Position numbers and translations under genes: made by a program. A DNA stretch of 64,000 nucleotides from an uncultured Candidatus Saccharibacteria bacterium (lineage in GTDB: Bacteria; Patescibacteriota; JACMRA01), in contig CAZVWQ010000004.1 in assembly GCA_964631275.1 (NCBI GenBank), positions 11,788 to 75,787 of the forward strand, in the 5' to 3' direction. This document shows, piece after piece, positions 1 through 64,000 of the stretch. The notes beneath the pieces are model-generated. The model searched no databases, was not told the DNA's origin, and saw nothing but the letters and a program-made list of their open reading frames with translations. Position 1 is the first letter of the stretch. Every line of letters starts with the position of its first letter.

Positions 1-828
1 CCTACCTAAACCAAAATCTACTGTAGCCTTCAGAAAACCTATGATATTACCGCAATCGTAACCTTTAAGTTTAGGTTTTAGAGCGTATATTGGTTTTTTT
101 TCTTCCGTCATTTTAACAAAAGCATCAGCTAATCGCAACTCTCCATCGTCAGCAGTAGACTCAGCTTCTTCTAGGATTTTTATAACTTCTGGAGTAATTA
201 CGAAATAACCAGCATTAATTAAATTAGATGGGGCCATGCTTGGATCTTTAGGTTTTTCTATAAAACCACTAACTTTGACTATTTCTGGGTTATCTGTCTC
301 TTCGTAAGCTATTACCCCATATTTACTAATATCTTTACGATCAACAGTATCACCACAAATAATTGGCTCTCTGTATTTTCTATAAGCCTCGATAATTTTT
401 TGTAAGGCTTTGTTTTCTTTGGGCATCAAATAATCAGGAAATACCACTAATACTGGCTCATTAGGGTCAAGGAATGGTTTAGCACATAGCAGAGCATCTC
501 CATCACCTTTTTGTACAGGTTGCCTAACATAGGCAAAGTTAGCTAAGTTATAGATTTTTTTGACTTCCTTGAGCGAGACTTGCTTTCCTTTGTTGATTAA
601 TGCCTCTTCTAGTTCTACGCTTTTATCGAAGTGATTTTCAATACTAGTTTTACCTCTACCAGTAACGAAGATAATTTCTTTGATTCCAGCTTCAACTGCT
701 TCTTCTACTAGATATTGGATGATTGGTTTGTCTACAACAGGTAACATTTCTTTTGGCTGAGCTTTGGTAGCAGGTAAAAACCTAGTTCCAAAACCAGCAA
801 CTACAAATACTGCTTTAGATACAGACAT
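1..828 (-). CDS. galU: UTP--glucose-1-phosphate uridylyltransferase (GalU-type), 3' end runs off the window
   Basis: Absent from ORF track because no stop in window. Reverse-strand translation from ATG (complement of 826-828) gives MSVSKAVFVVAGFGTRFLPATKAQPKEMLPVVDKPI..., the GxGTRxLPxTK nucleotidyltransferase signature. Frame stays open to position 1. Confidence 0.85.
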   Translation of the reverse strand, partial: MSVSKAVFVVAGFGTRFLPATKAQPKEMLPVVDKPIIQYLVEEAVEAGIKEIIFVTGRGKTSIENHFDKSVELEEALINKGKQVSLKEVKKIYNLANFAYVRQPVQKGDGDALLCAKPFLDPNEPVLVVFPDYLMPKENKALQKIIEAYRKYREPIICGDTVDRKDISKYGVIAYEETDNPEIVKVSGFIEKPKDPSMAPSNLINAGYFVITPEVIKILEEAESTADDGELRLADAFVKMTEEKKPIYALKPKLKGYDCGNIIGFLKATVDFGLGR

Positions 829-1039
829 GAAATTATTTAATTAGTAATTATCAACTAACTAGACGCTTTTTCTTAGAGTTTGTCAAATTTGATAAATTTA
901 TTACCTCCACTTTTTGCTAACCAAGTCATGATTAAAATCAATAGATCAAAGACTATAGAAGCTGCTTGATTAGTTATTCTTTAAAACAAACATTTTTAAC
1001 TTCTATTTGCTTCAAAAATTGTATTTTGGAACTACTCTG

Positions 1040-1143
1040 ATACTCACTACAAAGTAAATTCTACAGTTAGTTCAAAATAAAGAAATCAAAAAGAAAATAT
1101 TTGAAAATTCAAAAAGTCCTAATTTGGATTGGTTTGAGCACAA
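1040..1143 (+). repeat. F-family dispersed repeat, diverged copy
   Basis: ...atcaaaaagaaaatatttgaaaattcaaaaagtcctaatttggattggtttgagca aligns with the 3' parts of copies at 6840-6959, 9836-9955, 35243-35388 and 40558-40683. Confidence 0.5.
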
Positions 1144-1194
1144 CGACTGTATACAAAATTATATTTGTATTTTTATGTGGAACGTATTAAGAAT

Positions 1195-1938
1195 CTAGAA
1201 AATGATACTAGTAATAGGTGGAACTGGCGTTTCAGGCTTACTAATTATAACTGGCTGCAGGTTAGAGTTTGAAAAATCTGGAGCTGTAGAATCTGTAGAA
1301 TCAAAATTAAGCTTTTGCTTATCTTCTAGTGCTTTATTGGTATTAGAAAGTTCCTCATCACCAGGAGTAAGATTAGACTTATCATCATTAGTGATAAAAA
1401 ACGATTCAGAAAAAAATTCAGATAAGTTCGTAAAGTTATCAAGTGGTATTAAATCTAAAACTAAATCATCAAAATCAGCATCATAACCATCTTCAAAAAA
1501 TATTCTTAAGACTCCATTTTTATTTTCTATGATTACATTTTCTTTGTTTGTAGAATAAACTTCTGAAAGGGCACCAGCATATTTAGGATAGATTTTTATG
1601 ACTAGCTTATCACCATCAGCAAGACTAAACTGATACTCTTCAAGCTTGCTATATTGGCTTGAAATCTCTATTTCTTCATCGTTTACAATCAAGCTTAACC
1701 TCCCTCCTTTACTATCTTGAGAATACTTTTTTAGTAAAAACTCACCATTTATTTTTGATTCTAATTGCCTAGAAGTGTTAACTATAACTTTGTCATTTAA
1801 ATCTATAATTTGATCAAGGTCATTAGCAAAAAGATAAACGCTACTAAAGTTAAACAAATTCAGAAACAAAGCCAAGCTAAGTACAGAGCAAAAAGTAAAC
1901 AAAAAAACCACAACGATAAATTTAATTTTTGTAACCAT
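1195..1938 (-). CDS. hypothetical secreted/membrane-anchored protein
   Basis: 247-aa ORF with hydrophobic N-terminal segment (FIVVVFLFTFCSVLSLALFL). The acidic motif FFEDGYDADFDDLVLDL recalls DUF4114-type domains (from memory only). Confidence 0.5.
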   Translation of the reverse strand: MVTKIKFIVVVFLFTFCSVLSLALFLNLFNFSSVYLFANDLDQIIDLNDKVIVNTSRQLESKINGEFLLKKYSQDSKGGRLSLIVNDEEIEISSQYSKLEEYQFSLADGDKLVIKIYPKYAGALSEVYSTNKENVIIENKNGVLRIFFEDGYDADFDDLVLDLIPLDNFTNLSEFFSESFFITNDDKSNLTPGDEELSNTNKALEDKQKLNFDSTDSTAPDFSNSNLQPVIISKPETPVPPITSIIF

Positions 1939-2095
1939 TTATAATAACGCTCACTTATTTTAATAAGTAAGTGAAATGTCTATCACAGTTAATATTTTTT
2001 GTCAATTATTATAAGCAATTTAAAAATGCGATTAAAAACTATTTGACTATATTAGTAGTATTCATTAGGAGCCTTTTATAAAGGAATTATTTATA

Positions 2096-2618
2096 TGAAA
2101 AAATATCTTGCTAGCCTAGCAGCCATAGTAATTATTTTGGTTTTTGGCTTTTTGGCTTTTAGCCGTGGATTTTTTTACCAGAAAAAAATAATAAATATTC
2201 CAAGAATAGTCCTGAATATACAATTATTCAAATAAATGAAGCCTCAAAAGAAGGTAGCTACCAAAAACTAAATGAATATATAAACTTTGAAGAAATAGTA
2301 AGAAATTTTACTGAACAAGAGCTAGGAGATAGTTTAAACAACGAAGAAATAAAACTAAACGAGCAAGAAAAACAACAATTTATAGATCAGACAATTAACG
2401 ATACCTTGGTTACCTACAAACAAAAAGCTGAAAATATGAATCTTTTTAACGAATTAAATATAGATGATATAAAAATCCAAGAAACCCAAAAGTTTACAAT
2501 AGAAAGTTTAGTTAATGAAGGCAAGGAAAAATATTATTTTCGTAAAACTCAAGATAAATGGGAAATGTATAAGATAGAGTTAATTGAGTCAGATACAGTT
2601 GGTATTAGTGCAAACTAA
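2096..2618 (+). pseudogene. small membrane-anchored protein gene split by a +1 frameshift in homopolymer tracts
   Basis: ATG at 2096 encodes MKKYLASLAAIVIILVFGFLAFSRGFF... and stops at about 2236. The frame of ORF 2406..2618 is open back to 2163, so the two frames overlap across T7 (2170-2176) and A7 (2182-2188). Confidence 0.4.
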
Positions 2619-2967
2619 ACTCTAATTTTTTTGGAAGTAGCCCTTTTTTTAGAAAACAATTTGCCTTTGTTTGTTTTAAGTAAAAAGTATTAAATTTGTA
2701 AAAATTTTTATATTCTGTAAGGTTTTGAGGCATGTTTAATTAAAAAAGATTAATACAAAAGAGACAAAATTATCACTAAAATTGACAAAGAAATTAAATA
2801 AAATGATTTTTAAGGAATTAGTTTTTGTTAAATATTTTTTTGAACTTTTATAATTTATAGCAGTTTCTTACTAAATTTAGATAAATCCCCAACTCTATAG
2901 TTATTTTTAGAATACTCTAAGAGTCCTAAAATATCTAATTGTGTATGGATCAGCTTGTAATTGATTA

Positions 2968-3074
2968 TATACTAAACTGTTAACTACTCAGTGAGTTTTT
3001 CTGACTGTAACTTCTTTTTTTTAACCAAACTAAAACCTTCAGTTAAATCATAATTTTGTTAGCACTTGGGTATA
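2968..3074 (+). repeat. A-family MITE-like repeat (about 105 bp)
   Basis: tatactaaactgttaactactcagtgag...ttagcacttgggtata. Termini form an imperfect ~19-bp TIR (TATACTAAACTGTTAACTA vs TATACCCAAGTGCTAACAA). Other copies at 6661, 12447, 14315, 28166 and 31854. Confidence 0.8.
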
Positions 3075-3081
3075 ACAATCG

Positions 3082-3178
3082 AAGCTTCCGCAAAAAATTA
3101 ATCTTACTACTAAATGCAGATATTTTATCGTAAAATTCGCTATTGTTTAGTATTTTTCTTAGAAAACTGCGGAAGTTT
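3082..3178 (+). repeat. E-family long-hairpin repeat
   Basis: aagCTTCCGCAaaaaa...ACTACTAAA...TTTAGTAT...aaaacTGCGGAAGtttt. Outer 8-bp arms plus inner complementary blocks. Near-identical copy at 26395-26484 and inverted copy at 16625-16704. Confidence 0.75.
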
Positions 3179-3201
3179 TAAAATTTTTAAATATAAAATC
3201 T

Positions 3202-3885
3202 ATGCCTCTCATCTCAGCCAAAGAAGTAACTAAGTTATATGGTACTAAAAAAAATCCAATCAAAGCTCTAGGACCCATTACATTAGAAATTGAACCAAAG
3301 AGTTTCACAGTAGTTTTGGGCAGATCTGGAAGTGGCAAGTCGACCATGTTAAATATTTTTTCTGGTTTAGATAAACTTACTGGTGGAGAACTAAAAATAA
3401 ACGATAAAAACTTAAGCAAAGCTTCTAGCAAAGATTTAGCAGCTTATAGAAGTAAAATTGGGATTATTTTTCAATCTTATAATTTATTACCTAACCTAAA
3501 CACAGTTGAAAACGTGATGATGGGTGGCTGGGCTGGAGGACAGCAAACTACCCAAGATGAAGCTTCGGAGATCCTTAAGTCCTTAGGGATGAGTCATCGG
3601 CTAAAAGCTAACATTAAGACTTTATCTGGGGGAGAAAAACAAAGAGTAGCCATTGCTAGAAGTCTAATCGGTAATCCTGAAGTATTATTTTGTGATGAGC
3701 CGACTGGAGCCTTGGATTCAAAAAATGAAGAGCAGGTAAAAGATATCCTTGTTAATCTTCATAAAGATAAACACATTACTATTTTTATGGTCACCCATAA
3801 TCCAGAATTTGCTAATATTGCTGATCAGGTCATAGAAATGCAAGATGGAGAAATCAAAGAAATCAAAAAAAATAAAAAATCCTAA
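3202..3885 (+). CDS. ABC transporter ATP-binding protein (MacB/LolD/FtsE-like ATPase)
   Basis: Walker A GRSGSGKST, ABC signature LSGGEKQRVAIARSL, Walker B LFCDEPTGALD, H-loop THN. Confidence 0.9.
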   Translation: MPLISAKEVTKLYGTKKNPIKALGPITLEIEPKSFTVVLGRSGSGKSTMLNIFSGLDKLTGGELKINDKNLSKASSKDLAAYRSKIGIIFQSYNLLPNLNTVENVMMGGWAGGQQTTQDEASEILKSLGMSHRLKANIKTLSGGEKQRVAIARSLIGNPEVLFCDEPTGALDSKNEEQVKDILVNLHKDKHITIFMVTHNPEFANIADQVIEMQDGEIKEIKKNKKS

Positions 3886-3891
3886 AATGCC

Positions 3892-5151
3892 GTGCCAACT
3901 AAAAGCTTTGAATATTTAGATAAAGAAGTGGTCTATCTAGATCATGCTTGCCAGAGCCTTAGACCTTCTAGTGTTATCGAAGCTGAATTAAAATACTACA
4001 CTAATTATAACTCTTGTGCTGGCAGGGGAAATAATTATTTTGTAGAAGAGGTAGACAAAGTCATCCAAAGTTGCCGTAAAGAAATACTTAGATTTGTAGG
4101 AAAAAATAGTGAACAATACTCTGTTGTTTTTTGTCCTAATACTACTTATGGCATTAATTTAATTTTGACTAACCTTAACTGGGGAAGTTATAGCCAGATC
4201 TTAACCACCAGCAAGGAACACAACTCTGTTTTTTTACCAGCTATCTCATATGCTAAAAAATTCCAAAAAAAATTAAATATTCTTAAAAGACAAAATAACG
4301 AGCTTGATATTTTTAGCTTAACTAATTTTAATAATACTGTAGCTATTTTTAATACTACTTCAAATATCGACGGTAGTGGACTTAAAAATCTTGATATAGT
4401 TATTAACAGTTTAAAGAAAAATAATAACTTAGTACTTTTAGATGCTACTCAAACTTTAGCTCATCACCAACTTAACCTAATTGATGTTGACTTTGATTGT
4501 ATATTTGCCTCTGGACATAAGCTCTATGCCCCATCTATTGGCTTTATGATCATTAAGAAATCTTTAATAAAAAACTTAGATCAATTTTGGGTAGGAGGTG
4601 GTACTGTTCAGAGGGTGGCTCCAGATAGTTACGAATTAATTAATTACGAGGGGGATATAGGTTCTAGGCTAGAGTTTGGTTTGCAGGATTATGCTGCAAT
4701 TTATGGCTTAGAACAAGCTCTCAAATGGCTAAGAAATTACAGAATAAAAAACGAATATCCTAAGTTAGATTATGACTCTAATTTAGCTAGAAGTTTGAGT
4801 GAAAGAATTATGGGTTTTGGGCCCAGTACTGAAGCAATTTATTATATTGATAATCTATCGGAAGTTTTATTTGAAAACATGGAAATGCTTGTTAATGCTG
4901 GTAAATTAAAATTATTAAATAAAGAATCTTCCTCAATAATTTCTTTTATTCCAGTTAATATCGATAGTTATAGTCTCAACTCTAAATTATCAGATTTTGG
5001 GATCATGTGTAGAAGTGGATATATGTGCGCTCATAACTATATTAGAGAAGAATTAAGGCTGCCTCCAATAATCCGAGCTTCCTTAGGTTTGCATAACACA
5101 CCCAGAGATATTATGCTATTTCTTAATAGGCTAGTAGATCTACTGTCCTAA
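3892..5151 (+). CDS. class V aminotransferase / cysteine desulfurase-like PLP enzyme
   Basis: 419 aa with GTG start. YLDHACQS near the N-terminus and the SGHKLYAP motif (PLP lysine) are typical of SufS/CsdA/NifS-type enzymes. Starts 7 nt after the ABC ATPase stop. Confidence 0.7.
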   Translation: MPTKSFEYLDKEVVYLDHACQSLRPSSVIEAELKYYTNYNSCAGRGNNYFVEEVDKVIQSCRKEILRFVGKNSEQYSVVFCPNTTYGINLILTNLNWGSYSQILTTSKEHNSVFLPAISYAKKFQKKLNILKRQNNELDIFSLTNFNNTVAIFNTTSNIDGSGLKNLDIVINSLKKNNNLVLLDATQTLAHHQLNLIDVDFDCIFASGHKLYAPSIGFMIIKKSLIKNLDQFWVGGGTVQRVAPDSYELINYEGDIGSRLEFGLQDYAAIYGLEQALKWLRNYRIKNEYPKLDYDSNLARSLSERIMGFGPSTEAIYYIDNLSEVLFENMEMLVNAGKLKLLNKESSSIISFIPVNIDSYSLNSKLSDFGIMCRSGYMCAHNYIREELRLPPIIRASLGLHNTPRDIMLFLNRLVDLLS

Positions 5152-5179
5152 TATAGTAAATTCCTATACAAACTAGACA

Positions 5180-5271
5180 ATAATCACATCTTAAAACTTA
5201 TTTTTACTGCTGATTAATATCGATTTATGGGGTTATAAGTTTTGTAAATTTGAGTTATAGGACAAGACTAA
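5180..5271 (-). repeat. B-family MITE-like repeat (about 90 bp)
   Basis: ataatcacatcttaaaac...tttgtaaatttgagttataggacaagactaa. Family TIR is TTAGTCTTGTCCCATAAC vs ATAATCATGTCTCAAAAC (about 13/18). Confidence 0.8.
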
Positions 5272-5282
5272 TAAATCCTTTA

Positions 5283-5337
5283 TCTAAGTTAAATTATTAA
5301 CGGGTAATTACGGTAACGATTAGCGGCAAGGGTATAA
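5283..5337 (-). repeat. C-family repeat, right half only
   Basis: ttaacgggtaattacggtaacgattagcggcaagggtataa matches the ends of full copies at 17750, 21142, 42788 and 46770. Overlaps the last codons and stop of ORF 5320..6549. Confidence 0.75.
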
Positions 5338-6549
5338 GCATTTTTTGACTCTACGGTTAGCCTCTTCTTTTGGTAATATAGCTAAAAGTTCGAATGGACT
5401 TGGGGATTTTTTTTTGCCTGAGAGAGCTATTCTAAGTGGCCATAAATAATCTCCAGCTGATTTGTTATTATCTTTTAACCATATTTTGATTTTGGATTCC
5501 CAGTTTTTAGTAATTCCTTCAAAGATTTCGGGCAAATTAATATTAGTCGAATTAATTTCTGAACCTTGATTAGCAGAAACCAGCTTTCGAGTAATTTTTA
5601 GTAAATACTTTTCGGCTAACTGGTCTTCTTTGTTATACAAATTTAAAATTACATTTTCCCAAATTTCTTGTAGATTTTGCTTGCTTTCAGTTAAGGTGTT
5701 TTTTTTCCATTTAAGGTCGTCATCAATGGGTCTCTGCCATTTAGTAATACATTCTGAATCAGTACCTAATTCACTTAAGGTTGCAATTCTATTTTTATCA
5801 AGCAACAAAGAAAGATAAAAAAGTAAAATTGACTCAGTTGGTTCGAACAAATCTAAATCATTTTGCAAACAAAAGTTTTTCCAGATTGGATAAGTTAAAT
5901 ACTCGTTAGTTTCAATAACTTCTGGCAATGGATGCCAATCAAAATTCCAATTTTTATTTTTTTCTTGCAAAACAAAAGGTGCCACCTCTTCTTCAGATAA
6001 TTCGTAGTAATACATATGCATTTCCTTACCATCAAACTGCTGGTTATCGATAATAAAAGGTTGTTTAGATAAAAGTCTAAATGTAGCGATTTTTTTGATT
6101 TTGTTTTTATCAAGACTTATTTTTTTAGGAATTTCTTCAGAAACTTCTCTAAGCAAACATTCTAATAAATTTTCATTTTTGTTCTTACCTCCACCAACGT
6201 AATAAAATTCACCATCTTGACCTGCCAAAGTTTTTTCTTTATTAGCTAGAACTTTTTGTTTTTTTGGATCGGCAATCATCAAGTAGCCACCTATTCTAAA
6301 GTTTAAATCTCGATAATTTAACTCTTTTTGCTTGGCTTGCACTTTGGACCAGTTAAGTAATTTATACTGACTAGCCCTTAAAGCAAACTCTGAAAGACTA
6401 ATTAGCCTTAGGTATTCTTTATTGAACCACTCTAATTTTTGCCTACTAAATCTAGCTGGGGATTTGGATAATTTAGTTAGATCAAAATCTTGAGTAATAT
6501 TATTAAGCAGAGTATTGATTCTAGCTTGGATTTTGGTTTGCAAGTTCAT
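5320..6549 (-). CDS. gltX: GluRS C-terminal (anticodon-binding) region with an embedded Nudix-box domain; no catalytic domain
   Basis: FDLTKLSKSPARFSRQKLEWFNKEYLR and DYLWPLRIALSGKKKSPSPFELLAILPKEEANRRV match the GluRS region after the Rossmann fold. Between them, GGKNKNENLLECLLREVSEEI fits the Nudix box Gx5Ex7REUxEE. No HIGH or KMSKS region is present. Confidence 0.6.
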   Translation of the reverse strand: MNLQTKIQARINTLLNNITQDFDLTKLSKSPARFSRQKLEWFNKEYLRLISLSEFALRASQYKLLNWSKVQAKQKELNYRDLNFRIGGYLMIADPKKQKVLANKEKTLAGQDGEFYYVGGGKNKNENLLECLLREVSEEIPKKISLDKNKIKKIATFRLLSKQPFIIDNQQFDGKEMHMYYYELSEEEVAPFVLQEKNKNWNFDWHPLPEVIETNEYLTYPIWKNFCLQNDLDLFEPTESILLFYLSLLLDKNRIATLSELGTDSECITKWQRPIDDDLKWKKNTLTESKQNLQEIWENVILNLYNKEDQLAEKYLLKITRKLVSANQGSEINSTNINLPEIFEGITKNWESKIKIWLKDNNKSAGDYLWPLRIALSGKKKSPSPFELLAILPKEEANRRVKKCLYPCR

Positions 6550-6611
6550 TTGAGTTTTGGCTTGTTAGTTTAACTTAGTTAATCAAAATTAATTTTTGTC
6601 TACTTTTTTCT

Positions 6612-6660
6612 TATACCCAATCCCTTACCATTAACCTAAATTTAGCTCTGCATAAGGGAA
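6612..6660 (-). repeat. C-family repeat, left half only, abutting an A-family copy
   Basis: tatacccaatcccttaccattaacctaaatttagctctgcataagggaa, followed directly by the A copy at 6661. Confidence 0.7.
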
Positions 6661-6770
6661 TATACTAAACTGTTAGTTACTCAGTGAGTTTTTCTGATTG
6701 TTTTTTTTAATGAAACTAAAACCTTCAGTTAAATTCCTTCAGTTAAATTATAATTGCTATGAAATTGATA
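6661..6770 (+). repeat. A-family repeat with internal duplication and degenerate 3' end
   Basis: tatactaaactgttagttactcagtgag...aaaaccttcagttaaattccttcagttaaatt (ccttcagttaaatt occurs twice). Confidence 0.7.
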
Positions 6771-6839
6771 TTTTTCTTATATACAAGAGATAAATTGATT
6801 TACTTTTTTAATTATAAGGTAAGATTAATATTATACTCC

Positions 6840-6959
6840 ATACAAGCCAAATTTCAGTTTTTCTTGAAGTTTAAATCTCCATTTTAGCTAGACTTAATTA
6901 GCATCAAAAAGTATTTTAAAAATTAAAAAAGCCCTAGTTTGAATTGGTTTGAGTATAAA
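6840..6959 (+). repeat. F-family dispersed repeat (about 120-145 bp)
   Basis: caagccaaatttcagtttttcttgaagtttaaat...catcaaaaagtattttaaaaattaaaaaagccctagtttgaattggtttgagtataaa. Confidence 0.7.
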
Positions 6960-7122
6960 TTACTGTATTACTCAGACTTAAAACTACCTTCAAACAAGCA
7001 TTTTTTTGCTAGTGCAAAGGTATTAAGAGTATTTTTTTGCCTAAAAAACTATTTTAAAAGGTTTTAAAAAAACTAATTTTGCCTACAAAGCTTTTTAGGA
7101 ATATCTAAAATGTAGATTAAAT

Positions 7123-8253
7123 TTAAAGTCTGTGATCTCTTTTGTCAAAAAACTTGTCAGGAATTATTTTATAGGGGTCATATTTGGTCTGCATTGGCGA
7201 GTCGATGTTTATATAACTAATTTCAGGAAAAATTTGACCATACTGAGTAATTAAAGAAGTACTCATAGAACCTTTGTTTTCAGCTTCTAAGATTATCGAC
7301 CCAAGGTCTAAATTTTTAATTTCTGAAATTATCTTATGAATATGGTACAGGCCGCCAATCCTAGAAAAACCAAATACGATACCATCAACAATTTTATTTT
7401 CGATTAGCCTTTGGATATCGGTATAATTTGAAGCTACCTCTTTAGCATAAATTCTAACTGAACTAAATTCTTTGATGGTTTTAAGATCAGAAAGCTGTTT
7501 TGGATCTGTAGGCTGAATCAAGATTGGCACTTCAAGGATTTTCATAGCTTCAACCATTTTTAAAGAATCTGCTAAGGAATAACCACCATTAGCTTCTACA
7601 GCCACTACCTGAGATTGACCTGCTTCTTGGACTACTTTTTTTAGTCTAAGAATGTCTTTTTGCACGTCTCTTCCAGCTTTTATTCGGAATTTGTTAAAAC
7701 CTAATTTTTTTGCTTGAGGGACGATCTTTTGAATATCAAAAAGGCCACAAATTGGAATTGTATAAAAACTCTTTTTTAGATTAAAATCAACATTTCTATA
7801 GTTTTTGTAAGGACTTTGCTTTAGCCAGTTACCTAACTTACCTGCCAAGCTAGTACTAAATTTTTCAGGTTTATATAATTTGTATAAATATTGCTGCAAA
7901 GTTAGATTTTCTTTTTTGGCTAACAGATCATGGACAGCCATATCCAAGCCAGCTAAAACATTTTTAGAAATTTTATTTCTGATTTTTATAGTTTCAATAA
8001 AATCCTGAACTGAGCTAAATTCAGTGATGGTAGAAAATTTTTCAAAAAAAGCCTGGAGTTCAGCTTCTACTCCTGCTTGATTTTTGAATAAAGGATAATC
8101 CAAAGAAATTAGTCCATATCCAATTACATTAGCCTCTTGAACTTGAATCTCAATATTTTCTATTTTATGAGATCTATATTGGCTAGTGATCATACTAAAC
8201 TGCCTAGGTATACCAACTCTTTCCCAGAGAATATTGTCTACTACAAAAGACAT
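7123..8253 (-). CDS. enolase-superfamily (MR/MLE, dipeptide-epimerase/OSBS-like) protein
   Basis: 376 aa. FRIKAGRDVQKDILRLKKV...VAVEANGGYSL...VPILIQPT follows the KxK / xDxNxxw / xEQP layout of the barrel domain, but apparently with E and Q at two metal-ligand positions. Confidence 0.45.
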   Translation of the reverse strand: MSFVVDNILWERVGIPRQFSMITSQYRSHKIENIEIQVQEANVIGYGLISLDYPLFKNQAGVEAELQAFFEKFSTITEFSSVQDFIETIKIRNKISKNVLAGLDMAVHDLLAKKENLTLQQYLYKLYKPEKFSTSLAGKLGNWLKQSPYKNYRNVDFNLKKSFYTIPICGLFDIQKIVPQAKKLGFNKFRIKAGRDVQKDILRLKKVVQEAGQSQVVAVEANGGYSLADSLKMVEAMKILEVPILIQPTDPKQLSDLKTIKEFSSVRIYAKEVASNYTDIQRLIENKIVDGIVFGFSRIGGLYHIHKIISEIKNLDLGSIILEAENKGSMSTSLITQYGQIFPEISYINIDSPMQTKYDPYKIIPDKFFDKRDHRL

Positions 8254-8579
8254 AAGAATATTTTTTAAGACTACCTAGCAATAGTAGATTTCTACTAAAT
8301 AAACTAAAATATAGTTTTAAATTAAATTAAACTAAACTATAAAAATATAGTTTTTAGGTCAAACTTTAAAATAGTCTTACCTTGCCACTCAAAAAAATAA
8401 CCTATTTATTTTAAATTATAAAGAACATTGAATTTGCAAAAACTTACCATTTTTGTTTGGTGTTAATCAAAAAAAAGATTTTTGAAAGGTTTTGAGATAA
8501 AATTAATGAAACTGTAATTAATTAGCCAAAATAGAATTTTAAAATTTCAATCTGCAATAGATTTGGTTAGTTAAAAAAC

Positions 8580-9374
8580 TCAAGCAATTAAAAAATCTAA
8601 CTTTGATTCTTGCTCTAATTTTTCTGTTTGTCTATCACTTAGGTCTGATTGTTTTTGGTTAATTACTTCTTGACTTGCGTTTTGCAAAAAGCTAGAATTT
8701 TGTAATTGTTTTTTTAAAGAATTAATTTGCTTGTCTAGATTTTGAATATTTTTGTTAGTTCTGGCTATTTCTTTTTTTTTGTCTGGAACATATCGCAAAA
8801 TATCAATGTAGAACTCATAACCAGCTGAAACGATTTTGAAGAGGGTAGGATAACTACCTTTGCTAGTCTTACATTTGGCTGAAAGTCTAAGAAATTGAGA
8901 GTATTTAAGTAGTTCTTCGTTTTCAGTAAAGATCTCCATAATAGTAGCTGGGTCGATCCCAAATAAACCTCGTAAGGAGCGTACTTTGATTATACTTTCA
9001 GTAATTTTGGCAAACTCTTCCCAGCCTTGAGTTTGTGATTGAGAATAACTAAACTCTGGTTTTAGGTGCAAAGCTAGAAGATCTTCTTCAGTAAAGAATT
9101 CTTTCCATAAAGCTTCAGTCTCAAATGGAGCATAAGGCGAAAGAACAATTACAAATTGTTTAAACAACTCTTTAGCAAAATCAACCTGAGAATTGTCTGT
9201 TTTGAGGTATTCTACGTACCAATCAGCATAATAATCCCAAACAAAGCGATATAGGCTATCAATATTGTGAGCTATTTCGTAAGTTTCTAAATTAGCTTGC
9301 AAACTATTTTCTAATTCAAAATATTTTTTTAGTATCCATCTAGAAGCAGGGGTTAGAGTTGTTTGTTCATCCAT
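8580..9374 (-). CDS. valS: ValRS C-terminal fragment (anticodon-binding domain plus coiled coil) only
   Basis: ASRWILKKYFELENSLQANLETYEIAHNIDSLYRFVWDYYADWYVEYLK matches the ValRS DRWIL...F.WN.FCDWY.E region. The C-terminal heptad-rich tail matches the ValRS coiled coil. The frame closes 6 codons upstream of the ATG. Confidence 0.7.
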   Translation of the reverse strand: MDEQTTLTPASRWILKKYFELENSLQANLETYEIAHNIDSLYRFVWDYYADWYVEYLKTDNSQVDFAKELFKQFVIVLSPYAPFETEALWKEFFTEEDLLALHLKPEFSYSQSQTQGWEEFAKITESIIKVRSLRGLFGIDPATIMEIFTENEELLKYSQFLRLSAKCKTSKGSYPTLFKIVSAGYEFYIDILRYVPDKKKEIARTNKNIQNLDKQINSLKKQLQNSSFLQNASQEVINQKQSDLSDRQTEKLEQESKLDFLIA

Positions 9375-9403
9375 AAGAGTTTTTTTAGTGATTTATTTCA
9401 ATG

Positions 9404-9492
9404 TTTATGTCTCAAAATCTATTTTTGGAGTTAATTAACCTTTGTTTCATGGGTTTAAAAATTTACAAATTTAAGTTTTAGAATAAGACTAA
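9404..9492 (-). repeat. B-family repeat
   Basis: tttatgtctcaaaatctattttt...aaatttacaaatttaagttttagaataagactaa. Begins about 30 nt upstream of the ValRS-fragment ATG. Confidence 0.75.
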
Positions 9493-9835
9493 TGTTTTGT
9501 TTAGGTATTAGTGGTTTAATATAGCATCTTTGAATTTTTGCAATTTTTTAAGAAAATATTTAATATAGTAAGTTTTACAATAAAATATCTATTTTTAATA
9601 GCAAAATTGATTTTTTGCAAAAGCTTTGATTTTTGGTCTAAAATCATATACACTTACACGCAACAAAAGGAAGTTAATTTATAAATAGTCTTATCCTAAA
9701 ATATTTATTTTAATTTTACCTTAAAATGATATATGCAAAACTATCAAAATTGGCAAGTTTTTCTATAAAATTTAAACCTGTTTTAGATTTTGGTTTAAGC
9801 TCGAGTTTAACTTCTGATTAATATTTATACTTAAT

Positions 9836-9955
9836 GTAGAGCAAATCTTCAGTTTTTTTGGAATCTAAACTTGGGTTTCAATTAGATTAAAATAAACATC
9901 AAAAAGAAATATCTAAAAATTAAAAAAGTTCTAATTTGGATTGATTTTGGTATAA
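9836..9955 (+). repeat. F-family repeat
   Basis: gagcaaatcttcagtttttttggaatctaaac...catcaaaaagaaatatctaaaaattaaaaaagttctaatttggattgattttggtataa. Confidence 0.7.
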
Positions 9956-9962
9956 CTTAGGA

Positions 9963-10054
9963 TTAGTCTTGCCCCATAACTCAAATTTACAAAACTTTAG
10001 CCCCATAAAATGGATATTAATCAACAGTAAAAATAGGTTTTTAGACATGATTAT
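9963..10054 (+). repeat. B-family repeat
   Basis: ttagtcttgccccataactcaaatttacaaaactttagccccataaaatggatattaatcaacagtaaaaataggtttttagacatgattat. Confidence 0.8.
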
Positions 10055-10275
10055 TTTAGTTCAAAAATCAACTCAAACTCAAATTATATTCCTGTACTAG
10101 CTTTATCTCATAATTTTCTAAAAATATTTATTTTTTTTGATCAACAAACATAAAAGTGATAAGTTTTTGTAAGTTTAGTTTTTTATTTTAAAATAAACAA
10201 AAAATAGGTTGTTTTTTTGAGTAATAAAACAAATTTAGTCTAAAATTACCATTTATCAGTAATAAAAAAGCAAAG

Positions 10276-11055
10276 CTATTTCCGCATTTCTTCGGTTCTT
10301 ACCTTATGTATGACTTCTAGACTAAGGTCATGATAGGCTTTAGCTCCGCTAGAGTAAGGATCATAGTCAAAAATAGATTTATTAAAACTAGGGGCCTCAG
10401 CTAACTTGATATTTCTTGGGATAATTGTCCTAAAAACATCATCACCAAAGTTTTTACTTAATTCGTTATAGACTTCGGTGCTTAAGCGATTACGGCTATC
10501 ATACATGGTTAGTAAGATTCCTAAAATTCTAAGCTTAGGGTGGAGTTGCGTTTGGACATCTTTAAGAGTGACAATTAGTTGAGTCAGTCCGTCAAGAGCC
10601 AAAAATTCGGCCTGAACTGGTAATAGAACACCATCTGAAGAGGTTAGAGCGTTTAGTGTTAGTAGTGACAGTGATGGCTGACAGTCTAAAATAATATAAT
10701 CAAAATAATCATGAGCCTGTTTGCTTATACTGTTTTTCATTACAAATTGATTACCTTTAGGAGCGAGTTGATTGAATTTACCAAGTCTTAGGTTAGCCCC
10801 AATTAACGATAAATTAGGGATATAAGTAGCCTGAATTACCTGCTCTATGGTTTGTTGTCCGAGTAGTAATTCTAAGATACTAGGAGTGTTACCTTTTGGC
10901 TTGCTACCAATATGTTCACTAGTATGGCCTTGAGGGTCAAAATCAACTAATAGGACTTTTTTATCAGCTCTAGCTAAGGCTGTAGCCAAATTAACCGAGG
11001 TGGTTGTTTTGCCTACACCTCCTTTTTGGTTAGTTACAGAAATTATATAGCTCAT
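10276..11055 (-). CDS. parA: ParA/Soj-family partition ATPase
   Basis: Deviant Walker A NQKGGVGKTTTSVNLATALA, then DFDPQGH and ILDCQPSLSLLT. 259 aa. No parB-like ORF adjacent. Confidence 0.9.
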   Translation of the reverse strand: MSYIISVTNQKGGVGKTTTSVNLATALARADKKVLLVDFDPQGHTSEHIGSKPKGNTPSILELLLGQQTIEQVIQATYIPNLSLIGANLRLGKFNQLAPKGNQFVMKNSISKQAHDYFDYIILDCQPSLSLLTLNALTSSDGVLLPVQAEFLALDGLTQLIVTLKDVQTQLHPKLRILGILLTMYDSRNRLSTEVYNELSKNFGDDVFRTIIPRNIKLAEAPSFNKSIFDYDPYSSGAKAYHDLSLEVIHKVRTEEMRK

Positions 11056-11809
11056 TAATAATTAGTTAGGTTTAGATCAGGTTTATTTTTTTAGGATTAC
11101 GTCTTTAGGTTAATTATTTTTTAGGTAGTTTTTTTAAAAAGAAATCCTAAGTTCCTGTAATATTGTAATTTGTGAGTTGGTTTAATATCGGCAGACTAAA
11201 TTAGTTTTCTATAAAAATTTATTTGAAATTTAATAACCAATCTTTGGTATTTAATAAATTATAGTGCCTGCTTTATGGCAAATTGCTATTAAATAATCAG
11301 TCGTATCCACAACTAGTAAAAATTAACCCTTTTCTTTTTATAAAAATAAAAATTAGAGCTAAATTACTATTTTTTGTTTATTTTGTAACTATAAACCTGC
11401 CTCTACTTGCGTAAAGTAAAATAACTACCATTGTTATTGACACACGTACCTATAAACGTAATTTAAGTCGTTAAATTTGTTATTTTTGTAAAAGTTGGTA
11501 AAGACTTATTGACCAAATATGCTATTTGAAATTTATTTTGAGACATAAAACAGTATATAAATTACTTAAGACAAGGCAAAAAGATAGATTTTAATAAATT
11601 ATAAATAATAAATAAGCAATTTTAAGTAGATTTTTAGTAAAAATAAAAGGCTATAACCTCAATTATAGTTTCTTAATTGTTATTTTAAAAAACCACCTAA
11701 GTCAAATCTTGACAACTTCTAATTCTTGAGTAATTGATTACAAATGGTAGATTGGCTTTATTAAAATTATTAATATAAAAAACTAATAAAAAACTAAAGT
11801 ATACACTCA

Positions 11810-11935
11810 AATCAATCCAAATTAAAGCTTTTTAAGATTTTAGAATGTATTAAGTTAATTGTATTTATAGCTAATTCTATATATAATATTTGGACTTTTA
11901 TATCTTCAAGTTTTCTTTAAACTAAATTTGTAGCT
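11810..11935 (-). repeat. F-family repeat, inverted orientation
   Basis: tatacactcaaatcaatccaaattaaagctttttaagatttt... is the reverse complement pattern of ...aaaaagttttaatttaaattgatttgagtataa. Confidence 0.55.
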
Positions 11936-12274
11936 AATAATTTGTCTAATTTTTAATTTAGAATTGCTTATATTAAGTGTTAACTAAAACTAAAATTCTG
12001 ATTTCTAAAAAACTAAGGTTTGCTTTGTCCTTAAATAAAGTATTAAGAATCTACTCATATATAACAGTTTTACCTTGTTACTAAAAAACAATCTATTTTT
12101 TGTTTATTTTATGAGTAAAAGTGTAATTACGCAAAATTATTACTTTTAGGTACCAGTCTGGCTTCATCACTCAAAAAAAATAAACCATTTTTACTTATTT
12201 AATAAAAAAAATAAAGATTACTAGAAGGTTTTGAGCTAAGACTAATTTTGTTTTAGAAACTTCCTGACTATTTT

Positions 12275-12349
12275 GGCGCCATCGTCTAACGGCTAGGACG
12301 CAGGATTTTCATTCCTGTAATCGGGGTTCGATTCCCCGTGGCGCTACCA
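12275..12349 (+). tRNA. tRNA-Glu (anticodon UUC), CCA encoded
   Basis: Hand fold: acceptor GGCGCCA/TGGCGCT (G1-U72), D arm GTC-TAACGGCTAG-GAC, anticodon arm CAGGA-TTTTCAT-TCCTG, T arm CGGGG-TTCGATT-CCCCG, then A-CCA. Confidence 0.9.
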
Positions 12350-12446
12350 GTAGATTAATTTTTGAAAACTTTAAAAACAAATTTAAGAAGTACTTTATTT
12401 TACGAAATAAAGTATAGTTAGGCGATATACAATTTAAGTATTTACA

Positions 12447-12550
12447 TATATTAACTGCCAACTAATCAGTTGAGTTTTTGGCTCTGTTTTCTTTATTTAG
12501 TCAAACTAAAACCTCCAGTTAAATTATCATTTAGTTAGCATTTGAGTATA
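12447..12550 (+). repeat. A-family repeat, 5' end diverged
   Basis: atattaactgccaactaatcagttgag...aaaacctccagttaaattatcatttagttagcatttgagtata. Confidence 0.7.
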
Positions 12551-12887
12551 TTTTAACTTTTTTCAGGGCAGGCTTAATAGGCTTGCTAAACTAATGACTT
12601 GTCTAAATTTAGTATGGAATTGCAATACACGTAGCTTTCTTATAGGACCGACTTACCGACTTGGAATTTTTTAGCAATTTAAAGTAAAAATTAAGAAATC
12701 ATTTGTAGTTGGTTTTAAACAATAAATCTAAAATATTTGTTTTAAAATAAAGGAAAATACCAATCTCAATCTTAGCTGAAGAATAATTTACTTTACAAGA
12801 ACTTAATTTTTTGTCAGGATCCAATTAGTAATGAGATTAGGCAGATAAATACTGTTGCTTAGTCTGATTTGCAATTTTATTTTATTT

Positions 12888-14117
12888 ATGTCTAACTCAA
12901 AACCCGAATATAGGGCTCGTCGTAAGCGATTTAGCGGCAGAAGCTCAGATAGCCACTTTAACAAAAGAAGGAGCTACAAAAAACAAACTAAACCAGAAAA
13001 AAGAATTAACCTAGAAGTATATACTCAACCAGCTAATCGAGATATCAAAAAAGCCTCTAAGTCAGATTTAGCCTTTAGAGATTTAGATTTACATCCTGAG
13101 CTACTCAAATCAATCGAAGAGAAAGGCTTTAGCAATCCCACCGAAATTCAAGAAAAATTAATCCCAAAAATGCTACAAGGAGAAAATGTGGTAGCTATAT
13201 CTCAAACTGGAAGTGGTAAAACTGCAGCTTATTTAATTCCGATTTTAAACAAAATTTTAACTAGAGATAAAAGTGCTGTTAAGTTTCAAACTTTAATAAT
13301 TGTTCCAACTAGAGAACTAGCTTATCAAATCGAAAAAGAATTATTTGACTTTCATTTTAAACGTCATGGATTGTTCTCTCTAGTATGTATTGGAGGTACA
13401 GATATGAGACGCCAGATTAGATTTGCTCGTAAGCATAATGACTTCGTAATTGGCACCCCAGGAAGGTTAATTGATTTAGTAGAAAAAGGTGTTTTAGACT
13501 TATCAAAGTTTGATACTCTAATTGTGGACGAGATGGATAGAATGCTAGACATGGGATTTATTGATGATATTAGCTGGGTCATTGAAAAATTACCAGAAAA
13601 CATTCAGCATGGATTTTTTTCAGCCACTCTAAACAAAAAAATCGAACCAATCATTCAGAGGTTCGCTCCAAAAGCACCAATTGTCAGAGTTAATCACCCT
13701 AAACCCTCAGAATATGTTGATCAGACCATGGTTCAGATTAACAGAAATGATGACAAATTTGAAGCTCTACTTGAAGTCTTGCGTTCAGAAAAAAATAAAT
13801 CAATTATTTTTGTTAGCACCAAGTCAGAAACTGAAAGAGTCATGAAAAAATTACACGATCTAGGCTTTGATGTGCATTACCTACATGGAGACAGACCACA
13901 GAATCACAGAACTCGAGTAATCAGAGATTATCGCAGACTAGCTAATGGGATTTTAGTTGCTACTGACGTGGCTGCTAGGGGTTTAGATATTGATGACGTT
14001 ACTCAAGTCGTGAATTATGACGAGCCAAATACCTACGAGGACTATATTCATCGAATTGGGCGAACAGGTAGAGCTGGTAAGTATGGCAAAGCAGTCACTC
14101 TAGTCAAAAGAGGATAA
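12888..14117 (+). CDS. DEAD-box ATP-dependent RNA helicase
   Basis: Q-motif region FSNPTEIQ, motif I SQTGSGKT, PTRELA, DEMD (DEAD variant), SAT, and the HRIGRTGRAG motif. I prefer the ATG at 12888 (MSNSKPEY) over the TTG at 12855 in the ORF track. Confidence 0.9.
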   Translation: MSNSKPEYRARRKRFSGRSSDSHFNKRRSYKKQTKPEKRINLEVYTQPANRDIKKASKSDLAFRDLDLHPELLKSIEEKGFSNPTEIQEKLIPKMLQGENVVAISQTGSGKTAAYLIPILNKILTRDKSAVKFQTLIIVPTRELAYQIEKELFDFHFKRHGLFSLVCIGGTDMRRQIRFARKHNDFVIGTPGRLIDLVEKGVLDLSKFDTLIVDEMDRMLDMGFIDDISWVIEKLPENIQHGFFSATLNKKIEPIIQRFAPKAPIVRVNHPKPSEYVDQTMVQINRNDDKFEALLEVLRSEKNKSIIFVSTKSETERVMKKLHDLGFDVHYLHGDRPQNHRTRVIRDYRRLANGILVATDVAARGLDIDDVTQVVNYDEPNTYEDYIHRIGRTGRAGKYGKAVTLVKRG

Positions 14118-14314
14118 AATAGCTCTAAATTAATTAAACCGCACGTTAAAAACTTATTGACCAGCTGATTAATAGCCTAAAGCTGAAACCTATTTTTTTC
14201 CTTAAAATAAAAACTTATTACTTTCTCTTAATAAGAAGAAAGGCCTAAAAGCCAGAGGGTTTACTTGTTTTGTAATCTTCCATAACTTACCTGCAATAAA
14301 ACAAGAACTTGGTT

Positions 14315-14419
14315 TATACTAAACTGTTAACTACTCAGTGATTTTTTTAACTCTGTTTTCTTTATTTAATCAGACTAAAACCTTCGTCTAAGTCATAATT
14401 TAGTTAGCATTTGGGTATA
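14315..14419 (+). repeat. A-family repeat
   Basis: tatactaaactgttaactactcagtgattttttt...aaaaccttcgtctaagtcataatttagttagcatttgggtata. Confidence 0.8.
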
Positions 14420-14786
14420 ATTTTGAGTAAAGAGGCAGAGAATGATTTGGTTCAGATTTTTGTTTACACTTTAGAAAAATTTGCTGAAAATTCAAGCTGA
14501 GTTATACTTAGGATAGTTAGACAGTTTCTTAAAAGAACTATCTATAAATAAGACTTCTGCAAAAATTTTCTTCTTTGATTATTAGTGTAGTAAGCTTCAT
14601 GAGTCATGATTTATACCATAATTAAGACTCTTAGAATACTCATTGCCAAACAAACCCCAAATTCACCCATTTAACTCATTCTTATATCTCATCCACCAAT
14701 CCTGTATAATTCTAAATCGAACAGACTTTTCTGATTATCATTGGCAAAAGTCAAGAAGGAGCTCTTACTTAAATTATAGCATACTA

Positions 14787-15038
14787 ATGGCCCAAATCGC
14801 TCTAAATATTCCTGATAGCCAACTGCTATCTGCTCTAGATACTTTGATTAAGTCCAATCTTCAACCAACTAAACCAACCAAGATTAAAAAACCTGCCTCA
14901 AAATCAAAAAAAGAGGCTACCCTAGCATTCAAAAAAGCTTTTAATAAACTTCCAAAACACAAGAATATTCAAAAGAAGAATTCCAAAAACTATGGCAAGA
15001 AATCAAGGAGAATGTATAAAAACCTACTTGATACTTGA
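14787..15038 (+). CDS. small lysine-rich hypothetical protein
   Basis: Internal ATG of ORF 14643..15038 (MAQIALNIPDSQLLSALDTL...), 83 aa and very basic. The upstream TTG-initiated extension looks non-coding. Confidence 0.3.
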   Translation: MAQIALNIPDSQLLSALDTLIKSNLQPTKPTKIKKPASKSKKEATLAFKKAFNKLPKHKNIQKKNSKNYGKKSRRMYKNLLDT

Positions 15039-15130
15039 TATTGATACTTTGGGTATTGTAACCTTTGACCAGGTTTGGTTGTAATATTAGTGAGTTAATA
15101 GACTCTAAAAACCAGAATTAAGGACGACTC

Positions 15131-15643
15131 GTGACTGATACAGAAATCATAGACAAAATAATCAAAGGAGACAAAGACTCTTTTAGTTTGCTTCTGGATA
15201 GATACCAAAGGCAAATCCTGGCCTACACAGCCAGACTCCTTAACTTTCACCAAGAAGACGCTGAGGACATCACCAGCCAAACCTTTGTGAAGTGCTACAT
15301 CAACCTAGCTGGTTATAATCCGAAACTAAAATTCAGCTCTTGGCTGTATCGTATCGCTCACAACGAAGCTGTTAATCTAATCAAAAAAAAGTCCAAACAA
15401 TTCACAGCTGATCTAGAAAAAATTGAAGTTGCTGGAGATTTTGATCCTGACAAGCCATCTAGAGAAGATCTAGAAAAAATACTAGCCAAACTAAAACTCG
15501 ATGATCGAAATATCTTAGCCCTTTTTTATCTTGAAGAAAAATCAATCAAAGAAATTGCCGAAATTCTCAAGACTAGTGAAGGTAGCATCAAAACAAGACT
15601 AAACCGAGCTAGAAACAGAGCCAAAGAAATTGTTAAACCTTAA
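15131..15643 (+). CDS. ECF-type sigma-70 family RNA polymerase sigma factor
   Basis: 170 aa. Region 2 (F..LL.RY.RQI..Y...L....EDAEDITSQTF, SWLYRIAHNEAVN) and region 4 HTH (SIKEIAEILKTSEGSIKTRLNRAR). Confidence 0.85.
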   Translation: MTDTEIIDKIIKGDKDSFSLLLDRYQRQILAYTARLLNFHQEDAEDITSQTFVKCYINLAGYNPKLKFSSWLYRIAHNEAVNLIKKKSKQFTADLEKIEVAGDFDPDKPSREDLEKILAKLKLDDRNILALFYLEEKSIKEIAEILKTSEGSIKTRLNRARNRAKEIVKP

Positions 15644-15746
15644 TCAAGCTTTTATATAAAATTAAAACTTATACCTCTTTTATTAGCCGTTTTTAGTAAT
15701 TATACTCAAAAATAGTTTTTAAATTTTTATTGCCAAGCAACTGTCC

Positions 15747-16457
15747 ATGTCCAAAAAACTAAACTCCAAAATCCTAAACCAAATCGAATCTCAAAAAATG
15801 AAGCCTCAATCTTATTTTTGGCTAAAAAATGCTTTGCTAATTTTGGCTCTAATCACCTTCTCGGCTTTAGCTATTTTTTTATTAGGTAGTTTTTTTGATG
15901 ATACTCTTGAGATCTTGGAATTTAGAAAATATGGTTTGGGTATTTTTTTGATTATTCCTGTCATACTTTTTGAGTTCATGCTAATTAGCTTGCTTCTTGG
16001 AATCATAATTTTCTTTTTGTACCGTAGTACCGATTGGATCTTAGTTAGGCACAAGCTCTGGCTAAGTTTGTTTTTGTTGATTTTTATCGTGGCTGGATCA
16101 ATAGCTGTGGCTTTTACTCTAGATCAAGAAGACCTAGTCAAACCTGCTGAAAACTTAGAATCTGCACCCTACAGAAGTAATCGAAAGAAAGAACTTTTTG
16201 AAGAGTTAAAGAAAAAAGATGTATTTGTAGGTAAGGTTACTTTTTTTGATTCTGAGTCAGGTTTTATAATAGTAACTAATAGATTAGAAGAAAGAAAATT
16301 CAAGCTGGATTTGCGAGATAGACCAAGACAAGACATTAAGGTTGGTAATGAGGTTATGGTTAGATTCAAAGAAATCGAGGGAGAGTTCGTAGCAATAGAG
16401 ATAACCATTAGACCAAGATCTAGAGGCTTTCTAAGACCGCTACCTAGGAGAAGGTAG
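15747..16457 (+). CDS. multi-pass membrane protein downstream of the ECF sigma (possible anti-sigma partner)
   Basis: 236 aa with several hydrophobic segments and a soluble basic C-terminal domain. The functional call rests on position only. Confidence 0.4.
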   Translation: MSKKLNSKILNQIESQKMKPQSYFWLKNALLILALITFSALAIFLLGSFFDDTLEILEFRKYGLGIFLIIPVILFEFMLISLLLGIIIFFLYRSTDWILVRHKLWLSLFLLIFIVAGSIAVAFTLDQEDLVKPAENLESAPYRSNRKKELFEELKKKDVFVGKVTFFDSESGFIIVTNRLEERKFKLDLRDRPRQDIKVGNEVMVRFKEIEGEFVAIEITIRPRSRGFLRPLPRRR

Positions 16458-16624
16458 ATTTTCCAAGTATATATAAGCTAGCTTAAGTGGCATAGATTAT
16501 GCACTTGATAATCTAGAAATTATACCCACTTACCATCTAAACTAGGATTAGGTTAGTTTATTCTGCATGGCTTAAAAAATATCATTATCTGAGTACAAAG
16601 TACTGTGCCTGGCAATAAACAAAG

Positions 16625-16704
16625 CTTCCGCAGACACTACTATATTTTGTATTTAATACTTAACTAAAGCTACATTTAGTAGTAAAATTCAATTCTTGCG
16701 GAAG
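16625..16704 (-). repeat. E-family hairpin repeat, inverted orientation
   Basis: CTTCCGCAgacactactatatttt...ctacatttagtagtaaaattcaattctTGCGGAAG. The interior is the reverse complement of the E1/E2 pattern. Confidence 0.7.
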
Positions 16705-16800
16705 TCTTGTAAACTTGTCCCATAACTCAAATTTACAAAACTTTGGCCTCATAAAATGAATATTAATCAACAGTAAAAATAGGTTTTGAGACATGATTAT
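16703..16800 (+). repeat. B-family repeat
   Basis: agtcttgtaaacttgtcccataactcaaatttacaaaactttggcctcataaaatgaatattaatcaacagtaaaaataggttttgagacatgattat. Confidence 0.8.
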
Positions 16801-17133
16801 TGATACAAATTTTATGCTAGCTTACCTAGAAGAAGTTAAGACAGCTTACCCTAATGCCAATACTACTATTACTATTACTATTACATGGTTTTAGATAATA
16901 TACCTAACAACAAAGCTTATGAAGTTCAAGATAAAGCTAAGAATTTAATATTAAACTTCATTGCCCACTCCATATTGTTCTAGCCTTAATTTAATTGAAA
17001 GATTGTAGAAGTTTATGAAAAAAAGTTAGTAAAGAATCAATACTACGAAACCTATCGAGACTTCTAGAACACTATTCATCAATTTTTTAAAGATTTAAAT
17101 TCTAAGTATCAACCTGAACTATTGCAAGATTAA
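16793..17133 (+). pseudogene. decayed IS630/Tc1-mariner-family DDE transposase, C-terminal remnant
   Basis: Translations across three frames give ...VLDNIPNNKAYEVQDKAKNLILNF, LPTPYCSSLNLIERL*KFMKK (compare LPPYSPELNPIERLWKxxK) and VKNQYYETYRDF*NTIHQFF. Several stops and frameshifts. No N-terminal half. Confidence 0.7.
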
Positions 17134-17244
17134 AAAATATATCTAACTTATCTATACCAAATTGATTTTATGGATAATCTAATTAGAGAGGTTAAGTATA
17201 ATACCAAGATTTAGTATGGAATAGCCTATAAGTACAAAGTATAA

Positions 17245-17631
17245 TTATTCTCTGCCATAATCATCCTCATATCGAGTGATATCGTCTTCACCAGTATAAT
17301 CTCCACACTGAACTTCAATTATGATCACCTGTTTGTCTCCATTATTACTTATCCGATGCTTAGCTTTGGCTGGAATATAACAATATTCATTTGGTTTATA
17401 GTCTTTAACCCATTCAAACTCATCATCTCCGATCCTGACTTCAAAAGTAGCTACACCAGAAACTACCACCCAATGCTCGCTTCTTTGCTTATGGCTTTGT
17501 AGGCTTAATCTTTGCCCAGGTTCAACTATTAATTTTTTGACTTTAAATTTTTCTTCATCCTCCAGGACATAATATTTTCCCCAGGGTCTTTGACCTATTT
17601 CTAGATATCTTCGATCATTTTTTTGTGGCAT
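17245..17631 (-). CDS. cupin-domain protein, mannose-6-phosphate isomerase type II C-terminal-like
   Basis: 128 aa. RPWGKYYVLEDEEKFKVKKLIVEPGQRLSLQSHKQRSEHWVVVSG...IPAKAKHRISN is the classic ManC-type cupin pattern. Confidence 0.7.
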   Translation of the reverse strand: MPQKNDRRYLEIGQRPWGKYYVLEDEEKFKVKKLIVEPGQRLSLQSHKQRSEHWVVVSGVATFEVRIGDDEFEWVKDYKPNEYCYIPAKAKHRISNNGDKQVIIIEVQCGDYTGEDDITRYEDDYGRE

Positions 17632-17749
17632 TTTATTTATTTTATATTTAGACTAAAAAAAATTAAAAATTATTTTATATGTTTATTTTATAAAAAATTT
17701 GGCAGTAGAACTAAACTTAATTCAATTTTAAAGTTATCTTGTGACTTTT

Positions 17750-17873
17750 TATACCCTCCCTGTTAAGTCATTATAGTAATTATCCGTTAAGAATTTACCT
17801 TAAATAATGAGTTTGTTTATGAAGAGCTAAATTTAGGGTAATAGTAAACACGGATTGTGTATAATCAAAAATA
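17750..17873 (+). repeat. C-family MITE-like repeat, full length
   Basis: tataccctccctgttaagtcattatagtaattatccgttaagaattt...gaagagctaaatttagggtaatagtaaacacggattgtgtata. Confidence 0.8.
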
Positions 17874-18296
17874 CAAATTTTGAAAGTAAGTTGAGTATAT
17901 AACTAAGCTATGAGGATTTAGACATTCTAAGTATTCTAAATTTTCTTATAAAACAATCTAAAATTTAATAACTTGTAAAAGTTCAGTGTAGAATTGTTAT
18001 ATGTACTTAAATAAAATACTCTATCCTCTGTTTATTTTATATATAACCACTACTTTAACTACTACTTTTGCTTTTTTAAAAAATAACTATCCTAAAAAAG
18101 ATTTTAAGGTTAGACTAGTATTTTTTTTATATCAAGTTTAACATTTTTATTCCTAAAAATCTAATAAATAGAATTAAAAGTAAAACACCCGTCTAAATCT
18201 GCAATTTTATACTAAAAATAAACAAAAAATTAAGTTTTTTACAAAGTAGTGAGGTAAGTTTAGTATTATTAATACTGAGCTTAGATCAATTTTTTC

Positions 18297-18383
18297 TGGC
18301 GGAAGTGGAGGGATTCGAACCCTCGAGGGCTTTCGCCCGTCGGTTTTCAAGACCGATGCCATAGGCCGCTAGGCGACACTTCC
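18297..18383 (-). tRNA. tRNA-Ser (anticodon UGA), long variable arm, CCA encoded
   Basis: Reverse complement folds as GGAAGTG-TC-GCC-TAGCGGCCTAT-GGC-A-TCGGT-CTTGAAA-ACCGA, variable arm CGGGCGAAAGCCCTCGA (GGGC/GCCC stem), T arm GAGGG-TTCGAAT-CCCTC, then CACTTCC-G-CCA. Confidence 0.9.
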
Positions 18384-18700
18384 GAGTGAAGCTAGGGCTT
18401 TTTTTGATCTTCTGTCAAGATACCGAATTTAGCTTTAGGTGTAATTATTTTTTAGTTATTAAACAACATTTAACCAAACTCAAAAATAGGTTTTTTAAAA
18501 AAAGATTTTGTTTATTAAATTTTTTGATAAGTATATATGTACTTTTAGTTTAATTGTGTTTAAGACTTGATTAATACCCTAAGTCTACCTAAGACTAGAC
18601 TAGTATTTACCTTATTAATGAGCTTTATTTGCCAAACTAAAAAAACTTTGATTTAGTTAATAGAGCTGTAAAATAATAACTAAAATAAACCAAAATCCTA

Positions 18701-19177
18701 ATGATCAAAGACAAAATTATCAACGAAATTATCAAATACCTTCCTTTAACCTTAAACATTTACTTAGACCTAACCTTCACGCTGTTGGGGCAGGAGTCAG
18801 AGTACTTCGAAGGTGGAGACATGAGAGAAGGAAACCCTATAGCCTACATAATACTTAACATTCCTAACCTAAATGGGACTATTGTTTGGCAATACTTTGC
18901 AGTTAGCATATACTTTGCTATTTTAGTTGTGATTATCAACTACCTCAAGAAATGGGATAGAATTGCTAGGTTAACTTATTTCTTATTTTGGATTGGCCAC
19001 TTAGCTGGCTTAACTGGCTGGTGGTTTGTAATAGTAGGCCGAAAATTACTTGGAGATTTAGCTGAAAATAGAACAATTTGGTTTATTGCCTCAATTTCTT
19101 TAGTTAGTGTTTTGGCTATTGTACTTTTTGTTTGCTATGAAAAACTAAGACCAAAAGAGGTAAGTATGAAAAACTAA
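18701..19177 (+). CDS. hypothetical integral membrane protein
   Basis: 158 aa with about four hydrophobic helices. No motif I can name. Confidence 0.5.
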   Translation: MIKDKIINEIIKYLPLTLNIYLDLTFTLLGQESEYFEGGDMREGNPIAYIILNIPNLNGTIVWQYFAVSIYFAILVVIINYLKKWDRIARLTYFLFWIGHLAGLTGWWFVIVGRKLLGDLAENRTIWFIASISLVSVLAIVLFVCYEKLRPKEVSMKN

Positions 19178-19249
19178 GATAAACTTAGGAATAGTTAAGG
19201 TAGGAAATAACTAAGAGTAGTTTTGTATGCTGAAATGTATTGACATTCT

Positions 19250-19278
19250 AAGAAAATTTAGTTATAATTAATTTATAA
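19250..19278 (+). promoter_or_regulatory. consensus sigma-70 promoter
   Basis: TTGACA (19250-19255), a 17-nt spacer, then TATAAT (19273-19278), counted by hand. Lies 37 nt upstream of the ATG at 19315. Confidence 0.6.
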
Positions 19279-19314
19279 TAAACAAAGTTAGTTTTATAAT
19301 AAACAAAGTTAGTT

Positions 19315-19482
19315 ATGATTCCGAGGGAAATAAGAAAAAATAAAGGCAAGATTCTTTTTCTAGCGCTTTTTTTAATTGCTATGATATTTCTAGGAGTAAC
19401 AATTGTGTTAAATAATAATGGTGCTTGGCAAGCTTTTAGAGAGAATATTATAGGGGAAATAGAACCAAACGGAGAAATATAA
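19315..19482 (+). CDS. 55-aa single-pass membrane micro-protein
   Basis: MIPREIRKNKGKILFLALFLIAMIFLGVTIVLNNNGAWQAFRENIIGEIEPNGEI. Preceded by the consensus promoter and a 19-bp direct repeat (ataataaacaaagttagtt twice, about 19276-19314). Followed by a hairpin. Confidence 0.35.
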   Translation: MIPREIRKNKGKILFLALFLIAMIFLGVTIVLNNNGAWQAFRENIIGEIEPNGEI

Positions 19483-19512
19483 AAACAAAAAAGCCCTCGA
19501 ATCGAAAGGGCT
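19481..19512 (-). terminator. intrinsic terminator for the minus-strand micro-ORF
   Basis: Stem AGCCCT (19492-19497) / AGGGCT (19507-19512) with a 9-nt loop. On the minus strand it is followed by TTTTTTGTTTTT. Confidence 0.5.
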
Positions 19513-19536
19513 ATAACATTTCTTTAAGCGAAGATT

Positions 19537-19641
19537 TTATTTAGCTAACTTCTTAACAGCAAATAAAGCAGATAAAGTTAAGAATGCTAAAAGACTAGCA
19601 ATTAGAGTTAAGTTTTCAGAGTATGCAAGAGCTAAAGGCAT
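19537..19641 (-). CDS. 34-aa hydrophobic micro-ORF
   Basis: MPLALAYSENLTLIASLLAFLTLSALFAVKKLAK. Ends 25 nt before the terminator hairpin. Coding status unproven. Confidence 0.25.
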   Translation of the reverse strand: MPLALAYSENLTLIASLLAFLTLSALFAVKKLAK

Positions 19642-21141
19642 AATATAAAAATATTTAGGGTTTGAAAAATAAGATTGTTCTCTCCATTTTCTGAATACGA
19701 AAAAACGTATTAGATGTAAGAGACAGTTATATTTGAATAAAATATTTCTATACTTTTGTCAAGTTTTTGGTACATTTTTTTGTTGTATTTTTAGTACATT
19801 CCTTTGTACTGCATAGTACTGCATATTTTGTAGTTTTTATTGATTAAATAAGTATTTTTGGTAACTTAAAGGAGAGGGCTAGGTTTATTATTTTTGTTAA
19901 CCAATAGAGATTTTTTGATCTAAATGTTCTTTAAGTATATTTTTGGTCAAAAAGTTTGTTAAAAAGTTTTTTGGTTTATTTTTTTGAACAACAAGATAAG
20001 TTTATTTATGAGTCTAAATAATATCAAACATTACCAAGATTTGACGAAAATAAAAAAGGTGGCTATTTTTAATCTACTAAATCTAGCGGTGGTCCTTTAG
20101 CGATTTGCTATAATTTTTTTAGACCTAGCTCAGCTTAAAATACCAAAAAGGTCGAAGATGTCTTCTGAGTTGAGTTAGACTAACCAAGCCAACCTGCAGT
20201 GCGATAATTATACTCAAGTTAATTAAAATTAAGATTTTTTAATTTTCAAATTTTACACACCTCAATACTCACATTATTTTCTTTAGCCTAATTTTATCTA
20301 CTTTTTAGCTTAGACTCTTTGGGCTAATAAATCAATAAAAAATATAATTATACTGAGGGCAGTGTTTTTTGTATTAGGCTTCTTACATTGCATGCTTTAA
20401 GTATTGGTCTTATCTCAAAATAAGTTAAAAATAACTAGTTTCTCTTTTTAAATAGATAAAAATTTATATTTTAGTTGAATTAGTAGTTTATTGTTTATCA
20501 AATAAAAGATAGATAAACTATTTTCTAAATCTTTCTAAATTAATATACTAGTTACTAAGTTACACAAAAAATTTACTTTATATAGCTATATTTAACGGGT
20601 TATTACTAGCCTACCTAAGCTTAGCTCTTCATTAAAAACAAATCTTTTGTTTAAACTAAATTAATTAATTAATAGCTAATTCTGTAACTATTAGTAAAAA
20701 GGATATAAAGAATAAAACAAATTTTTTCTAATTACTAAAGCAAGATTAGCCCTTCCTTGTTACTCAAAAATAACCTATTTTTCGTCTATTTATAAATAAA
20801 TATTTTTGAAAGGTTTTTAAACAAGACTATAATTTTAGCTAATTATAATACTGTTTAAGTTTAAGGATTACCTAAACTACATTTTATAGTTTAGTTTAAT
20901 TTATTAATGTTTTAGTTTATTTTATAGAAGTCTGTTAAAATAGGCTGATTCTACACTAAATTTTGACAAATTATTAGCTATCGAGACTTTGTTAAAACAA
21001 TTTTAGATATGCAAAATGCCTAAGTTACACCTAAATTAGTTATAAGTACCAAAATCTTTTTCTGAATTTTACTAAAATTTATTTTATGAGTTTGAAATTT
21101 TGTAAATTTAAGCTATAAAACAAGATTATTATACAAAATCT

Positions 21142-21256
21142 TATACCCCTTCCACTATCTTTGCGGTAATTACCCGTTAGAATTATGCTTATAATAAAAG
21201 AATTTATTTGCTTATAAAGAGCCAAATCTAGGGTAATAGTAAACGGATTGGGTAAA
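21142..21256 (+). repeat. C-family repeat, full length, right TIR degenerate
   Basis: tataccccttccactatctttgcggtaattacccgttagaatt...aaagagccaaatctagggtaatagtaaacggattgggtaaa. Confidence 0.8.
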
Positions 21257-21343
21257 ATATTACTAGACTGACCTGAACTTTAGCTAAATTATATACTAAA
21301 ACTTATACTAAAACTTTAAATTTTAAATTAACATAACCCCTCT

Positions 21344-23581
21344 GTGTCAAGAAAATCTATTGCTGCCATCCTAAAAGACAAACAAACTGACGATGACAAA
21401 GAAAAGAAAAAAACCAAAAAATCCTCGGCTGATCGTAAAAGATTAACGATTGGTTCGGCTAAAGTTTCCAAAGCTAAGATTCCTAAGATAACTAAGATCT
21501 TCAAGAGGAACTCTAGTCCTGAAGAAATCGAAAAAAGGAAAAAAAAGGCTACTGAAGATTTAGAGAAAGCTAATAAAAAAATTACAAAAAAAGGAAAAAA
21601 AAGTAGAGGAAAAGATTTTTTGGATGATGATTATGTAGAAACTAAGCCAGAGAAGGCTAAAGAACTCGTAACCCGAAAAGGTATCCTGGGCCTGAATTTG
21701 ATATCTACGTCAGAGATGAATCGAGAATTAGCTCTCCAAGATGATAGTATCGAACAGAGAGGTACTCGTCGTTATCGTGTGACTGACGATGGTGTAAAAA
21801 TAAAAATGAAAAAAGTCAGTAAAAAAAGAACAAGTAAAAATAAAAGCAAAAAACTAAAGAAATTTATTGACAGTGAGGGGGAGTTGTATAGTGCTTTCCA
21901 AGCTCAGACTTTGAGTATGAAGACTAAAATCGTAGAGGCTATTAAGCAAGGAGTGCAAAGAGGTTTTATTACCGAGGACGAGCTTTTGTACTTGATACCT
22001 AGACCAGAAAAAGACCTCGAACTTTTAGAGGATATTTTTGCTTTAGCTGAAGATTCTGGAGCCCCAGTTAGTTTTGAGAATACCTTGGACAACCTGTGGA
22101 GCGAGTTTGATGAGCAAGTTGAAGCAGAAGAAAGAGAATTAGCTCAAAAATTATCTGGAAACTTAGCTGGAGATATTGGAGGTAAAAACCTTAGCGATGA
22201 TGCAGTTCAGAATTATATTAGAGATATTTCTAGATACCCACTACTAAACAAAGAGCAAGAAGTAGAATTAGCTAAAAGAATTGAACAAGGAGATCAAGCT
22301 GGTAAGAGAGAACTTAATAATGCTAACTTAAGACTCGTAGTTCACGCAGCTAAAAAATACATGGGTCGTAATTTAGCTTTTTTGGATTTGATCCAAGAAG
22401 GAAATATCGGGCTTCTTAGAGCAGTAGAAAAATTCGACTGGAGAAGAGGGTATAAATTTTCAACTTATGCTAGCTATTGGATTGAGCAAAGTATTCGTAG
22501 AGCTTTAGCTGACCAGAGTAGGCCAGTTAGATTGCCAGTTCATGTAGAAGAAAAACTTAATAGATTCCGTAGAGAAAAAAGAGGCATGATTGACGAATTG
22601 GGTAGAGAGCCTACAGATGATGAATTAGCTGAAAAATTAGAAATAGACTTGGATACTGTTTATTATTTTAAACGTATCGCTCAAGATACTGTTTCTATTG
22701 ATACTATGATCGGACATAGTGAAGATAGCGATACTCAGATGGTAGAAATGATTGAAGATGACAACACTAGCCAACCAATTGATGTAGCCTCTAATCGGAT
22801 TTTAAGATCTCATGTCATTAAGATAATTAATGAATGCCTAGAACCAAGAGAGAAAAAAGTGATTTTACTTAGATTTGGACTTGATGGAACCGGAATTGCT
22901 CACACCTTAGAAGAGATTGGAGAAGTATTTCATGTAACTAGAGAAAGAGTCAGGCAGATCGAGGAAGTCGCTCTAAACAAAGTCAGGGAACATCCTGACA
23001 GCTACAAACTAGTTGATTTCTTAGAAGGTATTAATCCGCAGACTTTGTCGCCAACCACTGAGGAAGACGAAATGGCTAAGATGAGAGAGATTCCATATAA
23101 TAAAAAGATCAGCTCTGAAAGAGTAGTGCAAATGGTTTATAATCAAATTTTGAATAATGATTGCTCTTTATTCTTTTTACGTGGAGAAATGGGAACAGGT
23201 AAAACTACTCTAGTTCAACAAATTGGTAAAAAAATTGATCTAGAAACCGAACCAACCTCTCCAACTTTTTCTTTACTCCAAAAATATACAATCAAAGATT
23301 CTAGTATAATCAAAAAAGCTAATAATTTTGAGAGGGTTGCTCATCTTGACTTGCATAGGCTAAAGTCAGCTAAAAACCTAAAAGAAGAAGATAAAAATTG
23401 GATCGAAGAAGAATTAATTGAAACTTCTAGTATAATCTTTGTAGAGTGGCCAGATAAGCTACTTAGAGACAAGCCATTTATGCAATTTTTGGGTAGGCAT
23501 AGTCTTTTGATTGATTGTAAAATTGGTAAAAAGAAAGATTGGTATTACAGAATAAAAAAAGTAGAGCTAGATAAAATCTAA
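21344..23581 (+). CDS. rpoD: primary-type sigma-70 (RpoD) fused in frame to a TsaE (YjeE) P-loop domain
   Basis: 745 aa with GTG start. Lys-rich N-terminus. Region 2 (NLRLVVHAAKKYMGRNLAFLDLIQEGNIGLLRAVEKFDWRRGYKFSTYASYWIEQSI) and region 4 (TLEEIGEVFHVTRERVRQIEEVAL). After ...HPDSYKLVDFLEG comes a TsaE-like tail: LRGEMGTGKTTLVQQIG, PTSPTFSLLQKY, HLDLHRL, VEWPDKL. Confidence 0.8.
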   Translation: MSRKSIAAILKDKQTDDDKEKKKTKKSSADRKRLTIGSAKVSKAKIPKITKIFKRNSSPEEIEKRKKKATEDLEKANKKITKKGKKSRGKDFLDDDYVETKPEKAKELVTRKGILGLNLISTSEMNRELALQDDSIEQRGTRRYRVTDDGVKIKMKKVSKKRTSKNKSKKLKKFIDSEGELYSAFQAQTLSMKTKIVEAIKQGVQRGFITEDELLYLIPRPEKDLELLEDIFALAEDSGAPVSFENTLDNLWSEFDEQVEAEERELAQKLSGNLAGDIGGKNLSDDAVQNYIRDISRYPLLNKEQEVELAKRIEQGDQAGKRELNNANLRLVVHAAKKYMGRNLAFLDLIQEGNIGLLRAVEKFDWRRGYKFSTYASYWIEQSIRRALADQSRPVRLPVHVEEKLNRFRREKRGMIDELGREPTDDELAEKLEIDLDTVYYFKRIAQDTVSIDTMIGHSEDSDTQMVEMIEDDNTSQPIDVASNRILRSHVIKIINECLEPREKKVILLRFGLDGTGIAHTLEEIGEVFHVTRERVRQIEEVALNKVREHPDSYKLVDFLEGINPQTLSPTTEEDEMAKMREIPYNKKISSERVVQMVYNQILNNDCSLFFLRGEMGTGKTTLVQQIGKKIDLETEPTSPTFSLLQKYTIKDSSIIKKANNFERVAHLDLHRLKSAKNLKEEDKNWIEEELIETSSIIFVEWPDKLLRDKPFMQFLGRHSLLIDCKIGKKKDWYYRIKKVELDKI

Positions 23582-23684
23582 ATTTTGTTTTTAAATATTT
23601 ACCTTAAGTAAGAGACTAGTCTTACCTCAAAATAAGCTCAAAATAAGTAGTTTCTTCCTTGAAATAAACAAAAATTAATTATTT

Positions 23685-23887
23685 TATACCCTTTGAGCTA
23701 ATCGTTATGGTAATTACTGTTAAGAATTTATCTTAAATTAAGATTTATTTGCTTATAAAAGCTAAATTTAGGGTAATAATAATCATGTCTCAAAACCTAT
23801 TTTACTACTGGTTAATCCCTTTTTATAGGATCATAAGTTTTGTAAATTTGAGTTATGGGATAAGACTAATAAACGGATTGGCTATAA
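23685..23887 (+). repeat. C-family repeat interrupted by a nested B-family element
   Basis: Left part tataccctttgagctaatcgttatggtaattactgttaag...agggtaata (to 23778). Right part taaacggattggctataa (23870-23887). Confidence 0.75.
23779..23869 (-). repeat. B-family repeat nested inside C5
   Basis: ataatcatgtctcaaaacctattttactactggttaatccc...tttgtaaatttgagttatgggataagactaa, with TA on both sides (23777-23778 and 23870-23871). Confidence 0.8.
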
Positions 23888-23925
23888 ATTCGGAAATTGT
23901 GTAAAACTAAAATAGAGATCAACCA

Positions 23926-23958
23926 TACAAAAAGCCCCTTGTGGGGCTAGAATTTTTT
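23926..23958. terminator. bidirectional intrinsic terminator
   Basis: AGCCCC (23933-23938), loop TTGT, GGGGCT (23943-23948). T6 downstream on plus and an A-run upstream (T-run on minus). Lies between the convergent rpoD-tsaE and 24112..24768 genes. Confidence 0.6.
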
Positions 23959-24111
23959 GGGCTAGAATGGAATAAACTTACTTGCAGTAAAGCTGTTTAA
24001 CCTCTAATTAAAAACAATAATTCAGAATTTTTAAAAACTTACAATTTCTAATTTTTTGTTTACTCAATCAAACGAATAAAAATTTCAGTGCAGGAGGTCT
24101 AATGTTTTAAA

Positions 24112-24768
24112 TTATCTTCTTAGCACTCTTTTTGCATGACCTCTATTACCTTTTGGTAAGAGTTCAACTTCTTCACCTTCGGCAACTTGCTCTAGAGCTT
24201 TTTCGTAAGCTTTATCAATCATCTTATCAGTTAGTTTAAAATCTTTAGCTGGAGCATCTTCAGGTCTGTTAGCTTGAATAAATTCCTGAGCTTCTAGGAG
24301 AGTAGCAGTAAAGGCTTCTTTATCTTCGTTTTGGGCAGCAGTTGTTAATTCATCTTGAAAAACATCCAACTGTGCTTTGTTAGCCACAAGCTCCTGAAAG
24401 TCTTCTTCTGATTGAATTTCTTTAAATTTCCTTGGAACTCTTTCTAGGCCGTCTACAGCTTCTTGGAAGGCAGTATAATCTCCATTTTCTATGGCAGATT
24501 CTATTGTTTGCTTAGATTTATATTTTGCTTGAATTTCAGCAAATTTTTCTTCATTAAGATTTTCCGCTCTTCTTTGAGCTCTTTTATTACCTTTATCGAT
24601 AATTGCTTGTCTAAATGCTTCAATATCTCCAGATTCAATAGCTGCTGTAGCTTCATCGTTATTAATTAATCCATTTGCACTACTAGTTACAGTTAAACCA
24701 GCAATGATCCCTGCACCTAGAACACTAAGTACAGTAATTCCAGTTAATAATTGAGTTTTCTTAGTCAT
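24112..24768 (-). CDS. secreted/anchored alpha-helical repeat protein
   Basis: 218 aa with an N-terminal hydrophobic segment. Recurring module AIESGDIEAFRQAI / AIENGDYTAFQEAV / NEDKEAFTATLLEA. Confidence 0.55.
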   Translation of the reverse strand: MTKKTQLLTGITVLSVLGAGIIAGLTVTSSANGLINNDEATAAIESGDIEAFRQAIIDKGNKRAQRRAENLNEEKFAEIQAKYKSKQTIESAIENGDYTAFQEAVDGLERVPRKFKEIQSEEDFQELVANKAQLDVFQDELTTAAQNEDKEAFTATLLEAQEFIQANRPEDAPAKDFKLTDKMIDKAYEKALEQVAEGEEVELLPKGNRGHAKRVLRR

Positions 24769-24852
24769 AATATTTTGGTTATAGTTATAATTTTATTAAT
24801 TGTTTTGTTGAATCGAAGTGTTGAGTATGGGCCCAGTCTCTAAGCTTCGTTC

Positions 24853-25001
24853 ATACACCCTTACCGCTAATCGTTATGCCATTAGCCTTGTTAAGAATTC
24901 TTTTTAAACAAGGAACTTGTTTCTTGTAAGGAGAGAATTTTCAGGTTTCCTGAAATCTATTTATTTAGGATGGCTTAGGGAGAATAACGGTTTGGGTATA
25001 A
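24853..25001 (+). repeat. C-family repeat variant with expanded interior
   Basis: atacacccttaccgctaatcgttatgccatt...ataacggtttgggtataa. The interior has its own small inverted repeats (tttcagg/cctgaaa). Confidence 0.65.
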
Positions 25002-25034
25002 GTATTACAACCAAGATCAAAAAAGGTTACAGCT

Positions 25035-25240
25035 TATACCCTTTACACTAATCGTTACGGTAATTCGTTAAGGAAAATAAGGGATTTATAGCGAAATTGT
25101 ATTTAATTTAGATAACTTAGTTAGTAAAAATATTATTTAAATGAACTTTTTAAGAAACAAAATGTCTAGGTTAAATATAGACTAGCTATATTTGCCTATG
25201 AAGAGCTAAATTTAGAGTAATAGTAAATGAATTGGCTATA
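25035..25240 (+). repeat. C-family repeat variant (about 206 bp), in tandem with the previous copy
   Basis: tataccctttacactaatcgttacggtaattcgttaagg...cctatgaagagctaaatttagagtaatagtaaatgaattggctata. Confidence 0.65.
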
Positions 25241-25443
25241 GTTTATACTTCTAAAATAGTTTATACTGATTTTTCCTAAATCTTATGGCTTAATTTCTGA
25301 TTTGCCCTTTATCAATAGATTTCATCAAAAAACACTTGATTTGCGGAAGAGTTTGTGGAAACTTGCCACTTTTACTTTGCTTAATAAATTTTTTTTGAAA
25401 GGTTTTGCATGATCAATTTTTGATTAGTTTTAAGGAGGTTGTA

Positions 25444-25977
25444 TTAGCAGGCTATATAAAAATTCAAGTCTGGAAATTCAGCCAAAATTGAATCTAGTTT
25501 TGATTGATTTTTTGTTTTATTAAAAATAAAGTTACTTGCCCTGTAGCCTGAATAATAATTGATTATATCTAGTGTTTTTTCTTTTTCTTCATTTTCGTGA
25601 GACGCTAAAAGTGCTGGATCTTGATCTAACTGTAAATATAAACAAATTTTTGACTGGGGATAAACAGCTAATAAATCTTTAGTCACGTCTGGGTCTTCTA
25701 GCAATAGATCTTCAATTATAACTTTGTCAGCTCCATACCCAAAAGCCAATTCTACTTCTTCTCTATTTTTTGCGTTTGAGTGGAACCAAATTTCAATTTG
25801 GCTTAAGTTTTTTATTTTTTCCAAATAAAAGTATTTATCTGTGGAATCTTTATTAAAATTTTCTGAATCTTTAATAATCAGAACTGACTCGTCTTTGTAA
25901 GCAGTTAATAGCTCCTCTAAATCCTGATCTTTAGTTAGATTGATTAATTTAATTGTTTGAGTCTTTTGATTGTTCAC
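25444..25977 (-). CDS. hypothetical protein, weak HisA/HisF-like (beta/alpha) barrel similarity
   Basis: 177 aa with GTG start. LAFGYGADKVIIEDLLLEDPDVTKDLLAVYPQSKICLYLQLD resembles the GADKV-I-GTAA--NP segment of HisA/HisF. Too short for a full barrel. Confidence 0.3.
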   Translation of the reverse strand: MNNQKTQTIKLINLTKDQDLEELLTAYKDESVLIIKDSENFNKDSTDKYFYLEKIKNLSQIEIWFHSNAKNREEVELAFGYGADKVIIEDLLLEDPDVTKDLLAVYPQSKICLYLQLDQDPALLASHENEEKEKTLDIINYYSGYRASNFIFNKTKNQSKLDSILAEFPDLNFYIAC

Positions 25978-26083
25978 GAATCAGTTGTTATTTTTTAAAA
26001 TTTTTTATTTTTATAGTTCCCGCACAAATACTATATTTAGTATTTTGAATATAGATTTATATCAATTTAAATAAAACTTAAAT

Positions 26084-26194
26084 TATACTGGTTTCGTAGT
26101 CAAATTTGATAACAGGCAGACTTAGTTCAATTTTGAAGCTATTTTATGGCTTTTTAAAATTCAAAAATGTTAATTTAGAAGTGAATTTAGCATA
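26084..26194 (+). repeat. G-family repeat, diverged
   Basis: tatactggtttcgtagtcaaatttgataacaggcagacttagttcaattttgaagctattttatggctttttaaaattcaaaaatg... aligns with 32143-32256, 47144-47258 and 50524-50642. Confidence 0.65.
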
Positions 26195-26338
26195 GAAGAT
26201 ATTTGATTACCTGTCTTTTTAAATAAATATTTTTAACTTTTAGTTGTTTCAAAAATCGTAATTTATAGTTGTTTCTAACCTAATCTTTTAAATTTTTTTA
26301 TTCAAAATCAGCTATAAACCATTTTTAATTTTTAGTTC

Positions 26339-26392
26339 TATACTCAAATTAGGACTTTTTGAATTTTTGAAGACGTCTTTTTGATATTTCAA
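26339..26392 (-). repeat. F-family repeat, 3' portion, inverted
   Basis: tatactcaaattaggactttttgaatttttgaagacgtctttttgatatttc. Directly abuts the E2 repeat. Confidence 0.6.
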
Positions 26393-26394
26393 AG

Positions 26395-26484
26395 CCTCCG
26401 CAAAAAATCAATTTTACTCCTAAATGTAGATATTTTATCGTCAAATTTACTATATTTAGTATTTTTCTTAGAAAACTGCGGAAG
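26395..26484 (+). repeat. E-family long-hairpin repeat
   Basis: CCTCCGCAaaaaatcaattttactcctaaatgtagatattttatcgtcaaatttactatatttagtatttttcttagaaaacTGCGGAAG. Confidence 0.75.
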
Positions 26485-26577
26485 TTTTAATTTATTTAAA
26501 CCTAACTGTAACCCAAACCTAGACTATAAAAAACTAAAATTTGCTTTGCGATGAGTATAAAAGTCCTTGAGATAAGT

Positions 26578-27699
26578 TTATTCTTTGTTTTTAGGTTTAG
26601 TTTTTGATTTTCTATAAAAAATAAATCCAGCACTAGAACAAATTATAACTATAGTTCCAATTAATAACCAAATATTACTAAAGATTACTCCAATCAGGAT
26701 GGTAACAAAACTTAGTACTAAAGCCACAACAAAAGTAATAATACCGATAATACCTCTACTAAGGTTTCCAAGAAAAGGAATCACGTCTGCAATTACACTT
26801 AAGGGTGCCAGGATAGACTGCAAACCAAACCACATCATCAAAAAACCAACTACTCTTAACACCCAAGTCATAGTTTTATGCTCGTTTTTTAAAGAAGAAA
26901 CTGCCTGATCTTTATCTCCAGGTCTTAGAGTGTATAAGCTTTTTCCATTTTCTGCAGTATATCTTTTGATTTCTTGAGCATCTTTTTTACCGAACAAGGT
27001 TACTTCAGAGTTAGGCCTAGATACTTCGTAAGAAATTCTAATATCGCCTATCTGAGGGTTATTAAGATTGTTAGCACCTTTGAATATATAGTTATTTTCT
27101 ATAATATAGCCTTCTTGTAAATTAACTAAATCAGAATCTAAAAAAAGCTTATCCATACTTGGATAACCAGCGTTAGAAGGGTTAAATTGATAAATTCCAA
27201 GTTTTGCTTCACTAGCTTCTATAGTTTCAGAACTAAAGGGTAATTTTGGGTTAGGAATTTGCGGAGTTTCTTTAAATTTACTAGAATCTTGTGGATTATT
27301 TGTCCACCCTGTAGTATAGGTATAGGTGGTAGTTGTCTCTTGAGTACCACCTAGATTGGTTTGTGTGTTCGAATCTACGTTTTCAATTGTAGCAAAAATC
27401 TCTACGTTTCTTCTAATTGCTAGGTATTTGTCAGAGACCAAGAATAAACCGTCTGCAATCTGTTGAGTCATTTCTATTTCGCCAGTAACTGCTACCAACT
27501 CTCCTTGATTGTCAGTAGATTGCTGGGTAGCAGATATTTCTACCGCCTCTCTAGCTAAAATAGAATTATCAAACCTTCCTTCATTCCAAAAGAGTACTCC
27601 AAAGGAAACAATAAACAAGATCAGACCAAAAATTATACCTCCAATAGAGTTAAAAAATCTCTGAAAAATATTTTTCGAAGTAGTTTCTGTATAAGCCAT
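26578..27699 (-). CDS. TMEM43/DUF1625-like membrane protein
   Basis: 373 aa. N-terminal FQRFFNSIGGIIFGLILFIVSFGVLFWNEGR pattern, a large extracytoplasmic middle, and three or four C-terminal TM helices. Family assignment from memory. Confidence 0.55.
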   Translation of the reverse strand: MAYTETTSKNIFQRFFNSIGGIIFGLILFIVSFGVLFWNEGRFDNSILAREAVEISATQQSTDNQGELVAVTGEIEMTQQIADGLFLVSDKYLAIRRNVEIFATIENVDSNTQTNLGGTQETTTTYTYTTGWTNNPQDSSKFKETPQIPNPKLPFSSETIEASEAKLGIYQFNPSNAGYPSMDKLFLDSDLVNLQEGYIIENNYIFKGANNLNNPQIGDIRISYEVSRPNSEVTLFGKKDAQEIKRYTAENGKSLYTLRPGDKDQAVSSLKNEHKTMTWVLRVVGFLMMWFGLQSILAPLSVIADVIPFLGNLSRGIIGIITFVVALVLSFVTILIGVIFSNIWLLIGTIVIICSSAGFIFYRKSKTKPKNKE

Positions 27700-27867
27700 G
27701 TGATTCCTAAAAAATTATTTATTTTTAATATGTACAAATTTAAATGTTTTAGCAATTTATTGCTTTGCTATGTAGCCATATTTTTATTTGTATAGTTGAT
27801 CTATACTAAACTCTTCCGCAAATCAAGTGTTTTTTCAGATTTACAAAACTTTGATCCTATAAAATAA

Positions 27868-28275
27868 TTATACTCAATTTAGTTTCAAAATTTAGATTTT
27901 TTAATCTTAAAAGGCTACAAAATACCTTTAAAATAGAATTAAGTTTAGCTTTGGTGTTAAATTTGGCTATGAAATGGTATAATAGTCAACCTAAAAATAG
28001 TTTTTGAGACAATTTTTTAGTCTTTTTAAACAAATATTTTTAACTTTCTGTTATTCAAAAATTGTAATTTAGAGCTGATCTTAAGCTAAGATTTAGATTT
28101 TTTTGTTCAAAATTAAATACAAGTAATTTCTTTATTTTTACTTTAAATTGGTAAAAAATTTCAAATATACTAAACTATTAACTACTCAGTGAGCTTTTTT
28201 GACTGTGTTTTTTTATTTAATCAAACTAAAATCTTCAGTTAAATCATAATTTAGTTAGCATTTGGGTATAGTTCT
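27868..28275. repeat. left arm of a perfect 408-bp inverted repeat (G module 27868-27981, spacer module, A module 28166-28270)
   Basis: Exact reverse complement of 31849-32256, checked block by block. Identity stops at 27867/32257 and at 28276/31848. Confidence 0.95.
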
Positions 28276-28681
28276 ATAATTTAACCAAAATAGCATGAAT
28301 TAACGAAGCATTCTGCCTATCAATATAAGACTGACAGAATTTAACATATTTATTAATCAAAGCTGTTCTTTGTTCTGTGAATCCTTCTTTAAGCATATCA
28401 ACCTCATACAAAAAGGTAAGCAATACTGCTTGCGAAAGAGGGTAAGTTTTATTCCAATTCTGTAAATATTTCTCTAGCCTAGAGATGCTTTCGAGGTATT
28501 TAGAGTGTATATTTTTTAGATCTTTTTTTAGATTTAATTCTACTTTTTTGTCTAGTGATGAATATCCATCATCTAACCAAAACTCTTCGGTAATTAACAA
28601 AAAATTATCTGGGTCATAAGTATTAATTAGTTTTTGATAAACTAAAGAAATTAAAGAGTTACGATATTTCTTAGTCCACAT
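28274..28681 (-). CDS. NusB-like antitermination-factor homologue (tentative)
   Basis: Start MWTKKYRN at the ATG overlapping the rpmF stop (TGATG). C-terminal LSQAVLLTFLYEV...ALINKYVKFCQSY...ASLIHAILVKL resembles the NusB ILRLAxYEL...VxINEAVELAK...FVNGVL pattern. Its stop overlaps the last 2 nt of the repeat arm. Confidence 0.45.
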   Translation of the reverse strand: MWTKKYRNSLISLVYQKLINTYDPDNFLLITEEFWLDDGYSSLDKKVELNLKKDLKNIHSKYLESISRLEKYLQNWNKTYPLSQAVLLTFLYEVDMLKEGFTEQRTALINKYVKFCQSYIDRQNASLIHAILVKL

Positions 28682-28872
28682 CAAGTTGCAAACTTTATAA
28701 GAATTTTTTTGCCTCGATAAAAACCGCAACTAGCACAGACCATGTGAGGCATTACTTTGGCACCGCAATTAGAGCATTTAGCTAGTTGTTTGAGTTCAAC
28801 TTGCCCATGACCTGGAGCTTTACGTCTGTTATTTCTTCTTCTTTTGGTTAGTCTTTTTTTTGGTACAGCCAT
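28681..28872 (-). CDS. rpmF: 50S ribosomal protein L32
   Basis: MAVPKKRLTKRRRNNRR...CSNCGAKVMPHMVCASCGFYRGK. Confidence 0.9.
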   Translation of the reverse strand: MAVPKKRLTKRRRNNRRKAPGHGQVELKQLAKCSNCGAKVMPHMVCASCGFYRGKKILIKFAT

Positions 28873-28882
28873 AATCTAATTG

Positions 28883-29176
28883 TTATTTTTTGCTATTTTC
28901 AAGTGGCAAGATATTTACAAAAGTTCTTTTTTTTAAATTTCCAGTGAACACTCTTACTTTTTTTTGCTTAAATTGAACTAAGCCATCACATTCCGCAAAC
29001 AAGGTATCATCAGTGCCAATGCCAACATTTTTACCAGGATGAAATTTAGTTCCTCTTTGCCTAACTACTACATTTCCAGTACGGGCTAATTGATCACCAA
29101 ATACTTTAACTCCTAATCTTTGAGCATTAGAGTCTCTACCGTTACTGGATGAACCTGCTTGTTTTTTGTGAGCCAT
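28883..29176 (-). CDS. rpmA: 50S ribosomal protein L27
   Basis: [61 protein letters not shown]. Confidence 0.95.
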
Positions 29177-29305
29177 AATTAATTATTTTAGTTGCTTGAG
29201 TTTTGTATTTAAAAAAATATAAGCTAAAAATCTAGAAAAACTTATAAAAATAGAGTTTGCTGAAGCCATGTAGTTTTGGATTAAATTAAAATTAATAAAA
29301 AAATA

Positions 29306-29701
29306 CTAACGCTTGCTCCATTGCTCTCTTTTTCTGTTTTTTCTGAGACCAGCGATTTTGGGAGCAACTTTACGAATATCAGTAGTTAAATAACCATGCA
29401 TCCTAGCTAAGGTTTTATAGCCTTCGTCAAATTTTACTAAAGATTTAGCTATAGCTAATCTACATGCTTCGGCTTGTCCTTTGGCACCTCCACCTTTAAC
29501 AAAGATATCGAACCTACCAGCACTTACACCCATATTAGTAATGGCATTAAGAATAGTTCTTTGAAAAAAAACTTCAAAATAATCTTCTATTTTCTTACCA
29601 TTTATTTTTATTTCTATGTTTTTTTTGGTGTCGTAAAACTTAGCCCTAGCTGAGGCCCTTTTTCGTCTACCTACTCCATAATAATATTGAGATTCTGACA
29701 T
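29306..29701 (-). CDS. rpsI: 30S ribosomal protein S9
   Basis: GVGRRKRASARAKF...GGGAKGQAEACRLAIAKSL...GYLTTDIRKVAPKIAGLRKNRKREQWSKR. No rplM upstream. Confidence 0.95.
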   Translation of the reverse strand: MSESQYYYGVGRRKRASARAKFYDTKKNIEIKINGKKIEDYFEVFFQRTILNAITNMGVSAGRFDIFVKGGGAKGQAEACRLAIAKSLVKFDEGYKTLARMHGYLTTDIRKVAPKIAGLRKNRKREQWSKR

Positions 29702-30059
29702 AACGTTAATTATTAATAAAAATTACCCTAGATTTTTTGTCAACCTTTTGATTACTGCTGTTACCATAAAATCATCTCATAATCTATCTTAAGGTTCAAG
29801 TCTACATTCAAAATTAAAGCTTAATTATTATATTGTAAATTTGTATTTTTTTAGTTTTTCTGAAAAATTAAATTCACAATTCTTGTTTTAAGTTTAATTT
29901 ATTTAAGAAGGTAAAAGAAGTAAAAAATAGTTTTTTGAGCTCAATAATGAGATAATATTTTAATTGTAAAAAAGCTAAATTTTGACGAAAACTGAGAAAT
30001 TACTAATTCTTATTTTTATTCTTTCATTATAAAACATCTTTAAATAAAAAAATCATATT

Positions 30060-31487
30060 ATGAACGCAATTATTAGCACTTTTTCGATCCTTTTTTGGTT
30101 TGTTGTAATTTTAGTTCCGCTAGTTATTATTCATGAGTTCGGGCATTTTATTATGTCTAGACTGAATGGAGTTAGAATCCCTGAATTTGGAGTTGGCTTT
30201 CCTTTGACTAAAAGACTTTTTTATAAAAGATGGAAGGGTGTAATTTGGTCTTTTTACCCACTTTTAATAGGTGGATTTGTCAGAATTTGGGGAGATAGTG
30301 ATGCTATTGACGAAGCTTACGACGAAATCAAAAAAGATAAGCAAAAAACTGCAGAAGATTACATCCAAAATCGTTTTCAAGAAATTTTAGCTAATAGAGA
30401 TCTCAAGTTCTTTTTGGAAGATAATAATCTAGAATACACTTCAGATTGGAAAGAATTTGAAAATTCAAAGTTTGTTAAAGGTAAAGATGCAGATGAAGAA
30501 AAAGATAAAGTTTCTGATTTTGAAGATAAATATAAACAAATCTCTACTTTAATCACCTGGGAGTTAGAAAAAGAATTAAAAGCCAAAGATACTTTTTTTA
30601 ATAAAAATTGGTTACAGCAAACTTTAATTATTTCAGGTGGAGTGATTTTTAATTTTTTAGCGGCTATCGGTCTTTTTTGGATACTTTTTAGCTTAGTCAA
30701 CCCACCACAACTACCTCTAGTTCTGCAAACTATAGAGCAATATAAGGAATATGTAGACATTACTAATCAAAGTAATACCAAGGTTGCCTCAGTGACTAAA
30801 GATTATCCAGCTTACGAAATTGGAATTAGACCTCAAGATGAGATAATCTCATTTGCTGGAGTAGAAATGAATACAATTAATTCTCAAAATGAATTTAGGA
30901 ATTTAGTCCTTAACAATCGAGATACAGAGATTACCGTTGTTTATTTTTCTAATGAATCTAAAGAAACCGTTAGCAAACAAACAATAATTAATGAAAAAGA
31001 AGGAAAGTATCTGTTTGGAGTGGGAAATCTTTACCGAGAAGTTGATTATCAACCTAAAGGAATCATTCCTGGTTTTCAATTAGCTATAAATAGAACTTTT
31101 TATATTACTAATGTTAGCTTTGGAGCTTTGGGAGAGATCATCTTAGCTCTTAACCCTTTTGCTGAAGATCGCTCAGCCCTAAATTATGTAGCTGGGCCAA
31201 TCGCTGTAGGTAGTATTAGCACTACTATTTTTAAACAAGCTGGGATAGCTGGAATTTTAGAATTAATGGCTTTAGTTAGTATTAGCTTGGCTGTTTTTAA
31301 TATGCTTCCAATTCCCGCCTTAGACGGAGGTCGCTGGATAATCTTAACAATTAATAAAATAACAGGAAAAAGAAATCGTAAAATTGAAGCTACAGTAATT
31401 AGTGTAACCTTTGTGATATTGTTATTGCTAGCTACTATAATTGCTATTAATGACACAAGAGGAGCTATAACTGGAAGATTTAGATAA
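30060..31487 (+). CDS. rseP: RseP/site-2 protease family (M50) zinc metalloprotease with PDZ region
   Basis: HEFGHF zinc motif in TM1, a central soluble segment, and C-terminal NMLPIPALDGG (LDG motif). 475 aa with a long charged insertion after TM2. Confidence 0.85.
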   Translation: MNAIISTFSILFWFVVILVPLVIIHEFGHFIMSRLNGVRIPEFGVGFPLTKRLFYKRWKGVIWSFYPLLIGGFVRIWGDSDAIDEAYDEIKKDKQKTAEDYIQNRFQEILANRDLKFFLEDNNLEYTSDWKEFENSKFVKGKDADEEKDKVSDFEDKYKQISTLITWELEKELKAKDTFFNKNWLQQTLIISGGVIFNFLAAIGLFWILFSLVNPPQLPLVLQTIEQYKEYVDITNQSNTKVASVTKDYPAYEIGIRPQDEIISFAGVEMNTINSQNEFRNLVLNNRDTEITVVYFSNESKETVSKQTIINEKEGKYLFGVGNLYREVDYQPKGIIPGFQLAINRTFYITNVSFGALGEIILALNPFAEDRSALNYVAGPIAVGSISTTIFKQAGIAGILELMALVSISLAVFNMLPIPALDGGRWIILTINKITGKRNRKIEATVISVTFVILLLLATIIAINDTRGAITGRFR

Positions 31488-31505
31488 GGCTCTAGAACTA
31501 GACAT

Positions 31506-31609
31506 TAATCATGTCTTTAAACTTATTTTTTTACTGCTTATTAATACTTTATTTTATAGGATTAAATAGGATCAAAGTTTTGTAAATTTGAGTTATGGGA
31601 TAAGACTAA
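31506..31609 (-). repeat. B-family repeat
   Basis: taatcatgtctttaaacttatttttttactgcttattaat...aaagttttgtaaatttgagttatgggataagactaa. Begins 19 nt after the rseP stop. Confidence 0.8.
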
Positions 31610-31813
31610 TATTCACCTATTTCAAGGTAAAAGTGGCTATTTTGAACTTATTTTGAGACAAGACTAATAGTTAATTCATATTCTGTTTTACGCCATCTCC
31701 ACTCACATTTTTTAAGGTCAGAACTTCGGCAAAACTGAAGATTTCATTTATTTTTTAAACAAATTTTAACTTATATTTTGTTACCTAAGTTAGCTAAATT
31801 ATACCTCAGAAGC

Positions 31814-31850
31814 TATACCCAATACGCCCTAAATTTAACTCTTCATAAAG
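31814..31850 (-). repeat. C-family repeat, left half only, abutting the inverted-repeat arm
   Basis: tatacccaatacgccctaaatttaactcttcataaagaac. Truncated at the same internal point as the copy at 6612-6660. Confidence 0.65.
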
Positions 31851-32256
31851 AACTATACCCAAATGCTAACTAAATTATGATTTAACTGAAGATTTTAGTT
31901 TGATTAAATAAAAAAACACAGTCAAAAAAGCTCACTGAGTAGTTAATAGTTTAGTATATTTGAAATTTTTTACCAATTTAAAGTAAAAATAAAGAAATTA
32001 CTTGTATTTAATTTTGAACAAAAAAATCTAAATCTTAGCTTAAGATCAGCTCTAAATTACAATTTTTGAATAACAGAAAGTTAAAAATATTTGTTTAAAA
32101 AGACTAAAAAATTGTCTCAAAAACTATTTTTAGGTTGACTATTATACCATTTCATAGCCAAATTTAACACCAAAGCTAAACTTAATTCTATTTTAAAGGT
32201 ATTTTGTAGCCTTTTAAGATTAAAAAATCTAAATTTTGAAACTAAATTGAGTATAA
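31849..32256. repeat. right arm of the perfect 408-bp inverted repeat (A module 31854-31958, spacer module, G module 32143-32256)
   Basis: Exact reverse complement of 27868-28275. Confidence 0.95.
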
Positions 32257-32265
32257 AAGTAACAA

Positions 32266-33318
32266 TTATCTCATATATTGAGTATAAGTGTCATTCCAAA
32301 ACCCATTTAAATACTTAGTTACTTCAAATTTTTGAACTATTTCTAAATTAGGATAGCTCAAAGTATAGACCACAAAGTAATCTGAATTGTTTTTATCAGA
32401 AATAGATAGATTTAACCTTGCCGGAAATTCATCTTGATACTTAGAAAATTTGATTGAACGGTTTTCTGTATCAATCAGGTTTAGTTTTTTTTGTATATCT
32501 TCAATAAGCAAGCTAACCTCTCCTAGGTAATTATCAGCCACCCATAAGTTACAAGGTTCGGACTTGGCTAGATTAGAGCAATTATTATCAGCATAAAAAG
32601 TTTGATTTTCAATTCTGATTGTATCGTAAGCTTTTGCTTCTGAAAACCATCCTTCATCTGGAAACACAGGTACAGCTAAAGATCTAGAAAAATTACTTAA
32701 GTCATAGCTAGTCCCTTCAGTAGAGGCAAAATAACTGATTGCTGTAATACCTTTTTTGGTTAGAGCTTGCACTCTATAAGAATTAGTTGAAGGAATAGCG
32801 TCAACTTCCTTAGGATTTAGTTTAATTATCTGAATAGCTTTTAGGTTTTTGTCTGGGCAATTTTCAGGTAGCCACCAACCTTGAGTCTTAGAATTAGCAG
32901 CCAGTTCGATTTCTAAAGGAGCAGATTGAGCAAAGTCAAGCTGACACACTTGGTCAGCTAAATTAGTAATTTTAATTGATTTTTTTTGTTGCTGATTTTG
33001 CGATTGTAGGTTCTCTACTGCCAATCTAAGTTCTACTTCCTGGGCTTCGATTTCTTTATCTTCATTTCTAATTTTATCTTCTGGCTTAATAATTTTGTTG
33101 GTAAACAAGACTCCATTAGCATCTTGACTCATAGCCCTAAGGGAATAAAAACCAACTGTACCCATAGTTACAATAAGACAAAAAACAAACACACTTGGTA
33201 AAAAATTTAGTTTTTTGTTATTATTAATATAGTTGTCGGAATAAGTATTTACAAACTTATTAGAGTCTACAAAATCTTCTATCTTTTTTTTGTTTCCATT
33301 ATTAAAAAACATATACAA
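32266..33318 (-). CDS. hypothetical membrane-anchored extracytoplasmic protein
   Basis: 350 aa with a single TM (LPSVFVFCLIVTMGTVGFYSL) and several Cys pairs in the ectodomain. Its stop lies 10 nt from the repeat arm. Confidence 0.5.
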   Translation of the reverse strand: MYMFFNNGNKKKIEDFVDSNKFVNTYSDNYINNNKKLNFLPSVFVFCLIVTMGTVGFYSLRAMSQDANGVLFTNKIIKPEDKIRNEDKEIEAQEVELRLAVENLQSQNQQQKKSIKITNLADQVCQLDFAQSAPLEIELAANSKTQGWWLPENCPDKNLKAIQIIKLNPKEVDAIPSTNSYRVQALTKKGITAISYFASTEGTSYDLSNFSRSLAVPVFPDEGWFSEAKAYDTIRIENQTFYADNNCSNLAKSEPCNLWVADNYLGEVSLLIEDIQKKLNLIDTENRSIKFSKYQDEFPARLNLSISDKNNSDYFVVYTLSYPNLEIVQKFEVTKYLNGFWNDTYTQYMR

Positions 33319-33789
33319 AAAGTAACCTTAGGTTAACCATTTAACAAAATTTAACATTAAAAAACTTTAGTATCTTGTCAAAGAAATTAAAATTTACTAA
33401 ATTACATGAACCTCATTTTTTTAAAAATATGTAAATTTTTCAGCCCGATTACATTTTTCAGCAAGCTAGTTTTACTCTACTAAACAAAACATTTTTGAAA
33501 TATAAAGTTTTTACTACTATTTTTGCCCTAAATATCAATAAAATTAGATTTCAATTAAAAGTAACTTAAAATTTACTAAAATTTTTTAATAATCAAGTTT
33601 TTAGAGATTTTTTGTGACTAAAAATAAAATAGTGCTTAAAAACCTATATATTAGCCTTGCCTTAAAACCTCTCAATATCTTTATTTTTTTATTAAATGAA
33701 GTAAATGACTACTTTATATAAATTCAGTACTTTTTACCTTAAAACAAACTAAAAATAGGTTATTTTTTTAACAAGACAAAGTAATTCTC

Positions 33790-34320
33790 TTACCCTCCAT
33801 CAAGCTGTATATTCATTTTTGTTCTAGTAAACATAAAAAGTATTGGACCTAAATCCCATAACCAAGGTACAAAAAACCAAGGTATTAATTGAGCTTCTCC
33901 AACTTTGACTCCGTCAACCAGGCGTACCAAAAAACCAGGTACCCAGGTGGGCATTGGTTGAGTAAAAATCTGATTAAGATTATAAAGATAACTTCCAAAA
34001 ACCAAAATAAAAAGAATTAATAATTCCCATCCAGGTGCATCCTCTTCTTTGATATACATACCCAGAGGTTGAATAATAATTCTACGAATTAAAAGAGTTA
34101 TTATAAAGCAACTAAAAACAAAAACTAACCAACTCTCACCTACAGAATCTATTGGATTTTCGAAGGCTGAAGAAATCATCTTACCTACAAAATTAGACCA
34201 CCTAATAATTTGACCATTAATTAGCCTAAACAACAGAATACTAATCAAACTAGCAATGTAGTATGAAGATAAGGTCTTTCGGCTAAAGCTAAAATCGTCA
34301 AAAGGGTTCATGCAATCCAA
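33790..34320 (-). CDS. hypothetical integral membrane protein
   Basis: 176 aa with multiple TM helices. Overlaps the upstream ORF by 13 nt. Confidence 0.45.
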   Translation of the reverse strand: MDCMNPFDDFSFSRKTLSSYYIASLISILLFRLINGQIIRWSNFVGKMISSAFENPIDSVGESWLVFVFSCFIITLLIRRIIIQPLGMYIKEEDAPGWELLILFILVFGSYLYNLNQIFTQPMPTWVPGFLVRLVDGVKVGEAQLIPWFFVPWLWDLGPILFMFTRTKMNIQLDGG

Positions 34321-34700
34321 AAATTATTAAGTAAAAAAGTAAAAAACATGGAAAAGCCAAAATAACAAATAGTTAAAATAATAATAGTTAAAATAGTAGC
34401 TAAAACTAATAATAAATTTTTATTAAGACTGTTTTGGATTTCTTTAACTCTAGGGTTAATCCAAGACTCCGAGACTAATAAAGAAAAAGTCATAATTAAA
34501 AAAATAGCTACTCCACAAATAACTAAAATCTGCCATCTTTGCAAATCCATAAACCATTCATCAAAATCAAATATGCCAGCAAACCAGGAAAAACTTAATC
34601 CAATTACTACACTACAAATACTAAATACAAACAGAGCCAAGCTAAAGGTTAAGGCTAATTTACTAATTTTGCTTTGCCAGTTTAAATCAAGATTTGCCAT
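34308..34700 (-). CDS. hypothetical integral membrane protein
   Basis: 130 aa with about four TM helices. Likely co-transcribed with 33790..34320. Confidence 0.45.
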   Translation of the reverse strand: MANLDLNWQSKISKLALTFSLALFVFSICSVVIGLSFSWFAGIFDFDEWFMDLQRWQILVICGVAIFLIMTFSLLVSESWINPRVKEIQNSLNKNLLLVLATILTIIILTICYFGFSMFFTFLLNNFWIA

Positions 34701-35242
34701 TATGTTTTAATTATATTTTTATTTCAGAATTTTTGTAAAAATTTCTTATGCTAGATAAACTCCTAAACAAAAACTTTAACTTATCTTAGCTTTAACTCTA
34801 TAAAGTAAAGTAAATTTTAGTTTTTTTGAGTCTAAATTTTGATTTCAGCTACATCTAAGTAATATCAAAGGCAAGTACTTACAAACTAAAAAACCTTAGT
34901 TTGAATTTTTAAATACTTATTTCTAATGAAAGCCTCTATACAAAGATAAGTAATAAATCACTTTTTTAATTCTATAAGATTAGCTTTGTCTGATTTCAAA
35001 AAAATAATCTGTTTTTGTTTATTTTCAAAAAAGTACTAATTTTTATGCAAAACTATCACTTTTATTGTATTTAAAAAAAATTTATGGAAGCAAAGGATTA
35101 TACAAAGTAGGGGACTGTTTTAGGTGTATACTTACCTTATAAAAGCTATCTGCAATCTACCCTGATAAAACTACTTTTATTGTCTTTTTGATAGTAAGAT
35201 TTATTAGAAAGTAGCTAAGACTTTTTCAAAAATATTTTTGTA

Positions 35243-35388
35243 CTTGCCACAAACCAAATTTTAGTTTTTTTAGAATTTAAATTTTACCTTTAATTAGGTC
35301 TAATCAAGATCAAAAAGGTCTAATCAAGATCAAAAACCAATCATATAAAAACTAAAAAAGTTTTAATTTAAATTGATTTGAGTATAAA
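35243..35388 (+). repeat. F-family repeat containing a perfect 20-bp tandem duplication
   Basis: ccacaaaccaaattttagtttttttagaatttaaat...gttttaatttaaattgatttgagtataaa. The unit ggtctaatcaagatcaaaaa occurs at 35297-35316 and again at 35317-35336. Confidence 0.75.
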
Positions 35389-35836
35389 AATTTTTTCAAT
35401 ATTTTTACTGTCAACGAAAACCTAAAAAAGATTGTTTTAAGGCTAAAGAGATATTAAATAAGCTGTGTAAGTATAAAATTAAAATAATTAGTGATTACAA
35501 ATATTCTACTAGACTTGAAGCTTAGTTATAAAAAACAAACTTTATATCTTGTCTAGTTGCCAAATTTATTTATTTAATTCTATGTGTAGTCAAGAAGGTA
35601 GTATCTTATAAGGTTTTTGGTTTTAGCAAAATTAAACTAAAAGACTGCTAGCACAAGTCTTTTATTGATATAGCCTCTTTGCTTATACTTATGTAATTAC
35701 CGTTAATAATTTAGGATAACAGTAAATATTTTGAGTATAAGTAATCGCTTGCCATTGTATAAGAATATAAAAATTTACTATCTCTTTTTGACAAGATTAA
35801 TTTTCAGAAAAAATATTCCAAAAAAATCTTTCTATA

Positions 35837-35953
35837 ATGTTAAAGCAGATAATTTTATTTCTTATCGGTTGTGGGGTAGCAGCGTTAGTTTTTGGGCTAT
35901 TATCTTTAGCTAATTATATACTTGTACAAACCCAGTTATTTCTTTTTTCATGA
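35837..35953 (+). CDS. 38-aa hydrophobic micro-ORF translationally coupled to mraY
   Basis: MLKQIILFLIGCGVAALVFGLLSLANYILVQTQLFLFS. Its TGA overlaps the mraY ATG (ATGA). Confidence 0.35.
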   Translation: MLKQIILFLIGCGVAALVFGLLSLANYILVQTQLFLFS

Positions 35954-37062
35954 ACCAGCTTGATACAGCTCAAATCTTAGAATTGTTCAGGGTACTTACT
36001 TACTCTATGGCTAGCTTTTTGATTGGGATGTGGCTAGGTCCTAGTATAATCAGCCTACTTAATTGGCTTAAGTTTTGGAAAAAGACTTCCAGAAAACTAT
36101 CTACTACTGGAGAAGAGTTAGTAGTAACTAAAAAATTTTATCAAGAAAACGAAGAACAAAAAAAAGTTCCTCGGGCGGGCGGTATTTTGATTTGGATAGT
36201 AACTATGTCTATGGCTTTATTTTTTTGGTTGATTATGAAAATCCAAACTAACAATACTACTCAATTTTTAAACTTTATTTCTAGAACTGAAACTTTCATT
36301 CCTTTAGGTACTTTCTTTTACGGTTCTGTCGTTGGGTTTATTGACGATGCTTTAGTTACTATGGAAACTGGAGGAAACTACATGGCTGGTGGGCTAAAAC
36401 TTTCTCAAAGAGCTATTTTGGTTATTATTTTAAGCCTTTTAATTGGGTTATGGTTTCATTTTCAGATTGATTTTCATACTTTTAATATCTTTTTTTGGGA
36501 AATTAACTTAAACAATTATGTTTTGTTTGGACAGTCACTCGGCTGGTTGATTATACCGATTACCACTTTCATTCTTTTAGGTATCTGGGGTAGCGTAATT
36601 ATTGACGGCTTTGATGGAATTGCCGCTGGAACTTTCATTCCAATTTTTGTGTGTTTTGCGGGCCTTGCTTTCGTTAGAGAATTATATGACATCTCGACCT
36701 TAATGATGGTTATTAGCGGTTCGACTCTGGCCTATCTTTGGTTTAACCTACCTCCAGCCAAATTCTATATGGGAGACACTGGGGCTGCTGGATTGCTGCT
36801 AACTCTTGGAGTTGTGGCCATCTTAATTAATTATATATACGTTTTACCAATTGCTGGCTTGATGCTTATACTGACTGTAGGCTCGGCTTTTATACAGATT
36901 TTTTCTAAGACAGTATTTAAAAAGAAAATTTTACTAGCTGCTCCTCTACATCACCACTTTGAGGCCATGGGCTTTACTAGAAATAAAATAACCTATGCCT
37001 ATTGGTTTGTTAGTATAATTATGTCAGCTATCGGGTTTTTTATTGGATATTATTTTAGATAG
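35950..37062 (+). CDS. mraY: phospho-N-acetylmuramoyl-pentapeptide transferase
   Basis: 370 aa, polytopic. VPRAGGILIW, GFIDDALV, IDGFDGIAAG, MGDTGAAGLL and APLHHHFE motifs. Confidence 0.85.
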   Translation: MNQLDTAQILELFRVLTYSMASFLIGMWLGPSIISLLNWLKFWKKTSRKLSTTGEELVVTKKFYQENEEQKKVPRAGGILIWIVTMSMALFFWLIMKIQTNNTTQFLNFISRTETFIPLGTFFYGSVVGFIDDALVTMETGGNYMAGGLKLSQRAILVIILSLLIGLWFHFQIDFHTFNIFFWEINLNNYVLFGQSLGWLIIPITTFILLGIWGSVIIDGFDGIAAGTFIPIFVCFAGLAFVRELYDISTLMMVISGSTLAYLWFNLPPAKFYMGDTGAAGLLLTLGVVAILINYIYVLPIAGLMLILTVGSAFIQIFSKTVFKKKILLAAPLHHHFEAMGFTRNKITYAYWFVSIIMSAIGFFIGYYFR

Positions 37063-37103
37063 CTTTTAACCTTACACCCCTTACTTAATAAAAAATCTGT
37101 ATT

Positions 37104-38107
37104 TTAAAAACCCAAATATCGAACTCCAGACTTGATTAAATAGATACTAAAAAGCAGGGTATGAATCTATGAAAAGTAAAAACATCCCTGCTATAGAAGA
37201 ATTAACTTCTAACAAAGATTTGTCTAGTATAGATACTGAAGCAACTGATTTCTTAAACCAAGGTTTTAAATCTAAAACAGGTAGACCTCCTAAGATGAAT
37301 TTTAGTGATTTGATATATTGCCTAGAACTTAAAAGAAAATACTCTTGTGAAACTTGGATTGGATTGTATAGGTGTTTAGAAGATAAAGTTAAGGTTTATA
37401 GATCAAGTCTTAAATTACCTACATATGCTAATTTTCTTAAATCAATAAAAAGATTGATATTTTACTTATTTAGATTAATTACTTATCAAACTAAAGTAAA
37501 TAGACAACTATTTCTAAAACAAGATGTTAGAATAGCTTTTGTAGATTCAACGCCTTTATCTGTTTGTAATATTAAAAGATCTAGTAGACACAAGACTATG
37601 AATAAAATTGGTAATGAAAATAATCAGAAATTTAAGCCTAATTATTCAAAATCTACTATGGGTTGGTACTATGGATACAAACTACATCTTACTTGTGATT
37701 GGGAAACAAAAGAAGTTATTGATTTTCAATTCTCAGATAGTAAATTAGATGATAGACAGTATCTAAAAGAAATAATTAAAAAACAAAGATAAATTCTACA
37801 ATACACAGACAATGTTTGTAGCTGATAAAGGTTATCAAGCAAAATGGCTAGATGAATTAGCTAAAGAAACAAACAATTACCTAATTACAGGTAAAAAGAA
37901 AAGTAAAAATCAAAAAACCTTAGCTTCACAATTTGATATTTATCTACTCCACACCAGAGCTAGAATAGAATCTGTGTTTTCTAATCTTAAACTTAATTGT
38001 TTTCTTACAAGCACCAGGTCTAGATCAGTACTAGGTTATCTCTTTAATTATGTACTTTCTATGTATTATTTAGTGTTTAAGAATAGTTTCGATATTTAGG
38101 TATTTAA
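37104..38107 (+). mobile_element. IS982/IS5-like insertion sequence (about 1.0 kb) with imperfect TIRs
   Basis: Left end TTAAAAACCCAAATATCGAACT (37104-). Reverse complement of the right end is TTAAATACCTAAATATCGAAACT (-38107). Contains a two-piece DDE transposase. No clear target duplication seen. Confidence 0.75.
37169..38099 (+). pseudogene. DDE_Tnp_1-type (IS982/IS5-like) transposase split by a +1 frameshift
   Basis: ORF 37169..37792 (AFVDSTPLSVCNIKRSSRH, GWYYGYKLHLTCD, FSDSKLDDR) and ORF 37812..38099 (FVADKGY...RARIESVFSNLK). The second frame is open from 37776, so the overlap spans the A6 run 37778-37783. Confidence 0.75.
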
Positions 38108-38158
38108 TAGCTTTAATTAAACTTAAACTTTTAGGTATATTAAACTAGTCTTGTCCCT

Positions 38159-40192
38159 TTATTTTTCTACAACTCTAAAATAATCTAGATCAGCTGAGAA
38201 TTTTTGAATTTGCCTACCTTCTCCTAAAAAAAACTTTGGCATAAACTCAACATAAGTTAACCTAATTGGATTGATATAAGCACCAAAGAGGCTAAGCACT
38301 AGATTAAAAATATGACCTATAGCTAAAATCAAAATCGCTAAAACAATACCCAAACCAGGATCAGTAGCTTCATAAATCATTCCAGCCAAGAGGTTGACAA
38401 TCGTAGCAATTACCCCGCCAGTTAAGCCAATAGCAATAATACGAGTAAAAGACATTAAGTCTGCTCCCATCTGCACAACTCCATATAAGCCTCTAGGACC
38501 AAATAAAAACCCTAAAAACTTACCTACAAATTTCTTAGCTTCATTAAAAATCAATAAACCAAAGACCGAAACTCCGAGTAAAATTTGAGCTGCAAAGTTA
38601 AGTTCTTGGCTGGTCATTACAAAATAAGCAACCGCTGAGAAAATAAAGAAAACCCAGGCAAACTGACCTAAAGCTTTATTATACTCACTACGTTTAATTG
38701 AATTAACAATTCTAATCATATAGGCAACCAAAAGGTTAAAAAAACCTATCAAGATAGCCAAAGACATCATAAAAATAATAGGGCTGGCTCCACCTAGCTC
38801 ATTATTAAGAAAATTATTCACTGGAAGGTTAGCTTCAGGAGTAAGAACATCAACTAACTGAAACTTGGCTAAGAATTGATGAATTGGAGTTGAGTCTTCT
38901 ATTGGTGTTCCGGTCAAACTTTTCATAAAATCACTATTAAAAAAGTTTCCAGCCCAAGAATTAGTTAGAGTTCCTAAAACTATAGTTGCAATACCTGAGA
39001 AGAAAAATAGTGAAAAAGTACTTTGGAATTCTTTTTTTAGTTTAGTAAAGAATAAAAAATATCCAGTAAATACAGAAAGAATTAAGCCATACAAAGCGTC
39101 ATTAAGACAAAAAGCAAAGAAAATCACAAAAAACAAAGCTAAAATATTAGTTGGATCAACTTCTTTATTGTCAATAGTTCCGATTGACTGAGCTATACTA
39201 TGAAAACCATTCAGTGAGCCATCGTTTTCCCAATCAAAAACTTCTTGATTCCAATCTACTCTTTGGTAAGGCAAGTCTTTCTGAGCCAAAAATTCCTTTA
39301 CTTGCTCTTCTTCTTTTTCTGAAACAGAAACTATAGCAAATATACTGTTACTCGATTCTGTTGGTCTAAAAACTTTATTAATTGATTCTGCAATTGATAT
39401 TTCTACCTGAATAGATGCATGTAGAGCTAATAGGCTAGTTAAAATTTCTTGACTAACTTTTTGATTTTCTACCCCCAGCCTAGACATGGCGGAATTATTC
39501 TCACTAATTTCTTTGTCAATTTTTTGGATTATTTCTTCAACTGTGTATAATTCTAAATCAGCATACTCACTCTTGCTAATAAATAATTTAACAGCCTCTA
39601 AAGTGTTATCATCAAAAATCAAAACTTGATATTCTCCTATACTTTCTAGCTCTACTCTAGGTCTTACCATATCATCAGCGTCTTCTATTTCACCTTGAAG
39701 TTGTAGTTTTTTAATGGCCTCCCAGCTATTATTAATATAAATATCAAAATCAGCTATAAAATTAGCAAAACTTTCGCTAAAAAGTTTTTTTTTGTCTTGA
39801 TTATTCCGACTAAATTCAATAATATTGTTTTTTTGGTTTATTAAATTATCTTCTTGGTCTATTAGCTCAGCAATTTCTAATAAATTACTTCTATTTTTTT
39901 TGGCTTTTTCTAGGTCTTCGCTAGAACCTTCTATGCGGTCGTCAACAAAAACTGACAAAAAACCACTTTTGCGGTTTTCTTCGATAACTTTATTAAGTAT
40001 CTGTAATTCTTTTTGCAGATCTTTGATTTCTACTTTAGGAAAATAATAATCTACATTTACCCATTCTTTGCCTAATTCTTTTGGATCTAAAACTTCAAAT
40101 CCAAAACCTGAGAAAACTAGACTTTCAAAAAAATTCTGAACTTGATTTTCCTTAAAAGAAATTAAAAAATTTTGAGTTTTAACTAGAGACAT
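38159..40192 (-). CDS. ntpI: V-type ATPase subunit I (a-subunit homologue)
   Basis: 677 aa. Coiled-coil-rich soluble N-terminal half and a polytopic C-terminal half containing MSFTRIIAIGLTGGVIA (conserved Arg helix). Confidence 0.8.
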   Translation of the reverse strand: MSLVKTQNFLISFKENQVQNFFESLVFSGFGFEVLDPKELGKEWVNVDYYFPKVEIKDLQKELQILNKVIEENRKSGFLSVFVDDRIEGSSEDLEKAKKNRSNLLEIAELIDQEDNLINQKNNIIEFSRNNQDKKKLFSESFANFIADFDIYINNSWEAIKKLQLQGEIEDADDMVRPRVELESIGEYQVLIFDDNTLEAVKLFISKSEYADLELYTVEEIIQKIDKEISENNSAMSRLGVENQKVSQEILTSLLALHASIQVEISIAESINKVFRPTESSNSIFAIVSVSEKEEEQVKEFLAQKDLPYQRVDWNQEVFDWENDGSLNGFHSIAQSIGTIDNKEVDPTNILALFFVIFFAFCLNDALYGLILSVFTGYFLFFTKLKKEFQSTFSLFFFSGIATIVLGTLTNSWAGNFFNSDFMKSLTGTPIEDSTPIHQFLAKFQLVDVLTPEANLPVNNFLNNELGGASPIIFMMSLAILIGFFNLLVAYMIRIVNSIKRSEYNKALGQFAWVFFIFSAVAYFVMTSQELNFAAQILLGVSVFGLLIFNEAKKFVGKFLGFLFGPRGLYGVVQMGADLMSFTRIIAIGLTGGVIATIVNLLAGMIYEATDPGLGIVLAILILAIGHIFNLVLSLFGAYINPIRLTYVEFMPKFFLGEGRQIQKFSADLDYFRVVEK

Positions 40193-40202
40193 TGTTTTTT
40201 GT

Positions 40203-40475
40203 TTAGACTAATTTATATAGTTCGGCAAGAGCTCTGAGAATATCTTCTTCAGTAAGTCTTAAAGAAATATTTTGATTAATAGAGAGATTGCTTAAGCCGT
40301 CAGGAGCATAGTCCCTAAGGTCATTTTTAACTTCTTCTTTGAGTCTTTCCACTTCTTGGAGGTACTTTGATTTTTCGTTTTCTGGGAGTTTATCATTATC
40401 ATTAACTTGCTGTCTAAGTTTAGCAATTTTAGTTTTTAGTTCTTGGATGTATTCTTCAAAATTAACAATAGCCAT
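40203..40475 (-). CDS. small coiled-coil protein, possible V-ATPase stalk subunit
   Basis: 90 aa, charged and heptad-like. Ends 10 nt before ntpI. Call is positional only. Confidence 0.3.
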   Translation of the reverse strand: MAIVNFEEYIQELKTKIAKLRQQVNDNDKLPENEKSKYLQEVERLKEEVKNDLRDYAPDGLSNLSINQNISLRLTEEDILRALAELYKLV

Positions 40476-40557
40476 ATTTTTGGTTGAGTGGTTTTAGAAA
40501 AATGTTTAATTTAGTATTAATTTTTAATCTGCTTAAGAATAGATTGAGATTTTTATG

Positions 40558-40683
40558 TTCAACACAAATCAAATTTTAGTTTTTTTTGAAATTTAAATTT
40601 TTCGTTTTAGTTATGCCTAATCAGTGTTAAAAAGAAGTATTTGAAAATTAAAAAGCCTTAATTTGGGTTGATTTGAGTATAAA
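40558..40683 (+). repeat. F-family repeat
   Basis: caacacaaatcaaattttagttttttttgaaatttaaat...aaaaagaagtatttgaaaattaaaaagccttaatttgggttgatttgagtataaa. Confidence 0.75.
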
Positions 40684-41100
40684 AAGAATTTTATGACTAA
40701 CCCATATACGACTTATATATTCCGAACATTCTAAATTTGCTTAAAAAAGTTTTTTTATGTTTAATAACTTGTCAAAATTTAGTGTAGGATTGCTAAAAAT
40801 ATCCAAAATATCTAAGTCATATATATGAAATAAATAAAATAAATAGAATTCTTTAAACTTGCTTTATTATATCAAAAAAATAAGCTATTTTTTGTTTATT
40901 TTAAAGTAAAAAGTGCCAAGCTCATGTAAAAAGACTTTTACTTTATTTAATGAAAAAATAAAGATTTTTGAAAGATTTTTGAAAGATTTTAAGGCAAGAC
41001 TTTTGCTTTAGTGACTTATTTAAAAGAAAGAGTTTTCTAATTCTTATTGAATTTTTAACAAAGCAAAAAATTGACAAATCTAAAAAATCCTAAAGTTAGT

Positions 41101-41688
41101 TTAGTTATTAAAGACTTTGATTAAGGTTGCTTTTTCAAAATTTGACTTTTCCATTAAAGCACTTTGTATAAATTTTATCTGAGAAGCAATACTATCCATT
41201 TTGTTTTCTAGATTGCTAATTTGGCGACTTACTTTTTGGATTTCTACGGCTACTTTTTGTACATTCAGCCTAATTTGACTAAGCTTCAGTATAATCGAAA
41301 AATAATTAGCAAAAATATCTAAACTCAGTTTGATATCTTTTTTGAGGCCTTTCCTTTTTGGTTTACGTAGGGTAATTTTTAGAGTGTCGACATAAACTCC
41401 AGAGACACGTTTTTTTTGAGTGACTAGATCCATTACTGGAACTTGCTCAAGGATTGAATTTAAAGCTTCGCTACTAACAAAAATCATCGATCTGTCGTAT
41501 TGACTAAGAATTTTTTGTAGCTCTTTGGAGACTTTTTTTTCTAGTTGTTTACCTTCCCTAGACATTTCCAAAAAAGTGTAAATCAACCCAGACCTCTTTT
41601 CTTTCAGAAGCTTGTGTCCATTTTTAACCAATTTTTGTTGGGTTTTTAGGAGTAGTAAGTTTTGCTTGTTAGGAGCTAACATAAGCAA
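41101..41688 (-). CDS. ntpD: V-type ATPase subunit D
   Basis: APNKQNLLLLKTQQKLVKNGHKLLKEKRSGLI matches the N-terminal PTRxxLLxLKxxLxxAxxGHxLLKxKRDxL pattern. 195 aa. Confidence 0.75.
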   Translation of the reverse strand: MLMLAPNKQNLLLLKTQQKLVKNGHKLLKEKRSGLIYTFLEMSREGKQLEKKVSKELQKILSQYDRSMIFVSSEALNSILEQVPVMDLVTQKKRVSGVYVDTLKITLRKPKRKGLKKDIKLSLDIFANYFSIILKLSQIRLNVQKVAVEIQKVSRQISNLENKMDSIASQIKFIQSALMEKSNFEKATLIKVFNN

Positions 41689-41891
41689 GTATAAGAAAGA
41701 TAGAAATAAACAAACTTGTCAATTATAAAACTAAATTTTACTAAAACAAAACCTAACCAAGTAAAAAGTCCGTTAAAAGGCCTATGTTAATTTAAAATTT
41801 TGATATATTTGGGAATTTTGTAATTAAGGTTTTTTAAGCAAAACAAATGTAGCAGTTTTATCTAAATTTGACATTTTTACTGATTAAATAA

Positions 41892-42716
<825 letters not shown>

Positions 42717-42787
42717 TTTAATATATAGGCTAGTCTAGATTTAATTTTAACAAGTTATTAGCTACTAAGCCTTTTTTTAATTAAGTT

Positions 42788-42898
42788 TATACCAGTCCAT
42801 TTACTACTTACCAAAAATTTAACTTTTCATAAGCAAATAAATCTTTTATTTAAGTTAAACTCTTAACGGGTAATTATTATAAATAAATGGTGTGTAAA
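42788..42898 (-). repeat. C-family repeat
   Basis: tataccagtccatttactacttaccaaaaatttaacttttcataagcaaataaatcttttatttaagttaaactcttaacgggtaatt... Lies between the ligA fragment and the pheS stop. Confidence 0.7.
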
Positions 42899-42908
42899 AG
42901 TTTACAAT

Positions 42909-43910
42909 TTAGGCTAGCTCTTTTCCTTTCAAAAAGTTAAGATTACCTTCAAAAAGTTGAGAAAGTCCATGAAATCCGTATTTTATTTGTGCCATCCGAT
43001 CCAAACCAAATCCGAAAGCCAAACCTTGCCATTCATTAGAATCAAGTCCCATATTGACAATCACCTTAGGGTGAACCAATCCAGCTCCACCAACTTCTAG
43101 CCACTCACCTTTGGCCTTAGAATTAGGATTAGAAATATCAATCTCCAAACTAGGAATGGTATAAGGAAAATAATTAGCTCTCAAACGGAATTTAAGATTA
43201 GCTCCTGGAAACAAACCATTAAAAAACTCTTCAATCAAAGTTTTGAGGTGAGCTGTAGAAATGTTGCGATCAACCACCAAACACTCAATTTGATGAAACA
43301 TAAAATCATGGGTAGCATCAATTTTTTCGTTACGATAAACTTGACCTGGAGCTACAATTTTAAATGGTGGCTTATGACTCTCTCCATATCTAATCTGAAC
43401 TGCAGAAGTATGAGTTCGTAAGACTAAATTTTCACCTCTAGAGTCTTTTTGTTTAAGATAAAAAGTATCTTGCATACTTCTAGCTGGGTGATAATCAGGA
43501 ATATTAAGCCTGGACATACAGTAATCTTGAGTTTCCACTAGAGGCCCATCAACCACCTCAAATCCCATTTTTTTGAATATATCAGTAATTTCTTGAGTGA
43601 TTAGAGTAATTGGATGGAGACTTCCACCACTCAATCTATATTTCTGAAAACTAAAAAAAGTCGGGTCAAAATTAGTAAAATTATCTTTTTCCTGTTCTAT
43701 CTGAATAGCCTGAACTTGCCGATTAAAGATCTCCTCAATTTGTTTTTTTAGGGTATTAAGCTCTTGGCCTAATTTTGTTTTTTCTTCTTTGTTGGCAGTT
43801 TTTATATTTTGCTTGATCTCTAGAATACGACCAGAGTTAATCAACTGATCTCGTATCTCTTTACATTCGTTTATAGTTTGAGCTACACTTAAGTCTTTAA
43901 TTGTGGGCAT
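42909..43910 (-). CDS. pheS: phenylalanine--tRNA ligase alpha subunit
   Basis: 333 aa. HPITLITQEI, LRTHTSAVQIR, HQIECLVVD and FGFGLDRMAQIKYG. Confidence 0.9.
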   Translation of the reverse strand: MPTIKDLSVAQTINECKEIRDQLINSGRILEIKQNIKTANKEEKTKLGQELNTLKKQIEEIFNRQVQAIQIEQEKDNFTNFDPTFFSFQKYRLSGGSLHPITLITQEITDIFKKMGFEVVDGPLVETQDYCMSRLNIPDYHPARSMQDTFYLKQKDSRGENLVLRTHTSAVQIRYGESHKPPFKIVAPGQVYRNEKIDATHDFMFHQIECLVVDRNISTAHLKTLIEEFFNGLFPGANLKFRLRANYFPYTIPSLEIDISNPNSKAKGEWLEVGGAGLVHPKVIVNMGLDSNEWQGLAFGFGLDRMAQIKYGFHGLSQLFEGNLNFLKGKELA

Positions 43911-44646
43911 TAAACAGAATTTTATAATTATCTTGGCGATATTAGTTTAGATATCCTTATCCCTTAAAGGGTTAATAAATAAGCCTTTAGAAGTTAGAAT
44001 GTTTGTCTAAGTTTAAGATTGGTTAATTATGTTTATTTTTAGGATTTATTTAAAAATTTATATAATAAGTTAACTGAAATTAGGTTTTTTGAATATTTGA
44101 ATATTTTTTTAATTTTGATTAAACTAAGCTAAAAACAAATTTTAACCTCTAAAAAACTGAAACTTGTTTTTATAAATAAAAAGATAAATTGAGTGTTTTT
44201 TTGTAGCTATGGAGGCTATTATTGATTATAAAGTTATAATTTTTATAAAATTGATCAAAAACTACCTGTAGATTTATTGATTTAAAAACACTAAATATAG
44301 TACTTAATAGGGAAATTCTGAAAGTTATAAATAATTTACCAAACTTCTCTAATTATATTGTTTTAGACTAGCTTAAGTCAGTATTTAATCAATAGATGCA
44401 AGCTTTTTTTAAAAAATTTTAGTATACTTGTTTTTATTAATTACTCTAAAGTTGTCAAAAAATAGTAAACTATATATAATATTTTATCAAAAAATATCGA
44501 TTAGTTAACTAAAAATCAAATCTTTGCTTATTAAAAACTAATTTAGTTTAGGTTTATTGTCTTTTTTTAAAAAAGTACTATCAATAAGCTAATTATTAGT
44601 CATAAAAAATTAAGCAACTATCAAAAACAAAAAATAAAGATTACTC

Positions 44647-46692
44647 ATGGTACGTAAATCAAAAAAAAATCAGAATCCTCAAGTCACCTTTAGTCAGCCA
44701 GACCCTGGCTATAATCCTAATTATCAGAGTCAAGGATATCCTCAGCAAGCACAGCCTCAACCAACCGTTAATAACTATCCTAATACAGGCTACCAAACCA
44801 ACCAGGTATATACTACTCAACCAGCTTCTCAACCCTATTATAATAACTATACTCAAACAAATCCAAATCAAACCATTAACAACCCTGGTACAATGTTTAC
44901 TGGGCCTCAACCCTCTCAGCAAATTAAAAAACCTTTTAGTTTTAAAGAATTCCTAAAAAAAAGATGGTGGCTAGTAATTTTAGTTGGAATATTAATAATT
45001 GGCGTAATTACTATCGGCTTAATAGCCTTTTTGTCCAGCCAAAATCAAGGCGAAAGTCAGCAAGTTGTAGTTTATGACAATGTTAGGGTGGCCATCAATG
45101 CCCCTAGCACCCTGCCTAAAGGTACACCTGGTGATTGGGAAATTCAGCTAGAAAACAAAGAATCAGCTTCTCTGACTAATATTCAGCTACAACTAAAGTT
45201 TGATCAAGATTTTCAATATTTACAAGAATACAACCCTCGACCAGATAATTTAGAAGGAACCTTATATTCTATTCCTAGACTTGATCCAGTTAGTGGTAGA
45301 GCACCTAATAGTACAGTTAGATTTCAGGGCCTACTAAATGGCAATGTAGATGTAGAAACAAGAATGGGGGGTGTTATTTCTTATGTTCCAGAATTACCTG
45401 ATGGAACTCGATTAGAAGTAGTAGAAATTGAATTAAAAGAAGCTATTACCAGAATTACAAGTCCCAAAATTAATATTTCTATTAATCCTTCTGCAAACGA
45501 GATCCAAAATGGTGGAGAAGTAGAGTTTGTAGTTTTGATAGAAAATACAACTGATCAAGAAATTCGTGACCTTAGGCTAAGAATGATCTATCCAGGTAAC
45601 GAAAAAAGTTTTATTTACAAATCTTCTAAATATTTTCGATCAGCTAATGCTGCCCCAATTAATCAACCAAGTAATGGAGATGATATCTGGGATATTAGCA
45701 GATTGCCTGCTGGAACTAGGCAAACCTTGTCAGTTATCGGTAATGTTTTTGGCAGTGATAAGAGTAGCCAAACCTTTGGAGTCGAGATCGGAATTAAGAA
45801 CAACCAAAATGATTATCAGACCATTTGGCAAGGCTATAAAGATGTAGTTATCATTGCTCAACCACTACTAATCACTACCGAAATCCTTGGCAAAGATAGT
45901 TTTAATTTGGTTGAACCAGGAGAAACTATTAATATCGAAGTAAGCTATCAAAACCAAAGTCAAAGAACTCTAAGCAATGTAGAAATCTTTAGTTTTATTG
46001 AAGATCGAGCTAAAATACTTGATTTAAGCACTATTAGATTTTCTGGAGGAGAAAGAGGTGATGTTACTGGTAGCGAATTAGTATGGAAAGCACCTAGAAT
46101 TCCTGGTTTGGCTACGCTAACTCCCAATCAATCCGGTAGCTTTAAATACAGTGTTAAAATCCTAGATGAAGAAAATTTTGTAAAAACTAGCTTAGATCAG
46201 CAACAATATGTTTTAATTCCTGGGGTTAGAGCTAAAGCTGATAGTTTGGATCAAATAGTAAATACTGGAGCAACCTATCGAGGCCGTGGAAAATTAGTTT
46301 TTGACTCACCAAAACCAGAAGTTGTGGGCATCAATCCTTCTACTAACAGAAAAATTTATAAATTCACTTGGAGAATCACTAGTCGTCAAAATGAAGTGAC
46401 TGAAACTCAAGTTAGAGCCATAACTCCAGTAGTTGGAGCTTGGAGACCTGAAAGTGTAGAACCTGCCAGCAGTCGGAGCAGTTTAACTTACAACGAACAA
46501 ACTGGACAAATCATCTGGGATATTGGCAATGTTAGAAGCTATACTGGAATTACAACTAAAACCTTAGAAGTTACCTTTGAGCTAGAAATTGGCGAAGGTG
46601 AGAATATTATTTTAGAAAATCCAACAGCTACAGGCTTAGATGTCTTTACTGGTGAAAAATATGAGATTAAACTAGGAAACGTAAGAGGCTAG
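44647..46692 (+). CDS. surface protein: Q/N/P/Y-rich N-terminal tail, one TM, repeated DUF11/CARDB-like beta-sandwich domains
   Basis: 681 aa. Residues 1-95 are low complexity (NPNYQSQGYPQQAQPQP...). TM WWLVILVGILIIGVITIGLIAFL. Then recurring LTNIQLQLKFDQDF / IRDLRLRMIYPG / LSNVEIFSFIED type domain starts. Confidence 0.6.
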   Translation: MVRKSKKNQNPQVTFSQPDPGYNPNYQSQGYPQQAQPQPTVNNYPNTGYQTNQVYTTQPASQPYYNNYTQTNPNQTINNPGTMFTGPQPSQQIKKPFSFKEFLKKRWWLVILVGILIIGVITIGLIAFLSSQNQGESQQVVVYDNVRVAINAPSTLPKGTPGDWEIQLENKESASLTNIQLQLKFDQDFQYLQEYNPRPDNLEGTLYSIPRLDPVSGRAPNSTVRFQGLLNGNVDVETRMGGVISYVPELPDGTRLEVVEIELKEAITRITSPKINISINPSANEIQNGGEVEFVVLIENTTDQEIRDLRLRMIYPGNEKSFIYKSSKYFRSANAAPINQPSNGDDIWDISRLPAGTRQTLSVIGNVFGSDKSSQTFGVEIGIKNNQNDYQTIWQGYKDVVIIAQPLLITTEILGKDSFNLVEPGETINIEVSYQNQSQRTLSNVEIFSFIEDRAKILDLSTIRFSGGERGDVTGSELVWKAPRIPGLATLTPNQSGSFKYSVKILDEENFVKTSLDQQQYVLIPGVRAKADSLDQIVNTGATYRGRGKLVFDSPKPEVVGINPSTNRKIYKFTWRITSRQNEVTETQVRAITPVVGAWRPESVEPASSRSSLTYNEQTGQIIWDIGNVRSYTGITTKTLEVTFELEIGEGENIILENPTATGLDVFTGEKYEIKLGNVRG

Positions 46693-46693
46693 A

Positions 46694-46760
46694 TTAGTCT
46701 TGTCCATAACTCAAATTTACAAAACTTTGATCCCGTAAAATAGGTTTCGAGACATGATTA
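46694..46760 (+). repeat. B-family repeat with internal deletion
   Basis: ttagtcttgtccataactcaaatttacaaaactttgatcccgtaaaataggtttcgagacatgatta. Begins 2 nt after the stop codon at 46690-46692. Confidence 0.8.
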
Positions 46761-46769
46761 CCTTTTAAT

Positions 46770-46888
46770 CTTAACTCAATCCCTTTATTACCCTAAATTT
46801 AGCTCTTCATAAGGAAATAATCTTTTATTTAAGGCTAAAGTGTCTTAACGGGTAGGGTAATTACTGCGACGATAGCGGCAAGGTATAA
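46770..46888 (-). repeat. C-family repeat
   Basis: ...ccctttattaccctaaatttagctcttcataaggaaataatcttttatttaaggctaaagtgtcttaacgggtagggtaattactgcgacgatagcggcaaggtataa. Confidence 0.75.
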
Positions 46889-47003
46889 GCTTTATAGTAT
46901 CAAATTTGATTAAGGAACTGGTATAAAAAAATAACTAGTAATAACGTCTCAAAACCTATTTTTACTGTTGATATGTTTATTTACTAATTCCTTACAGAAT
47001 CCA

Positions 47004-47258
47004 TTTGAAATTTTTTACCAATTTAAAACTAAAAATTAAGAAATGGTTGCATTTAATTTTAAATAAAAAAAATCTAAAGTTTTAATTAAGAACAATTCTA
47101 AATTACAATTTTTGAAACAACTAAAAGTTAAAAATCTACATTCTATACCATTTTATAACCAAATTTAAGATCAAAGCTAAGCTTAATTCGATTCTAAAGG
47201 TACTTTGTAGCCTTTTTAAGATTTAAAAATGTAAATTTTGAAACTGAATTGAATATAA
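47004..47258 (+). repeat. spacer module plus G-family repeat (diverged copy of 31959-32256)
   Basis: tttgaaattttttaccaatttaaaactaaaaattaag...tataccattttataaccaaatttaagatcaaagctaagcttaattcg...gaaactgaattgaatataa. Same module order as the right arm of the 408-bp repeat, but clearly diverged and shorter. Confidence 0.75.
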
Positions 47259-47280
47259 AATACAAGTAATTAAATAGCTT

Positions 47281-48447
47281 CTATAAATCAATCGTAACTC
47301 TAAAAGAAGAATAACCTTGTTCGTTATCAGGGACAAACTTTTCTTCTATCAATAACTGATAATCTGAAATTTGAGATTCAGCATCTACTTCAAAAAAATA
47401 ATATTCATAAAAAACTGTCTGCATCGGAAAATCAAACTCACTATCTGGATCAATAGTTTGACTAGCTTCTTCTAGAGTTTTGTATTCTTGAGGAATATTG
47501 TTTTGGAGATTGGATATATCTTCGTAACCTTCATCGAGGGAGGTAAGAAATCCTAGAGTTTCAGGCTTTTCCCTTTTTTGTAAACTATACTCAGCAAAAC
47601 CAAAGTACTCTTTGTTAGTTTCTTCTCTTTTAGTTAGTATTCTGATAATTTTTTTACCTTCTGGAGTCTGGATATTTACTGGCTCATCAAAAAAATCAGT
47701 TCCATTTAGTTCTGTAACTTCATCAACAGTAATAATTTCGTAATTTTTACCATTGCCTTCGATAGTTTCTTGTAGATTGGCTGTAAGCTCTCGATCAACC
47801 TGATTAAGAGAATCACTAAAATCAGAAAAAGCGTTAATAAAATCTTCAATACTTCCTAAGTCAATATCGGTAATTTTCCAATCACCACCAACTTTTTCAA
47901 AAACATAAGCTATAGTTGCGTTAAATTCTGAAGTATCGTCTTCAGCAGGAATTTCTAATCTGTAGGTACTACCTTTTTTATAAAAGTTATCTTTAGTGTA
48001 AGCCTCGATGATGTTGTTAACTAGGTATTTATCTTCTGTTCCTTCTTGAAGGTCTGAAGTTTGGTTTTCAGTTTCGACGGTAGATCCAAGAGATTCGCCT
48101 AAGTTAAAATCATTACAGTTTATTTCGTTTCGAGCATTAGCTTTACCATCCAAAAAGTTTTGTTTTAGTTTTTCGCAGTCAACAAGCTGAGCAAAAGCTT
48201 TAGTATCGTTATTTTTGATTGCTTCTGATAGTTTGACGTAAGCTCTTTGAGGACTAGCAAAATAAAAGAAATAAGCTCCTAAAACCCCAATTAAAGAGAT
48301 AAATATAAGAATTATGACAATTACGATACCAGCCAGACCTTTTTTTTGGATTCGATTTTGTCTGATTCGGCTGATTTTGTCTGATTCGGCTGATATATTA
48401 TTATCCTGATTATTGCCAGCACCACTAGTAATAGTAGTTTGAGACAT
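47281..48447 (-). CDS. hypothetical single-pass membrane protein with acidic ectodomain
   Basis: 388 aa with TM LAGIVIVIILIFISLIGVLGAYFFYF. No motif I can name. Confidence 0.5.
   Translation of the reverse strand: MSQTTITSGAGNNQDNNISAESDKISRIRQNRIQKKGLAGIVIVIILIFISLIGVLGAYFFYFASPQRAYVKLSEAIKNNDTKAFAQLVDCEKLKQNFLDGKANARNEINCNDFNLGESLGSTVETENQTSDLQEGTEDKYLVNNIIEAYTKDNFYKKGSTYRLEIPAEDDTSEFNATIAYVFEKVGGDWKITDIDLGSIEDFINAFSDFSDSLNQVDRELTANLQETIEGNGKNYEIITVDEVTELNGTDFFDEPVNIQTPEGKKIIRILTKREETNKEYFGFAEYSLQKREKPETLGFLTSLDEGYEDISNLQNNIPQEYKTLEEASQTIDPDSEFDFPMQTVFYEYYFFEVDAESQISDYQLLIEEKFVPDNEQGYSSFRVTIDL
48354..48394. repeat. perfect 19-bp tandem duplication (2.2 units) inside the 5' coding end of 47281..48447
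   Basis: gattttgtctgattcggct at 48354-48372 and again at 48373-48391, then gat. Counted by hand. Confidence 0.9.
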
Positions 48448-49100
48448 AATTTTTTACGCTGTTAAAAGTTAATAAGTATGTCAAGTTTTTGTAAAAATCA
48501 GATGTAAGAAGTTAATATTGGATTTGGCATATTAACTGACTTGTTAATAGTAAAATTTCACCTCATAGCTTATGGGATTATTTTGCTAATAGTTTATCTA
48601 GAAATACTACATTAAAAGATTAAATTGGTTTGAGTTACTTTTTTCTGACCAAGTGCCTTGGTAAAATATTACTTCCAAGCTTGAGTATAAGTGTGTTGAT
48701 TTTATTTAGGATTTTTATTTGAGTAATATGTAGAGCGAGTATTATTTGTAAGATTTGTTTATCCTATTTTTTAGGATTTTTGTAAAGAGAGCGTAAAAAT
48801 TTATACTTTTTTAGTAATTTTGATAGTAGCAATTAAGATTTCTCGGTTGTTTTTTTTGCTAGAAATATTTCTATAAAAACTCAATAAATTATTAAATTTC
48901 TAATTTTATCAACTTTATTTTTAAAATTAATTTTAGGGTTAGTAAGAGTTAAAATTTTTCTAATAATATTTATCACATAAAGATTTAATCAACAAAATAA
49001 TTATAGCATAATAAATAACTTTTTGTAATAACATTTGCTCTTTGACAAAAAACCCTTAACCAAAAAACCTTGAGCATAATTTTTCACTTTTTACTAAACC

Positions 49101-50384
49101 ATGCTTTACTCTCAACTCTTTACTAAGACTTCTAAAGATATTCCTGCCGATGAGGTTAGTAAAAACGGTAAACTTCTGATTCAGGCCGGGTTTGTAGATA
49201 AAACGATGGCTGGAGCTTATGGCTTTTTACCACTTGGTTTGAGAGTTATCAACAAAATCGAAAATTTAATCCGCAAGCACATGAACAAAATTGGCGGACA
49301 AGAAATACTTATGAATAGTCTACACCCCAAGGAGCCTTGGCAAAAGACAGGCAGATGGGATACAGTAGATGTTTTGTTCAAACTAAACTCTCAAACCAAA
49401 ACCGAATATGCATTGGCTTGTAGTCACGAAGAGCAAGTTACTCCAATTGCCAAAAAATTCATTAGTAGCCATAAGGATCTACCAATTTTTGATCCAGAGG
49501 CTGGAGTCTGGCCACTTAGTATTTATCAGATTCAAACCAAATTTCGAGATGAACTCAGAGCTAAATCTGGGCTGCTCAGAGGTCGTGAATTTCGTATGAA
49601 GGACATGTACGACTTTCACCAAACCCAAGAAAGTTTAGAAAAATATTACGAATATGTTAAGCAAGCTTATTTTGATTTTTATGAAGAAATTGAACTTAAA
49701 GTTTATGCTGTAAAAGCTAGCGGTGGCATGTTTACCGAAAATATTAGCCATGAGTTTCAAACTCCTTGTGAGGCTGGGGAAGATTGGATTATGGTTTCTA
49801 AGTCTACTGGTTTTTCTTTTAATGAAGAGATTATGGATGAATTAAAACAAAAAGGTGAGAATATTCCAGGTGATTTGGAAAGAATAAAAGTCGCTGAGGT
49901 TGGAAATATTTTTCAGCTAGGAACAAAGTACACTGAAGCTTTTAATCTCAAATACACGAATGAAAATAATGAGCAAAAATATCCAATTATGGGTTGCCAT
50001 GGTATTGGCTCTAGTCGCTGTATGGCTGCGGTTGCCGAGAATCATAGTGATGATAAGGGTCTTATATGGCCAAAGTTAATTGCTCCATTCGAGATTCATC
50101 TAATCACTCAATTGAATCAAAAAAGTCTAGATCAAGATCAAAAAATCATAGATTTAGCAAAAAAAATCTATAACGTAGAGATTAGTAAAGTTGGAGATAT
50201 TGAAATAAAATCTGGAGAAGTCCTGTGGGATAATAGAGACAAAATTAGTATTGGTAATAAGCTCAAAGACGCTGACCTAATTGGCTGTCCAGTACAAATT
50301 GTAATTAGTGAAAGATCTCTAGAAAGTGGAGGGGTAGAAGTCAGAGATAGATCTATCGGAGAAAGCAAAATCGTTAGTTTGTAA
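49101..50384 (+). CDS. proS: proline--tRNA ligase (short form lacking the INS editing domain)
   Basis: 427 aa. LLIQAGFVDKTMAGAYGFLPLGLRV, class II motif 2 (FRDELRAKSGLLRGREFRMKD) and motif 3 region (GCHGIGSSR). Confidence 0.85.
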   Translation: MLYSQLFTKTSKDIPADEVSKNGKLLIQAGFVDKTMAGAYGFLPLGLRVINKIENLIRKHMNKIGGQEILMNSLHPKEPWQKTGRWDTVDVLFKLNSQTKTEYALACSHEEQVTPIAKKFISSHKDLPIFDPEAGVWPLSIYQIQTKFRDELRAKSGLLRGREFRMKDMYDFHQTQESLEKYYEYVKQAYFDFYEEIELKVYAVKASGGMFTENISHEFQTPCEAGEDWIMVSKSTGFSFNEEIMDELKQKGENIPGDLERIKVAEVGNIFQLGTKYTEAFNLKYTNENNEQKYPIMGCHGIGSSRCMAAVAENHSDDKGLIWPKLIAPFEIHLITQLNQKSLDQDQKIIDLAKKIYNVEISKVGDIEIKSGEVLWDNRDKISIGNKLKDADLIGCPVQIVISERSLESGGVEVRDRSIGESKIVSL

Positions 50385-50523
50385 TTTTTTGAATAGTATT
50401 TCAGTCCTTGTAACTGACAAAATCTTTTGTTTTTGGTTATTTTTATAATAACTATACTTGTAATTTTTACAATTATATTTTAACTCGCTTTATTTTATAG
50501 ATAAAACTTAGTTTAGATTTAAT

Positions 50524-50642
50524 TATACCCATTCCATAACCAAATTTAACATCAAAGCTAAGCTTAATTTGATTTTAAAGGTATTTGGTAGCTTTTTAAG
50601 ATTAAAAAATGCAAATTTTGAAACTAACTGGATTGAGCATAA
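50524..50642 (+). repeat. G-family repeat
   Basis: tatacccattccataaccaaatttaacatcaaagctaagcttaatttgattttaaaggtatttggtagctttttaagattaaaaaatgcaaattttgaaactaactggattgagcataa. Confidence 0.8.
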
Positions 50643-51103
50643 TTTTGTATAAGTTTATACAGATTTATACGAGAATAGGTATAATTTAGTTGAGGCCAAA
50701 ATTTAGATTCTAAAAAAAGCTGAAATTTACATTGCAGTGAGTATAAATAGGTTTTTGAAGGTGATTATTTCTTAAATACTCTTAGATGAGGTTAATTTTT
50801 ATTTATACCTACCTTAAATTCTTCATTTTAAAGACTTTATTTACATAAAAACTATAATAGCAAAAGGCTAAACTATAAAAATATTATAATTAAACTATCT
50901 AGTCGGTCTACAAAATTAAAACAAAATTCTATCAAGGATAATACTCAAAACTCGTTATATCAAAGGTAAACTATAATAAGGTTTAAAAAATTAAAACAAA
51001 ACTTGCAAAAAAGTATTTTTTGTTATACAATCATAATCGCCTTAATATAAAAATCAGGTAAAACATAAATAAATAGGTGTAAAAAAACCTAAACAAAAAT
51101 AAA

Positions 51104-53257
51104 ATGTATCCACGAAAACCAATTCGGAGGAATCTTAACTTTGGAGGTAATCCTGGTTATATCAACCCTTATAACCCTGGCATTAACTACCCTGGTCAAA
51201 ATCCATATTATCCTTATAACCAAGGATATGGACAAGGTATGCAGCCTGGACTACCCCAACAGAATGCTTACCCCCAAGGTCAGTTTATACAACCTGTAAT
51301 TTCACCTAATCCTTATTATTACCAGGGTCAGGTTAATATACCTGAATTTAACCCCCAAGCAATTAGTTATACTCAAAATCCTAGCTACCTTGAAGAAGCT
51401 AGCAGTAGCTATAAAAAAAGAAAAAATAAAAATAGATCAAAAAACGAACCTATAGAGGAAGAATATGAAGAAGAGTACGATTACGAAGAAGAATACGAAG
51501 AACCAGTAAAGAAAAAAACTGGAAAAACTAAAGTTCCAGTGAAGACTGGTGATTCTGATGACAGGTTGAAGTTTTTTAAAAGTAGATTTACTGGAGAATC
51601 TTTTGAACCTAAAGAACCATCTTCTAGTGAAGTACAAGTAACAGTCAAAAGACCTAAATTAAATCAAAAAATAGAAGAAGAGCTTTTACAAAGTATTCAA
51701 TATAGTTCGAAAAAAAATAAAGTTAAATCAGATATACAAAATAATTACCAAGGAAACTACCAAAGCATTAATCATGATAGTAAGTTAGGTTTGGAAATAC
51801 CAGATAATCAACAAATAAAAAATTATACAGAGCAAAGGAAAGAAGTTGAAGAAGTTAGTCACAATGATTTTTTTGACAAACAAACACCACAAACTGGAAA
51901 CTTTATACCTCAAGATCAATTTAGCTCAAAGATATATACAGATGATTTTCAGACTGAATTAAAACAAAACTTGCAAAACAAGCTTGCAGAAAATAACCGA
52001 AGGCAAGCCTTTTCTGACTCTTCAAGAGAAGAATATAACTCTTTTGATTATTCTAAATCTTCTAGCCCTAGAGATTTTTCTCAAAGATTAGATAGTAATT
52101 ACTATACACCACAAACTCCAACTAGGTTTTATCGAGTACCAAAGAAAAAAAAGAACAAGACTAGACAAATGGCCTTGGCTGTGTTTTTTATGATCTCTTT
52201 AGTTTTATCTATGCTTAGCTGGAATTTTTATAATACTCAGATTATAGGTAATAATAGATCTATTGCTGGAGCTCAAGATGAGCCAATAGTTAACGATTAT
52301 CAAGAATATAAAGCTTGGATAGAATCTAAACTTGGAATTTATTCTGAGCCTACCGAAGATGTTGATAACGATGGATTAACTAATTACGAAGAGTTTTTGA
52401 TAAAGAGCAACCCTAATTCGGCTAACACTTGTGACAAAACCAAAACTGATATGGATAATCTCTTGGATCTAATTAACCCTGCCACTTGTGAGCCCATTGA
52501 TTTTGATGACCCAGATGAATTAGAAATTTTTAGTAAAATAATTGATGTTCAAGCTGCTAAAAAAGCAACCTCTTCTGATGATAAAAATAATAAAAATGAA
52601 CCTTTACCATCTAGTAATAGTAGTATCGAAGAATCAGAAACAAATTCTGAAACAAACGAGTCTTCCTCAGATAGTAGCGAAGAAATAAGTTATAACACCC
52701 AAAGTAAATTATTAAGTGCTCTAAAACTTAACGAGTATAGCCAAATTAGCAGCCTTAGCTTTGAAGAAGTATCTAGCAGATCCACATCTGAAGAAGAAAA
52801 AGATTTAAAATTAAAATATATAAATTTAGTAAAAAAAATTGAAAATTATATTAAACAATATAGATCGTACGAACCTTACGATGTTAATTACGAGACGCCG
52901 GTACACCCGGCTGTTTTTTTGGATGTATCCTTAGAATATAATGTCGAATTGAAGTATGTTTTAGCTGTAGCTCGTAAAGAATCGCGGTTTGGAACTGATA
53001 GGTATACTAACAATGGTAACTTGACTAGGCCAGGTAAGTATAAAAACATCTATTCGATTGGTTTAGACGATTCTGGTAACAACCTAGGTTACAAAACTTG
53101 GGAAGAAGGTGTTAAAGGTTTTGGCAAGTGGTATCAAAAATTTGAGCAAAGAGGTGTAGACGACTGCTCGAAGTGGAGAATATATAATCCGAATGGTGAC
53201 TATTGTGCTACCATCGAAGGCTTGGCTAGTGAGATTCAGAAATTTTTAGAAGGGTAA
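51104..53257 (+). CDS. large membrane-anchored protein: P/Q/Y/N-rich tail, charged linker, TM, DxDxDG motif, lysozyme-like C-terminus (tentative)
   Basis: 717 aa. Residues 1-95 are low complexity (NPYNPGINYPGQNPYYPYNQGYGQG...). TM ALAVFFMISLVLSMLSW. DVDNDGLTNYEEF (thrombospondin-type-3-like). C-terminal LAVARKESRFG resembles the catalytic-Glu region of glycoside hydrolases acting on peptidoglycan. Confidence 0.55.
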   Translation: MYPRKPIRRNLNFGGNPGYINPYNPGINYPGQNPYYPYNQGYGQGMQPGLPQQNAYPQGQFIQPVISPNPYYYQGQVNIPEFNPQAISYTQNPSYLEEASSSYKKRKNKNRSKNEPIEEEYEEEYDYEEEYEEPVKKKTGKTKVPVKTGDSDDRLKFFKSRFTGESFEPKEPSSSEVQVTVKRPKLNQKIEEELLQSIQYSSKKNKVKSDIQNNYQGNYQSINHDSKLGLEIPDNQQIKNYTEQRKEVEEVSHNDFFDKQTPQTGNFIPQDQFSSKIYTDDFQTELKQNLQNKLAENNRRQAFSDSSREEYNSFDYSKSSSPRDFSQRLDSNYYTPQTPTRFYRVPKKKKNKTRQMALAVFFMISLVLSMLSWNFYNTQIIGNNRSIAGAQDEPIVNDYQEYKAWIESKLGIYSEPTEDVDNDGLTNYEEFLIKSNPNSANTCDKTKTDMDNLLDLINPATCEPIDFDDPDELEIFSKIIDVQAAKKATSSDDKNNKNEPLPSSNSSIEESETNSETNESSSDSSEEISYNTQSKLLSALKLNEYSQISSLSFEEVSSRSTSEEEKDLKLKYINLVKKIENYIKQYRSYEPYDVNYETPVHPAVFLDVSLEYNVELKYVLAVARKESRFGTDRYTNNGNLTRPGKYKNIYSIGLDDSGNNLGYKTWEEGVKGFGKWYQKFEQRGVDDCSKWRIYNPNGDYCATIEGLASEIQKFLEG

Positions 53258-53460
53258 TATTTTCACCCATTGCTAAAAAAAGCCCAATTTTTATAAATCC
53301 AATTTTTTGGTAAAGTAAATAAAAGTAGGTTTTTTAAAGTAACGGGGTAATATTATTTTCTTATATTTTTCTTTAGTACAAAAAACTATTAATTGGCTAC
53401 ACTTTGACAAAACCTAAGTTTTGAACCTGAGTTGTCCTTATTTAATATCTATAGATAGCT

Positions 53461-54441
53461 ATGTTAAATCTGAGTTGGCTAAATGATGAGCTTAAAAGTT
53501 TAGTTTATTACTATCTACAAAAAGATAAAGAAATCCCTGATTATATAGGTTATTATTCTCCTTTGATTGTTGAAGGCTTGAGTACTATTATCCAAAGTAA
53601 ACTTTTACCATACAAACAAAATAATTTACTTTATTTAGACAAAATAATTCTATATGAGGAATCAAAAAACATTGCTCAAAGAGTTTCTCATATTGATTAC
53701 ATTCATGTAGTTGGAGTTTCTGGAGTTACTATAGAGTCTTGTGCTTCACTACTTGGCGAACTAGCTATACAAAAAAACCTTTATTGCTACACATCAGTTA
53801 CTCCAAAAGCTGAATTAAATCAATTAAATATAGATCAAACTAAAGATTATTTGCAAGAAATTAAGGATACGAACCTAAAAACACACCAAATCCAAATAGA
53901 ACCCGAATTACATTCTTTTGGAAATTTATTAGACGAGCCAGAAGAAGGCAAAAAGACTCATAGAATGTTTTTACTTTTAGACTCTAGGTTAGGTAATTCT
54001 CCAGATCCAAAATTTTTGCTCAAAAATATAGCTGCAAGTATGCGTAAACAAGATTATCTTATACTTGTGCAAGAACTTTATAATCCTGGATGCGAACCTC
54101 TCTTGATAGCTGATTACAACGAAGCTTTACTTGATAAAGTTTATGCCAAAAACGATATTGAAATAGCCAATAGTATTACCCCTAACCACAGATTTTTGGT
54201 TAGTTGGTTTAATAATTATCATGGCCAGTATCAAGGAGTAACCTTGGATATACTACTTAAAGAAAAAGTTCAAATTAACAATCTTATCTTTGAAGAAGGT
54301 CAAACCATTAGTTTGTTTAAAGCTATTACTTTTACGAAGTCTCAAATGAGAGAAATCTTTGATTTTGCTAGCCTAGTAACCGTTCATATTAGCTATGATC
54401 GAGAGCAGAATCTTGGCTTGTATATTTTACAAAAAAAGTAA
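53461..54441 (+). CDS. EgtD/Methyltransf_33-like protein (tentative)
   Basis: 326 aa. RMFLLLDSRLGNSPDPKFLLKNIAASMRKQDYLILVQEL parallels the EgtD segment FLGSTIGN...FL..L...L.PGD.LLLG.DL. The glycine-rich SAM loop is not canonical (VVGVSGVT). Confidence 0.3.
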   Translation: MLNLSWLNDELKSLVYYYLQKDKEIPDYIGYYSPLIVEGLSTIIQSKLLPYKQNNLLYLDKIILYEESKNIAQRVSHIDYIHVVGVSGVTIESCASLLGELAIQKNLYCYTSVTPKAELNQLNIDQTKDYLQEIKDTNLKTHQIQIEPELHSFGNLLDEPEEGKKTHRMFLLLDSRLGNSPDPKFLLKNIAASMRKQDYLILVQELYNPGCEPLLIADYNEALLDKVYAKNDIEIANSITPNHRFLVSWFNNYHGQYQGVTLDILLKEKVQINNLIFEEGQTISLFKAITFTKSQMREIFDFASLVTVHISYDREQNLGLYILQKK

Positions 54442-54445
54442 CTAG

Positions 54446-55420
54446 ATGTCCCTAGAAAAAACAATCATTACTCATCAAAATCTTAGAAATCTTTATCAAG
54501 AATTTCAATTTCATGGCGATCCTAATTACCTAAAAGAAATACTTTACAAAAACTATTTCGAACCAGATAACCAAATTTTAATTAACGAAATACCAGGCGT
54601 AGAAAACTCGACTTATCTAGTTATTTGTGAATCAAAAAAATATGTCTTAAGGATTTATAGGCAAAATAAAAAAAACTACCAAGATATTACTCAGGAGGTA
54701 GAATTTATTAATGACCTTAGAGCTTGTAATCAACCAGTACCAAAAATTTTTCAAGCATATAATTTTAATTATATCTGTGAATTTAAGTTCGTAGATAAAA
54801 CTTGGTATTGTGTTTTAATGGAATTTATTGATGGATCACACCTAAGTATTTACACCAATGACTTGATTACAGACATAGCTAGATTTTTAGCTTTTGCCCA
54901 CATTATTAGACCAGCTTCAAAAAGACAAATAATTCAGCCGATAGTAGACGTCAAATATTTATTAAAAAATGGAGATTTTGGATTTAGTAATTATCAAAAA
55001 AATAGCTTCATTGACAGAGCTCTAAAATACAAAACACATTCTCAAGATTTGCCTTGTGGCTATATTCACAGCGATCTTCATGGTGATAATTTTATTACTA
55101 ATAGCAGTAACAGACTTAAAGCTATAATTGATTTTGATGACGCTAACTACCTACCTTTTGTCTATGATCTTGGAGCAATTCTATGGAGTGTTTGGTCTAA
55201 TACTAAATCTTTGGAAATGATAAATTTGTTTATTGAAACTTATAACAAAAAAAGATCACTTACTAGTAAAGAACTTAAAGTACTAAAAAACTATATTCAT
55301 CTTAGGAATTATTATTTTGGAGTTTTAGAATATTTATCTTTTGGTAACACAACTTTTAGTCATGAATTTCAGTCGTACCAAACCATGGAAACAGAAATAG
55401 AAGAGTATATTCACTTTTAA
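54446..55420 (+). CDS. APH/choline-kinase-family phosphotransferase
   Basis: 324 aa. Brenner motif GYIHSDLHGDNFI and IIDFDDA (DFD). Confidence 0.75.
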   Translation: MSLEKTIITHQNLRNLYQEFQFHGDPNYLKEILYKNYFEPDNQILINEIPGVENSTYLVICESKKYVLRIYRQNKKNYQDITQEVEFINDLRACNQPVPKIFQAYNFNYICEFKFVDKTWYCVLMEFIDGSHLSIYTNDLITDIARFLAFAHIIRPASKRQIIQPIVDVKYLLKNGDFGFSNYQKNSFIDRALKYKTHSQDLPCGYIHSDLHGDNFITNSSNRLKAIIDFDDANYLPFVYDLGAILWSVWSNTKSLEMINLFIETYNKKRSLTSKELKVLKNYIHLRNYYFGVLEYLSFGNTTFSHEFQSYQTMETEIEEYIHF

Positions 55421-55552
55421 GGCTGAAGTAATCTTGTCTCAGAACCATCCAAAATATTACCTACTTTTATATAATATTATTTTAAGCAAGGTATTTATTT
55501 CACAATCCCAACAAAACTAACTAAAAAGTACCACCTGACAGCCTTGTCTAAA

Positions 55553-55642
55553 TTAGTTTTATTCCATAACTCAGATTTTATAAAATTTTGATCTCAAAAA
55601 ATTCCTGTTAATCAACCTAAAAATACTTTTTGAAACATGATA
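55553..55642 (+). repeat. B-family repeat, diverged
   Basis: ttagttttattccataactcagattttataaaattttgatctcaaaaaattcctgttaatcaacctaaaaatactttttgaaacatgata. Confidence 0.65.
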
Positions 55643-55891
55643 AAAAACCTAAATTATACTGAGAACTCTGATTTTTTTCTATGAACAAATTTAGAGTAAA
55701 TACTAAACGTATTAGGCATAAGATAAGATTATTGTGCTTTTTCTGAAAATTTCAAAAAATCTAAAGTTTATTTATAGATTTATTCTACACTTATATCTTA
55801 CAAACTAATTGCTTATATTACCCAGTTCGGTAAAGAATTTTATTTGACAAAATTTGATTTTGAGCAAGTATATATTATCTTTTTTGGCTGT

Positions 55892-56428
55892 ATGAATCTT
55901 AAAAAACTTAGCTTAATAATTGCCTTAATCTTACCTTTTGTATTTTTTTCTATCTTAGGTTTATTAATTTGGACTACCTCTGTAGTTTTTAATCCAGCCT
56001 ATGATTTTGTTTTCACTTCTAACTTTAACTACTCATCTAATTTGAGGTACGAAGTAGACAATTCTCAGCTTACCCTAAAAGACATAAAAACTAGATTTGA
56101 TCAAATTGATAAGAATATTCCAGAGATACCATCTCTAGAAACTACAGAAGCTTTAGAAGAATATTTAGAAAATCAAGGTTATAAATTATTCTTATATAAA
56201 ATTAAAACAGATGAAGTTAAAGAGATTAGATTTTCTGAAACTCAGAATTGGAAAATTAACCCAGAGGAAACTTCGCCTGATGGTTTTATTATCAAGACTG
56301 ACAATAGTTTTGGTAGTTTTTTTGGTAGTTCTTATAGCTCTCCTTACCTTTACAAAAATAACCTATCTAAATCTTTAAACACAAAATTAGACTATGATTT
56401 TAGATTTCTAGGCTGGGTAACTAATTAA
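55892..56428 (+). CDS. hypothetical membrane-anchored protein
   Basis: I prefer the ATG at 55892 (MNLKKLSLIIALILPFVFFSILGLLIW) over the TTG at 55844. Confidence 0.45.
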   Translation: MNLKKLSLIIALILPFVFFSILGLLIWTTSVVFNPAYDFVFTSNFNYSSNLRYEVDNSQLTLKDIKTRFDQIDKNIPEIPSLETTEALEEYLENQGYKLFLYKIKTDEVKEIRFSETQNWKINPEETSPDGFIIKTDNSFGSFFGSSYSSPYLYKNNLSKSLNTKLDYDFRFLGWVTN

Positions 56429-56451
56429 TAAAAACTTTAAATAAATAAAAA

Positions 56452-57456
56452 ATGAACAAAAAATTCCTAAAAGAAATTAAAAACAAATTAGAAACTAAAG
56501 AAATTACTCCTGATGAGGTGTACACCGTAGTTGAAGATTTTACTCAAATCAAAAAACTAGAATCTAAGCAAAAAACTAAATCTATAATTAAGTTAGATTT
56601 TTTATCTGTGATTAGTTTTGTTGGAGGCGCTTTAATTCTTTTAGGCTTAGTTTTTTTAGTATCTTTATTTTGGTCTGAACTAGGTGACTTTGGCCAAGTG
56701 TTTGTATTGCTAGGTGGAGGCTTTATGGCTTATATAACTGGGTCTTTGCTGTTATTTGCCCTATCTAATAAAACCCCTGGTTTAAGCATACATTTAGCTG
56801 GTTTTGTGTTTATACCGACTGGTCTGTTTGTTACTTTTTCTAAATTTTTATATCCTAATCCAAACTTAATAAACTTAGTTGCTTCTGGAATTTTTCTTAT
56901 TTGTTTTATTTTATATGCTTTAACTGATTATTTCTCAAAAAAGAATATTTTTACTTTAGCAACTTGGTTATTTGGTTCAATTTCTAGTATTATTTCACTT
57001 TTAGAAATTTTTAATAGGTTTTTAGTAGGAGGGGATAATTTTTATATCTGGCAGGCTTCTTTACCTTTTGTTTTTACTGGCGGTTCGGGGCTTTTGTTTA
57101 GCTATTGTTTATCTGATAAATCTCTAAAAAAAAGAACAAGTTTTGTAATTATCAGAGCTTTTTCTATAACTACAATCTATCTTTCTTTATTTTCTTTGGC
57201 GGTAAACAAAACCTTTTTAGAAATTATTTTTATTCTGTTTCTGGCTGGTGGTCTTTATTTGAGTTATTTTTGGCAATCTACAACGACTTTGATTTTAGTT
57301 TCTCTACTTAGTTTAGTATATATATTTTATCTTAATAGCAGATATTTTAGCCAAATACTTGGCTGGCCAGTAACTCTAATTTTATCTGGGGTAATTTTGG
57401 TATTAATAAGTTTTTTTGCAGTTAAGTTTAGGCAAAAGTATTTTTTACAAAATTAA
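56452..57456 (+). CDS. hypothetical polytopic membrane protein
   Basis: 334 aa. Soluble N-terminal ~50 aa, then about nine hydrophobic helices. Confidence 0.5.
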   Translation: MNKKFLKEIKNKLETKEITPDEVYTVVEDFTQIKKLESKQKTKSIIKLDFLSVISFVGGALILLGLVFLVSLFWSELGDFGQVFVLLGGGFMAYITGSLLLFALSNKTPGLSIHLAGFVFIPTGLFVTFSKFLYPNPNLINLVASGIFLICFILYALTDYFSKKNIFTLATWLFGSISSIISLLEIFNRFLVGGDNFYIWQASLPFVFTGGSGLLFSYCLSDKSLKKRTSFVIIRAFSITTIYLSLFSLAVNKTFLEIIFILFLAGGLYLSYFWQSTTTLILVSLLSLVYIFYLNSRYFSQILGWPVTLILSGVILVLISFFAVKFRQKYFLQN

Positions 57457-57606
57457 AAGCTTTAAAAATAAAACTCTAGAATCCTCTAAGAGGATATTTA
57501 GATAGGTAGTTTTAAGCATAACTTGACTAACTCAGGATTTTGATTGATCAATATAACAAATCATTATCCAAATTTTATTTTAATTAAATTATCCACTAGA
57601 TTATTT

Positions 57607-58764
57607 ATGGCTAAGAAAAATTCAACTGCAAAGTCAGCTAAAAACAAAACTGTAAATCAAAAAAAAGCTACCAAAAAATTAGTAAAACAAAAAACTAACT
57701 CAAAAGCAAATAAAACGGCGAGTAATAACAACAAAATAAAAGCTGAGCCAACAAAAATCGAGTCTTCAGTTGTTAAGACTAAAGAAAAAGCAAAAACTCA
57801 ATCAAAACTTGAAGTTACAGCTAAAGTACTAAACAAAAAAACTTCAGAAAATCAGGCTCAGACTCTTCTAGATAACTTTAGAGAAAAAATTTTGCCAATC
57901 TCTTTACCGATTATTATAGGATTAGTCTTTATTGCTTTATTTAATGGTTTTTTGTTTTATGTTATCCCTGAACAGATTTTATCCCAGACTGATGTGGCAG
58001 TAGCTGAAAGAAAAAAGAGAGAAGATGAGGAAAGAAGAAAAAAAATAGAAGCTGAAAGAGAAGACAAGCAAAAAAACCTAGATCAACAGCTAGCTGACGA
58101 AAATTCTGTCTTAAATTTTGAGCAAAATCAAAACTGGACTGTGGATATGAACTTTAGAAATTTTGGAACTTTAAAACTTAATTTAAACAAAGAATATGCC
58201 CCAGAGACTGTAGATAATTTTATTCGTTTAGTTTATCGTGATTACTATAATGATACTAAGATTCACAGAATCGTTAAGCAAGAGACTTTTTCTGTGATTC
58301 AAGGAGGAGACAAAGAAAAAAATGATGGAACTGGAGGTCAAAGTGCTAGGTATATAGATGAAGAGTTAACTAATAATGTTCCAGATGAGCTATGGGTAGT
58401 AGAGCCAGAATTTAGCCCAAATCCAGAGAACCCAGAACTAATTAATGAGCCAAAATTTAGAGTTCCTGATTTTTATCGAGACTTTAACACTGCTACTGGG
58501 CAGGTAACCTACCCAAAAGGTACTATACTAATGGCCAAGACTTCAGAACCTGATTCGGCTAGTAGTCAGTTCTTTATTAGCCTAAAAGATACTACTTTGC
58601 CAGCTCAATATACCGTCTTTGGTATCGTTTCCGAAGATAATTTTGATGTTATAGATAAAATCTACAACGAAGTAAATGCCGAAGGTGGTACTGGAGATGG
58701 AGTTCCAGATAGAGAGATCTACCTAGAGACTGTTCAAATAGTTAATCCAGAAATTGAAAACTAA
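57607..58764 (+). CDS. membrane-anchored cyclophilin-type peptidyl-prolyl isomerase
   Basis: I prefer the ATG at 57607 (MAKKNSTAKS). Lys-rich tail, TM, then IHRIVKQETFSVIQGGD, GTILMAKTSEPDSASSQFFISL and YTVFG. Confidence 0.8.
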   Translation: MAKKNSTAKSAKNKTVNQKKATKKLVKQKTNSKANKTASNNNKIKAEPTKIESSVVKTKEKAKTQSKLEVTAKVLNKKTSENQAQTLLDNFREKILPISLPIIIGLVFIALFNGFLFYVIPEQILSQTDVAVAERKKREDEERRKKIEAEREDKQKNLDQQLADENSVLNFEQNQNWTVDMNFRNFGTLKLNLNKEYAPETVDNFIRLVYRDYYNDTKIHRIVKQETFSVIQGGDKEKNDGTGGQSARYIDEELTNNVPDELWVVEPEFSPNPENPELINEPKFRVPDFYRDFNTATGQVTYPKGTILMAKTSEPDSASSQFFISLKDTTLPAQYTVFGIVSEDNFDVIDKIYNEVNAEGGTGDGVPDREIYLETVQIVNPEIEN

Positions 58765-58774
58765 ATAAGCTTAG

Positions 58775-60061
58775 TTGCAAAAATATTTCTACAAATTAGG
58801 CCATATTCCTAGTCTTGGTGTCTGGGAGTTTTTTGAGTTACAAGGGCAGGCGGAGGTATCAAATACGAGGGATCAAATTTTTGATCTTCAAAAAAAACCT
58901 CAATCTGCTAGGCAAGAAAACCCTTTGTCAGGATCAGGCTTACATTTTGATAAGGATTTTGATAGCAAATTAAATACAAAAAAAGTAGGTTTTGAAACCA
59001 AAGAAGCTGAGTTTAATGATCATTTTCTTCTTTCAGATAGATATCTAGATGTTAATAAAACCGGATCTTTGGTTTTTTCTGGGATTAATATTTGCTCCTA
59101 CCCGATTAGTAGAGAATCTGGGAATAAAGATTTTTGGCAAACAAAATTAGATTTTGACTTGGCTAAAACATTTTCTGAAGTTCCAAAAAAACTAGGAGTA
59201 GCTACAACTAAAGATTTTAAAATCAAAGAAATAGTTGATTTATTTAAAAAACTCGGAGTAAAAAAAGTTAACGCCCTTAAGCCTGGTAAATTTCCTAATT
59301 TTGGTAATTTTAGGAATACTCCTAACTGGGTAATTTTTTATAAGCTTAAAGGACAAGTTTATTTTGCTAAAATTTTGGATTACTATAATCAAGGATTTTG
59401 GTCAGAGTTGGATTTGAATCTTCCAAAGAATGACATGCGGCGCGGTATAATTAATCTCAAACTAGCTAGAAGTTTGAATAACCTTACTAATAAAAAGATT
59501 ATTTGGGATCCGTTTTGTGGAGTCGGCAGGAACGCCATTAGTAGCTTGGATCGAAAAGATAGATTTTTACTTTCGGATATTGACTTAGAAGGGATTAAAG
59601 ATGCAAAAATTAACTTAGATTTAGCTAGAGAAAAATATTTTCAGAACAGTGTTTCCATTGATTTTGAAACCAAAGATGCTACTAAGGTTGAGCAGTTTAA
59701 CTTTTTAACTAGGGTTAATCCTCAAGATTTAGCGATTGTTACGGAGGGAACATTGGGAACTAATTTTGGATCCTTTCCAGGATTTCAGACTATCAATTTG
59801 GAATGGGCCAAAGTCTTTAGTTTATGGAAAAAGATAATAACTAAAGCTGAAAAAATAGGTATTTCCGAAATCATCTTTTGCTTGCCTTTTTATCAATACC
59901 AAAACAAAAAGATCATGCCTGAAAAGTCTCAGACCATGAGTTTGATTGCTGGAACGAACTATTGTTTTGTATCTTTTGGTAGCAGATTAGGCGTAGCCTA
60001 TATACGTGAATCATCAATTACCGGCCATTATATCCTAAAATTAACAAAGTTAGAAAGTTAG
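58775..60061 (+). CDS. putative SAM-dependent (Trm11/UPF0020-like) methyltransferase
   Basis: 428 aa with TTG start. MRRGIINLKLARSLNNL...IWDPFCGVGRNAI matches the P..M.P.LAR..VNL...DPFCG.G pattern. Motif IV position reads VTEGTLG rather than DPPYG. Confidence 0.5.
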   Translation: MQKYFYKLGHIPSLGVWEFFELQGQAEVSNTRDQIFDLQKKPQSARQENPLSGSGLHFDKDFDSKLNTKKVGFETKEAEFNDHFLLSDRYLDVNKTGSLVFSGINICSYPISRESGNKDFWQTKLDFDLAKTFSEVPKKLGVATTKDFKIKEIVDLFKKLGVKKVNALKPGKFPNFGNFRNTPNWVIFYKLKGQVYFAKILDYYNQGFWSELDLNLPKNDMRRGIINLKLARSLNNLTNKKIIWDPFCGVGRNAISSLDRKDRFLLSDIDLEGIKDAKINLDLAREKYFQNSVSIDFETKDATKVEQFNFLTRVNPQDLAIVTEGTLGTNFGSFPGFQTINLEWAKVFSLWKKIITKAEKIGISEIIFCLPFYQYQNKKIMPEKSQTMSLIAGTNYCFVSFGSRLGVAYIRESSITGHYILKLTKLES

Positions 60062-60100
60062 AATTTCCTTATTTTAATAGTCTATATCTAATCTGTTTTG

Positions 60101-60191
60101 TATCACCCAAAATTTAGCTCTTCATAAGCAAATAAATCCTTTATTAAACTAAAATTCTTAATGGGTATTGCTAATTAGCAAGAAGGGTATA
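60101..60191 (-). repeat. C-family repeat, diverged
   Basis: tatcacccaaaatttagctcttcataagcaaataaatcctttattaaactaaaattcttaatgggtattgctaattagcaagaagggtata. Confidence 0.7.
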
Positions 60192-60430
60192 TATTTCTCA
60201 AAAAAAATACCTACAAACACAAAATAAAAGGTATGATAATTATAATTTTTACAAAAGCTTATTTTTGAAAGGACTAAAAAAACGAGGCACCTTGTTCCTA
60301 AAAATTAGGAAACTTTTGACTAAACAAAAAAAATAGCATTAAATAGATATATGTGCTCAAATAAAGTTGCAACTTACTTGGGTAGCACATAAGCTTAAAA
60401 TTACAAGTTCCTAACAAAAACAAAATTATT

Positions 60431-61084
60431 ATGATAAAAATTAATAAAATTCTAAAAGGTCTAGTAGTAGCTGCTTCTGTAGCTTCTATAGCTGGTAGTA
60501 GCGTACTTGCTCAAGACACTACTGATATTACTTTAACTGTAACTGCAGGACAATTGACAGTTACTTCTCCAGCTACTGCAGCCTTTACAGGGATAACAAT
60601 CAGTGGACAAGTAGAATCTACCTCTACTGATATTAACGGTATTAACATAGTTGACCAAAGAGGTACGAATGCTGGTTGGACTCTACAAATGAAAGTCTCA
60701 AATCTTAGACTTGCTACTCCAGATCCTAATGATAATATCTTGTTAGCTAGATCAACTAGTGCTCTTAAAACCACCAATTCAGCTGATGTTTATGCAACTA
60801 TTACTAATTCTGGTTTAACTGATAACTCAGGAGGTACTGGTGCTCCAGTAGCTGATTTGCAATTAATTGCTAACCCTACTTTTGACACTTTATCTGCTTT
60901 AGACAATACTGGTGAAACCGAATTCATGGATGTTGTAGTGGCTGAAGTTAACGAAGGTGCTGGTGATTATGTTTTTAACGCTAATGTTGAAATAGAGGTA
61001 CCTCCTTTTGGAAATTATGCCTTAGCTGGTAAATTTATCGGAGGTGGTGACTATACTGGTACGATATCTTTCGATTTCTTATAA
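60431..61084 (+). CDS. WxL-domain-like secreted surface protein
   Basis: 217 aa with signal peptide (KGLVVAASVASIAGSSVLAQD). VDQRGTNAGWTLQMKVSNL matches the first WxL motif context (DxRG...GWxL). C-terminal YTGTISFDFL sits where the second WxL motif lies, with F in place of W. Confidence 0.55.
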   Translation: MIKINKILKGLVVAASVASIAGSSVLAQDTTDITLTVTAGQLTVTSPATAAFTGITISGQVESTSTDINGINIVDQRGTNAGWTLQMKVSNLRLATPDPNDNILLARSTSALKTTNSADVYATITNSGLTDNSGGTGAPVADLQLIANPTFDTLSALDNTGETEFMDVVVAEVNEGAGDYVFNANVEIEVPPFGNYALAGKFIGGGDYTGTISFDFL

Positions 61085-61328
61085 TAGATTTTTTGTCAGT
61101 GGATTAATTTCTGCTGGCAGCCTAAAGTATTTCTAATTTTTGGAATATTCTAGATTGCCAGTATCAAGGCAAAAACATATACCAGTTACTACTATAAAAC
61201 TTTTATAACAGTCCATTATTAAACTAAAAAATAGCTTACATGTAGACTTGTTTTGGTAAAAGTTTGGTCAAAGTTAACATGGGAATAATTATAAAACACA
61301 ATAATAATCAATTAAAAACAAAAAAAAT

Positions 61329-62612
61329 ATGACTCAAAAAATTATCAAAAAAATCAGCTTACTCGGGGCAAGTTTTGGTTTAATCTTTTCTTCATTTCTT
61401 GGCTTGAATATTAATGCCCAAGAGACTTTTGATCTTAGTGAACTATCAATATATAGCTTTGTAGATGCTAGTGATATTGCTGTATATCCGTGTGAATCAG
61501 AAGTTGATTCTAGCTTTTCTCAAAGTAAATCTTGGCTTATCAAAAAAGCTAAGGCTGGGTCTAATATCGAGGCTTGTGTGCTAGTAGCTAATCCTACTTC
61601 TGAGACTAAGACAATTAAAGTTGCACCTCAAGACGGACTGCCTTCTTCTGGAGGCTCACTTAGCATGTCTTCAGAGAGCGATGAATTAACAGCATTAGGT
61701 TCTTGGATTGACCTTGGTCAGGATACTCAGACTACTATTACTTTAGATTCGGGCAAGGGTAGGGAGTTTAAATTTAGTATTAATGTTCCTAGCAATGTTG
61801 ATCCTGGAGAATACGGAGGAGCAATATCAATAACAGAGTTAGTAGACGATAATAATTCTGGTAATTTTCAGATACTTAAAAGATATGGAAACAGAGTTTA
61901 TGTTACAGTTACTCCAGAAGAAGAATTAACTCTAGGTACGGAATTTTCTAATTTTGAATTTATTGTTCCAGGTGCTCAGAGTTACGAAAGCTTTACTTCT
62001 AAAGCTAAAGCCTATGCTTGGAATGATATGGCTATGAATTGGAAGTTTGAAACAGTAGGTAATATCTTCACCAAAAAGAAAGGAACTCTAACTATTACTA
62101 ATCCTCAAGGCCAGACTAGTACTAAAGAATTTAGTGCTGACTTTTTCCCAAAGAATGAAGTTATAATGTCATATGTAGGAACTGACAGTCTATGGACAAC
62201 TCCAGGTACTTACAAGGCTAGATTCGAATTTGAACACGAACCAAACATTCCTTGGAATAAACCAGAAAATGTAGAAGATATTAGTTCAGTTAACTTTGTA
62301 GAGACTGAGATTAGCATGACTCAAGAAATGCTAGATCAACTAAAGGCTGATAAGGTTACTTTGGATTCAGATAAGGATAATAAAAACAAAGATGAAGATG
62401 CAAAAGCAGCTGGAATTGAAGCTTTTAAAGGCGAACAAGAGACAGTCCAAACTGGAGACGAAGAAGAAGATAATAATCTACAACAAATCTTGATTATTGG
62501 TGGAATTGCCTTTGGTGTAGTGATCTTAATATTAATTGCAGTAATTGTTTATCTAGTAATGAAATCAAAGAAATCAGACAAAAAAGAAGATTCAAAAAAA
62601 GATAAAAAATAA
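61329..62612 (+). CDS. DUF916/DUF3324-like cell-surface protein (CscA-like partner of WxL proteins), C-terminal TM anchor
   Basis: 427 aa. Signal peptide, SWLIKKAKAGSNIEACVLVANPTSETKTIKV, GEYGGAISI, RVYVTV, and C-terminal TM IIGGIAFGVVILILIAVIVYLV followed by a KKS-rich tail. Family assignment from memory of the architecture. Confidence 0.5.
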   Translation: MTQKIIKKISLLGASFGLIFSSFLGLNINAQETFDLSELSIYSFVDASDIAVYPCESEVDSSFSQSKSWLIKKAKAGSNIEACVLVANPTSETKTIKVAPQDGLPSSGGSLSMSSESDELTALGSWIDLGQDTQTTITLDSGKGREFKFSINVPSNVDPGEYGGAISITELVDDNNSGNFQILKRYGNRVYVTVTPEEELTLGTEFSNFEFIVPGAQSYESFTSKAKAYAWNDMAMNWKFETVGNIFTKKKGTLTITNPQGQTSTKEFSADFFPKNEVIMSYVGTDSLWTTPGTYKARFEFEHEPNIPWNKPENVEDISSVNFVETEISMTQEMLDQLKADKVTLDSDKDNKNKDEDAKAAGIEAFKGEQETVQTGDEEEDNNLQQILIIGGIAFGVVILILIAVIVYLVMKSKKSDKKEDSKKDKK

Positions 62613-62735
62613 ATTTGCAAAAAATACGCCAAAAATACTCCAAAACTAAAATTCCTAAAAATAAAAGCAAAGTAAATTTCTATAGGTAAAAAAAGTTCTT
62701 TGGTAAATTGAGATTAGCAGTTTAGATAAATCAAA

Positions 62736-64000
62736 ATGACTTTAAATAAAACAACATTGATCAAAATGAAAAGAATATCACAATTACTTTTGCTTTTTTT
62801 TCTTAGCTTGACCTTTCTCCAGTGGCCAATCTTAGCTCAAGAAGATACTTTTATAAACCTTAATACAGGAGATTATGACTACGTATCTAATGAGTCTATC
62901 GGAGTTTATCCATGTGAGCCTGAACCAGGAAATATCCAGAGCAAGTCTTGGGTAATTAAGCAGGCTAATCCAGGCGAAACCTTAGAGGCCTGTTTAATTA
63001 TAGCTAATCCAACTACAGAAAAGGTTAGAGTTCATGTGAGTCCTCAAGATGCCAAACCTACTTCTAATGGTAGTTTTAGTATGAGTTCTGAAGGAGAAGA
63101 ATTATCTGAAGTAGGTAGTTGGTTAGAGGCTGACTTTAGTGACGATCTATCTCTTGAAGCTGGGCAAGGCAAAAAACTAAACCTAAAAATTAGCATTCCA
63201 CAAGATGTGGCTCCTGGTGAGTACGGTGGAGCTATTGCTATTCGCCAGGTTTTAGATGAAGAAAATCAAGAAGATGGTAATTTTAAGATTCTAACAAGGT
63301 ACGGTGCTAGAATATATATAACAGTTAATCCACCTGAAAAACTTAACCAAGGCTTAGAATTTAATAATTTTGAATTTGTAGTTCCTGAAACAAAATTCTA
63401 CAAAGAGTACGTGGAGCAGGCCAAAACTTTCAAATGGGATGATATTGTTTTGACTTGGGAATTTGATACAATTGGGAATATCTTTAGCAATTATACTGGA
63501 AAAATAATAATTACTAACCCTCAAGGTGAAACCTTTGAGAGTCCTTTTAATCAAGAGTATTTTCCTAATTATCAAGCTACTTTACCATACACGCCAACAG
63601 GTTCAAAATGGACTATTCCAGGTATTTATAAAGCTAGGTTCGAATTTGAAAGCAAACCTTCGATTCCTAGCACCAAGCCAGAGTCTGTTAAAGATATATC
63701 TCCCCAAAACTTTGTAGAAACAGAAGTAAACATGACCCAAGAAATACTTGATCAGTTACGAGTAGACAAAATGACTTTAGACTCTATACTTAACGGTAGT
63801 CAGCAGTCTAGAGGCGAGGTAGAAACTCAAGGAATTAAGGCTTTTGAGGCGAGTCAGGAGACGGCAAAAATTGGAAGAGAAGATAATAACTTAAGAAATA
63901 TTTTGATCTTTGGTAGTATTGTTTTAACAATTTTGGTTTTAATTCTTATTGGAGTGATTGTTTATTTAGTTAAAAAGGGTAGGTTAACCCTACCAAATAG
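62736..64000 (+). CDS. paralogue of 61329..62612 (DUF916/DUF3324-like), runs off the window
   Basis: Absent from ORF track because no stop in window. My translation gives M..MKRISQLLLLFFLSLTFLQWPILAQE...SWVIKQANPGETLEACLIIANPTTEKVRVHV...GEYGGAIAI...RIYITV...ILIFGSIVLTILVLILIGVIVYLV. An alternative start is the ATG at 62766. Confidence 0.7.
   Translation, partial: MTLNKTTLIKMKRISQLLLLFFLSLTFLQWPILAQEDTFINLNTGDYDYVSNESIGVYPCEPEPGNIQSKSWVIKQANPGETLEACLIIANPTTEKVRVHVSPQDAKPTSNGSFSMSSEGEELSEVGSWLEADFSDDLSLEAGQGKKLNLKISIPQDVAPGEYGGAIAIRQVLDEENQEDGNFKILTRYGARIYITVNPPEKLNQGLEFNNFEFVVPETKFYKEYVEQAKTFKWDDIVLTWEFDTIGNIFSNYTGKIIITNPQGETFESPFNQEYFPNYQATLPYTPTGSKWTIPGIYKARFEFESKPSIPSTKPESVKDISPQNFVETEVNMTQEILDQLRVDKMTLDSILNGSQQSRGEVETQGIKAFEASQETAKIGREDNNLRNILIFGSIVLTILVLILIGVIVYLVKKGRLTLPN

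Follow-up and report, generated by a model that had tools for sequence, protein, structure and literature searches.

The intergenic DNA of a 64-kb stretch from an uncultured bacterium (the whole of this stretch is called the window below) contains about 70 decayed repeat copies belonging to at least eight families. With a probability of roughly 0.8, these modules are remnants of miniature non-autonomous DNA transposons (MITE-like elements) from several families, which accumulated in the intergenic DNA of a member of the Patescibacteria. The modules are about 90–130 bp long, free of ORFs, multi-copy, and dispersed in both orientations. Six families (A, B, C, E, F, and G) have imperfect terminal inverted repeats, and four nested insertions are found. 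On these grounds the MITE-like reading of the first-pass annotation stands.

The host is an uncultured AT-rich lineage of Patescibacteria (CPR). The best named relatives of its ProRS and transposase come from Candidatus Parcubacteria/Paceibacterota, Candidatus Gracilibacteria, and the Patescibacteria group. Patescibacteria are known for compact genomes, and the repeat load here is unusually heavy. Coding and RNA sequences cover 67.6% of the window, in agreement with an earlier estimate of about two thirds. This figure includes ORFs, L27, L32, two edge genes, the second transposase fragment, and two tRNAs; ORFs of at least 100 aa alone cover 62.5%. Coding density in the window stays low when TGA is read as a sense codon.

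The repeats total 7.6 kb. They account for 11.9% of the window and for 35% of its non-coding DNA, leaving about 13 kb of non-coding DNA with no recognisable repeat. Gaps between genes had been described as saturated. A module is indeed present in 24 of the 27 gaps of at least 300 bp, but the word is too strong, since median coverage per gap is only 30% and repeats make up 50% or more of only 7 gaps. All-versus-all self-alignment, proposed earlier as a check and run here on the window, gave 184 BLASTN matches at E<1e-5, compared with 0–1 in ten dinucleotide-preserving shuffles, so the repeats are non-random. Copies were located with nhmmer family models (Table 1). These recovered every previously listed copy of A, B, C, E, F, and G to within a few bases, and added further copies of B, C, E, F, and G as well as two families, H and K. 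What had been noted as looser families corresponds to H (10 loci), K (6 loci), and three low-copy families. Most repeat bases (96%) fall outside ORFs, and the 248 that touch ORFs are all at ORF ends.

Table 1. Repeat copies, composite units, and the insertion sequence located in the window.
Feature	Position	Strand	Details and evidence
Family A, full length	2967..3075	+	ends TATACTAAACTG...TTGGGTATA; nhmmer E=1e-28, alignment
Family A, 3' truncated	6659..6745	+	abuts C right half; nhmmer, junction
Family A	12446..12551	+	nhmmer
Family A	14314..14421	+	nhmmer
Family A	28165..28272	+	within 408-bp duplicated unit; nhmmer
Family A	31852..31959	-	within inverted twin of 408-bp unit; nhmmer
Family B	5180..5271	+	TAATCATGTC...GACAAGACTAA; nhmmer
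Family B, diverged	9406..9492	+	nhmmer
Family B	9962..10054	-	nhmmer
Family B	16710..16800	-	nhmmer
Family B, extra, diverged	21046..21128	+	nhmmer
Family B	23779..23870	+	inserted into C copy, 6-nt direct repeat TAATAA at boundaries; excision
Family B, extra, split by G	27835..28011	-	B parts 27835-27868, 27979-28011; excision
Family B	31506..31609	+	11-nt internal insertion; nhmmer
Family B, internal deletion	46693..46760	-	begins directly past stop codon of ORF 44647-46692; nhmmer
Family B, extra, 5' fragment	46937..46972	+	nhmmer
Family B	55553..55641	-	nhmmer
Family C, left half	5267..5337	-	overlaps 3' end of ORF 5320-6549; nhmmer
Family C, right half	6612..6667	-	joined to A copy; nhmmer
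Family C	17749..17862	+	inserted into G copy; nhmmer, excision
Family C, extra, 3' truncated	20614..20708	-	nhmmer
Family C, full length	21140..21258	+	nhmmer
Family C, interrupted by B	23684..23888	+	C parts 23684-23778, about 23871-23888; alignment, excision
Family C variant, ~150 bp	24853..25001	+	ATACACCC...GGGTATA; nhmmer
Family C	25033..25244	+	unrelated internal insertion, ~75 bp; nhmmer
Family C, right half	31812..31851	-	joined to A, opposite orientation; nhmmer
Family C	42786..42892	-	between truncated ligA fragment and pheS; nhmmer
Family C	46767..46888	-	nhmmer
Family C	60081..60191	-	nhmmer
Family E, long hairpin	3079..3181	+	AAGCTTCCGCA...TGCGGAAGTTTTAA; nhmmer; DNA fold z=-3.0
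Family E, extra	9528..9629	-	both arms altered symmetrically, CTTTTGCA...TGCAAAAA; nhmmer
Family E	16622..16709	-	nhmmer
Family E	26389..26490	+	inserted into F copy; nhmmer, excision; fold z=-2.0
Family F, internal deletion	1040..1141	+	nhmmer
Family F, full length	6831..6959	.	palindromic, model match on both strands; nhmmer
Family F, full length	9824..9955	.	nhmmer
Family F, terminal fragment	11803..11846	-	nhmmer
Family F, split by E	26342..26561	-	F parts 26342-26388, 26491-26561 (extra match 26484); nhmmer, excision
Family F, extra, without termini	34803..34907	+	nhmmer
Family F	35237..35388	.	internal tandem duplication; nhmmer
Family F, full length	40552..40683	.	nhmmer
Family F, extra, without termini	44072..44170	-	nhmmer
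Family F, extra, 5' half	50684..50747	-	nhmmer
Family G, extra, split by C	17695..17898	+	G parts 17695-17751, 17864-17898; excision
Family G	26080..26194	+	nhmmer
Family G	27869..27988	-	inserted into B, outer end of 408-bp unit; nhmmer, excision
Family G	32136..32255	+	in inverted twin of 408-bp unit; nhmmer
Family G	47140..47256	+	Logan contig L005 ends inside copy; nhmmer
Family G	50519..50640	+	Logan contig L005 ends inside copy; nhmmer
Family H, ~125 bp	8374..8491	+	no inverted termini; nhmmer
Family H	10116..10232	-	nhmmer
Family H	12068..12231	+	two collinear pieces; nhmmer
Family H	33665..33780	-	nhmmer
Family H	34983..35089	+	nhmmer
Family H	40858..40977	+	nhmmer
Family K, fragment	980..1041	+	nhmmer
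Family K, 3' part	12661..12750	-	nhmmer
Family K	26213..26344	+	adjoins G copy; nhmmer
Family K	28020..28164	+	inside 408-bp unit; nhmmer
Family K	31960..32104	-	inside inverted twin of 408-bp unit; nhmmer
Family K	47005..47144	-	adjoins G copy; nhmmer
408-bp composite (G, B fragment, K, A)	27868..28275	+	identical to inverted twin 32256-31849
Inverted twin of 408-bp composite	31849..32256	-	100% identity
IS982-like insertion sequence, ~990 bp	37110..38101	+	inverted ends ACCCAAATATCGAA / ACCTAAATATCGAA

At least three classes of terminal inverted repeats can be distinguished. The ends (T)TATACYCAA...GTATA(A) are common to families A, C, F, and G, while family B has TAATCATGTC...GACAAGACTAA and family E has TTAAAACTTCCGCA...TGCGGAAG. 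The common TATAC / GTATA terminus reported earlier is real: the consensus sequences of all four families start with (T)TATAC and end with GTATA(A), and TTATACYCAA, allowing up to one mismatch, is present at 52 sites where chance would give 20.5 ± 4.4. Families H and K have no inverted termini. A single mobilising activity or target, as first suggested, may unite A, C, F, and G, but does not extend to the whole set. B and E each have an unrelated inverted repeat, and none is present in H or K, which points to three or more activities or origins. A single transposase recognising (T)TATAC[CT]CAA, the common end of families A, C, F, and G, probably mobilised them in trans. B and E, being of other inverted-repeat classes, would have depended on other transposases, and H and K may be internal pieces of longer elements.

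That insertion really took place can be seen from four nested copies: C in G (17750–17863), G in B (27869–27981), B in C (23779–23870), and E in F (26389–26490). In all four cases, once the insert was excised in silico, the fragments on either side read as a single unbroken HMM match to the host family. For G in B, the host is restored best when 111 of 113 nt of G are removed, implying a 2-bp TA duplication; for C in G, the length is ambiguous (2–5 nt). Keeping one TA gives the best or tied-best score in both TATAC-class cases (57.7 versus 52.6 bits and 33.6 versus 28.6 bits without duplication), with a TA or TATA duplication being inseparable from the palindromic terminus itself. The duplications thus appear short, and a TA target fits the TATAC-class junctions best, as judged from two informative nested cases only.

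The insertion sites of TATAC-class elements would be AT-rich and contain TA, and the duplication made there would be very short, TA being the simplest case, as with MITEs driven by IS630/Tc1-mariner transposases. Because AT-rich elements offer many TA sites, earlier copies would be hit repeatedly, and later deletion and truncation would leave mosaics. The joins between C halves and A copies at 6660 and 31851 are as previously described; the C-derived part begins (C)TTATG in both.

Family B may follow other rules. Nearly every copy is bounded by TAA...TAA, which could equally be part of the inverted repeat or a duplication. Tourist-type MITEs and IS5-family elements make 3-bp TAA/TTA duplications, and B resembles them in its bounds. 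A further likeness is a DDE_Tnp_4 transposase gene on a relative's contig (L018), where it adjoins an IS982-like element. However, the nested B copy shows a 6-nt TAATAA repeat, and no such transposase occurs in the window.

Repeats can also spread without transposition, by local segmental duplication or rearrangement, or can be created by mis-assembly of a metagenome. The 408-bp composite speaks for such processes: its inverted copy lies 3.6 kb away at 100% identity, and G–K and K–A adjacencies recur. The unit begins right at the G terminus and runs on for 5 nt after the A terminus; recombination or gene conversion explains this better than precise transposition does. The pair flanks a 3.6-kb segment with nusB-like, rpmF, rpmA, rpsI, and rseP-like genes, and we infer that it was duplicated or homogenised recently. 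As the source of the whole pattern, however, these processes are highly improbable. All copies outside the pair are 52–92% identical, about 100 bp long, and spread across 60 kb with precise common ends, and excising nested copies restores their hosts. Against mis-assembly, independent Logan assemblies of two runs agree with the window at 100% across 14.7 kb of unique sequence, breaking off exactly where repeats lie. All eight ends of four Logan short-read contigs from the same organism lie inside repeat copies. Four of these ends are not explained by 31-mers repeated in the window, so further near-identical copies should exist elsewhere in the genome. A few local segmental duplications with no defined ends, the scenario set against transposons in the first-pass annotation, can be rejected save for this one near-identical inverted pair.

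Alternatively, the repeats may be cis elements selected by the host (REP/BIME-like sequences, terminators or attenuators, or small RNA genes) and spread by recombination, rather than selfish mobile DNA. For family E, folding is significantly better than in shuffles (z of -3.0 and -2.0), one E copy has changed symmetrically in both arms, and several B and H copies sit just downstream of gene ends. Among A, B, C, F, G, and H, however, 18 of 20 folded copies do not outperform shuffles (z between -1.9 and +1.0). Terminator-like and promoter-like sites over positions 1–40000 are at chance level, with almost none inside repeats, and copies face both ways relative to flanking genes. Strong decay, truncation, and mutual nesting are unlike elements under selection, and host selection is very unlikely overall. 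No Rfam family matches the repeats, even at E≤0.1.

REP units are hairpins of 20–40 bp that carry a conserved GTAG and are associated with a RAYT gene. The MITE-like modules recall enterobacterial REP/BIME, including the mosaic order of E. coli BIMEs, in that a few recurring modules form intergenic mosaics of varied order and orientation. They differ in being about 100 bp long, in folding mostly at chance level, and in having transposon-type inverted termini; the window contains no RAYT-like gene.

The only transposase family in the window is IS982-like. An in-frame TAA and a frameshift disrupt its gene (ORFs 37169–37792 and 37797–38099), and the window has no intact transposase with ends matching the repeats. 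Families A, C, F, and G might be deletion derivatives of this IS982-like element, mobilised by the same element. Its ends (ACCCAAATATCG / ACCTAAATATCG) and those of relatives (ACCCCAAT..., ACCTAAAT...) are like the MITE termini if anchored at AC. The 3' end of family A, TAT-ACCCAAAT, matches at 8 of 8 positions, and agreement is 6 of 8 for both F ends and for the 3' ends of C and G. An IS982-derived MITE in Cardinium provides a precedent (PMC9769881). Nevertheless, the IS boundary is exactly ACC...GGT in four independent contexts, with direct duplications of about 6 bp (TTACAA, TTACAT), whereas the MITEs have three extra conserved terminal bases (TAT/ATA) and no 6-bp direct repeats outside AC...GT or TATAC...GTATA. 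Similarity stops after the first 8 nt. The IS inverted end has three matches in the window against 1.3 expected; two are the IS itself, there is no other copy, and this one is dead. Such a derivation is therefore unlikely.

The MITE of the Cardinium endosymbiont of Oedothorax gibbosus has an inverted repeat very close to that of its parental ISCca4, of which intact copies are present (PMC9769881). Both systems combine a lineage-specific MITE expansion, a repeat-rich genome, and pseudogenised IS copies (PMC9769881) with an IS982-family element whose ends partly resemble MITE ends. Here, in contrast, agreement is limited to 6–8 terminal bases. The IS makes a ~6-bp duplication, which the MITEs, with their three additional terminal bases, do not show, and the one copy of the IS that is seen is broken.

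Correia elements (CREE) of Neisseria and RUP of Streptococcus pneumoniae are bacterial MITEs that duplicate TA. Like the modules, they are non-coding sequences of about 100–150 bp with imperfect inverted repeats starting TATA-, occur in many intergenic copies, insert at TA, and have a cognate transposase that is absent or acts in trans. The modules share no sequence similarity with them, and at least four families here have one common terminus. The window copies are also far more decayed (65–81% identity) and several-fold denser (11.9% of DNA), with a TA duplication deduced from just two nested cases. Rickettsia palindromic elements (RPE), which also form several palindromic families of about 100–150 bp in a small AT-rich genome of relatively low coding density, stand out by inserting in frame into protein-coding genes. 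The modules differ in meeting ORFs at their ends only (248 bases), in lacking sequence similarity, and in belonging to an unrelated phylum.

The load is lineage-specific: the families were not found in contigs of relatives (nearest relative included), GTDB representative genomes, JGI metagenomes, or IMG/VR. They are new families of an already known, MITE-like kind of element, in an unexpected host. The nearest relative, at 67% ProRS identity, is 83% coding and not syntenic with the window. On relatives' contigs, 83–94% of the DNA is coding and no more than one or two repeat pairs occur per 21 kb, which bears out the view that 11.9% is an unusually heavy load. From the 65–81% identity within families we infer that most copies are old and that the bloom is for the most part fossil. 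Taken together with the truncated housekeeping genes and the 68% coding density, the load of elements suggests that selection against junk DNA is relaxed in the host lineage. One family C copy (42786–42892) separates a truncated ligA fragment from pheS.

Short repeats of several families are dispersed through the window, whose G+C content is 30% overall. Self-alignment with BLASTN gives 184 off-diagonal matches at E<1e-5, spanning 7.3 kb, versus 0-1 matches in each of ten dinucleotide-preserving shuffles. Models for nhmmer were seeded with the families of the first-pass annotation and then iterated over the window. Every copy which that annotation had listed was found again within a few bases, and further copies were added. 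The models place A at 6 loci, B at 10 plus one split copy, C at 13, E at 4, F at 11, and G at 6. Regions previously described as looser families resolve into two additional families, H with 10 loci and K with 6, plus three low-copy families. The 86 family matches are spread across 60 kb and occur in both orientations. Model lengths are 94-146 nt, which is within the size range of MITEs, and no credible ORFs were found inside the repeat copies.

The repeats sum to 7.6 kb, which corresponds to 11.9% of the window and to 35.5% of its non-coding DNA. ORFs contain only about 4% of the repeat bases; the other 96% lie outside them. Intergenic space had been called saturated with these modules. Of the 27 gaps measuring at least 300 bp, 24 do hold one module or more, but the median coverage of 30% makes this word too strong. 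Mean column identity in MAFFT alignments is 80% for A and 65% for B. Median within-family identity is low (65-81%) and truncated copies are numerous, which together point to old elements.

Families A, C, F, and G have a common TATAC/GTATA terminus, which can be seen both in the consensus sequences and in flank listings, as first proposed. Their consensus starts with (T)TATAC[CT][CA]A, and the 3' end is complementary (...GTATA(A)). The inverted ends of this TATAC class are about 15-22 nt long, with matches at 15/19 positions in A, 12/15 in C, and 18/22 in F, and the interiors are unrelated between the four families. In G, B, and E the inverted ends are imperfect and span 12-18 nt. B ends in TAATCATGTCTCAAAAC and rc TTAGTCTTGTCCCATAAC, with TAA...TAA borders in almost all copies, and E, TTAAAACTTCCGCA...TGCGGAAGCTTTGAA, is a long hairpin. 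Inverted ends are absent from H and K, which so lack the termini of MITEs. The idea of a single mobilising activity thus fits A, C, F, and G, which one terminus unites, but not B and E, whose ends belong to two other classes.

The motif TTATACYCAA, with at most one mismatch, occurs 52 times in the window versus 20.5 +/- 4.4 expected. Some of these sites fall in gaps without an annotated module, so additional elements are probably present. Two right halves of C begin at one internal point, (C)TTATG. This point resembles the family terminus CTTATAC and might be an alternative internal end that produces half elements.

Evidence for insertion comes from four copies that interrupt a copy of another family. 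When each of them is excised in silico, the flanking pieces form one unbroken HMM match to the host family in all four cases. The four nested elements therefore record insertions. Together with size, inverted termini, and copy number, they bear out the MITE-like character suggested by the first-pass annotation.

Repeats also coincide with breaks in assembly. The four Logan contigs, which are short-read contigs of the same organism, terminate inside repeat copies on both sides (eight ends in all). Recurring 31-mers of the window do not account for four of these ends, which implies that closer copies exist elsewhere in the genome. Since each repeat interrupts the short-read contigs of this organism, such breaks are a warning for the assembly and binning of MAGs.

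Positions of repeats, genes, and remnants (window coordinates, or those of a relative's contig where one is named)
Feature	Position	Description
C right halves	6612-6667; 31812-31851	
valS remnant	8580-9374	anticodon-binding domain and C-terminal arm only
C copy	17750-17863	nested in G
Sigma-70/TsaE ORF	21344-23581	745 aa; sigma-70 regions 1.2-4 at residues 286-549, TsaE domain at residues 605-706
B copy	23779-23870	nested in C
E copy	26389-26490	nested in F
408-bp unit, copy 1	27868-28275	G, B fragment, K, A
G copy	27869-27981	nested in B
408-bp unit, inverted twin	32256-31849	identical to copy 1
Segment bounded by the 408-bp pair	27868-32256	nusB-like, rpmF (L32), rpmA (L27), rpsI (S9), RseP-like M50 protease
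Older short element	~37071 and ~38140 (ends)	TACAC...GGTATA
IS982-like element	37110-38101	~990 bp; in-frame TAA at 37790
Lone B-type terminus	38144-38158	TTAGTCTTGTCCC
V/A-type ATPase subunit I-like gene	38159-40192	
96-aa ORF	40206-40493	
Gap in V/A-type ATPase genes	40494-41100	~600 bp; F and H copies
V/A-type ATPase subunit D gene	41101-41688	
ligA remnant	41910-42716	ends within adenylation domain; followed by a C copy, then pheS
Prolyl-tRNA synthetase gene	49101-50384	
WxL-domain gene	60431-61084	in cluster 60431-64000
WxL-interacting-protein paralogues	61329-62612; 62730-63998	in cluster 60431-64000
Direct repeat, L006	16662-16773 / 19509-19620	113 bp, 73% identity, either side of topA
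Tandem repeats, L008	13717-14922	~4 units of 303 bp, 88-96% identity, in S8-peptidase gene
Direct repeat, L018	9604-9663 / 13404-13463	60 bp, exact

The sole transposase in the window is encoded by an IS982-like gene (NCBIfam NF033520), which is broken by an in-frame stop codon and a +1 frameshift. The element around it has the ends ACCCAAATATCGAA and ACCTAAATATCGAA. Intact homologues of the transposase, with 61-69% identity, are found in metagenomes. Their element boundaries are ACC...GGT in several contexts, with perfect 6-bp duplications in two (on contigs L013 and L018). IS982 elements are taken to end in AC, on the basis of ISfinder and of the boundaries measured here. Mobilisation of the TATAC families by this transposase would explain why their termini match the IS982-like ends over 6-8 nt (8/8 at the 3' end of A). 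However, the MITEs have three extra conserved terminal bases (TAT/ATA outside AC...GT), and the direct repeats of about 6 bp present at the IS982-like relatives are absent from them. Because of these two differences, mobilisation by IS982 is improbable, and the families were not classed as IS982-derived MITEs. The IS982-like element itself appears to be nested in an older short element, and a lone B-type terminus stands directly after the stop of the neighbouring V-ATPase I-like gene.

The simplest alternative is a TA-duplicating enzyme of the IS630/Tc1-mariner type, encoded outside the window, which would mobilise the TATAC families. Where G interrupts B, the latter is best restored by removing 111 of the 113 nt of G, which implies a 2-bp TA duplication. 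Retaining one TA gives the best or tied-best score in both TATAC nested cases, and excision of C from G is compatible with a duplication of 2-5 nt. The outer TA of TATAC...GTATA may itself be the TA duplication, and no longer direct repeats appear in the flank listings of window copies. For the nested cases, a TA duplication is the model that fits best. No IS630-like gene was found among the window proteins, and Pfam, NCBIfam, and PDB sequence searches yielded no hidden transposase among the unannotated ORFs.

For B, excision of 90 nt restores the interrupted C copy. Seven equivalent shifts yield the identical sequence, which implies a 6-nt direct repeat, TAATAA, at the boundaries. Hence B would either duplicate TAA or TAATAA, or have TAA within its inverted repeat. 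The termini of B and E have no counterpart in the window's sole insertion sequence.

Local segmental duplication could also produce repeats, but it accounts for one feature only. This is a 408-bp composite unit with an inverted twin 3.6 kb away. The unit starts at the exact terminus of G and ends 5 nt past that of A. Copy 1 keeps both parts of the interrupted B and is therefore probably the source of the pair. Clean transposition is a less likely origin here than gene conversion or a recent imprecise duplication. Short-read contigs end within the 408-bp repeats; the 3.6-kb segment between them may be able to invert, or the two 408-bp copies may be related by gene conversion.

Another possibility considered was that the repeats act as structures, regulatory sites, or RNAs. 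Folded as single-stranded DNA, 18 of 20 copies are no better than shuffles, and E alone folds better (z -3.0 and -2.0). RNAalifold predicted zero consensus pairs for F, whose alignment is too divergent. Promoter-like and terminator-like sites are at chance level over 1-40000 and do not track the repeats. The covariance models of Rfam 15 match only two tRNAs in the window, whether the gathering threshold or E<=0.1 is applied. Such a role is thus unsupported, except possibly for E. REP/BIME sequences are stable hairpins of 20-40 bp that share a conserved tetranucleotide and are associated with a RAYT gene. The units here are about 100 bp long with fold z near zero except in E, and no Y1-transposase (RAYT) match was found among window proteins, so membership in this group was rejected.

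The elements work as ordinary bacterial MITEs and represent a known type with new families. Correia and RUP elements are TA-duplicating bacterial MITEs and are closest in design, with a TA duplication here suggested by the nested copies. In context the closest is the IS982-derived MITE of Cardinium (PMC9769881), although derivation from IS982 does not fit the termini found here. The host group and the repeat density are unusual; the type of element is not.

The host was placed using two proteins. The best relative of the prolyl-tRNA synthetase among 5.8 billion proteins has 67% identity. Named matches are from Candidatus Parcubacteria/Paceibacterota, Candidatus Gracilibacteria, and the Patescibacteria group; two labelled 'Thermales' fall in 90% clusters with Gracilibacteria entries. 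Relatives of the transposase bear the same Patescibacteria-type labels. These relatives indicate an uncultured Patescibacteria (CPR) bacterium, placed to that level only. They also rule out Rickettsia/RPE, which composition had suggested.

The repeat bloom is specific to the host lineage. Exact copies of window genes were found only on short Logan contigs (runs SRR7048222 and SRR7048223, 100% match). The family models have zero matches in relatives' contigs L006-L009, L011-L013, and L018-L021. In GTDB representative genomes the only matches were four chance 21-mers, from Flavobacteriales, two scans of JGI metagenomes gave nothing, and IMG/VR gave chance matches only. The nearest relatives' contigs are 83%, 94%, and 91% coding (hand sums of gene tables), with at most 1-2 repeat pairs per 21 kb. 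In the nearest of them, L006, a direct repeat pair unrelated to the window families is the sole repeat in 21 kb.

Coding density in the window is low. ORFs of at least 100 aa make up 62.5%. The figure rises to 67.6%, in line with the two thirds estimated at first, when L27, L32, two edge-crossing genes, a 96-aa ORF, the second transposase fragment, and two tRNAs are included. An alternative genetic code was rejected as the cause: with TGA read as sense, the share covered by ORFs goes from 0.68 to just 0.69. Stop codons are TAA (27), TAG (10), and TGA (3), and no in-frame TGA occurs in the credible genes of the window.

Some genes have been truncated. In the window, valS and ligA are present as remnants, and the 900 bp 5' of the former are 59% repeats. 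Both remnants are flanked by clusters of repeats. Searches of the gaps (tblastn with relatives' ORFs, Pfam on gap ORFs; a small test set) found no pseudogene remnants and yielded just real small genes, namely L27, L32, an NTP transferase, and a WxL-interacting-protein paralogue.

CPR genomes are usually described as streamlined: about 1 Mb in size, densely coding, and poor in mobile elements. Elsewhere in bacteria, a junk-rich pattern of decay indicates that a lineage has recently become host-restricted, with small populations. The gene fragments, the dead insertion sequence, and the 68% coding density resemble the early reductive stage described in host-restricted bacteria such as Cardinium (PMC9769881). 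Tentatively, with a probability of about 0.3, this may be the first CPR lineage recognised in junk-accumulating genome decay, given at least eight MITE families (~12%), dead insertion sequences, truncated valS and ligA, and ~68% coding versus 83-94% in the nearest sampled relatives. No report in the literature searched connected Patescibacteria with MITEs or with low coding density plus repeats, and none mentioned run SRR7048222.

If there was such a shift to host restriction, already reduced CPR genomes would be capable of a second reductive round, and the TATAC terminus would mark a lineage-specific transposase-MITE system. One-third non-coding DNA with about 12% decayed MITE-like repeats suggests that CPR lineages, too, can lose their selection against selfish DNA. 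The lineage thus offers a natural system to ask which change in population or lifestyle allows a repeat bloom. The defined termini TATACYCAA, TAATCATGTC, and TTAAAACTTCCGCA can be used to seek the mobilising transposases.

Several other features were observed. A single ORF combines a complete sigma-70 with a TsaE domain and may be a real fusion or the result of a lost stop codon. Between the V/A-type ATPase genes, repeats seem to have broken up the operon. The WxL families act at the cell surface and are known chiefly from Firmicutes; here a WxL-domain gene is followed by two WxL-interacting-protein paralogues with about 65% nucleotide identity. In relatives, an S8-peptidase gene contains tandem repeats, and an exact direct repeat in L018 (related Patescibacteria, JGI 3300076002) flanks a 3.7-kb block with three transposase genes: IS982-like, DDE_Tnp_4, and DDE_Tnp_1.

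Follow-up and report, generated by a model that had tools for sequence, protein, structure and literature searches.

Two-gene forms of class I aminoacyl-tRNA synthetases have been described. In Aquifex aeolicus, LeuRS is a class I synthetase encoded by two genes whose products assemble into an alpha-beta heterodimer (Xu et al. 2002, cited in PMC2377443). The canonical non-discriminating GluRS, exemplified by the TIGR00464 family and by 8jpv, 3pnv, 2cfo, and 3al0, is by comparison a single polypeptide of ~470–510 aa. AlaRS of Nanoarchaeum and the PylSn/PylSc pair constitute further split synthetases. GluQRS/YadB, a modifier of tRNAAsp that occurs alongside a complete GluRS, comprises the GluRS catalytic domain without the anticodon-binding domain. 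Neither a split GluRS nor a Nudix domain within any synthetase was found described in the literature searched, a body of text to which most subscription journals do not belong.

The window, a stretch of 64,000 nucleotides with a G+C content of ~30%, originates from a 1.48-Mb metagenome-assembled genome (MAG) of 53 contigs that is 86% complete. One of its open reading frames very probably encodes the tRNA-anticodon-binding half of a two-gene GluRS (hereafter the C-half). The features of this locus are as follows.

5320..6549, minus strand: 409-aa frame with its stop codon, probably encoding the C-terminal subunit of a trans-split GluRS, with Anticodon_2 and NUDIX domains, corresponding to gltX positions 285–465
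6313..6549, minus strand: segment of aa 1–79, consisting of a lineage-specific linker helix (aa 3–21), the remainder of the stem-contact fold, and the initial helix of the anticodon region
5872..6312, minus strand: inserted Nudix domain, aa 80–226, matched by Pfam NUDIX, Foldseek, VIA, and a PDB profile
6124..6192, minus strand: Nudix box GGKNKNENLLECLLREVSEEIPK, aa 120–142, conserved across Nudix-bearing homologues
5323..5871, minus strand: helical anticodon-binding domains, aa 227–409, with Anticodon_2 and GluRS 8jpv_A as top VIA match
6550..7122, no strand assigned: non-coding spacer of 573 nt upstream of the C-half, containing dispersed intergenic repeat units
~6604–6662, within the spacer: repeat unit with 54 copies (blastn against the genome, E<1e-5)
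~6660–6734, within the spacer: repeat unit with 94 copies (same search)
~6830–6960, within the spacer: repeat unit with 75 copies (same search)
5152..5337, no strand assigned: dispersed repeat lying downstream of the C-half gene and reaching into its 3′ end, with >100 genomic copies whose ends cluster at 5336–5338

The original prediction, made from the letters of the window, had described the frame at 5320–6549 as a GluRS C-terminal half carrying a Nudix domain. This is borne out by the 409-aa frame read under translation table 11 and by two Pfam matches above threshold: Anticodon_2 (PF19269) at aa 349–404 (E 2.9e-14, 54.1 bits, threshold 23.6) and NUDIX (PF00293) at aa 92–211 (E 5.7e-6, 26.8 bits against a gathering cut-off of 21.1). 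Residues 16–58 match positions 285–327 of the NCBIfam gltX model TIGR00464, and the C-half alone scores 50.5 bits, below the equivalog cut-off of 289.95. Alignment to the fused forms found in relatives places the stem-contact motif FDLxKLSKSPARF...KLEWFNKEY within aa 1–79, while aa 227–409 contain a lineage-specific extra insertion and end with the motif LWPLRxALSGKxKSPSPFELL. Compared with canonical GluRS, the same alignment reveals three additional elements: a linker of ~25 residues, the Nudix domain of ~145 aa, and, in the anticodon-binding domain, the further helical insertion. The Nudix domain is inserted after the first helix following KLxWFNxEY, i.e., between helices one and two of the anticodon-binding region. 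As had also been stated beforehand, the Nudix box (aa 120–142) fits the pattern Gx5Ex7REUxEE except for the final glycine, which is replaced by proline, and no catalytic domain lies upstream. The 573 nt preceding the frame are non-coding. An alternative genetic code concealing a longer gene was considered and rejected, as table 25 (TGA=Gly) yields no upstream extension of the frame; the neighboring frame at 8580..9374, which resembles a truncated ValRS, is not extended upstream under table 25 either. No clear Shine-Dalgarno sequence or promoter stands out upstream of the C-half gene, an observation counted against the split reading. A promoter scan returned fewer promoter-like sites than shuffled sequence, and a search for a terminator found none.

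A genome-wide search for either a full-length gltX or a separate catalytic half, as the original prediction had proposed, retrieved only the latter. The N-terminal half (N-half) is a 336-aa frame at G000:C2:32641-33651(-) that covers gltX positions 2–286. It harbors a Rossmann catalytic domain (PF00749, 214 bits) with the HIGH motif as HLGT and the KMSKS motif as KLSKR, terminates in '...GWNPGTDKEVYLENTEI*', and is 67% identical to a fused GluRS homologue. Like the C-half, the N-half scores below the TIGR00464 cut-off when taken alone (272.2 bits against 289.95); jointly, the two halves span positions 2–465 of 470. Both lie more than 17 kb from any contig end, on different contigs with unrelated flanks. 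Since the halves reside inside different long contigs, they represent unlinked genes. The N-half is the only match to the class Ic catalytic domain (PF00749) in the genome; neither a full-length gltX nor a GlnRS was found in its 53 contigs (86% complete), and GatB is present. With a single catalytic domain, no GlnRS, and GatB encoded, the two genes therefore very probably constitute the sole, non-discriminating GluRS of this organism. The possibility that the N-half is a GluQRS/YadB protein was discarded because each genome, those of relatives included, holds one class Ic catalytic domain and no complete GluRS coexists with it.

Conservation of this arrangement was assessed in two sets of relatives. 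Searching 5.8 billion protein clusters returned 89 relatives, the named ones being MAGs of Patescibacteria/CPR labelled variously as Peregrinibacteria, Gracilibacteria/SR1, or Paceibacterota and deriving mostly from glacier-fed streams and lakes. All combinations of fused or split GluRS with or without Nudix occur among them: stand-alone C-halves with Nudix (371–443 aa, ~35 proteins), fused GluRS with the same Nudix (~700–716 aa), fused GluRS without it (~522–591 aa), and stand-alone C-halves without it (~250 aa; P0056 and P0070). The fused orthologues number ~20, and those of ~712 aa have this Nudix inserted at an identical position. P0103, a 571-aa protein with a catalytic domain and Nudix and no anticodon domain, was not accepted as a further architecture and was left out of the counts because its tail appears frameshifted and its contig measures 2.4 kb. 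Two long contigs of 107 and 147 kb, both from other lineages, contain no catalytic half within 10 kb of the C-half.

The second set comprised the 27 genomes of the GTDB order, 26 of which contain a GluRS match (none in G005). The enzyme is encoded in separate pieces in 12 of these 26 and is fused in the remaining genomes, with the fused copy of G004 being interrupted by frame breaks. In eleven of the 12 split genomes, a single complete N-half is paired with a single C-half located on another contig, the N-half frames of split genomes measuring 320–358 aa; in the twelfth, G010, the N-half is represented solely by fragments at contig ends, with frames of 186 and 179 aa. The C-half includes the Nudix region (~355–417 aa) in ten split genomes (G000, G010–G014, G017, G018, G022, and G026) and lacks it in two (G007 and G008, 218–219 aa). 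In G022, the C-half is cut again directly after '...LDKNRVTKLDEVG', which results in a three-piece enzyme. A second catalytic domain or an extra full-length copy was found in no genome of the order. The presence of Nudix varies even inside one genus (g15, 548 versus 731 aa).

Among the options that the original prediction had left standing, these data strongly favor one half of a split GluRS: a matching catalytic half ends where the window frame starts, the two-gene arrangement recurs in relatives, a full-length gltX is absent, and the fused orthologues bear the same Nudix insert. Findings named in advance as speaking against it, namely a full-length gltX elsewhere, a lack of orthologues, or failure of the Nudix match in profile or structure searches, were looked for and none was obtained. 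A pseudogene remnant, likewise proposed originally, is contradicted by the conservation of the halves in relatives. In its broader form, in which a formerly full-length gltX is decaying or was broken up by the assembly, this explanation may draw on the fragmentation of the MAG into 53 contigs, on the repeat that overlaps the 3′ end of the frame, and on frameshifted copies in public data (the tail of P0103; G004). It is nevertheless highly improbable, given that the 409-aa frame is intact with all key motifs conserved, that ~35 stand-alone orthologues with 35–51% identity stem from independent assemblies, that each half lies inside a long contig and has unrelated flanks, and that the genome contains no other GluRS.

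Repeats surround the locus. The description of 6550–7122 as repeat sequence in the original prediction holds insofar as the spacer is composed of dispersed units with 54–94 copies genome-wide; within the spacer itself, only short repeats are apparent. All copies of the spacer units lie outside long open reading frames. No Rfam family was detected in the spacer, the Rfam matches in the window being two tRNAs elsewhere. At the opposite end of the gene, the 3′ repeat supplies the last six codons of the C-half (CLYPCR) and the stop. The flanks of both GluRS halves contain six short repeat units, the 3′ repeat among them, with 38–156 copies each, all strictly intergenic. A role of these repeats as markers of split junctions was considered and dismissed, since strictly intergenic units with such copy numbers throughout the genome make the association unspecific; because they are ubiquitous, finding them in the flanks of the junction does not show that they caused the split. 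Pairing of the two transcripts via the unit common to the 3′ flank of the N-half and the 5′ flank of the C-half was also rejected: the unit has the same sense in both transcripts and therefore cannot pair them. Gene fission is a habit of this genome: its ValRS is in pieces as well (the window fragment corresponds to valS 594–860, and a frame on contig C33 to 109–615), and its LigA is distributed over three unlinked pieces (positions 12–215, 207–520, and 517–648).

The site of the break is precisely defined. It falls in a lineage-specific, helix-bearing linker of ~25 residues between '...GWNPGTxKExYLExxDF' and 'DFxLxKLSKSPARF', and in the split genomes of the order it is always located in this same linker. 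The N-half ends with '...YLENTEI*' and the C-half starts with 'MNLQTKIQARINTLL...', where the fused forms read '...YLEKEDFLNLTQNQRLEKLISNL...'. All N-halves stop 0–10 residues past 'GWNPGTxKExYL', and all C-halves begin with a methionine 14–25 residues ahead of 'DFxLxKLSKSPARF'. No residues are lost or duplicated between the halves. Split inteins are thereby ruled out, as the pieces directly abut the ancestral sequence and no extra junction sequence is present. The break is situated within the stem-contact fold region rather than between autonomous domains.

Predicted structures were obtained for the C-half (pLDDT 88.9, pTM 0.85) and for the fused homologue P0008 (pLDDT 93.5, pTM 0.90). In the C-half model, the first ~40–45 residues reach a pLDDT of 55–72, versus 86–96 for the equivalent junction residues of P0008, in which the break maps to a short connector past '...YLESEDF', just ahead of the lineage-specific helix 323–337. 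These models suggest that the N-terminal segment of the C-half packs onto the catalytic body as in a fragment-complementation pair, and aa 1–79 are presumed to provide the docking surface for the N-half. If the segment packs in this manner, the two proteins would have to associate. VIA-align returned GluRS 8jpv_A as the top match of the C-half (Z 12.5), aligning model residues 28–407 to chain residues 271–444 and skipping the insert. Nudix proteins follow with Z 10–11 over model residues 80–232 (~125 of ~130 residues aligned, rmsd ~3 A). The question raised by the original prediction as to whether the Nudix fold is complete is thus answered in the affirmative for the model, which displays the entire alpha/beta/alpha fold. 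Foldseek matched the domain to RppH, Dcp2, GDP-mannose hydrolase (GDPMH), and Ap4A hydrolase (E ~1e-5, target TM-scores 0.5–0.65).

It might be argued that the C-half is an independent tRNA-binding Nudix enzyme, acting for example on tRNA or RNA ends, and that the N-half aminoacylates alone with no obligate heterodimer being formed. Isolated GluRS catalytic domains keep weak activity in vitro, which lends this idea some credit, as do the unlinked genes, their unconserved neighborhood, and the fact that the best Nudix matches in Foldseek include the RNA-acting RppH and Dcp2. It is quite improbable in view of a break lying inside the stem-contact fold region, of the first ~45 residues of the C-half, which are modelled with low confidence alone and confidently only when fused, and of the one-to-one co-occurrence of N- and C-halves. 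Moreover, C-halves of ~220–250 aa devoid of Nudix exist as separate genes (P0056, P0070, G007, and G008), so the split is independent of Nudix. In the favored two-subunit enzyme, the window frame would resume the ancestral protein at the residue directly following the N-half, with the lineage-specific helix. The two polypeptides, an alpha-like catalytic and a beta-like anticodon-binding subunit, would assemble non-covalently, and a non-discriminating GluRS would be restored once the initial ~45 residues of the C-half pack against the catalytic body. With GatCAB present and GlnRS absent, the rebuilt enzyme would charge both tRNAGlu and tRNAGln. Formation of Glu-tRNA by the paired halves is predicted from their being the sole GluRS in 12 genomes.

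The evolutionary history of the two traits was addressed with trees of the GluRS core from which the insert and the junction columns had been removed. A tree of 87 proteins implies at least 8 changes between split and fused states and at least 9 changes in the presence of Nudix; a tree of 28 concatenated genomes implies at least 5 and at least 7, respectively. Locally, some differences between neighbors are well supported. P0045 and P0070, both split, group together (support 100) with and without Nudix, respectively; likewise, fused proteins with and without Nudix are united in the group of P0051 and P0075/76 (support 99). The split GluRS of G000 is sister to the fused one of G001 (support 96), and the two states coexist within one family. 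The backbone of the trees is weak, however, and monophyly of all split forms is not rejected by the AU test (delta lnL 19.6, p 0.178). Recurrent independent fission, suggested by the at least 5–8 changes in the maximum-likelihood trees, is therefore not claimed, and a single origin of the split is compatible with the test. As to the insert, the GluRS Nudix appears to be old and vertically retained across the order, and not a recent mobile cassette. The correlation between the pairwise identities of host core and Nudix is weak (Spearman 0.27); strict co-inheritance of insert and host is therefore undemonstrated beyond the shared insertion site.

Among 53 Nudix-bearing homologues, mean pairwise identity amounts to 33% in the Nudix domain versus 48% in the GluRS core. 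Against this background, the box residues stand out: R134 is found in 46 of 53 sequences (plus six with lysine), E135 and E138 in 51 each, E139 in 50, and the glycines G119–G121 in 50–52. R85, Y89, D94, G174, K175, and W205 are nearly fixed too. At the final glycine of the box, most homologues retain G where the window protein has P. Judged from this pattern, the metal-binding glutamates of the REx2EE motif are under strong purifying selection. The subfamily is small: when 1.84 billion representatives were searched exhaustively with its profile, 36 matched at E<=1e-10. These consist of GluRS C-halves, fused GluRS, and ~10 free-standing proteins of 144–201 aa with an intact box. Within the order, free-standing copies were confined to genomes in which the embedded copy is missing (G019 and G007) or box-less (G022), and never seen beside an intact embedded copy. 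Based on few and related genomes, this distribution is no more than suggestive. The window genome encodes four other Nudix genes.

No NCBIfam equivalog matches the embedded domain. Its nearest neighbors in sequence, reached by scattered weak matches, are the NTP pyrophosphohydrolases NudI, NudG, and MutT as well as the RNA pyrophosphohydrolases RppH and YtkD; 2pqv is matched by the PDB profile search at 3e-6, and one free-standing relative displays a weak, sub-threshold match to HD_4. The sequence evidence tips the balance toward a catalytically active Nudix domain. From the conserved REx2EE residues and the existence of free-standing members of the subfamily, we infer that the domain may be an autonomous, Mg2+-dependent nucleoside-polyphosphate pyrophosphohydrolase of the NTP, NpnN, or RNA 5′-end type, one that would ride on GluRS and stand outside the aminoacylation mechanism. 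Alternatively, the domain could be a catalytically inert structural or tRNA-contact module, an assumption with some, though minor, likelihood that would leave the split-GluRS reading unchanged. The proline in place of the final box glycine and the modest Pfam score of 26.8 bits are in line with inertness. In addition, box-less Nudix remnants are kept in the same loop in G016 and in the middle piece of the G022 enzyme, and their occurrence in two lineages indicates that the scaffold can persist without catalysis. Conversely, retention of R/E/E/E and GGG in ~95% of the 53 homologues at an overall identity of 33% speaks against an inert module, the same box recurs in the free-standing relatives of 144–201 aa, and the conserved R85, Y89, D94, K175, and W205 suggest a ligand pocket.

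The distribution of the probably active domain is read as a single insertion into a permissive loop followed by several events of loss or decay. Its repeated deletion or decay in relatives implies that it is dispensable for GluRS function. Functional coupling of Nudix to tRNA charging appears unlikely; were it to exist, the domain might sense or destroy a nucleotide signal, such as NpnN, an alarmone-like nucleotide, or NAD-type caps, or might process an RNA or tRNA end while the tRNA is bound. A joint reading, in which a coupled Nudix turns GluRS into a bifunctional regulatory hub and the breaks in the same linker in many genera represent repeated, selectable fission of an essential enzyme, is likewise regarded as doubtful.

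Split synthetases are rare natural experiments on the modularity of ancient enzymes. One order here offers a series of fused, two-piece, and three-piece GluRS enzymes with or without an inserted enzyme domain, so that complementation between fragments, docking of subunits, and the price of fission can be examined directly on natural sequences. If active, the Nudix domain would provide a new example of essential translation enzymes carrying accessory catalytic domains in ultra-small (CPR) genomes. There is also a practical consequence: halves of this kind are routinely mis-annotated as truncated genes or pseudogenes, and the apparent completeness of genomes is lowered.

In comparison with known systems, the enzyme shares with canonical non-discriminating GluRS the catalytic and stem-contact motifs, the Anticodon_2 domain, and the position of sole GluRS in a genome encoding GatCAB; it differs in its ~25-aa linker helix, the 145-aa Nudix domain, the further helical insertion, and its distribution over two unlinked genes. 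The N-half resembles GluQRS/YadB in lacking the anticodon-binding domain but shares 67% identity with fused GluRS from relatives, and the domain it lacks is supplied by a gene at another locus. The Nudix domain has the complete alpha/beta/alpha fold and the Nudix box in common with free-standing enzymes of the MutT/NudI/RppH type (2pqv, 3grn, and 6vck), whereas it is embedded in-frame in a synthetase loop and belongs to a small subfamily in which no characterised member was found. ValRS and LigA of the same genome, although different enzymes, are likewise essential multidomain proteins cut into unlinked genes. Among known systems, the alpha-beta LeuRS of Aquifex (PMC2377443) comes closest: as in the putative GluRS heterodimer, one piece holds the bulk of the catalytic body, while the C-terminal, tRNA-binding part resides on the other. 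The Aquifex system is distinguished by the identity of the enzyme, the position of the break, the absence of a foreign enzyme domain, and its occurrence in one thermophile, whereas split and fused GluRS alternate among close relatives in an order of Patescibacteria. The GluRS presented here is classified as a heterodimeric-type class I synthetase, its heterodimer being predicted from the two halves, that additionally carries an enzyme-domain insertion.

Like GluRS, the ValRS of this genome is encoded as separate pieces, which are listed here with the positions that they match on the valS profile:

Window 8580-9374, (-) strand: C-terminal ValRS piece, 264 aa, with Anticodon_1 and the tRNA-binding arm; valS positions 594-860
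G000:C33:3711-6215: larger ValRS piece, an 840-aa frame; valS positions 109-615

The GluRS C-half, the anticodon-binding half with its embedded Nudix domain, lies on the same strand as the ValRS ORF of the window, which is 2 kb upstream. The flanking genes encode an enolase-superfamily (MR_MLE_C) protein at 7123-8253 (-) and a class-V, cysteine desulfurase-like aminotransferase at 3892-5151 (+), and other lineages do not conserve this neighbourhood. The NAD-dependent DNA ligase LigA is distributed over three unlinked genes, which together cover positions 12-215, 207-520, and 517-648 of the LigA profile:

Window 41967-42707 (G000:C4:53754-54494), (+) strand: LigA piece
G000:C1:31193-32134: LigA piece
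G000:C9:20700-21095: LigA piece

In another lineage, a 252-aa gene encoding LigA adenylation only (L015:11168-11926) directly adjoins the GluRS C-half of that genome.

In the relative G022, GluRS is found as three pieces on three contigs (L102:1069-1794, L103:1115-1624, and L113). The N-half has 322 aa, the middle piece (241 aa) contains a Nudix that has lost its box, and the anticodon-domain piece has 169 aa; this arrangement is to be read with caution, the completeness of the MAG being 72% and its contamination 4%. Its contig C2 encodes an additional, separate Nudix of the same subfamily as the one embedded in GluRS. This small subfamily also has free-standing members of 144-201 aa (e.g., L104:1051-1524 in genome G019), and the database proteins P0097, P0101, P0104, and P0107 are listed with them. 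P0107 (336 aa) carries an extra C-terminal region with a weak, sub-threshold match to HD_4 (RelA/SpoT-type HD), a lead that would point towards a nucleotide-signal substrate. The fused GluRS of genome G016 (L122, ~680 aa) retains a ~115-aa Nudix remnant after the KLxWFN helix; both the GGG and the REx2EE motifs are lost, and the insert is a Nudix decayed in situ.

The GluRS C-half takes its final six codons (CLYPCR) and its stop codon (window 5320-5337) from the end of a dispersed repeat, more than 100 copies of which have their end at 5336-5338; the native 3′ end of the gene has therefore been replaced by the repeat. The genome harbors at least six families of such short repeats (59-131 nt), with 38-156 copies each in its 1.48 Mb, among them the following:

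Window 5180-5337, 6604-6662, 6660-6734, and 6830-6960: dispersed repeat copies
G000:C2:32470-32570 and 33785-33915: dispersed repeat copies on contig C2

The repeats, which may serve as promoters, terminators or mobile elements, are strictly intergenic, ORFs of at least 120 aa covering at most 1% of each copy whereas they cover 68% of the genome. Such a repeat load is unusual for a CPR-type genome.

Follow-up and report, generated by a model that had tools for sequence, protein, structure and literature searches.

Probable recent inverted duplication of an intergenic repeat mosaic around a ribosomal-protein/rseP block in a Patescibacteria-like genome

Long, identical inverted repeats set around a block of ribosomal-protein genes raise the question of whether that block flips back and forth by recombination, as the original prediction proposed, or whether the repeats are better explained by the way in which they arose. 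Here we address this question for one such pair in a stretch of 64 kb of DNA (the window).

The repeat pair and its neighborhood

Positions 27868-28275 and 31849-32256 had been described as exact reverse complements, and this holds over 408 nt with 0 mismatches; the predicted boundaries are also correct, with identity breaking off sharply at 27867/32257 and 28276/31848. A repeat-finding tool reports a slightly longer pair of 411 nt that includes a single mismatch (position 28276), and rounds its identity to 100%. The features of the block and its flanks are the following.

26578-27699, minus strand: TMEM43-family membrane protein, left flank (Pfam TMEM43, E=1.1e-51), on Logan contig L002
27868-28275, no strand: left arm, 408 nt, noncoding, exact reverse complement of 31849-32256
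28274-28681, minus strand: divergent NusB-like gene, 135 aa (Pfam NusB, E=0.014, below threshold)
28276-31848, no strand: enclosed single-copy segment, 3573 nt, with Logan contig L001 unbroken over 28246-31599
28681-28872, minus strand: rpmF, ribosomal protein L32 (Pfam Ribosomal_L32p, E=2e-18)
28883-29176, minus strand: rpmA, ribosomal protein L27 (Pfam Ribosomal_L27, E=6.7e-34)
29306-29701, minus strand: rpsI, ribosomal protein S9 (Pfam Ribosomal_S9, E=2.9e-27)
30060-31487, plus strand: rseP-type site-2 metalloprotease, M50 plus PDZ domain (Pfam Peptidase_M50, E=7.2e-42)
31849-32256, no strand: right arm, 408 nt, noncoding
32266-33312, minus strand: orphan protein, right flank, 348 aa, exact product on Logan contig L008

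In 20 first-order Markov simulations of the window, the longest exact inverted match expected by chance was 16-22 nt. Among the 92 repeat pairs in the window, no pair other than the arms is both long and near-identical; nearly all the others are 70-90% identical and at most about 150 nt long. The longest other intergenic match to the arms extends over 304 nt at 73% identity, and 31-mers recur in the arms only, besides two stretches of 36-37 nt. The visible 64 kb of the genome, to which the two-copy count applies, contains two highly identical inverted copies of a length far beyond the minimum for homologous recombination. Neither arm has an ORF of at least 23 aa, an Rfam match, or a fold signal, and the arm sequence was not found in the genome collection or in the JGI metagenome collection.

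The predicted gene content (nusB-like, rpmF, rpmA, and rpsI on one strand and rseP on the other) was borne out by Pfam and by cluster comparison. The stop codon of the NusB-like gene (28274-28276) shares 2 nt with the left arm, as had been noted. Aligned along its full length, this ORF shares 30-31% identity with the gene that stands fourth in the corresponding cluster of two relatives (L009 and L011), and the L009 orthologue passes the Pfam NusB cut-off (23.3 versus 23.1 bits); a word search returned no homologues besides these cluster orthologues. Outside the arms, the TMEM43-family gene starts 168 nt from the left arm, and the orphan gene, whose product had no Pfam hit, stops 9 nt from the right arm.

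Read graphs and the meaning of perfect identity

Three Logan contigs (k=31; SRR7048222 and SRR7048223) each reach 30 nt (k-1) into an arm and stop exactly there.

L002, window 26532-27897: ends 30 nt inside the left arm, at its outer edge
L001, window 28246-31599: ends 30 nt inside the left arm, at its inner edge
L008, window 32227-42873: ends 30 nt inside the right arm, at its outer edge

Since these contigs stop k-1 inside the arms, the reads must continue from every repeat end in at least two different ways, which is what a two-copy inverted repeat requires; the repeat is real and not an invention of the assembler. Independent contig support covers 3 of the 4 arm edges, and the right inner edge (31849) is covered by no retrievable contig. 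The k=31 graph is the same for either orientation of the interior, and the printed orientation is one of the two that the short-read graph allows.

We regard it as improbable that the second arm or its join was made by repeat misresolution and that the arrangement is absent from the genome. Such an error is favored by the source, apparently a metagenome assembly from short reads, in which a 408-nt repeat exceeds any k-mer used, by the lack of independent support for the right inner junction, and by the abundance of dispersed repeats in this genome. However, instead of the collapse or misjoin that the original prediction had envisaged as evidence against itself, the independent Logan assemblies of two runs branch exactly at those 3 edges, with distinct unique flanks (L002 and L008) entering the same outer repeat end and the interior (L001) leaving the inner end. 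If flanks and interior are single copy, the sole linear path is flank-arm-interior-arm'-flank, and only the orientation of the interior is ambiguous.

The zero mismatches had been read as implying very recent duplication, gene conversion, or recombination. The identity stands, but it is weaker evidence for recency or conversion than had been supposed, because collapsed near-identical copies form one node that is traversed twice. Copies a few SNPs apart would merge in the graph and get written twice; therefore, recency is not proven, and the perfect identity of the arms may be partly an assembly product. We infer that the duplication is recent on a mutational time scale.

Module structure and probable origin of the arms

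Each arm is pieced together from three dispersed intergenic modules (A, B, and C), a mosaic structure that the original prediction had recognized.

27868-28004, plus strand: module A, mirrored at 32120-32256, MITE-like dispersed repeat, begins TTATACTCAAT
27974-27983: internal to module A, ...ATGGTATAAT
28005-28165, plus strand: module B (the spacer module of the original prediction), mirrored at 31959-32119
28166-28270, plus strand: module C, mirrored at 31854-31958, MITE-like, about 105 nt, bounded by TATACTAAAC...TTTGGGTATA

Other copies in the window match parts of the arms and are diverged from them, as claimed. Arm positions 1-137 match 50642-50503 (84%), positions 1-299 match 47258-47003 (73%), and positions 293-406 match 2967-3074 (89%), 14315-14422 (88%), 12441-12553 (82%), and 6659-6745 (80%). 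When the modules are taken singly, the copy at 47003-47258 is 73-89% identical to module A in its module-A part (about 47120-47258); module B matches 47003-47135, 26213-26340 (79%), 12661-12742 (85%), and 969-1081 (69%); and module C is 80-89% identical to 2968-3074, 14315-14419, 12446-12553, and 6659-6745. Each module has 3-5 further copies, at 65-89% identity.

The modules are short, noncoding, multicopy, dispersed, and chiefly intergenic, and terminal inverted repeats with short termini (7-10 nt) are present. Two of the three are MITE-like, with ends TATACYC...GRGTATA. For the TATACYC/GRGTATA motif, the window has 40 copies where 13.3±3.5 are expected, and 29 of the 40 sites are intergenic, while only about 1/3 of the window is; bounded TATACYC...GRGTATA pairs 80-135 nt apart number 10, against 0.18 expected. 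The TA dinucleotide at both module ends may be a target-site duplication or part of the terminal repeat, the two having the same appearance. Mosaic intergenic repeats and MITEs of this general kind include the BIME/REP elements of E. coli, the BOX A-B-C elements of pneumococci, and the Correia elements of Neisseria. Like these, the arms consist of short (about 105-135 nt), dispersed, noncoding modules recombined into mosaics, with inverted termini in two of the module types. Unlike them, the modules, whose mobility is hypothetical, had no Rfam match relating them to a described family and were not found in the relatives' loci.

With moderate confidence, we interpret the arms as the two copies of an intergenic mosaic segment, about 0.4 kb long, that underwent a genuine and recent inverted duplication; the pair would have originated in one event and would be a passive substrate for recombination. 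Most likely, a single event would have duplicated the arm and inverted the rpsI-rpmA-rpmF-nusB-like/rseP block, the inversion proceeding by a staggered break or a replication template switch that would leave one old and one new junction per arm. Identity spans modules A, B, and C together and continues 5 nt past the end of module C (GGGTATA followed by GTTCT); therefore, the copying of a segment fits better than the transposition of a single element. In other module copies, homology extends about 10 nt across the left outer and right inner junctions and not across the other two, a pattern that weakly suggests the one-old, one-new arrangement expected from a one-step inversion plus duplication. 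These extensions lie in AT-rich DNA, and the two junctions without spanning homology abut genes, where module homology is not to be expected; inspection of the junctions by eye revealed no short homology or duplication scar marking the mechanism. The pair would lack machinery of its own. Inversion of the 3.57-kb block could come about through general homologous recombination, and conversion could keep the arms identical.

Inversion, switching, and mobility

RecA-type recombination needs a few tens of base pairs, far below the 408 nt available here, so that homologous recombination between the arms is mechanistically reasonable and the arms are presumably capable of it. The original prediction went further and envisaged an active flip-flop, in which such recombination inverts the block often, isomers coexist, and the arms stay identical through gene conversion, as in plastids; we consider this doubtful. 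The length and identity of the arms favor it, and the topology of the read graph fits both orientations. Plastid inverted repeats, which include rRNA and other genes, typically span tens of kilobases, and the existence of both isomers has been demonstrated. The present locus resembles them in having identical inverted copies around a single-copy segment, making inversion and homogenization of the arms geometrically possible, and plastid genomes in two versions that differ in single-copy orientation, described in PMC7145664, offer a precedent, as do the unstable chromosome rearrangements of Staphylococcus aureus (PMC6778178). Unlike plastid repeats, the arms are a 408-nt noncoding repeat mosaic in a bacterial chromosome with one printed orientation. 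In bacteria, structural heterogeneity is known to arise by homologous recombination between inverted repeats (PMC6778178, PMC9584773, PMC8743559, and PMC12199158). Bacterial inversions between insertion sequence copies, rrn operons, or prophages share the proposed mechanism, but the repeats here are short noncoding mosaics around a 3.6-kb segment, whose inversion is hypothetical. Against frequent inversion, no contig in any other assembly spans an arm, and recency or assembler collapse explains the perfect identity more simply. Further, the enclosed genes most likely have their promoters in the internal divergent spacer (29702-30059), and inversion would therefore not obviously alter their expression. 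It had also been argued that inversion would flip the ribosomal-protein genes relative to the direction of replication. The geometry is reasonable, but the window has no strong strand bias and its GC skew tracks the coding strand, and such a flip is therefore without demonstrated consequence. The best reading of the arm pair is as a passive substrate for homologous recombination, with no dedicated switch.

Of the readings considered, we hold least probable a dedicated regulatory switch, an inverton whose site-specific recombinase turns the segment round and so alters expression of the flanking membrane-protein genes. Invertons combine a recombinase dedicated to them with short repeats, roughly 10-40 bp long. 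As in Hin/Gin/Fim-type systems, inverted repeats bracket a segment, and expression of a neighboring gene may be affected: a minus-strand -10-like TATAAT spans the junction of the left arm and its flank (GAGTATAA on one side and T on the other), 170 nt upstream of the TMEM43-like gene, and inversion would swap the inner transcription unit reading outward into that gene. However, the arms are about 10 times as long as inverton repeats, and no domain of a tyrosine or serine recombinase or of an invertase turned up when about 48 ORFs of the window, each at least 90 aa long, were compared with Pfam. The junction motif has 40 occurrences in the window, which show no preferred orientation relative to genes (about 14 toward a gene start and 15 not), and a promoter scan gave 17 sites versus 24.0 in shuffled sequence, i.e., fewer. 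With 408-nt arms and no recombinase in 64 kb, the locus was not assigned to the Hin/Gin/Fim type. It is also very improbable that the 408-nt A-B-C mosaic is a nonautonomous mobile element or that the 4.39-kb arm-genes-arm unit is a composite transposon moving via its outer TATACTC ends. The module ends do share the terminal motif TATACYC...GRGTATA, the whole arm starts TTATACTCAATTT and ends (reverse complement) CTATACCCAAATG, and a split IS5-like DDE transposase (37169-38099, two ORFs), the sole mobile-DNA enzyme in the window, lies 5 kb away. Yet this neighboring insertion sequence, the only one in the window, has unrelated ends (TTAAAAACCCAAATATCGAA), neither the arms nor the interior encodes a transposase, and identity overruns the conserved end of module C by those 5 nt. 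The 8-nt flanks of the arms are TAAAATAA (left of the left arm) and AAGTAACA (right of the right arm) on the outer side and ATAATTTA (right of the left arm) and CTTCATAA (left of the right arm; TTATGAAG when reverse-complemented) on the inner side; by eye, they have no direct or inverted match, and none of the four edges bears a direct or inverted target-site duplication. Flanking transposases are likewise missing, and a composite transposon or insertion sequence-flanked unit was rejected.

The passive duplication that we favor lies in a rearrangement-prone context with many dispersed repeat families. The genome of the host is Patescibacteria-like and heavily rearranged, dispersed repeats between its genes are unusually abundant, and ORF coverage of the window is about 66%, versus about 80-87% in the longer loci of relatives; recA was not seen among the window ORFs in the Pfam scan. 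A search for the same arrangement in related genomes, as had been proposed, found that the repeat and the rseP adjacency are both absent from the nearest relatives, and these relatives are too distant for comparison (at most 57% identity for RseP and 71% for S9). The rpsI-rpmA-rpmF-nusB-like cluster is kept in them with different flanks each time, and there is no synteny around rseP. A module of further families (D1/D10) lies inside the enclosed segment downstream of rseP.

31540-31613, plus strand: D1/D10 module

A partial inverted copy of it occurs at 27828-27865, immediately outside the left arm, and the module has a 37-nt exact match to 23835-23871, located at the end point (31599) of Logan contig L001.

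Identity and composition of the inverted arms

The left arm (27868-28275) and the right arm (31849-32256) proved on direct comparison to be exact reverse complements over 408 nt with zero mismatches, and the sequence on the two sides is unrelated beyond these limits, just as the original prediction had claimed. The repeat finder extended the match to 411 nt, with a single mismatch at 28276 and the identity rounded to 100%. The longest exact inverted matches in 20 first-order Markov simulations of the window were 16 to 22 nt. The arm pair stands out clearly among the 92 repeat pairs found by self-comparison of the window, almost all of which have 70 to 90% identity and a length of at most about 150 nt. 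Recurring 31-mers in the window are confined to the arms, two stretches of 36 to 37 nt excepted. A 35-nt arm string had no match in the genome and metagenome contig collections, which do not include the source genome, and no paralogous proteins that would explain co-duplication of the modules with genes were found within the window.

The arms were further described in the original prediction as mosaics of dispersed modules, and each of their three modules indeed has matches elsewhere in the window.

Modules of the left arm and a related family
27868-28004, module A: 84% identity to 50642-50503; 73 to 89% to the module A part of the 47003-47258 copy
28005-28165, module B: matches at 47003-47135, 26213-26340, 12661-12742, and 969-1081
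28166-28270, module C: 80 to 89% identity to 2968-3074, 14315-14419, 12446-12553, and 6659-6745
6827-6959, 9826-9954, and 40553-40683: a further family in the same length range and with the same kind of ends as A and C

Modules A and C and the further family are 105 to 135 nt long, start with TATACYC or TATACTA, and finish with GRGTATA. The TATACYC/GRGTATA motif occurs 40 times in the window (13.3 ± 3.5 expected), and 10 motif-bounded pairs are spaced 80 to 135 nt apart (0.18 expected). Given this excess, the intergenic position of 29 of the 40 sites, and their lack of orientation preference relative to genes, the modules resemble elements of the MITE type and not promoters. They are similar in kind to the BIME, BOX, and Correia mosaic intergenic repeats but are unrelated in sequence to every described family, and a search of the relatives' loci did not find them. 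A promoter and terminator scan of 27600-32400 revealed no enrichment over shuffled sequence. The arms are noncoding (longest ORF in the scan, 22 amino acids [aa]), and a structured-RNA reading was rejected, as no Rfam hit had an E value below 0.049 and the fold z-scores of −0.74 and +0.85 correspond to predicted folding no better than that of shuffled sequence.

Exact-protein look-ups (RseP, the TMEM43-like protein, and the right-flank ORF) led to SRR7048222 and SRR7048223, two runs with independent Logan assemblies (k = 31), in which three contigs halt at arm edges.

Logan contigs at the arms
26532-27897: L002, ending 30 nt inside the arm at the left-outer edge
28246-31599: L001, ending 30 nt inside the arm at the left-inner edge
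32227-42873: L008, ending 30 nt inside the arm at the right-outer edge

Ending k − 1 = 30 nt inside an arm is the signature of a unitig meeting a node with two neighbors. These ends therefore indicate that the outer repeat end is joined in the reads to two different unique flanks and that two or more distinct continuations leave the inner end. If the flanks and the interior are each single copy, the graph allows just one linear path, flank-arm-interior-arm'-flank, and thus the inverted repeat itself is genuine, with Logan support at three of the four edges and no retrievable independent contig at the fourth (31849). The look-ups with the three proteins yielded no contig from another assembly that crosses an arm, only the Logan contigs halting at the edges. 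We regard an outright assembly artifact as very unlikely. The orientation of the interior is not readable from the k=31 graph, because both orientations yield identical k-mers. Nor can the printed zero-mismatch identity show that the arms are truly identical, as near-identical copies would merge into one node and appear twice. In practice, neither the assembled orientation nor the perfect arm identity at this locus should be trusted without spanning reads.

Enclosed genes and their counterparts in relatives

Genes within and beside the arms
26578-27699, minus strand: TMEM43-family membrane protein, left flank
28274-28681, minus strand: NusB-like ORF, 135 aa, weak Pfam NusB match (E = 0.014)
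28681-28872, minus strand: L32 (Pfam)
28883-29176, minus strand: L27 (Pfam)
29306-29701, minus strand: S9 (Pfam)
30060-31487, plus strand: M50/PDZ RseP-type protease (Pfam)
32266-33312, minus strand: orphan protein, 348 aa, right flank, ATG start at 33312

The predicted gene content (nusB-like, rpmF, rpmA, rpsI, and rseP) was confirmed by Pfam for four genes and by cluster homology for the NusB-like ORF, whose stop codon overlaps the left arm by 2 nt, as anticipated. A word-based search found no homologs of this ORF. Over its full length it is 30 to 31% identical to the cluster's fourth gene as found in relatives, and one of these genes reaches the Pfam NusB threshold, which justifies the label.

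The closest RseP match is 57% identical, and the named matches are "Patescibacteria group bacterium" and "candidate division SR1"; the host is, by sequence similarity, Patescibacteria-like. The window has a GC content of ~30% and uses the standard genetic code, under which ORFs cover ~66% of it versus ~80 to 87% of the longer loci of relatives, in a comparison that took in L003 to L012. Such low coverage is unusual for a small-genome lineage; the spacers measure 0.3 to 1.8 kb (e.g., 19524-21327 and 34711-35913), and the long ones are filled with dispersed repeat families. A code in which UGA encodes an amino acid was rejected as an explanation for these spacers, since ORF coverage barely moves (0.65 to 0.67).

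The rpsI-rpmA-rpmF-nusB-like cluster is kept, with different neighbors each time, in those relatives that have an S9 of 64 to 69% identity.

Positions of the cluster
28274-29701: window
8001-9509: relative's locus L009
1217-2725: relative's locus L010
8001-9517: relative's locus L011

In the relatives' loci compared, rseP never lies beside this cluster, its own neighbors differ in every relative, and no long inverted repeat is present, the longest being a 44-nt pair in L011. The arrangement sought in related genomes thus had no counterpart there, and the relatives' synteny is uninformative on block orientation. As neighbors differ around both the conserved cluster and rseP, this lineage has a gene order that is shuffled even at the level of small operons. 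Its repeat-rich extreme is the window genome, where modular MITE-like repeats fill the intergenic space and probably drive the extensive scrambling. The cluster also lacks its canonical context, with no rplM upstream of rpsI and no rplU upstream of rpmA. The L011 pair (7238-7281/9851-9894, 84% complementary) brackets the same cluster and one upstream ORF, which may be due to chance or may hint at a tendency of the cluster to lie between such repeats.

Origin of the arm pair and possible inversion of the block

No target-site duplication, direct or inverted, was seen by eye at any of the four arm edges. Arm identity spans three different modules and continues for 5 nt beyond the point where conservation of module C ends, which points to segment copying rather than transposition of a single element. 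An attempt to tell the original arm from the copy by their junctions yielded only homology extensions of ~10 nt: module copies elsewhere share these over the left-outer junction and the right-inner junction; the left-inner and right-outer junctions, which have none, adjoin genes, and the DNA is AT rich. The pattern tentatively suggests a single event in which inversion and duplication occurred together, through staggered breaks or template switching, as such an event would give each arm an old junction and a new one. We consider it probable that the pair arose by a recent inverted segmental duplication and now offers homologous recombination a passive substrate.

That the block actually flips by recombination between the arms is a rather unlikely prospect. 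The arm pair has the structure of recombination-prone inverted repeats, a class defined by the behavior of two observed isomers. One study describes plastid genomes in two versions differing in single-copy orientation, as seen with long reads (PMC7145664); plastid inverted repeats have the same geometry as the arm pair. Another parallel is inversion in bacteria between repeats in inverted orientation, as outlined in four reports (PMC6778178, PMC9584773, PMC8743559, and PMC12199158). It is unlikely that the two isomers coexist naturally in the population of this ultra-small bacterium, with homologous recombination at the arms flipping the block and conversion keeping the arms identical. If they did, the locus would be a miniature chromosomal analog of the plastid flip-flop, and flipping would bring a different inner transcription unit to read out into the membrane-protein genes on the flanks. 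Genome dynamics are little explored in Patescibacteria (the candidate phyla radiation), in which coexistence, if shown, would offer a compact and easily assayed case of recombination-driven structural heterogeneity.

A dedicated switch and a mobile composite unit are, like an outright artifact, less likely than duplication or flipping. The Pfam scan, which took in ~48 window ORFs that are 90 aa or longer, detected no invertase, integrase, or other recombinase domain, and the arm pair lacks the features of site-specific invertons; we judge a dedicated switch to be the least probable of all. The sole mobile-DNA gene in the scan encodes an IS5-like DDE transposase and is divided between two ORFs (37169-38099), the 20-nt terminal repeats of its element are unrelated to the arm ends, and the features of composite transposons are likewise lacking, making a mobile composite unit highly improbable.

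Other repeats and genes in the window

The IS5-like insertion sequence (~1 kb, 37104-38107) carries transposase ORFs at 37169-37792 and 37812-38099 and terminal inverted repeats at 37104-37123 and 38088-38107 that are 90% complementary. L008 crosses it unbroken in the SRR7048222 k=31 graph, which implies no 31-mer branch with another locus in that graph.

The intergenic DNA is a limited vocabulary of dispersed modules of ~40 to 135 nt, mostly 70 to 90% identical (45 direct-repeat families and 72 inverted pairs of at least 35 nt in the whole window), and several families have TATACYC...GRGTATA ends in common. Absent from the relatives' loci, they may represent a lineage-specific expansion of MITE-like elements.

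Examples of dispersed-module sites
2967-3074, 5171-5310, 6659-6962, 9816-10055, 12441-12788, 14313-14423
16714-16812, 17695-17850, 21060-21254, 23682-23873, 26100-26547, 35234-35388
40549-40683, 42770-42876, 46693-47260, 50503-50651, 60067-60171

Two ORFs that adjoin repeat modules look like shortened or divided essential genes: one of 264 aa (8580-9374, minus strand) has, of ValRS, just the anticodon-binding and C-terminal arm domains, and one of 268 aa (41910-42716, plus strand) has, of NAD-dependent DNA ligase, just the adenylation domain; the ligase ORF is identical on L008. The two may be split genes or remnants of pseudogenes, or they may mark breakpoints of rearrangement. A 113-nt direct repeat (3079-3191 and 26389-26500, 88% identity) holds a 36-nt exact match (3146-3181 = 26455-26490), and its first copy overlaps the start of an ABC-ATPase ORF region (3159-3443). 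A 711-nt direct repeat (61859-62557 and 63275-63970, 65% identity, 1416 nt apart) is probably due to surface-protein genes that are tandem paralogs, with WxL-interacting or EssA-like domains in 61329-62612. Finally, a 745-aa ORF (21344-23581, plus strand) joins a full primary sigma-70 (regions 1.2, 2, 3, and 4) to a C-terminal TsaE, the t6A biosynthesis ATPase, and this fusion is unusual.
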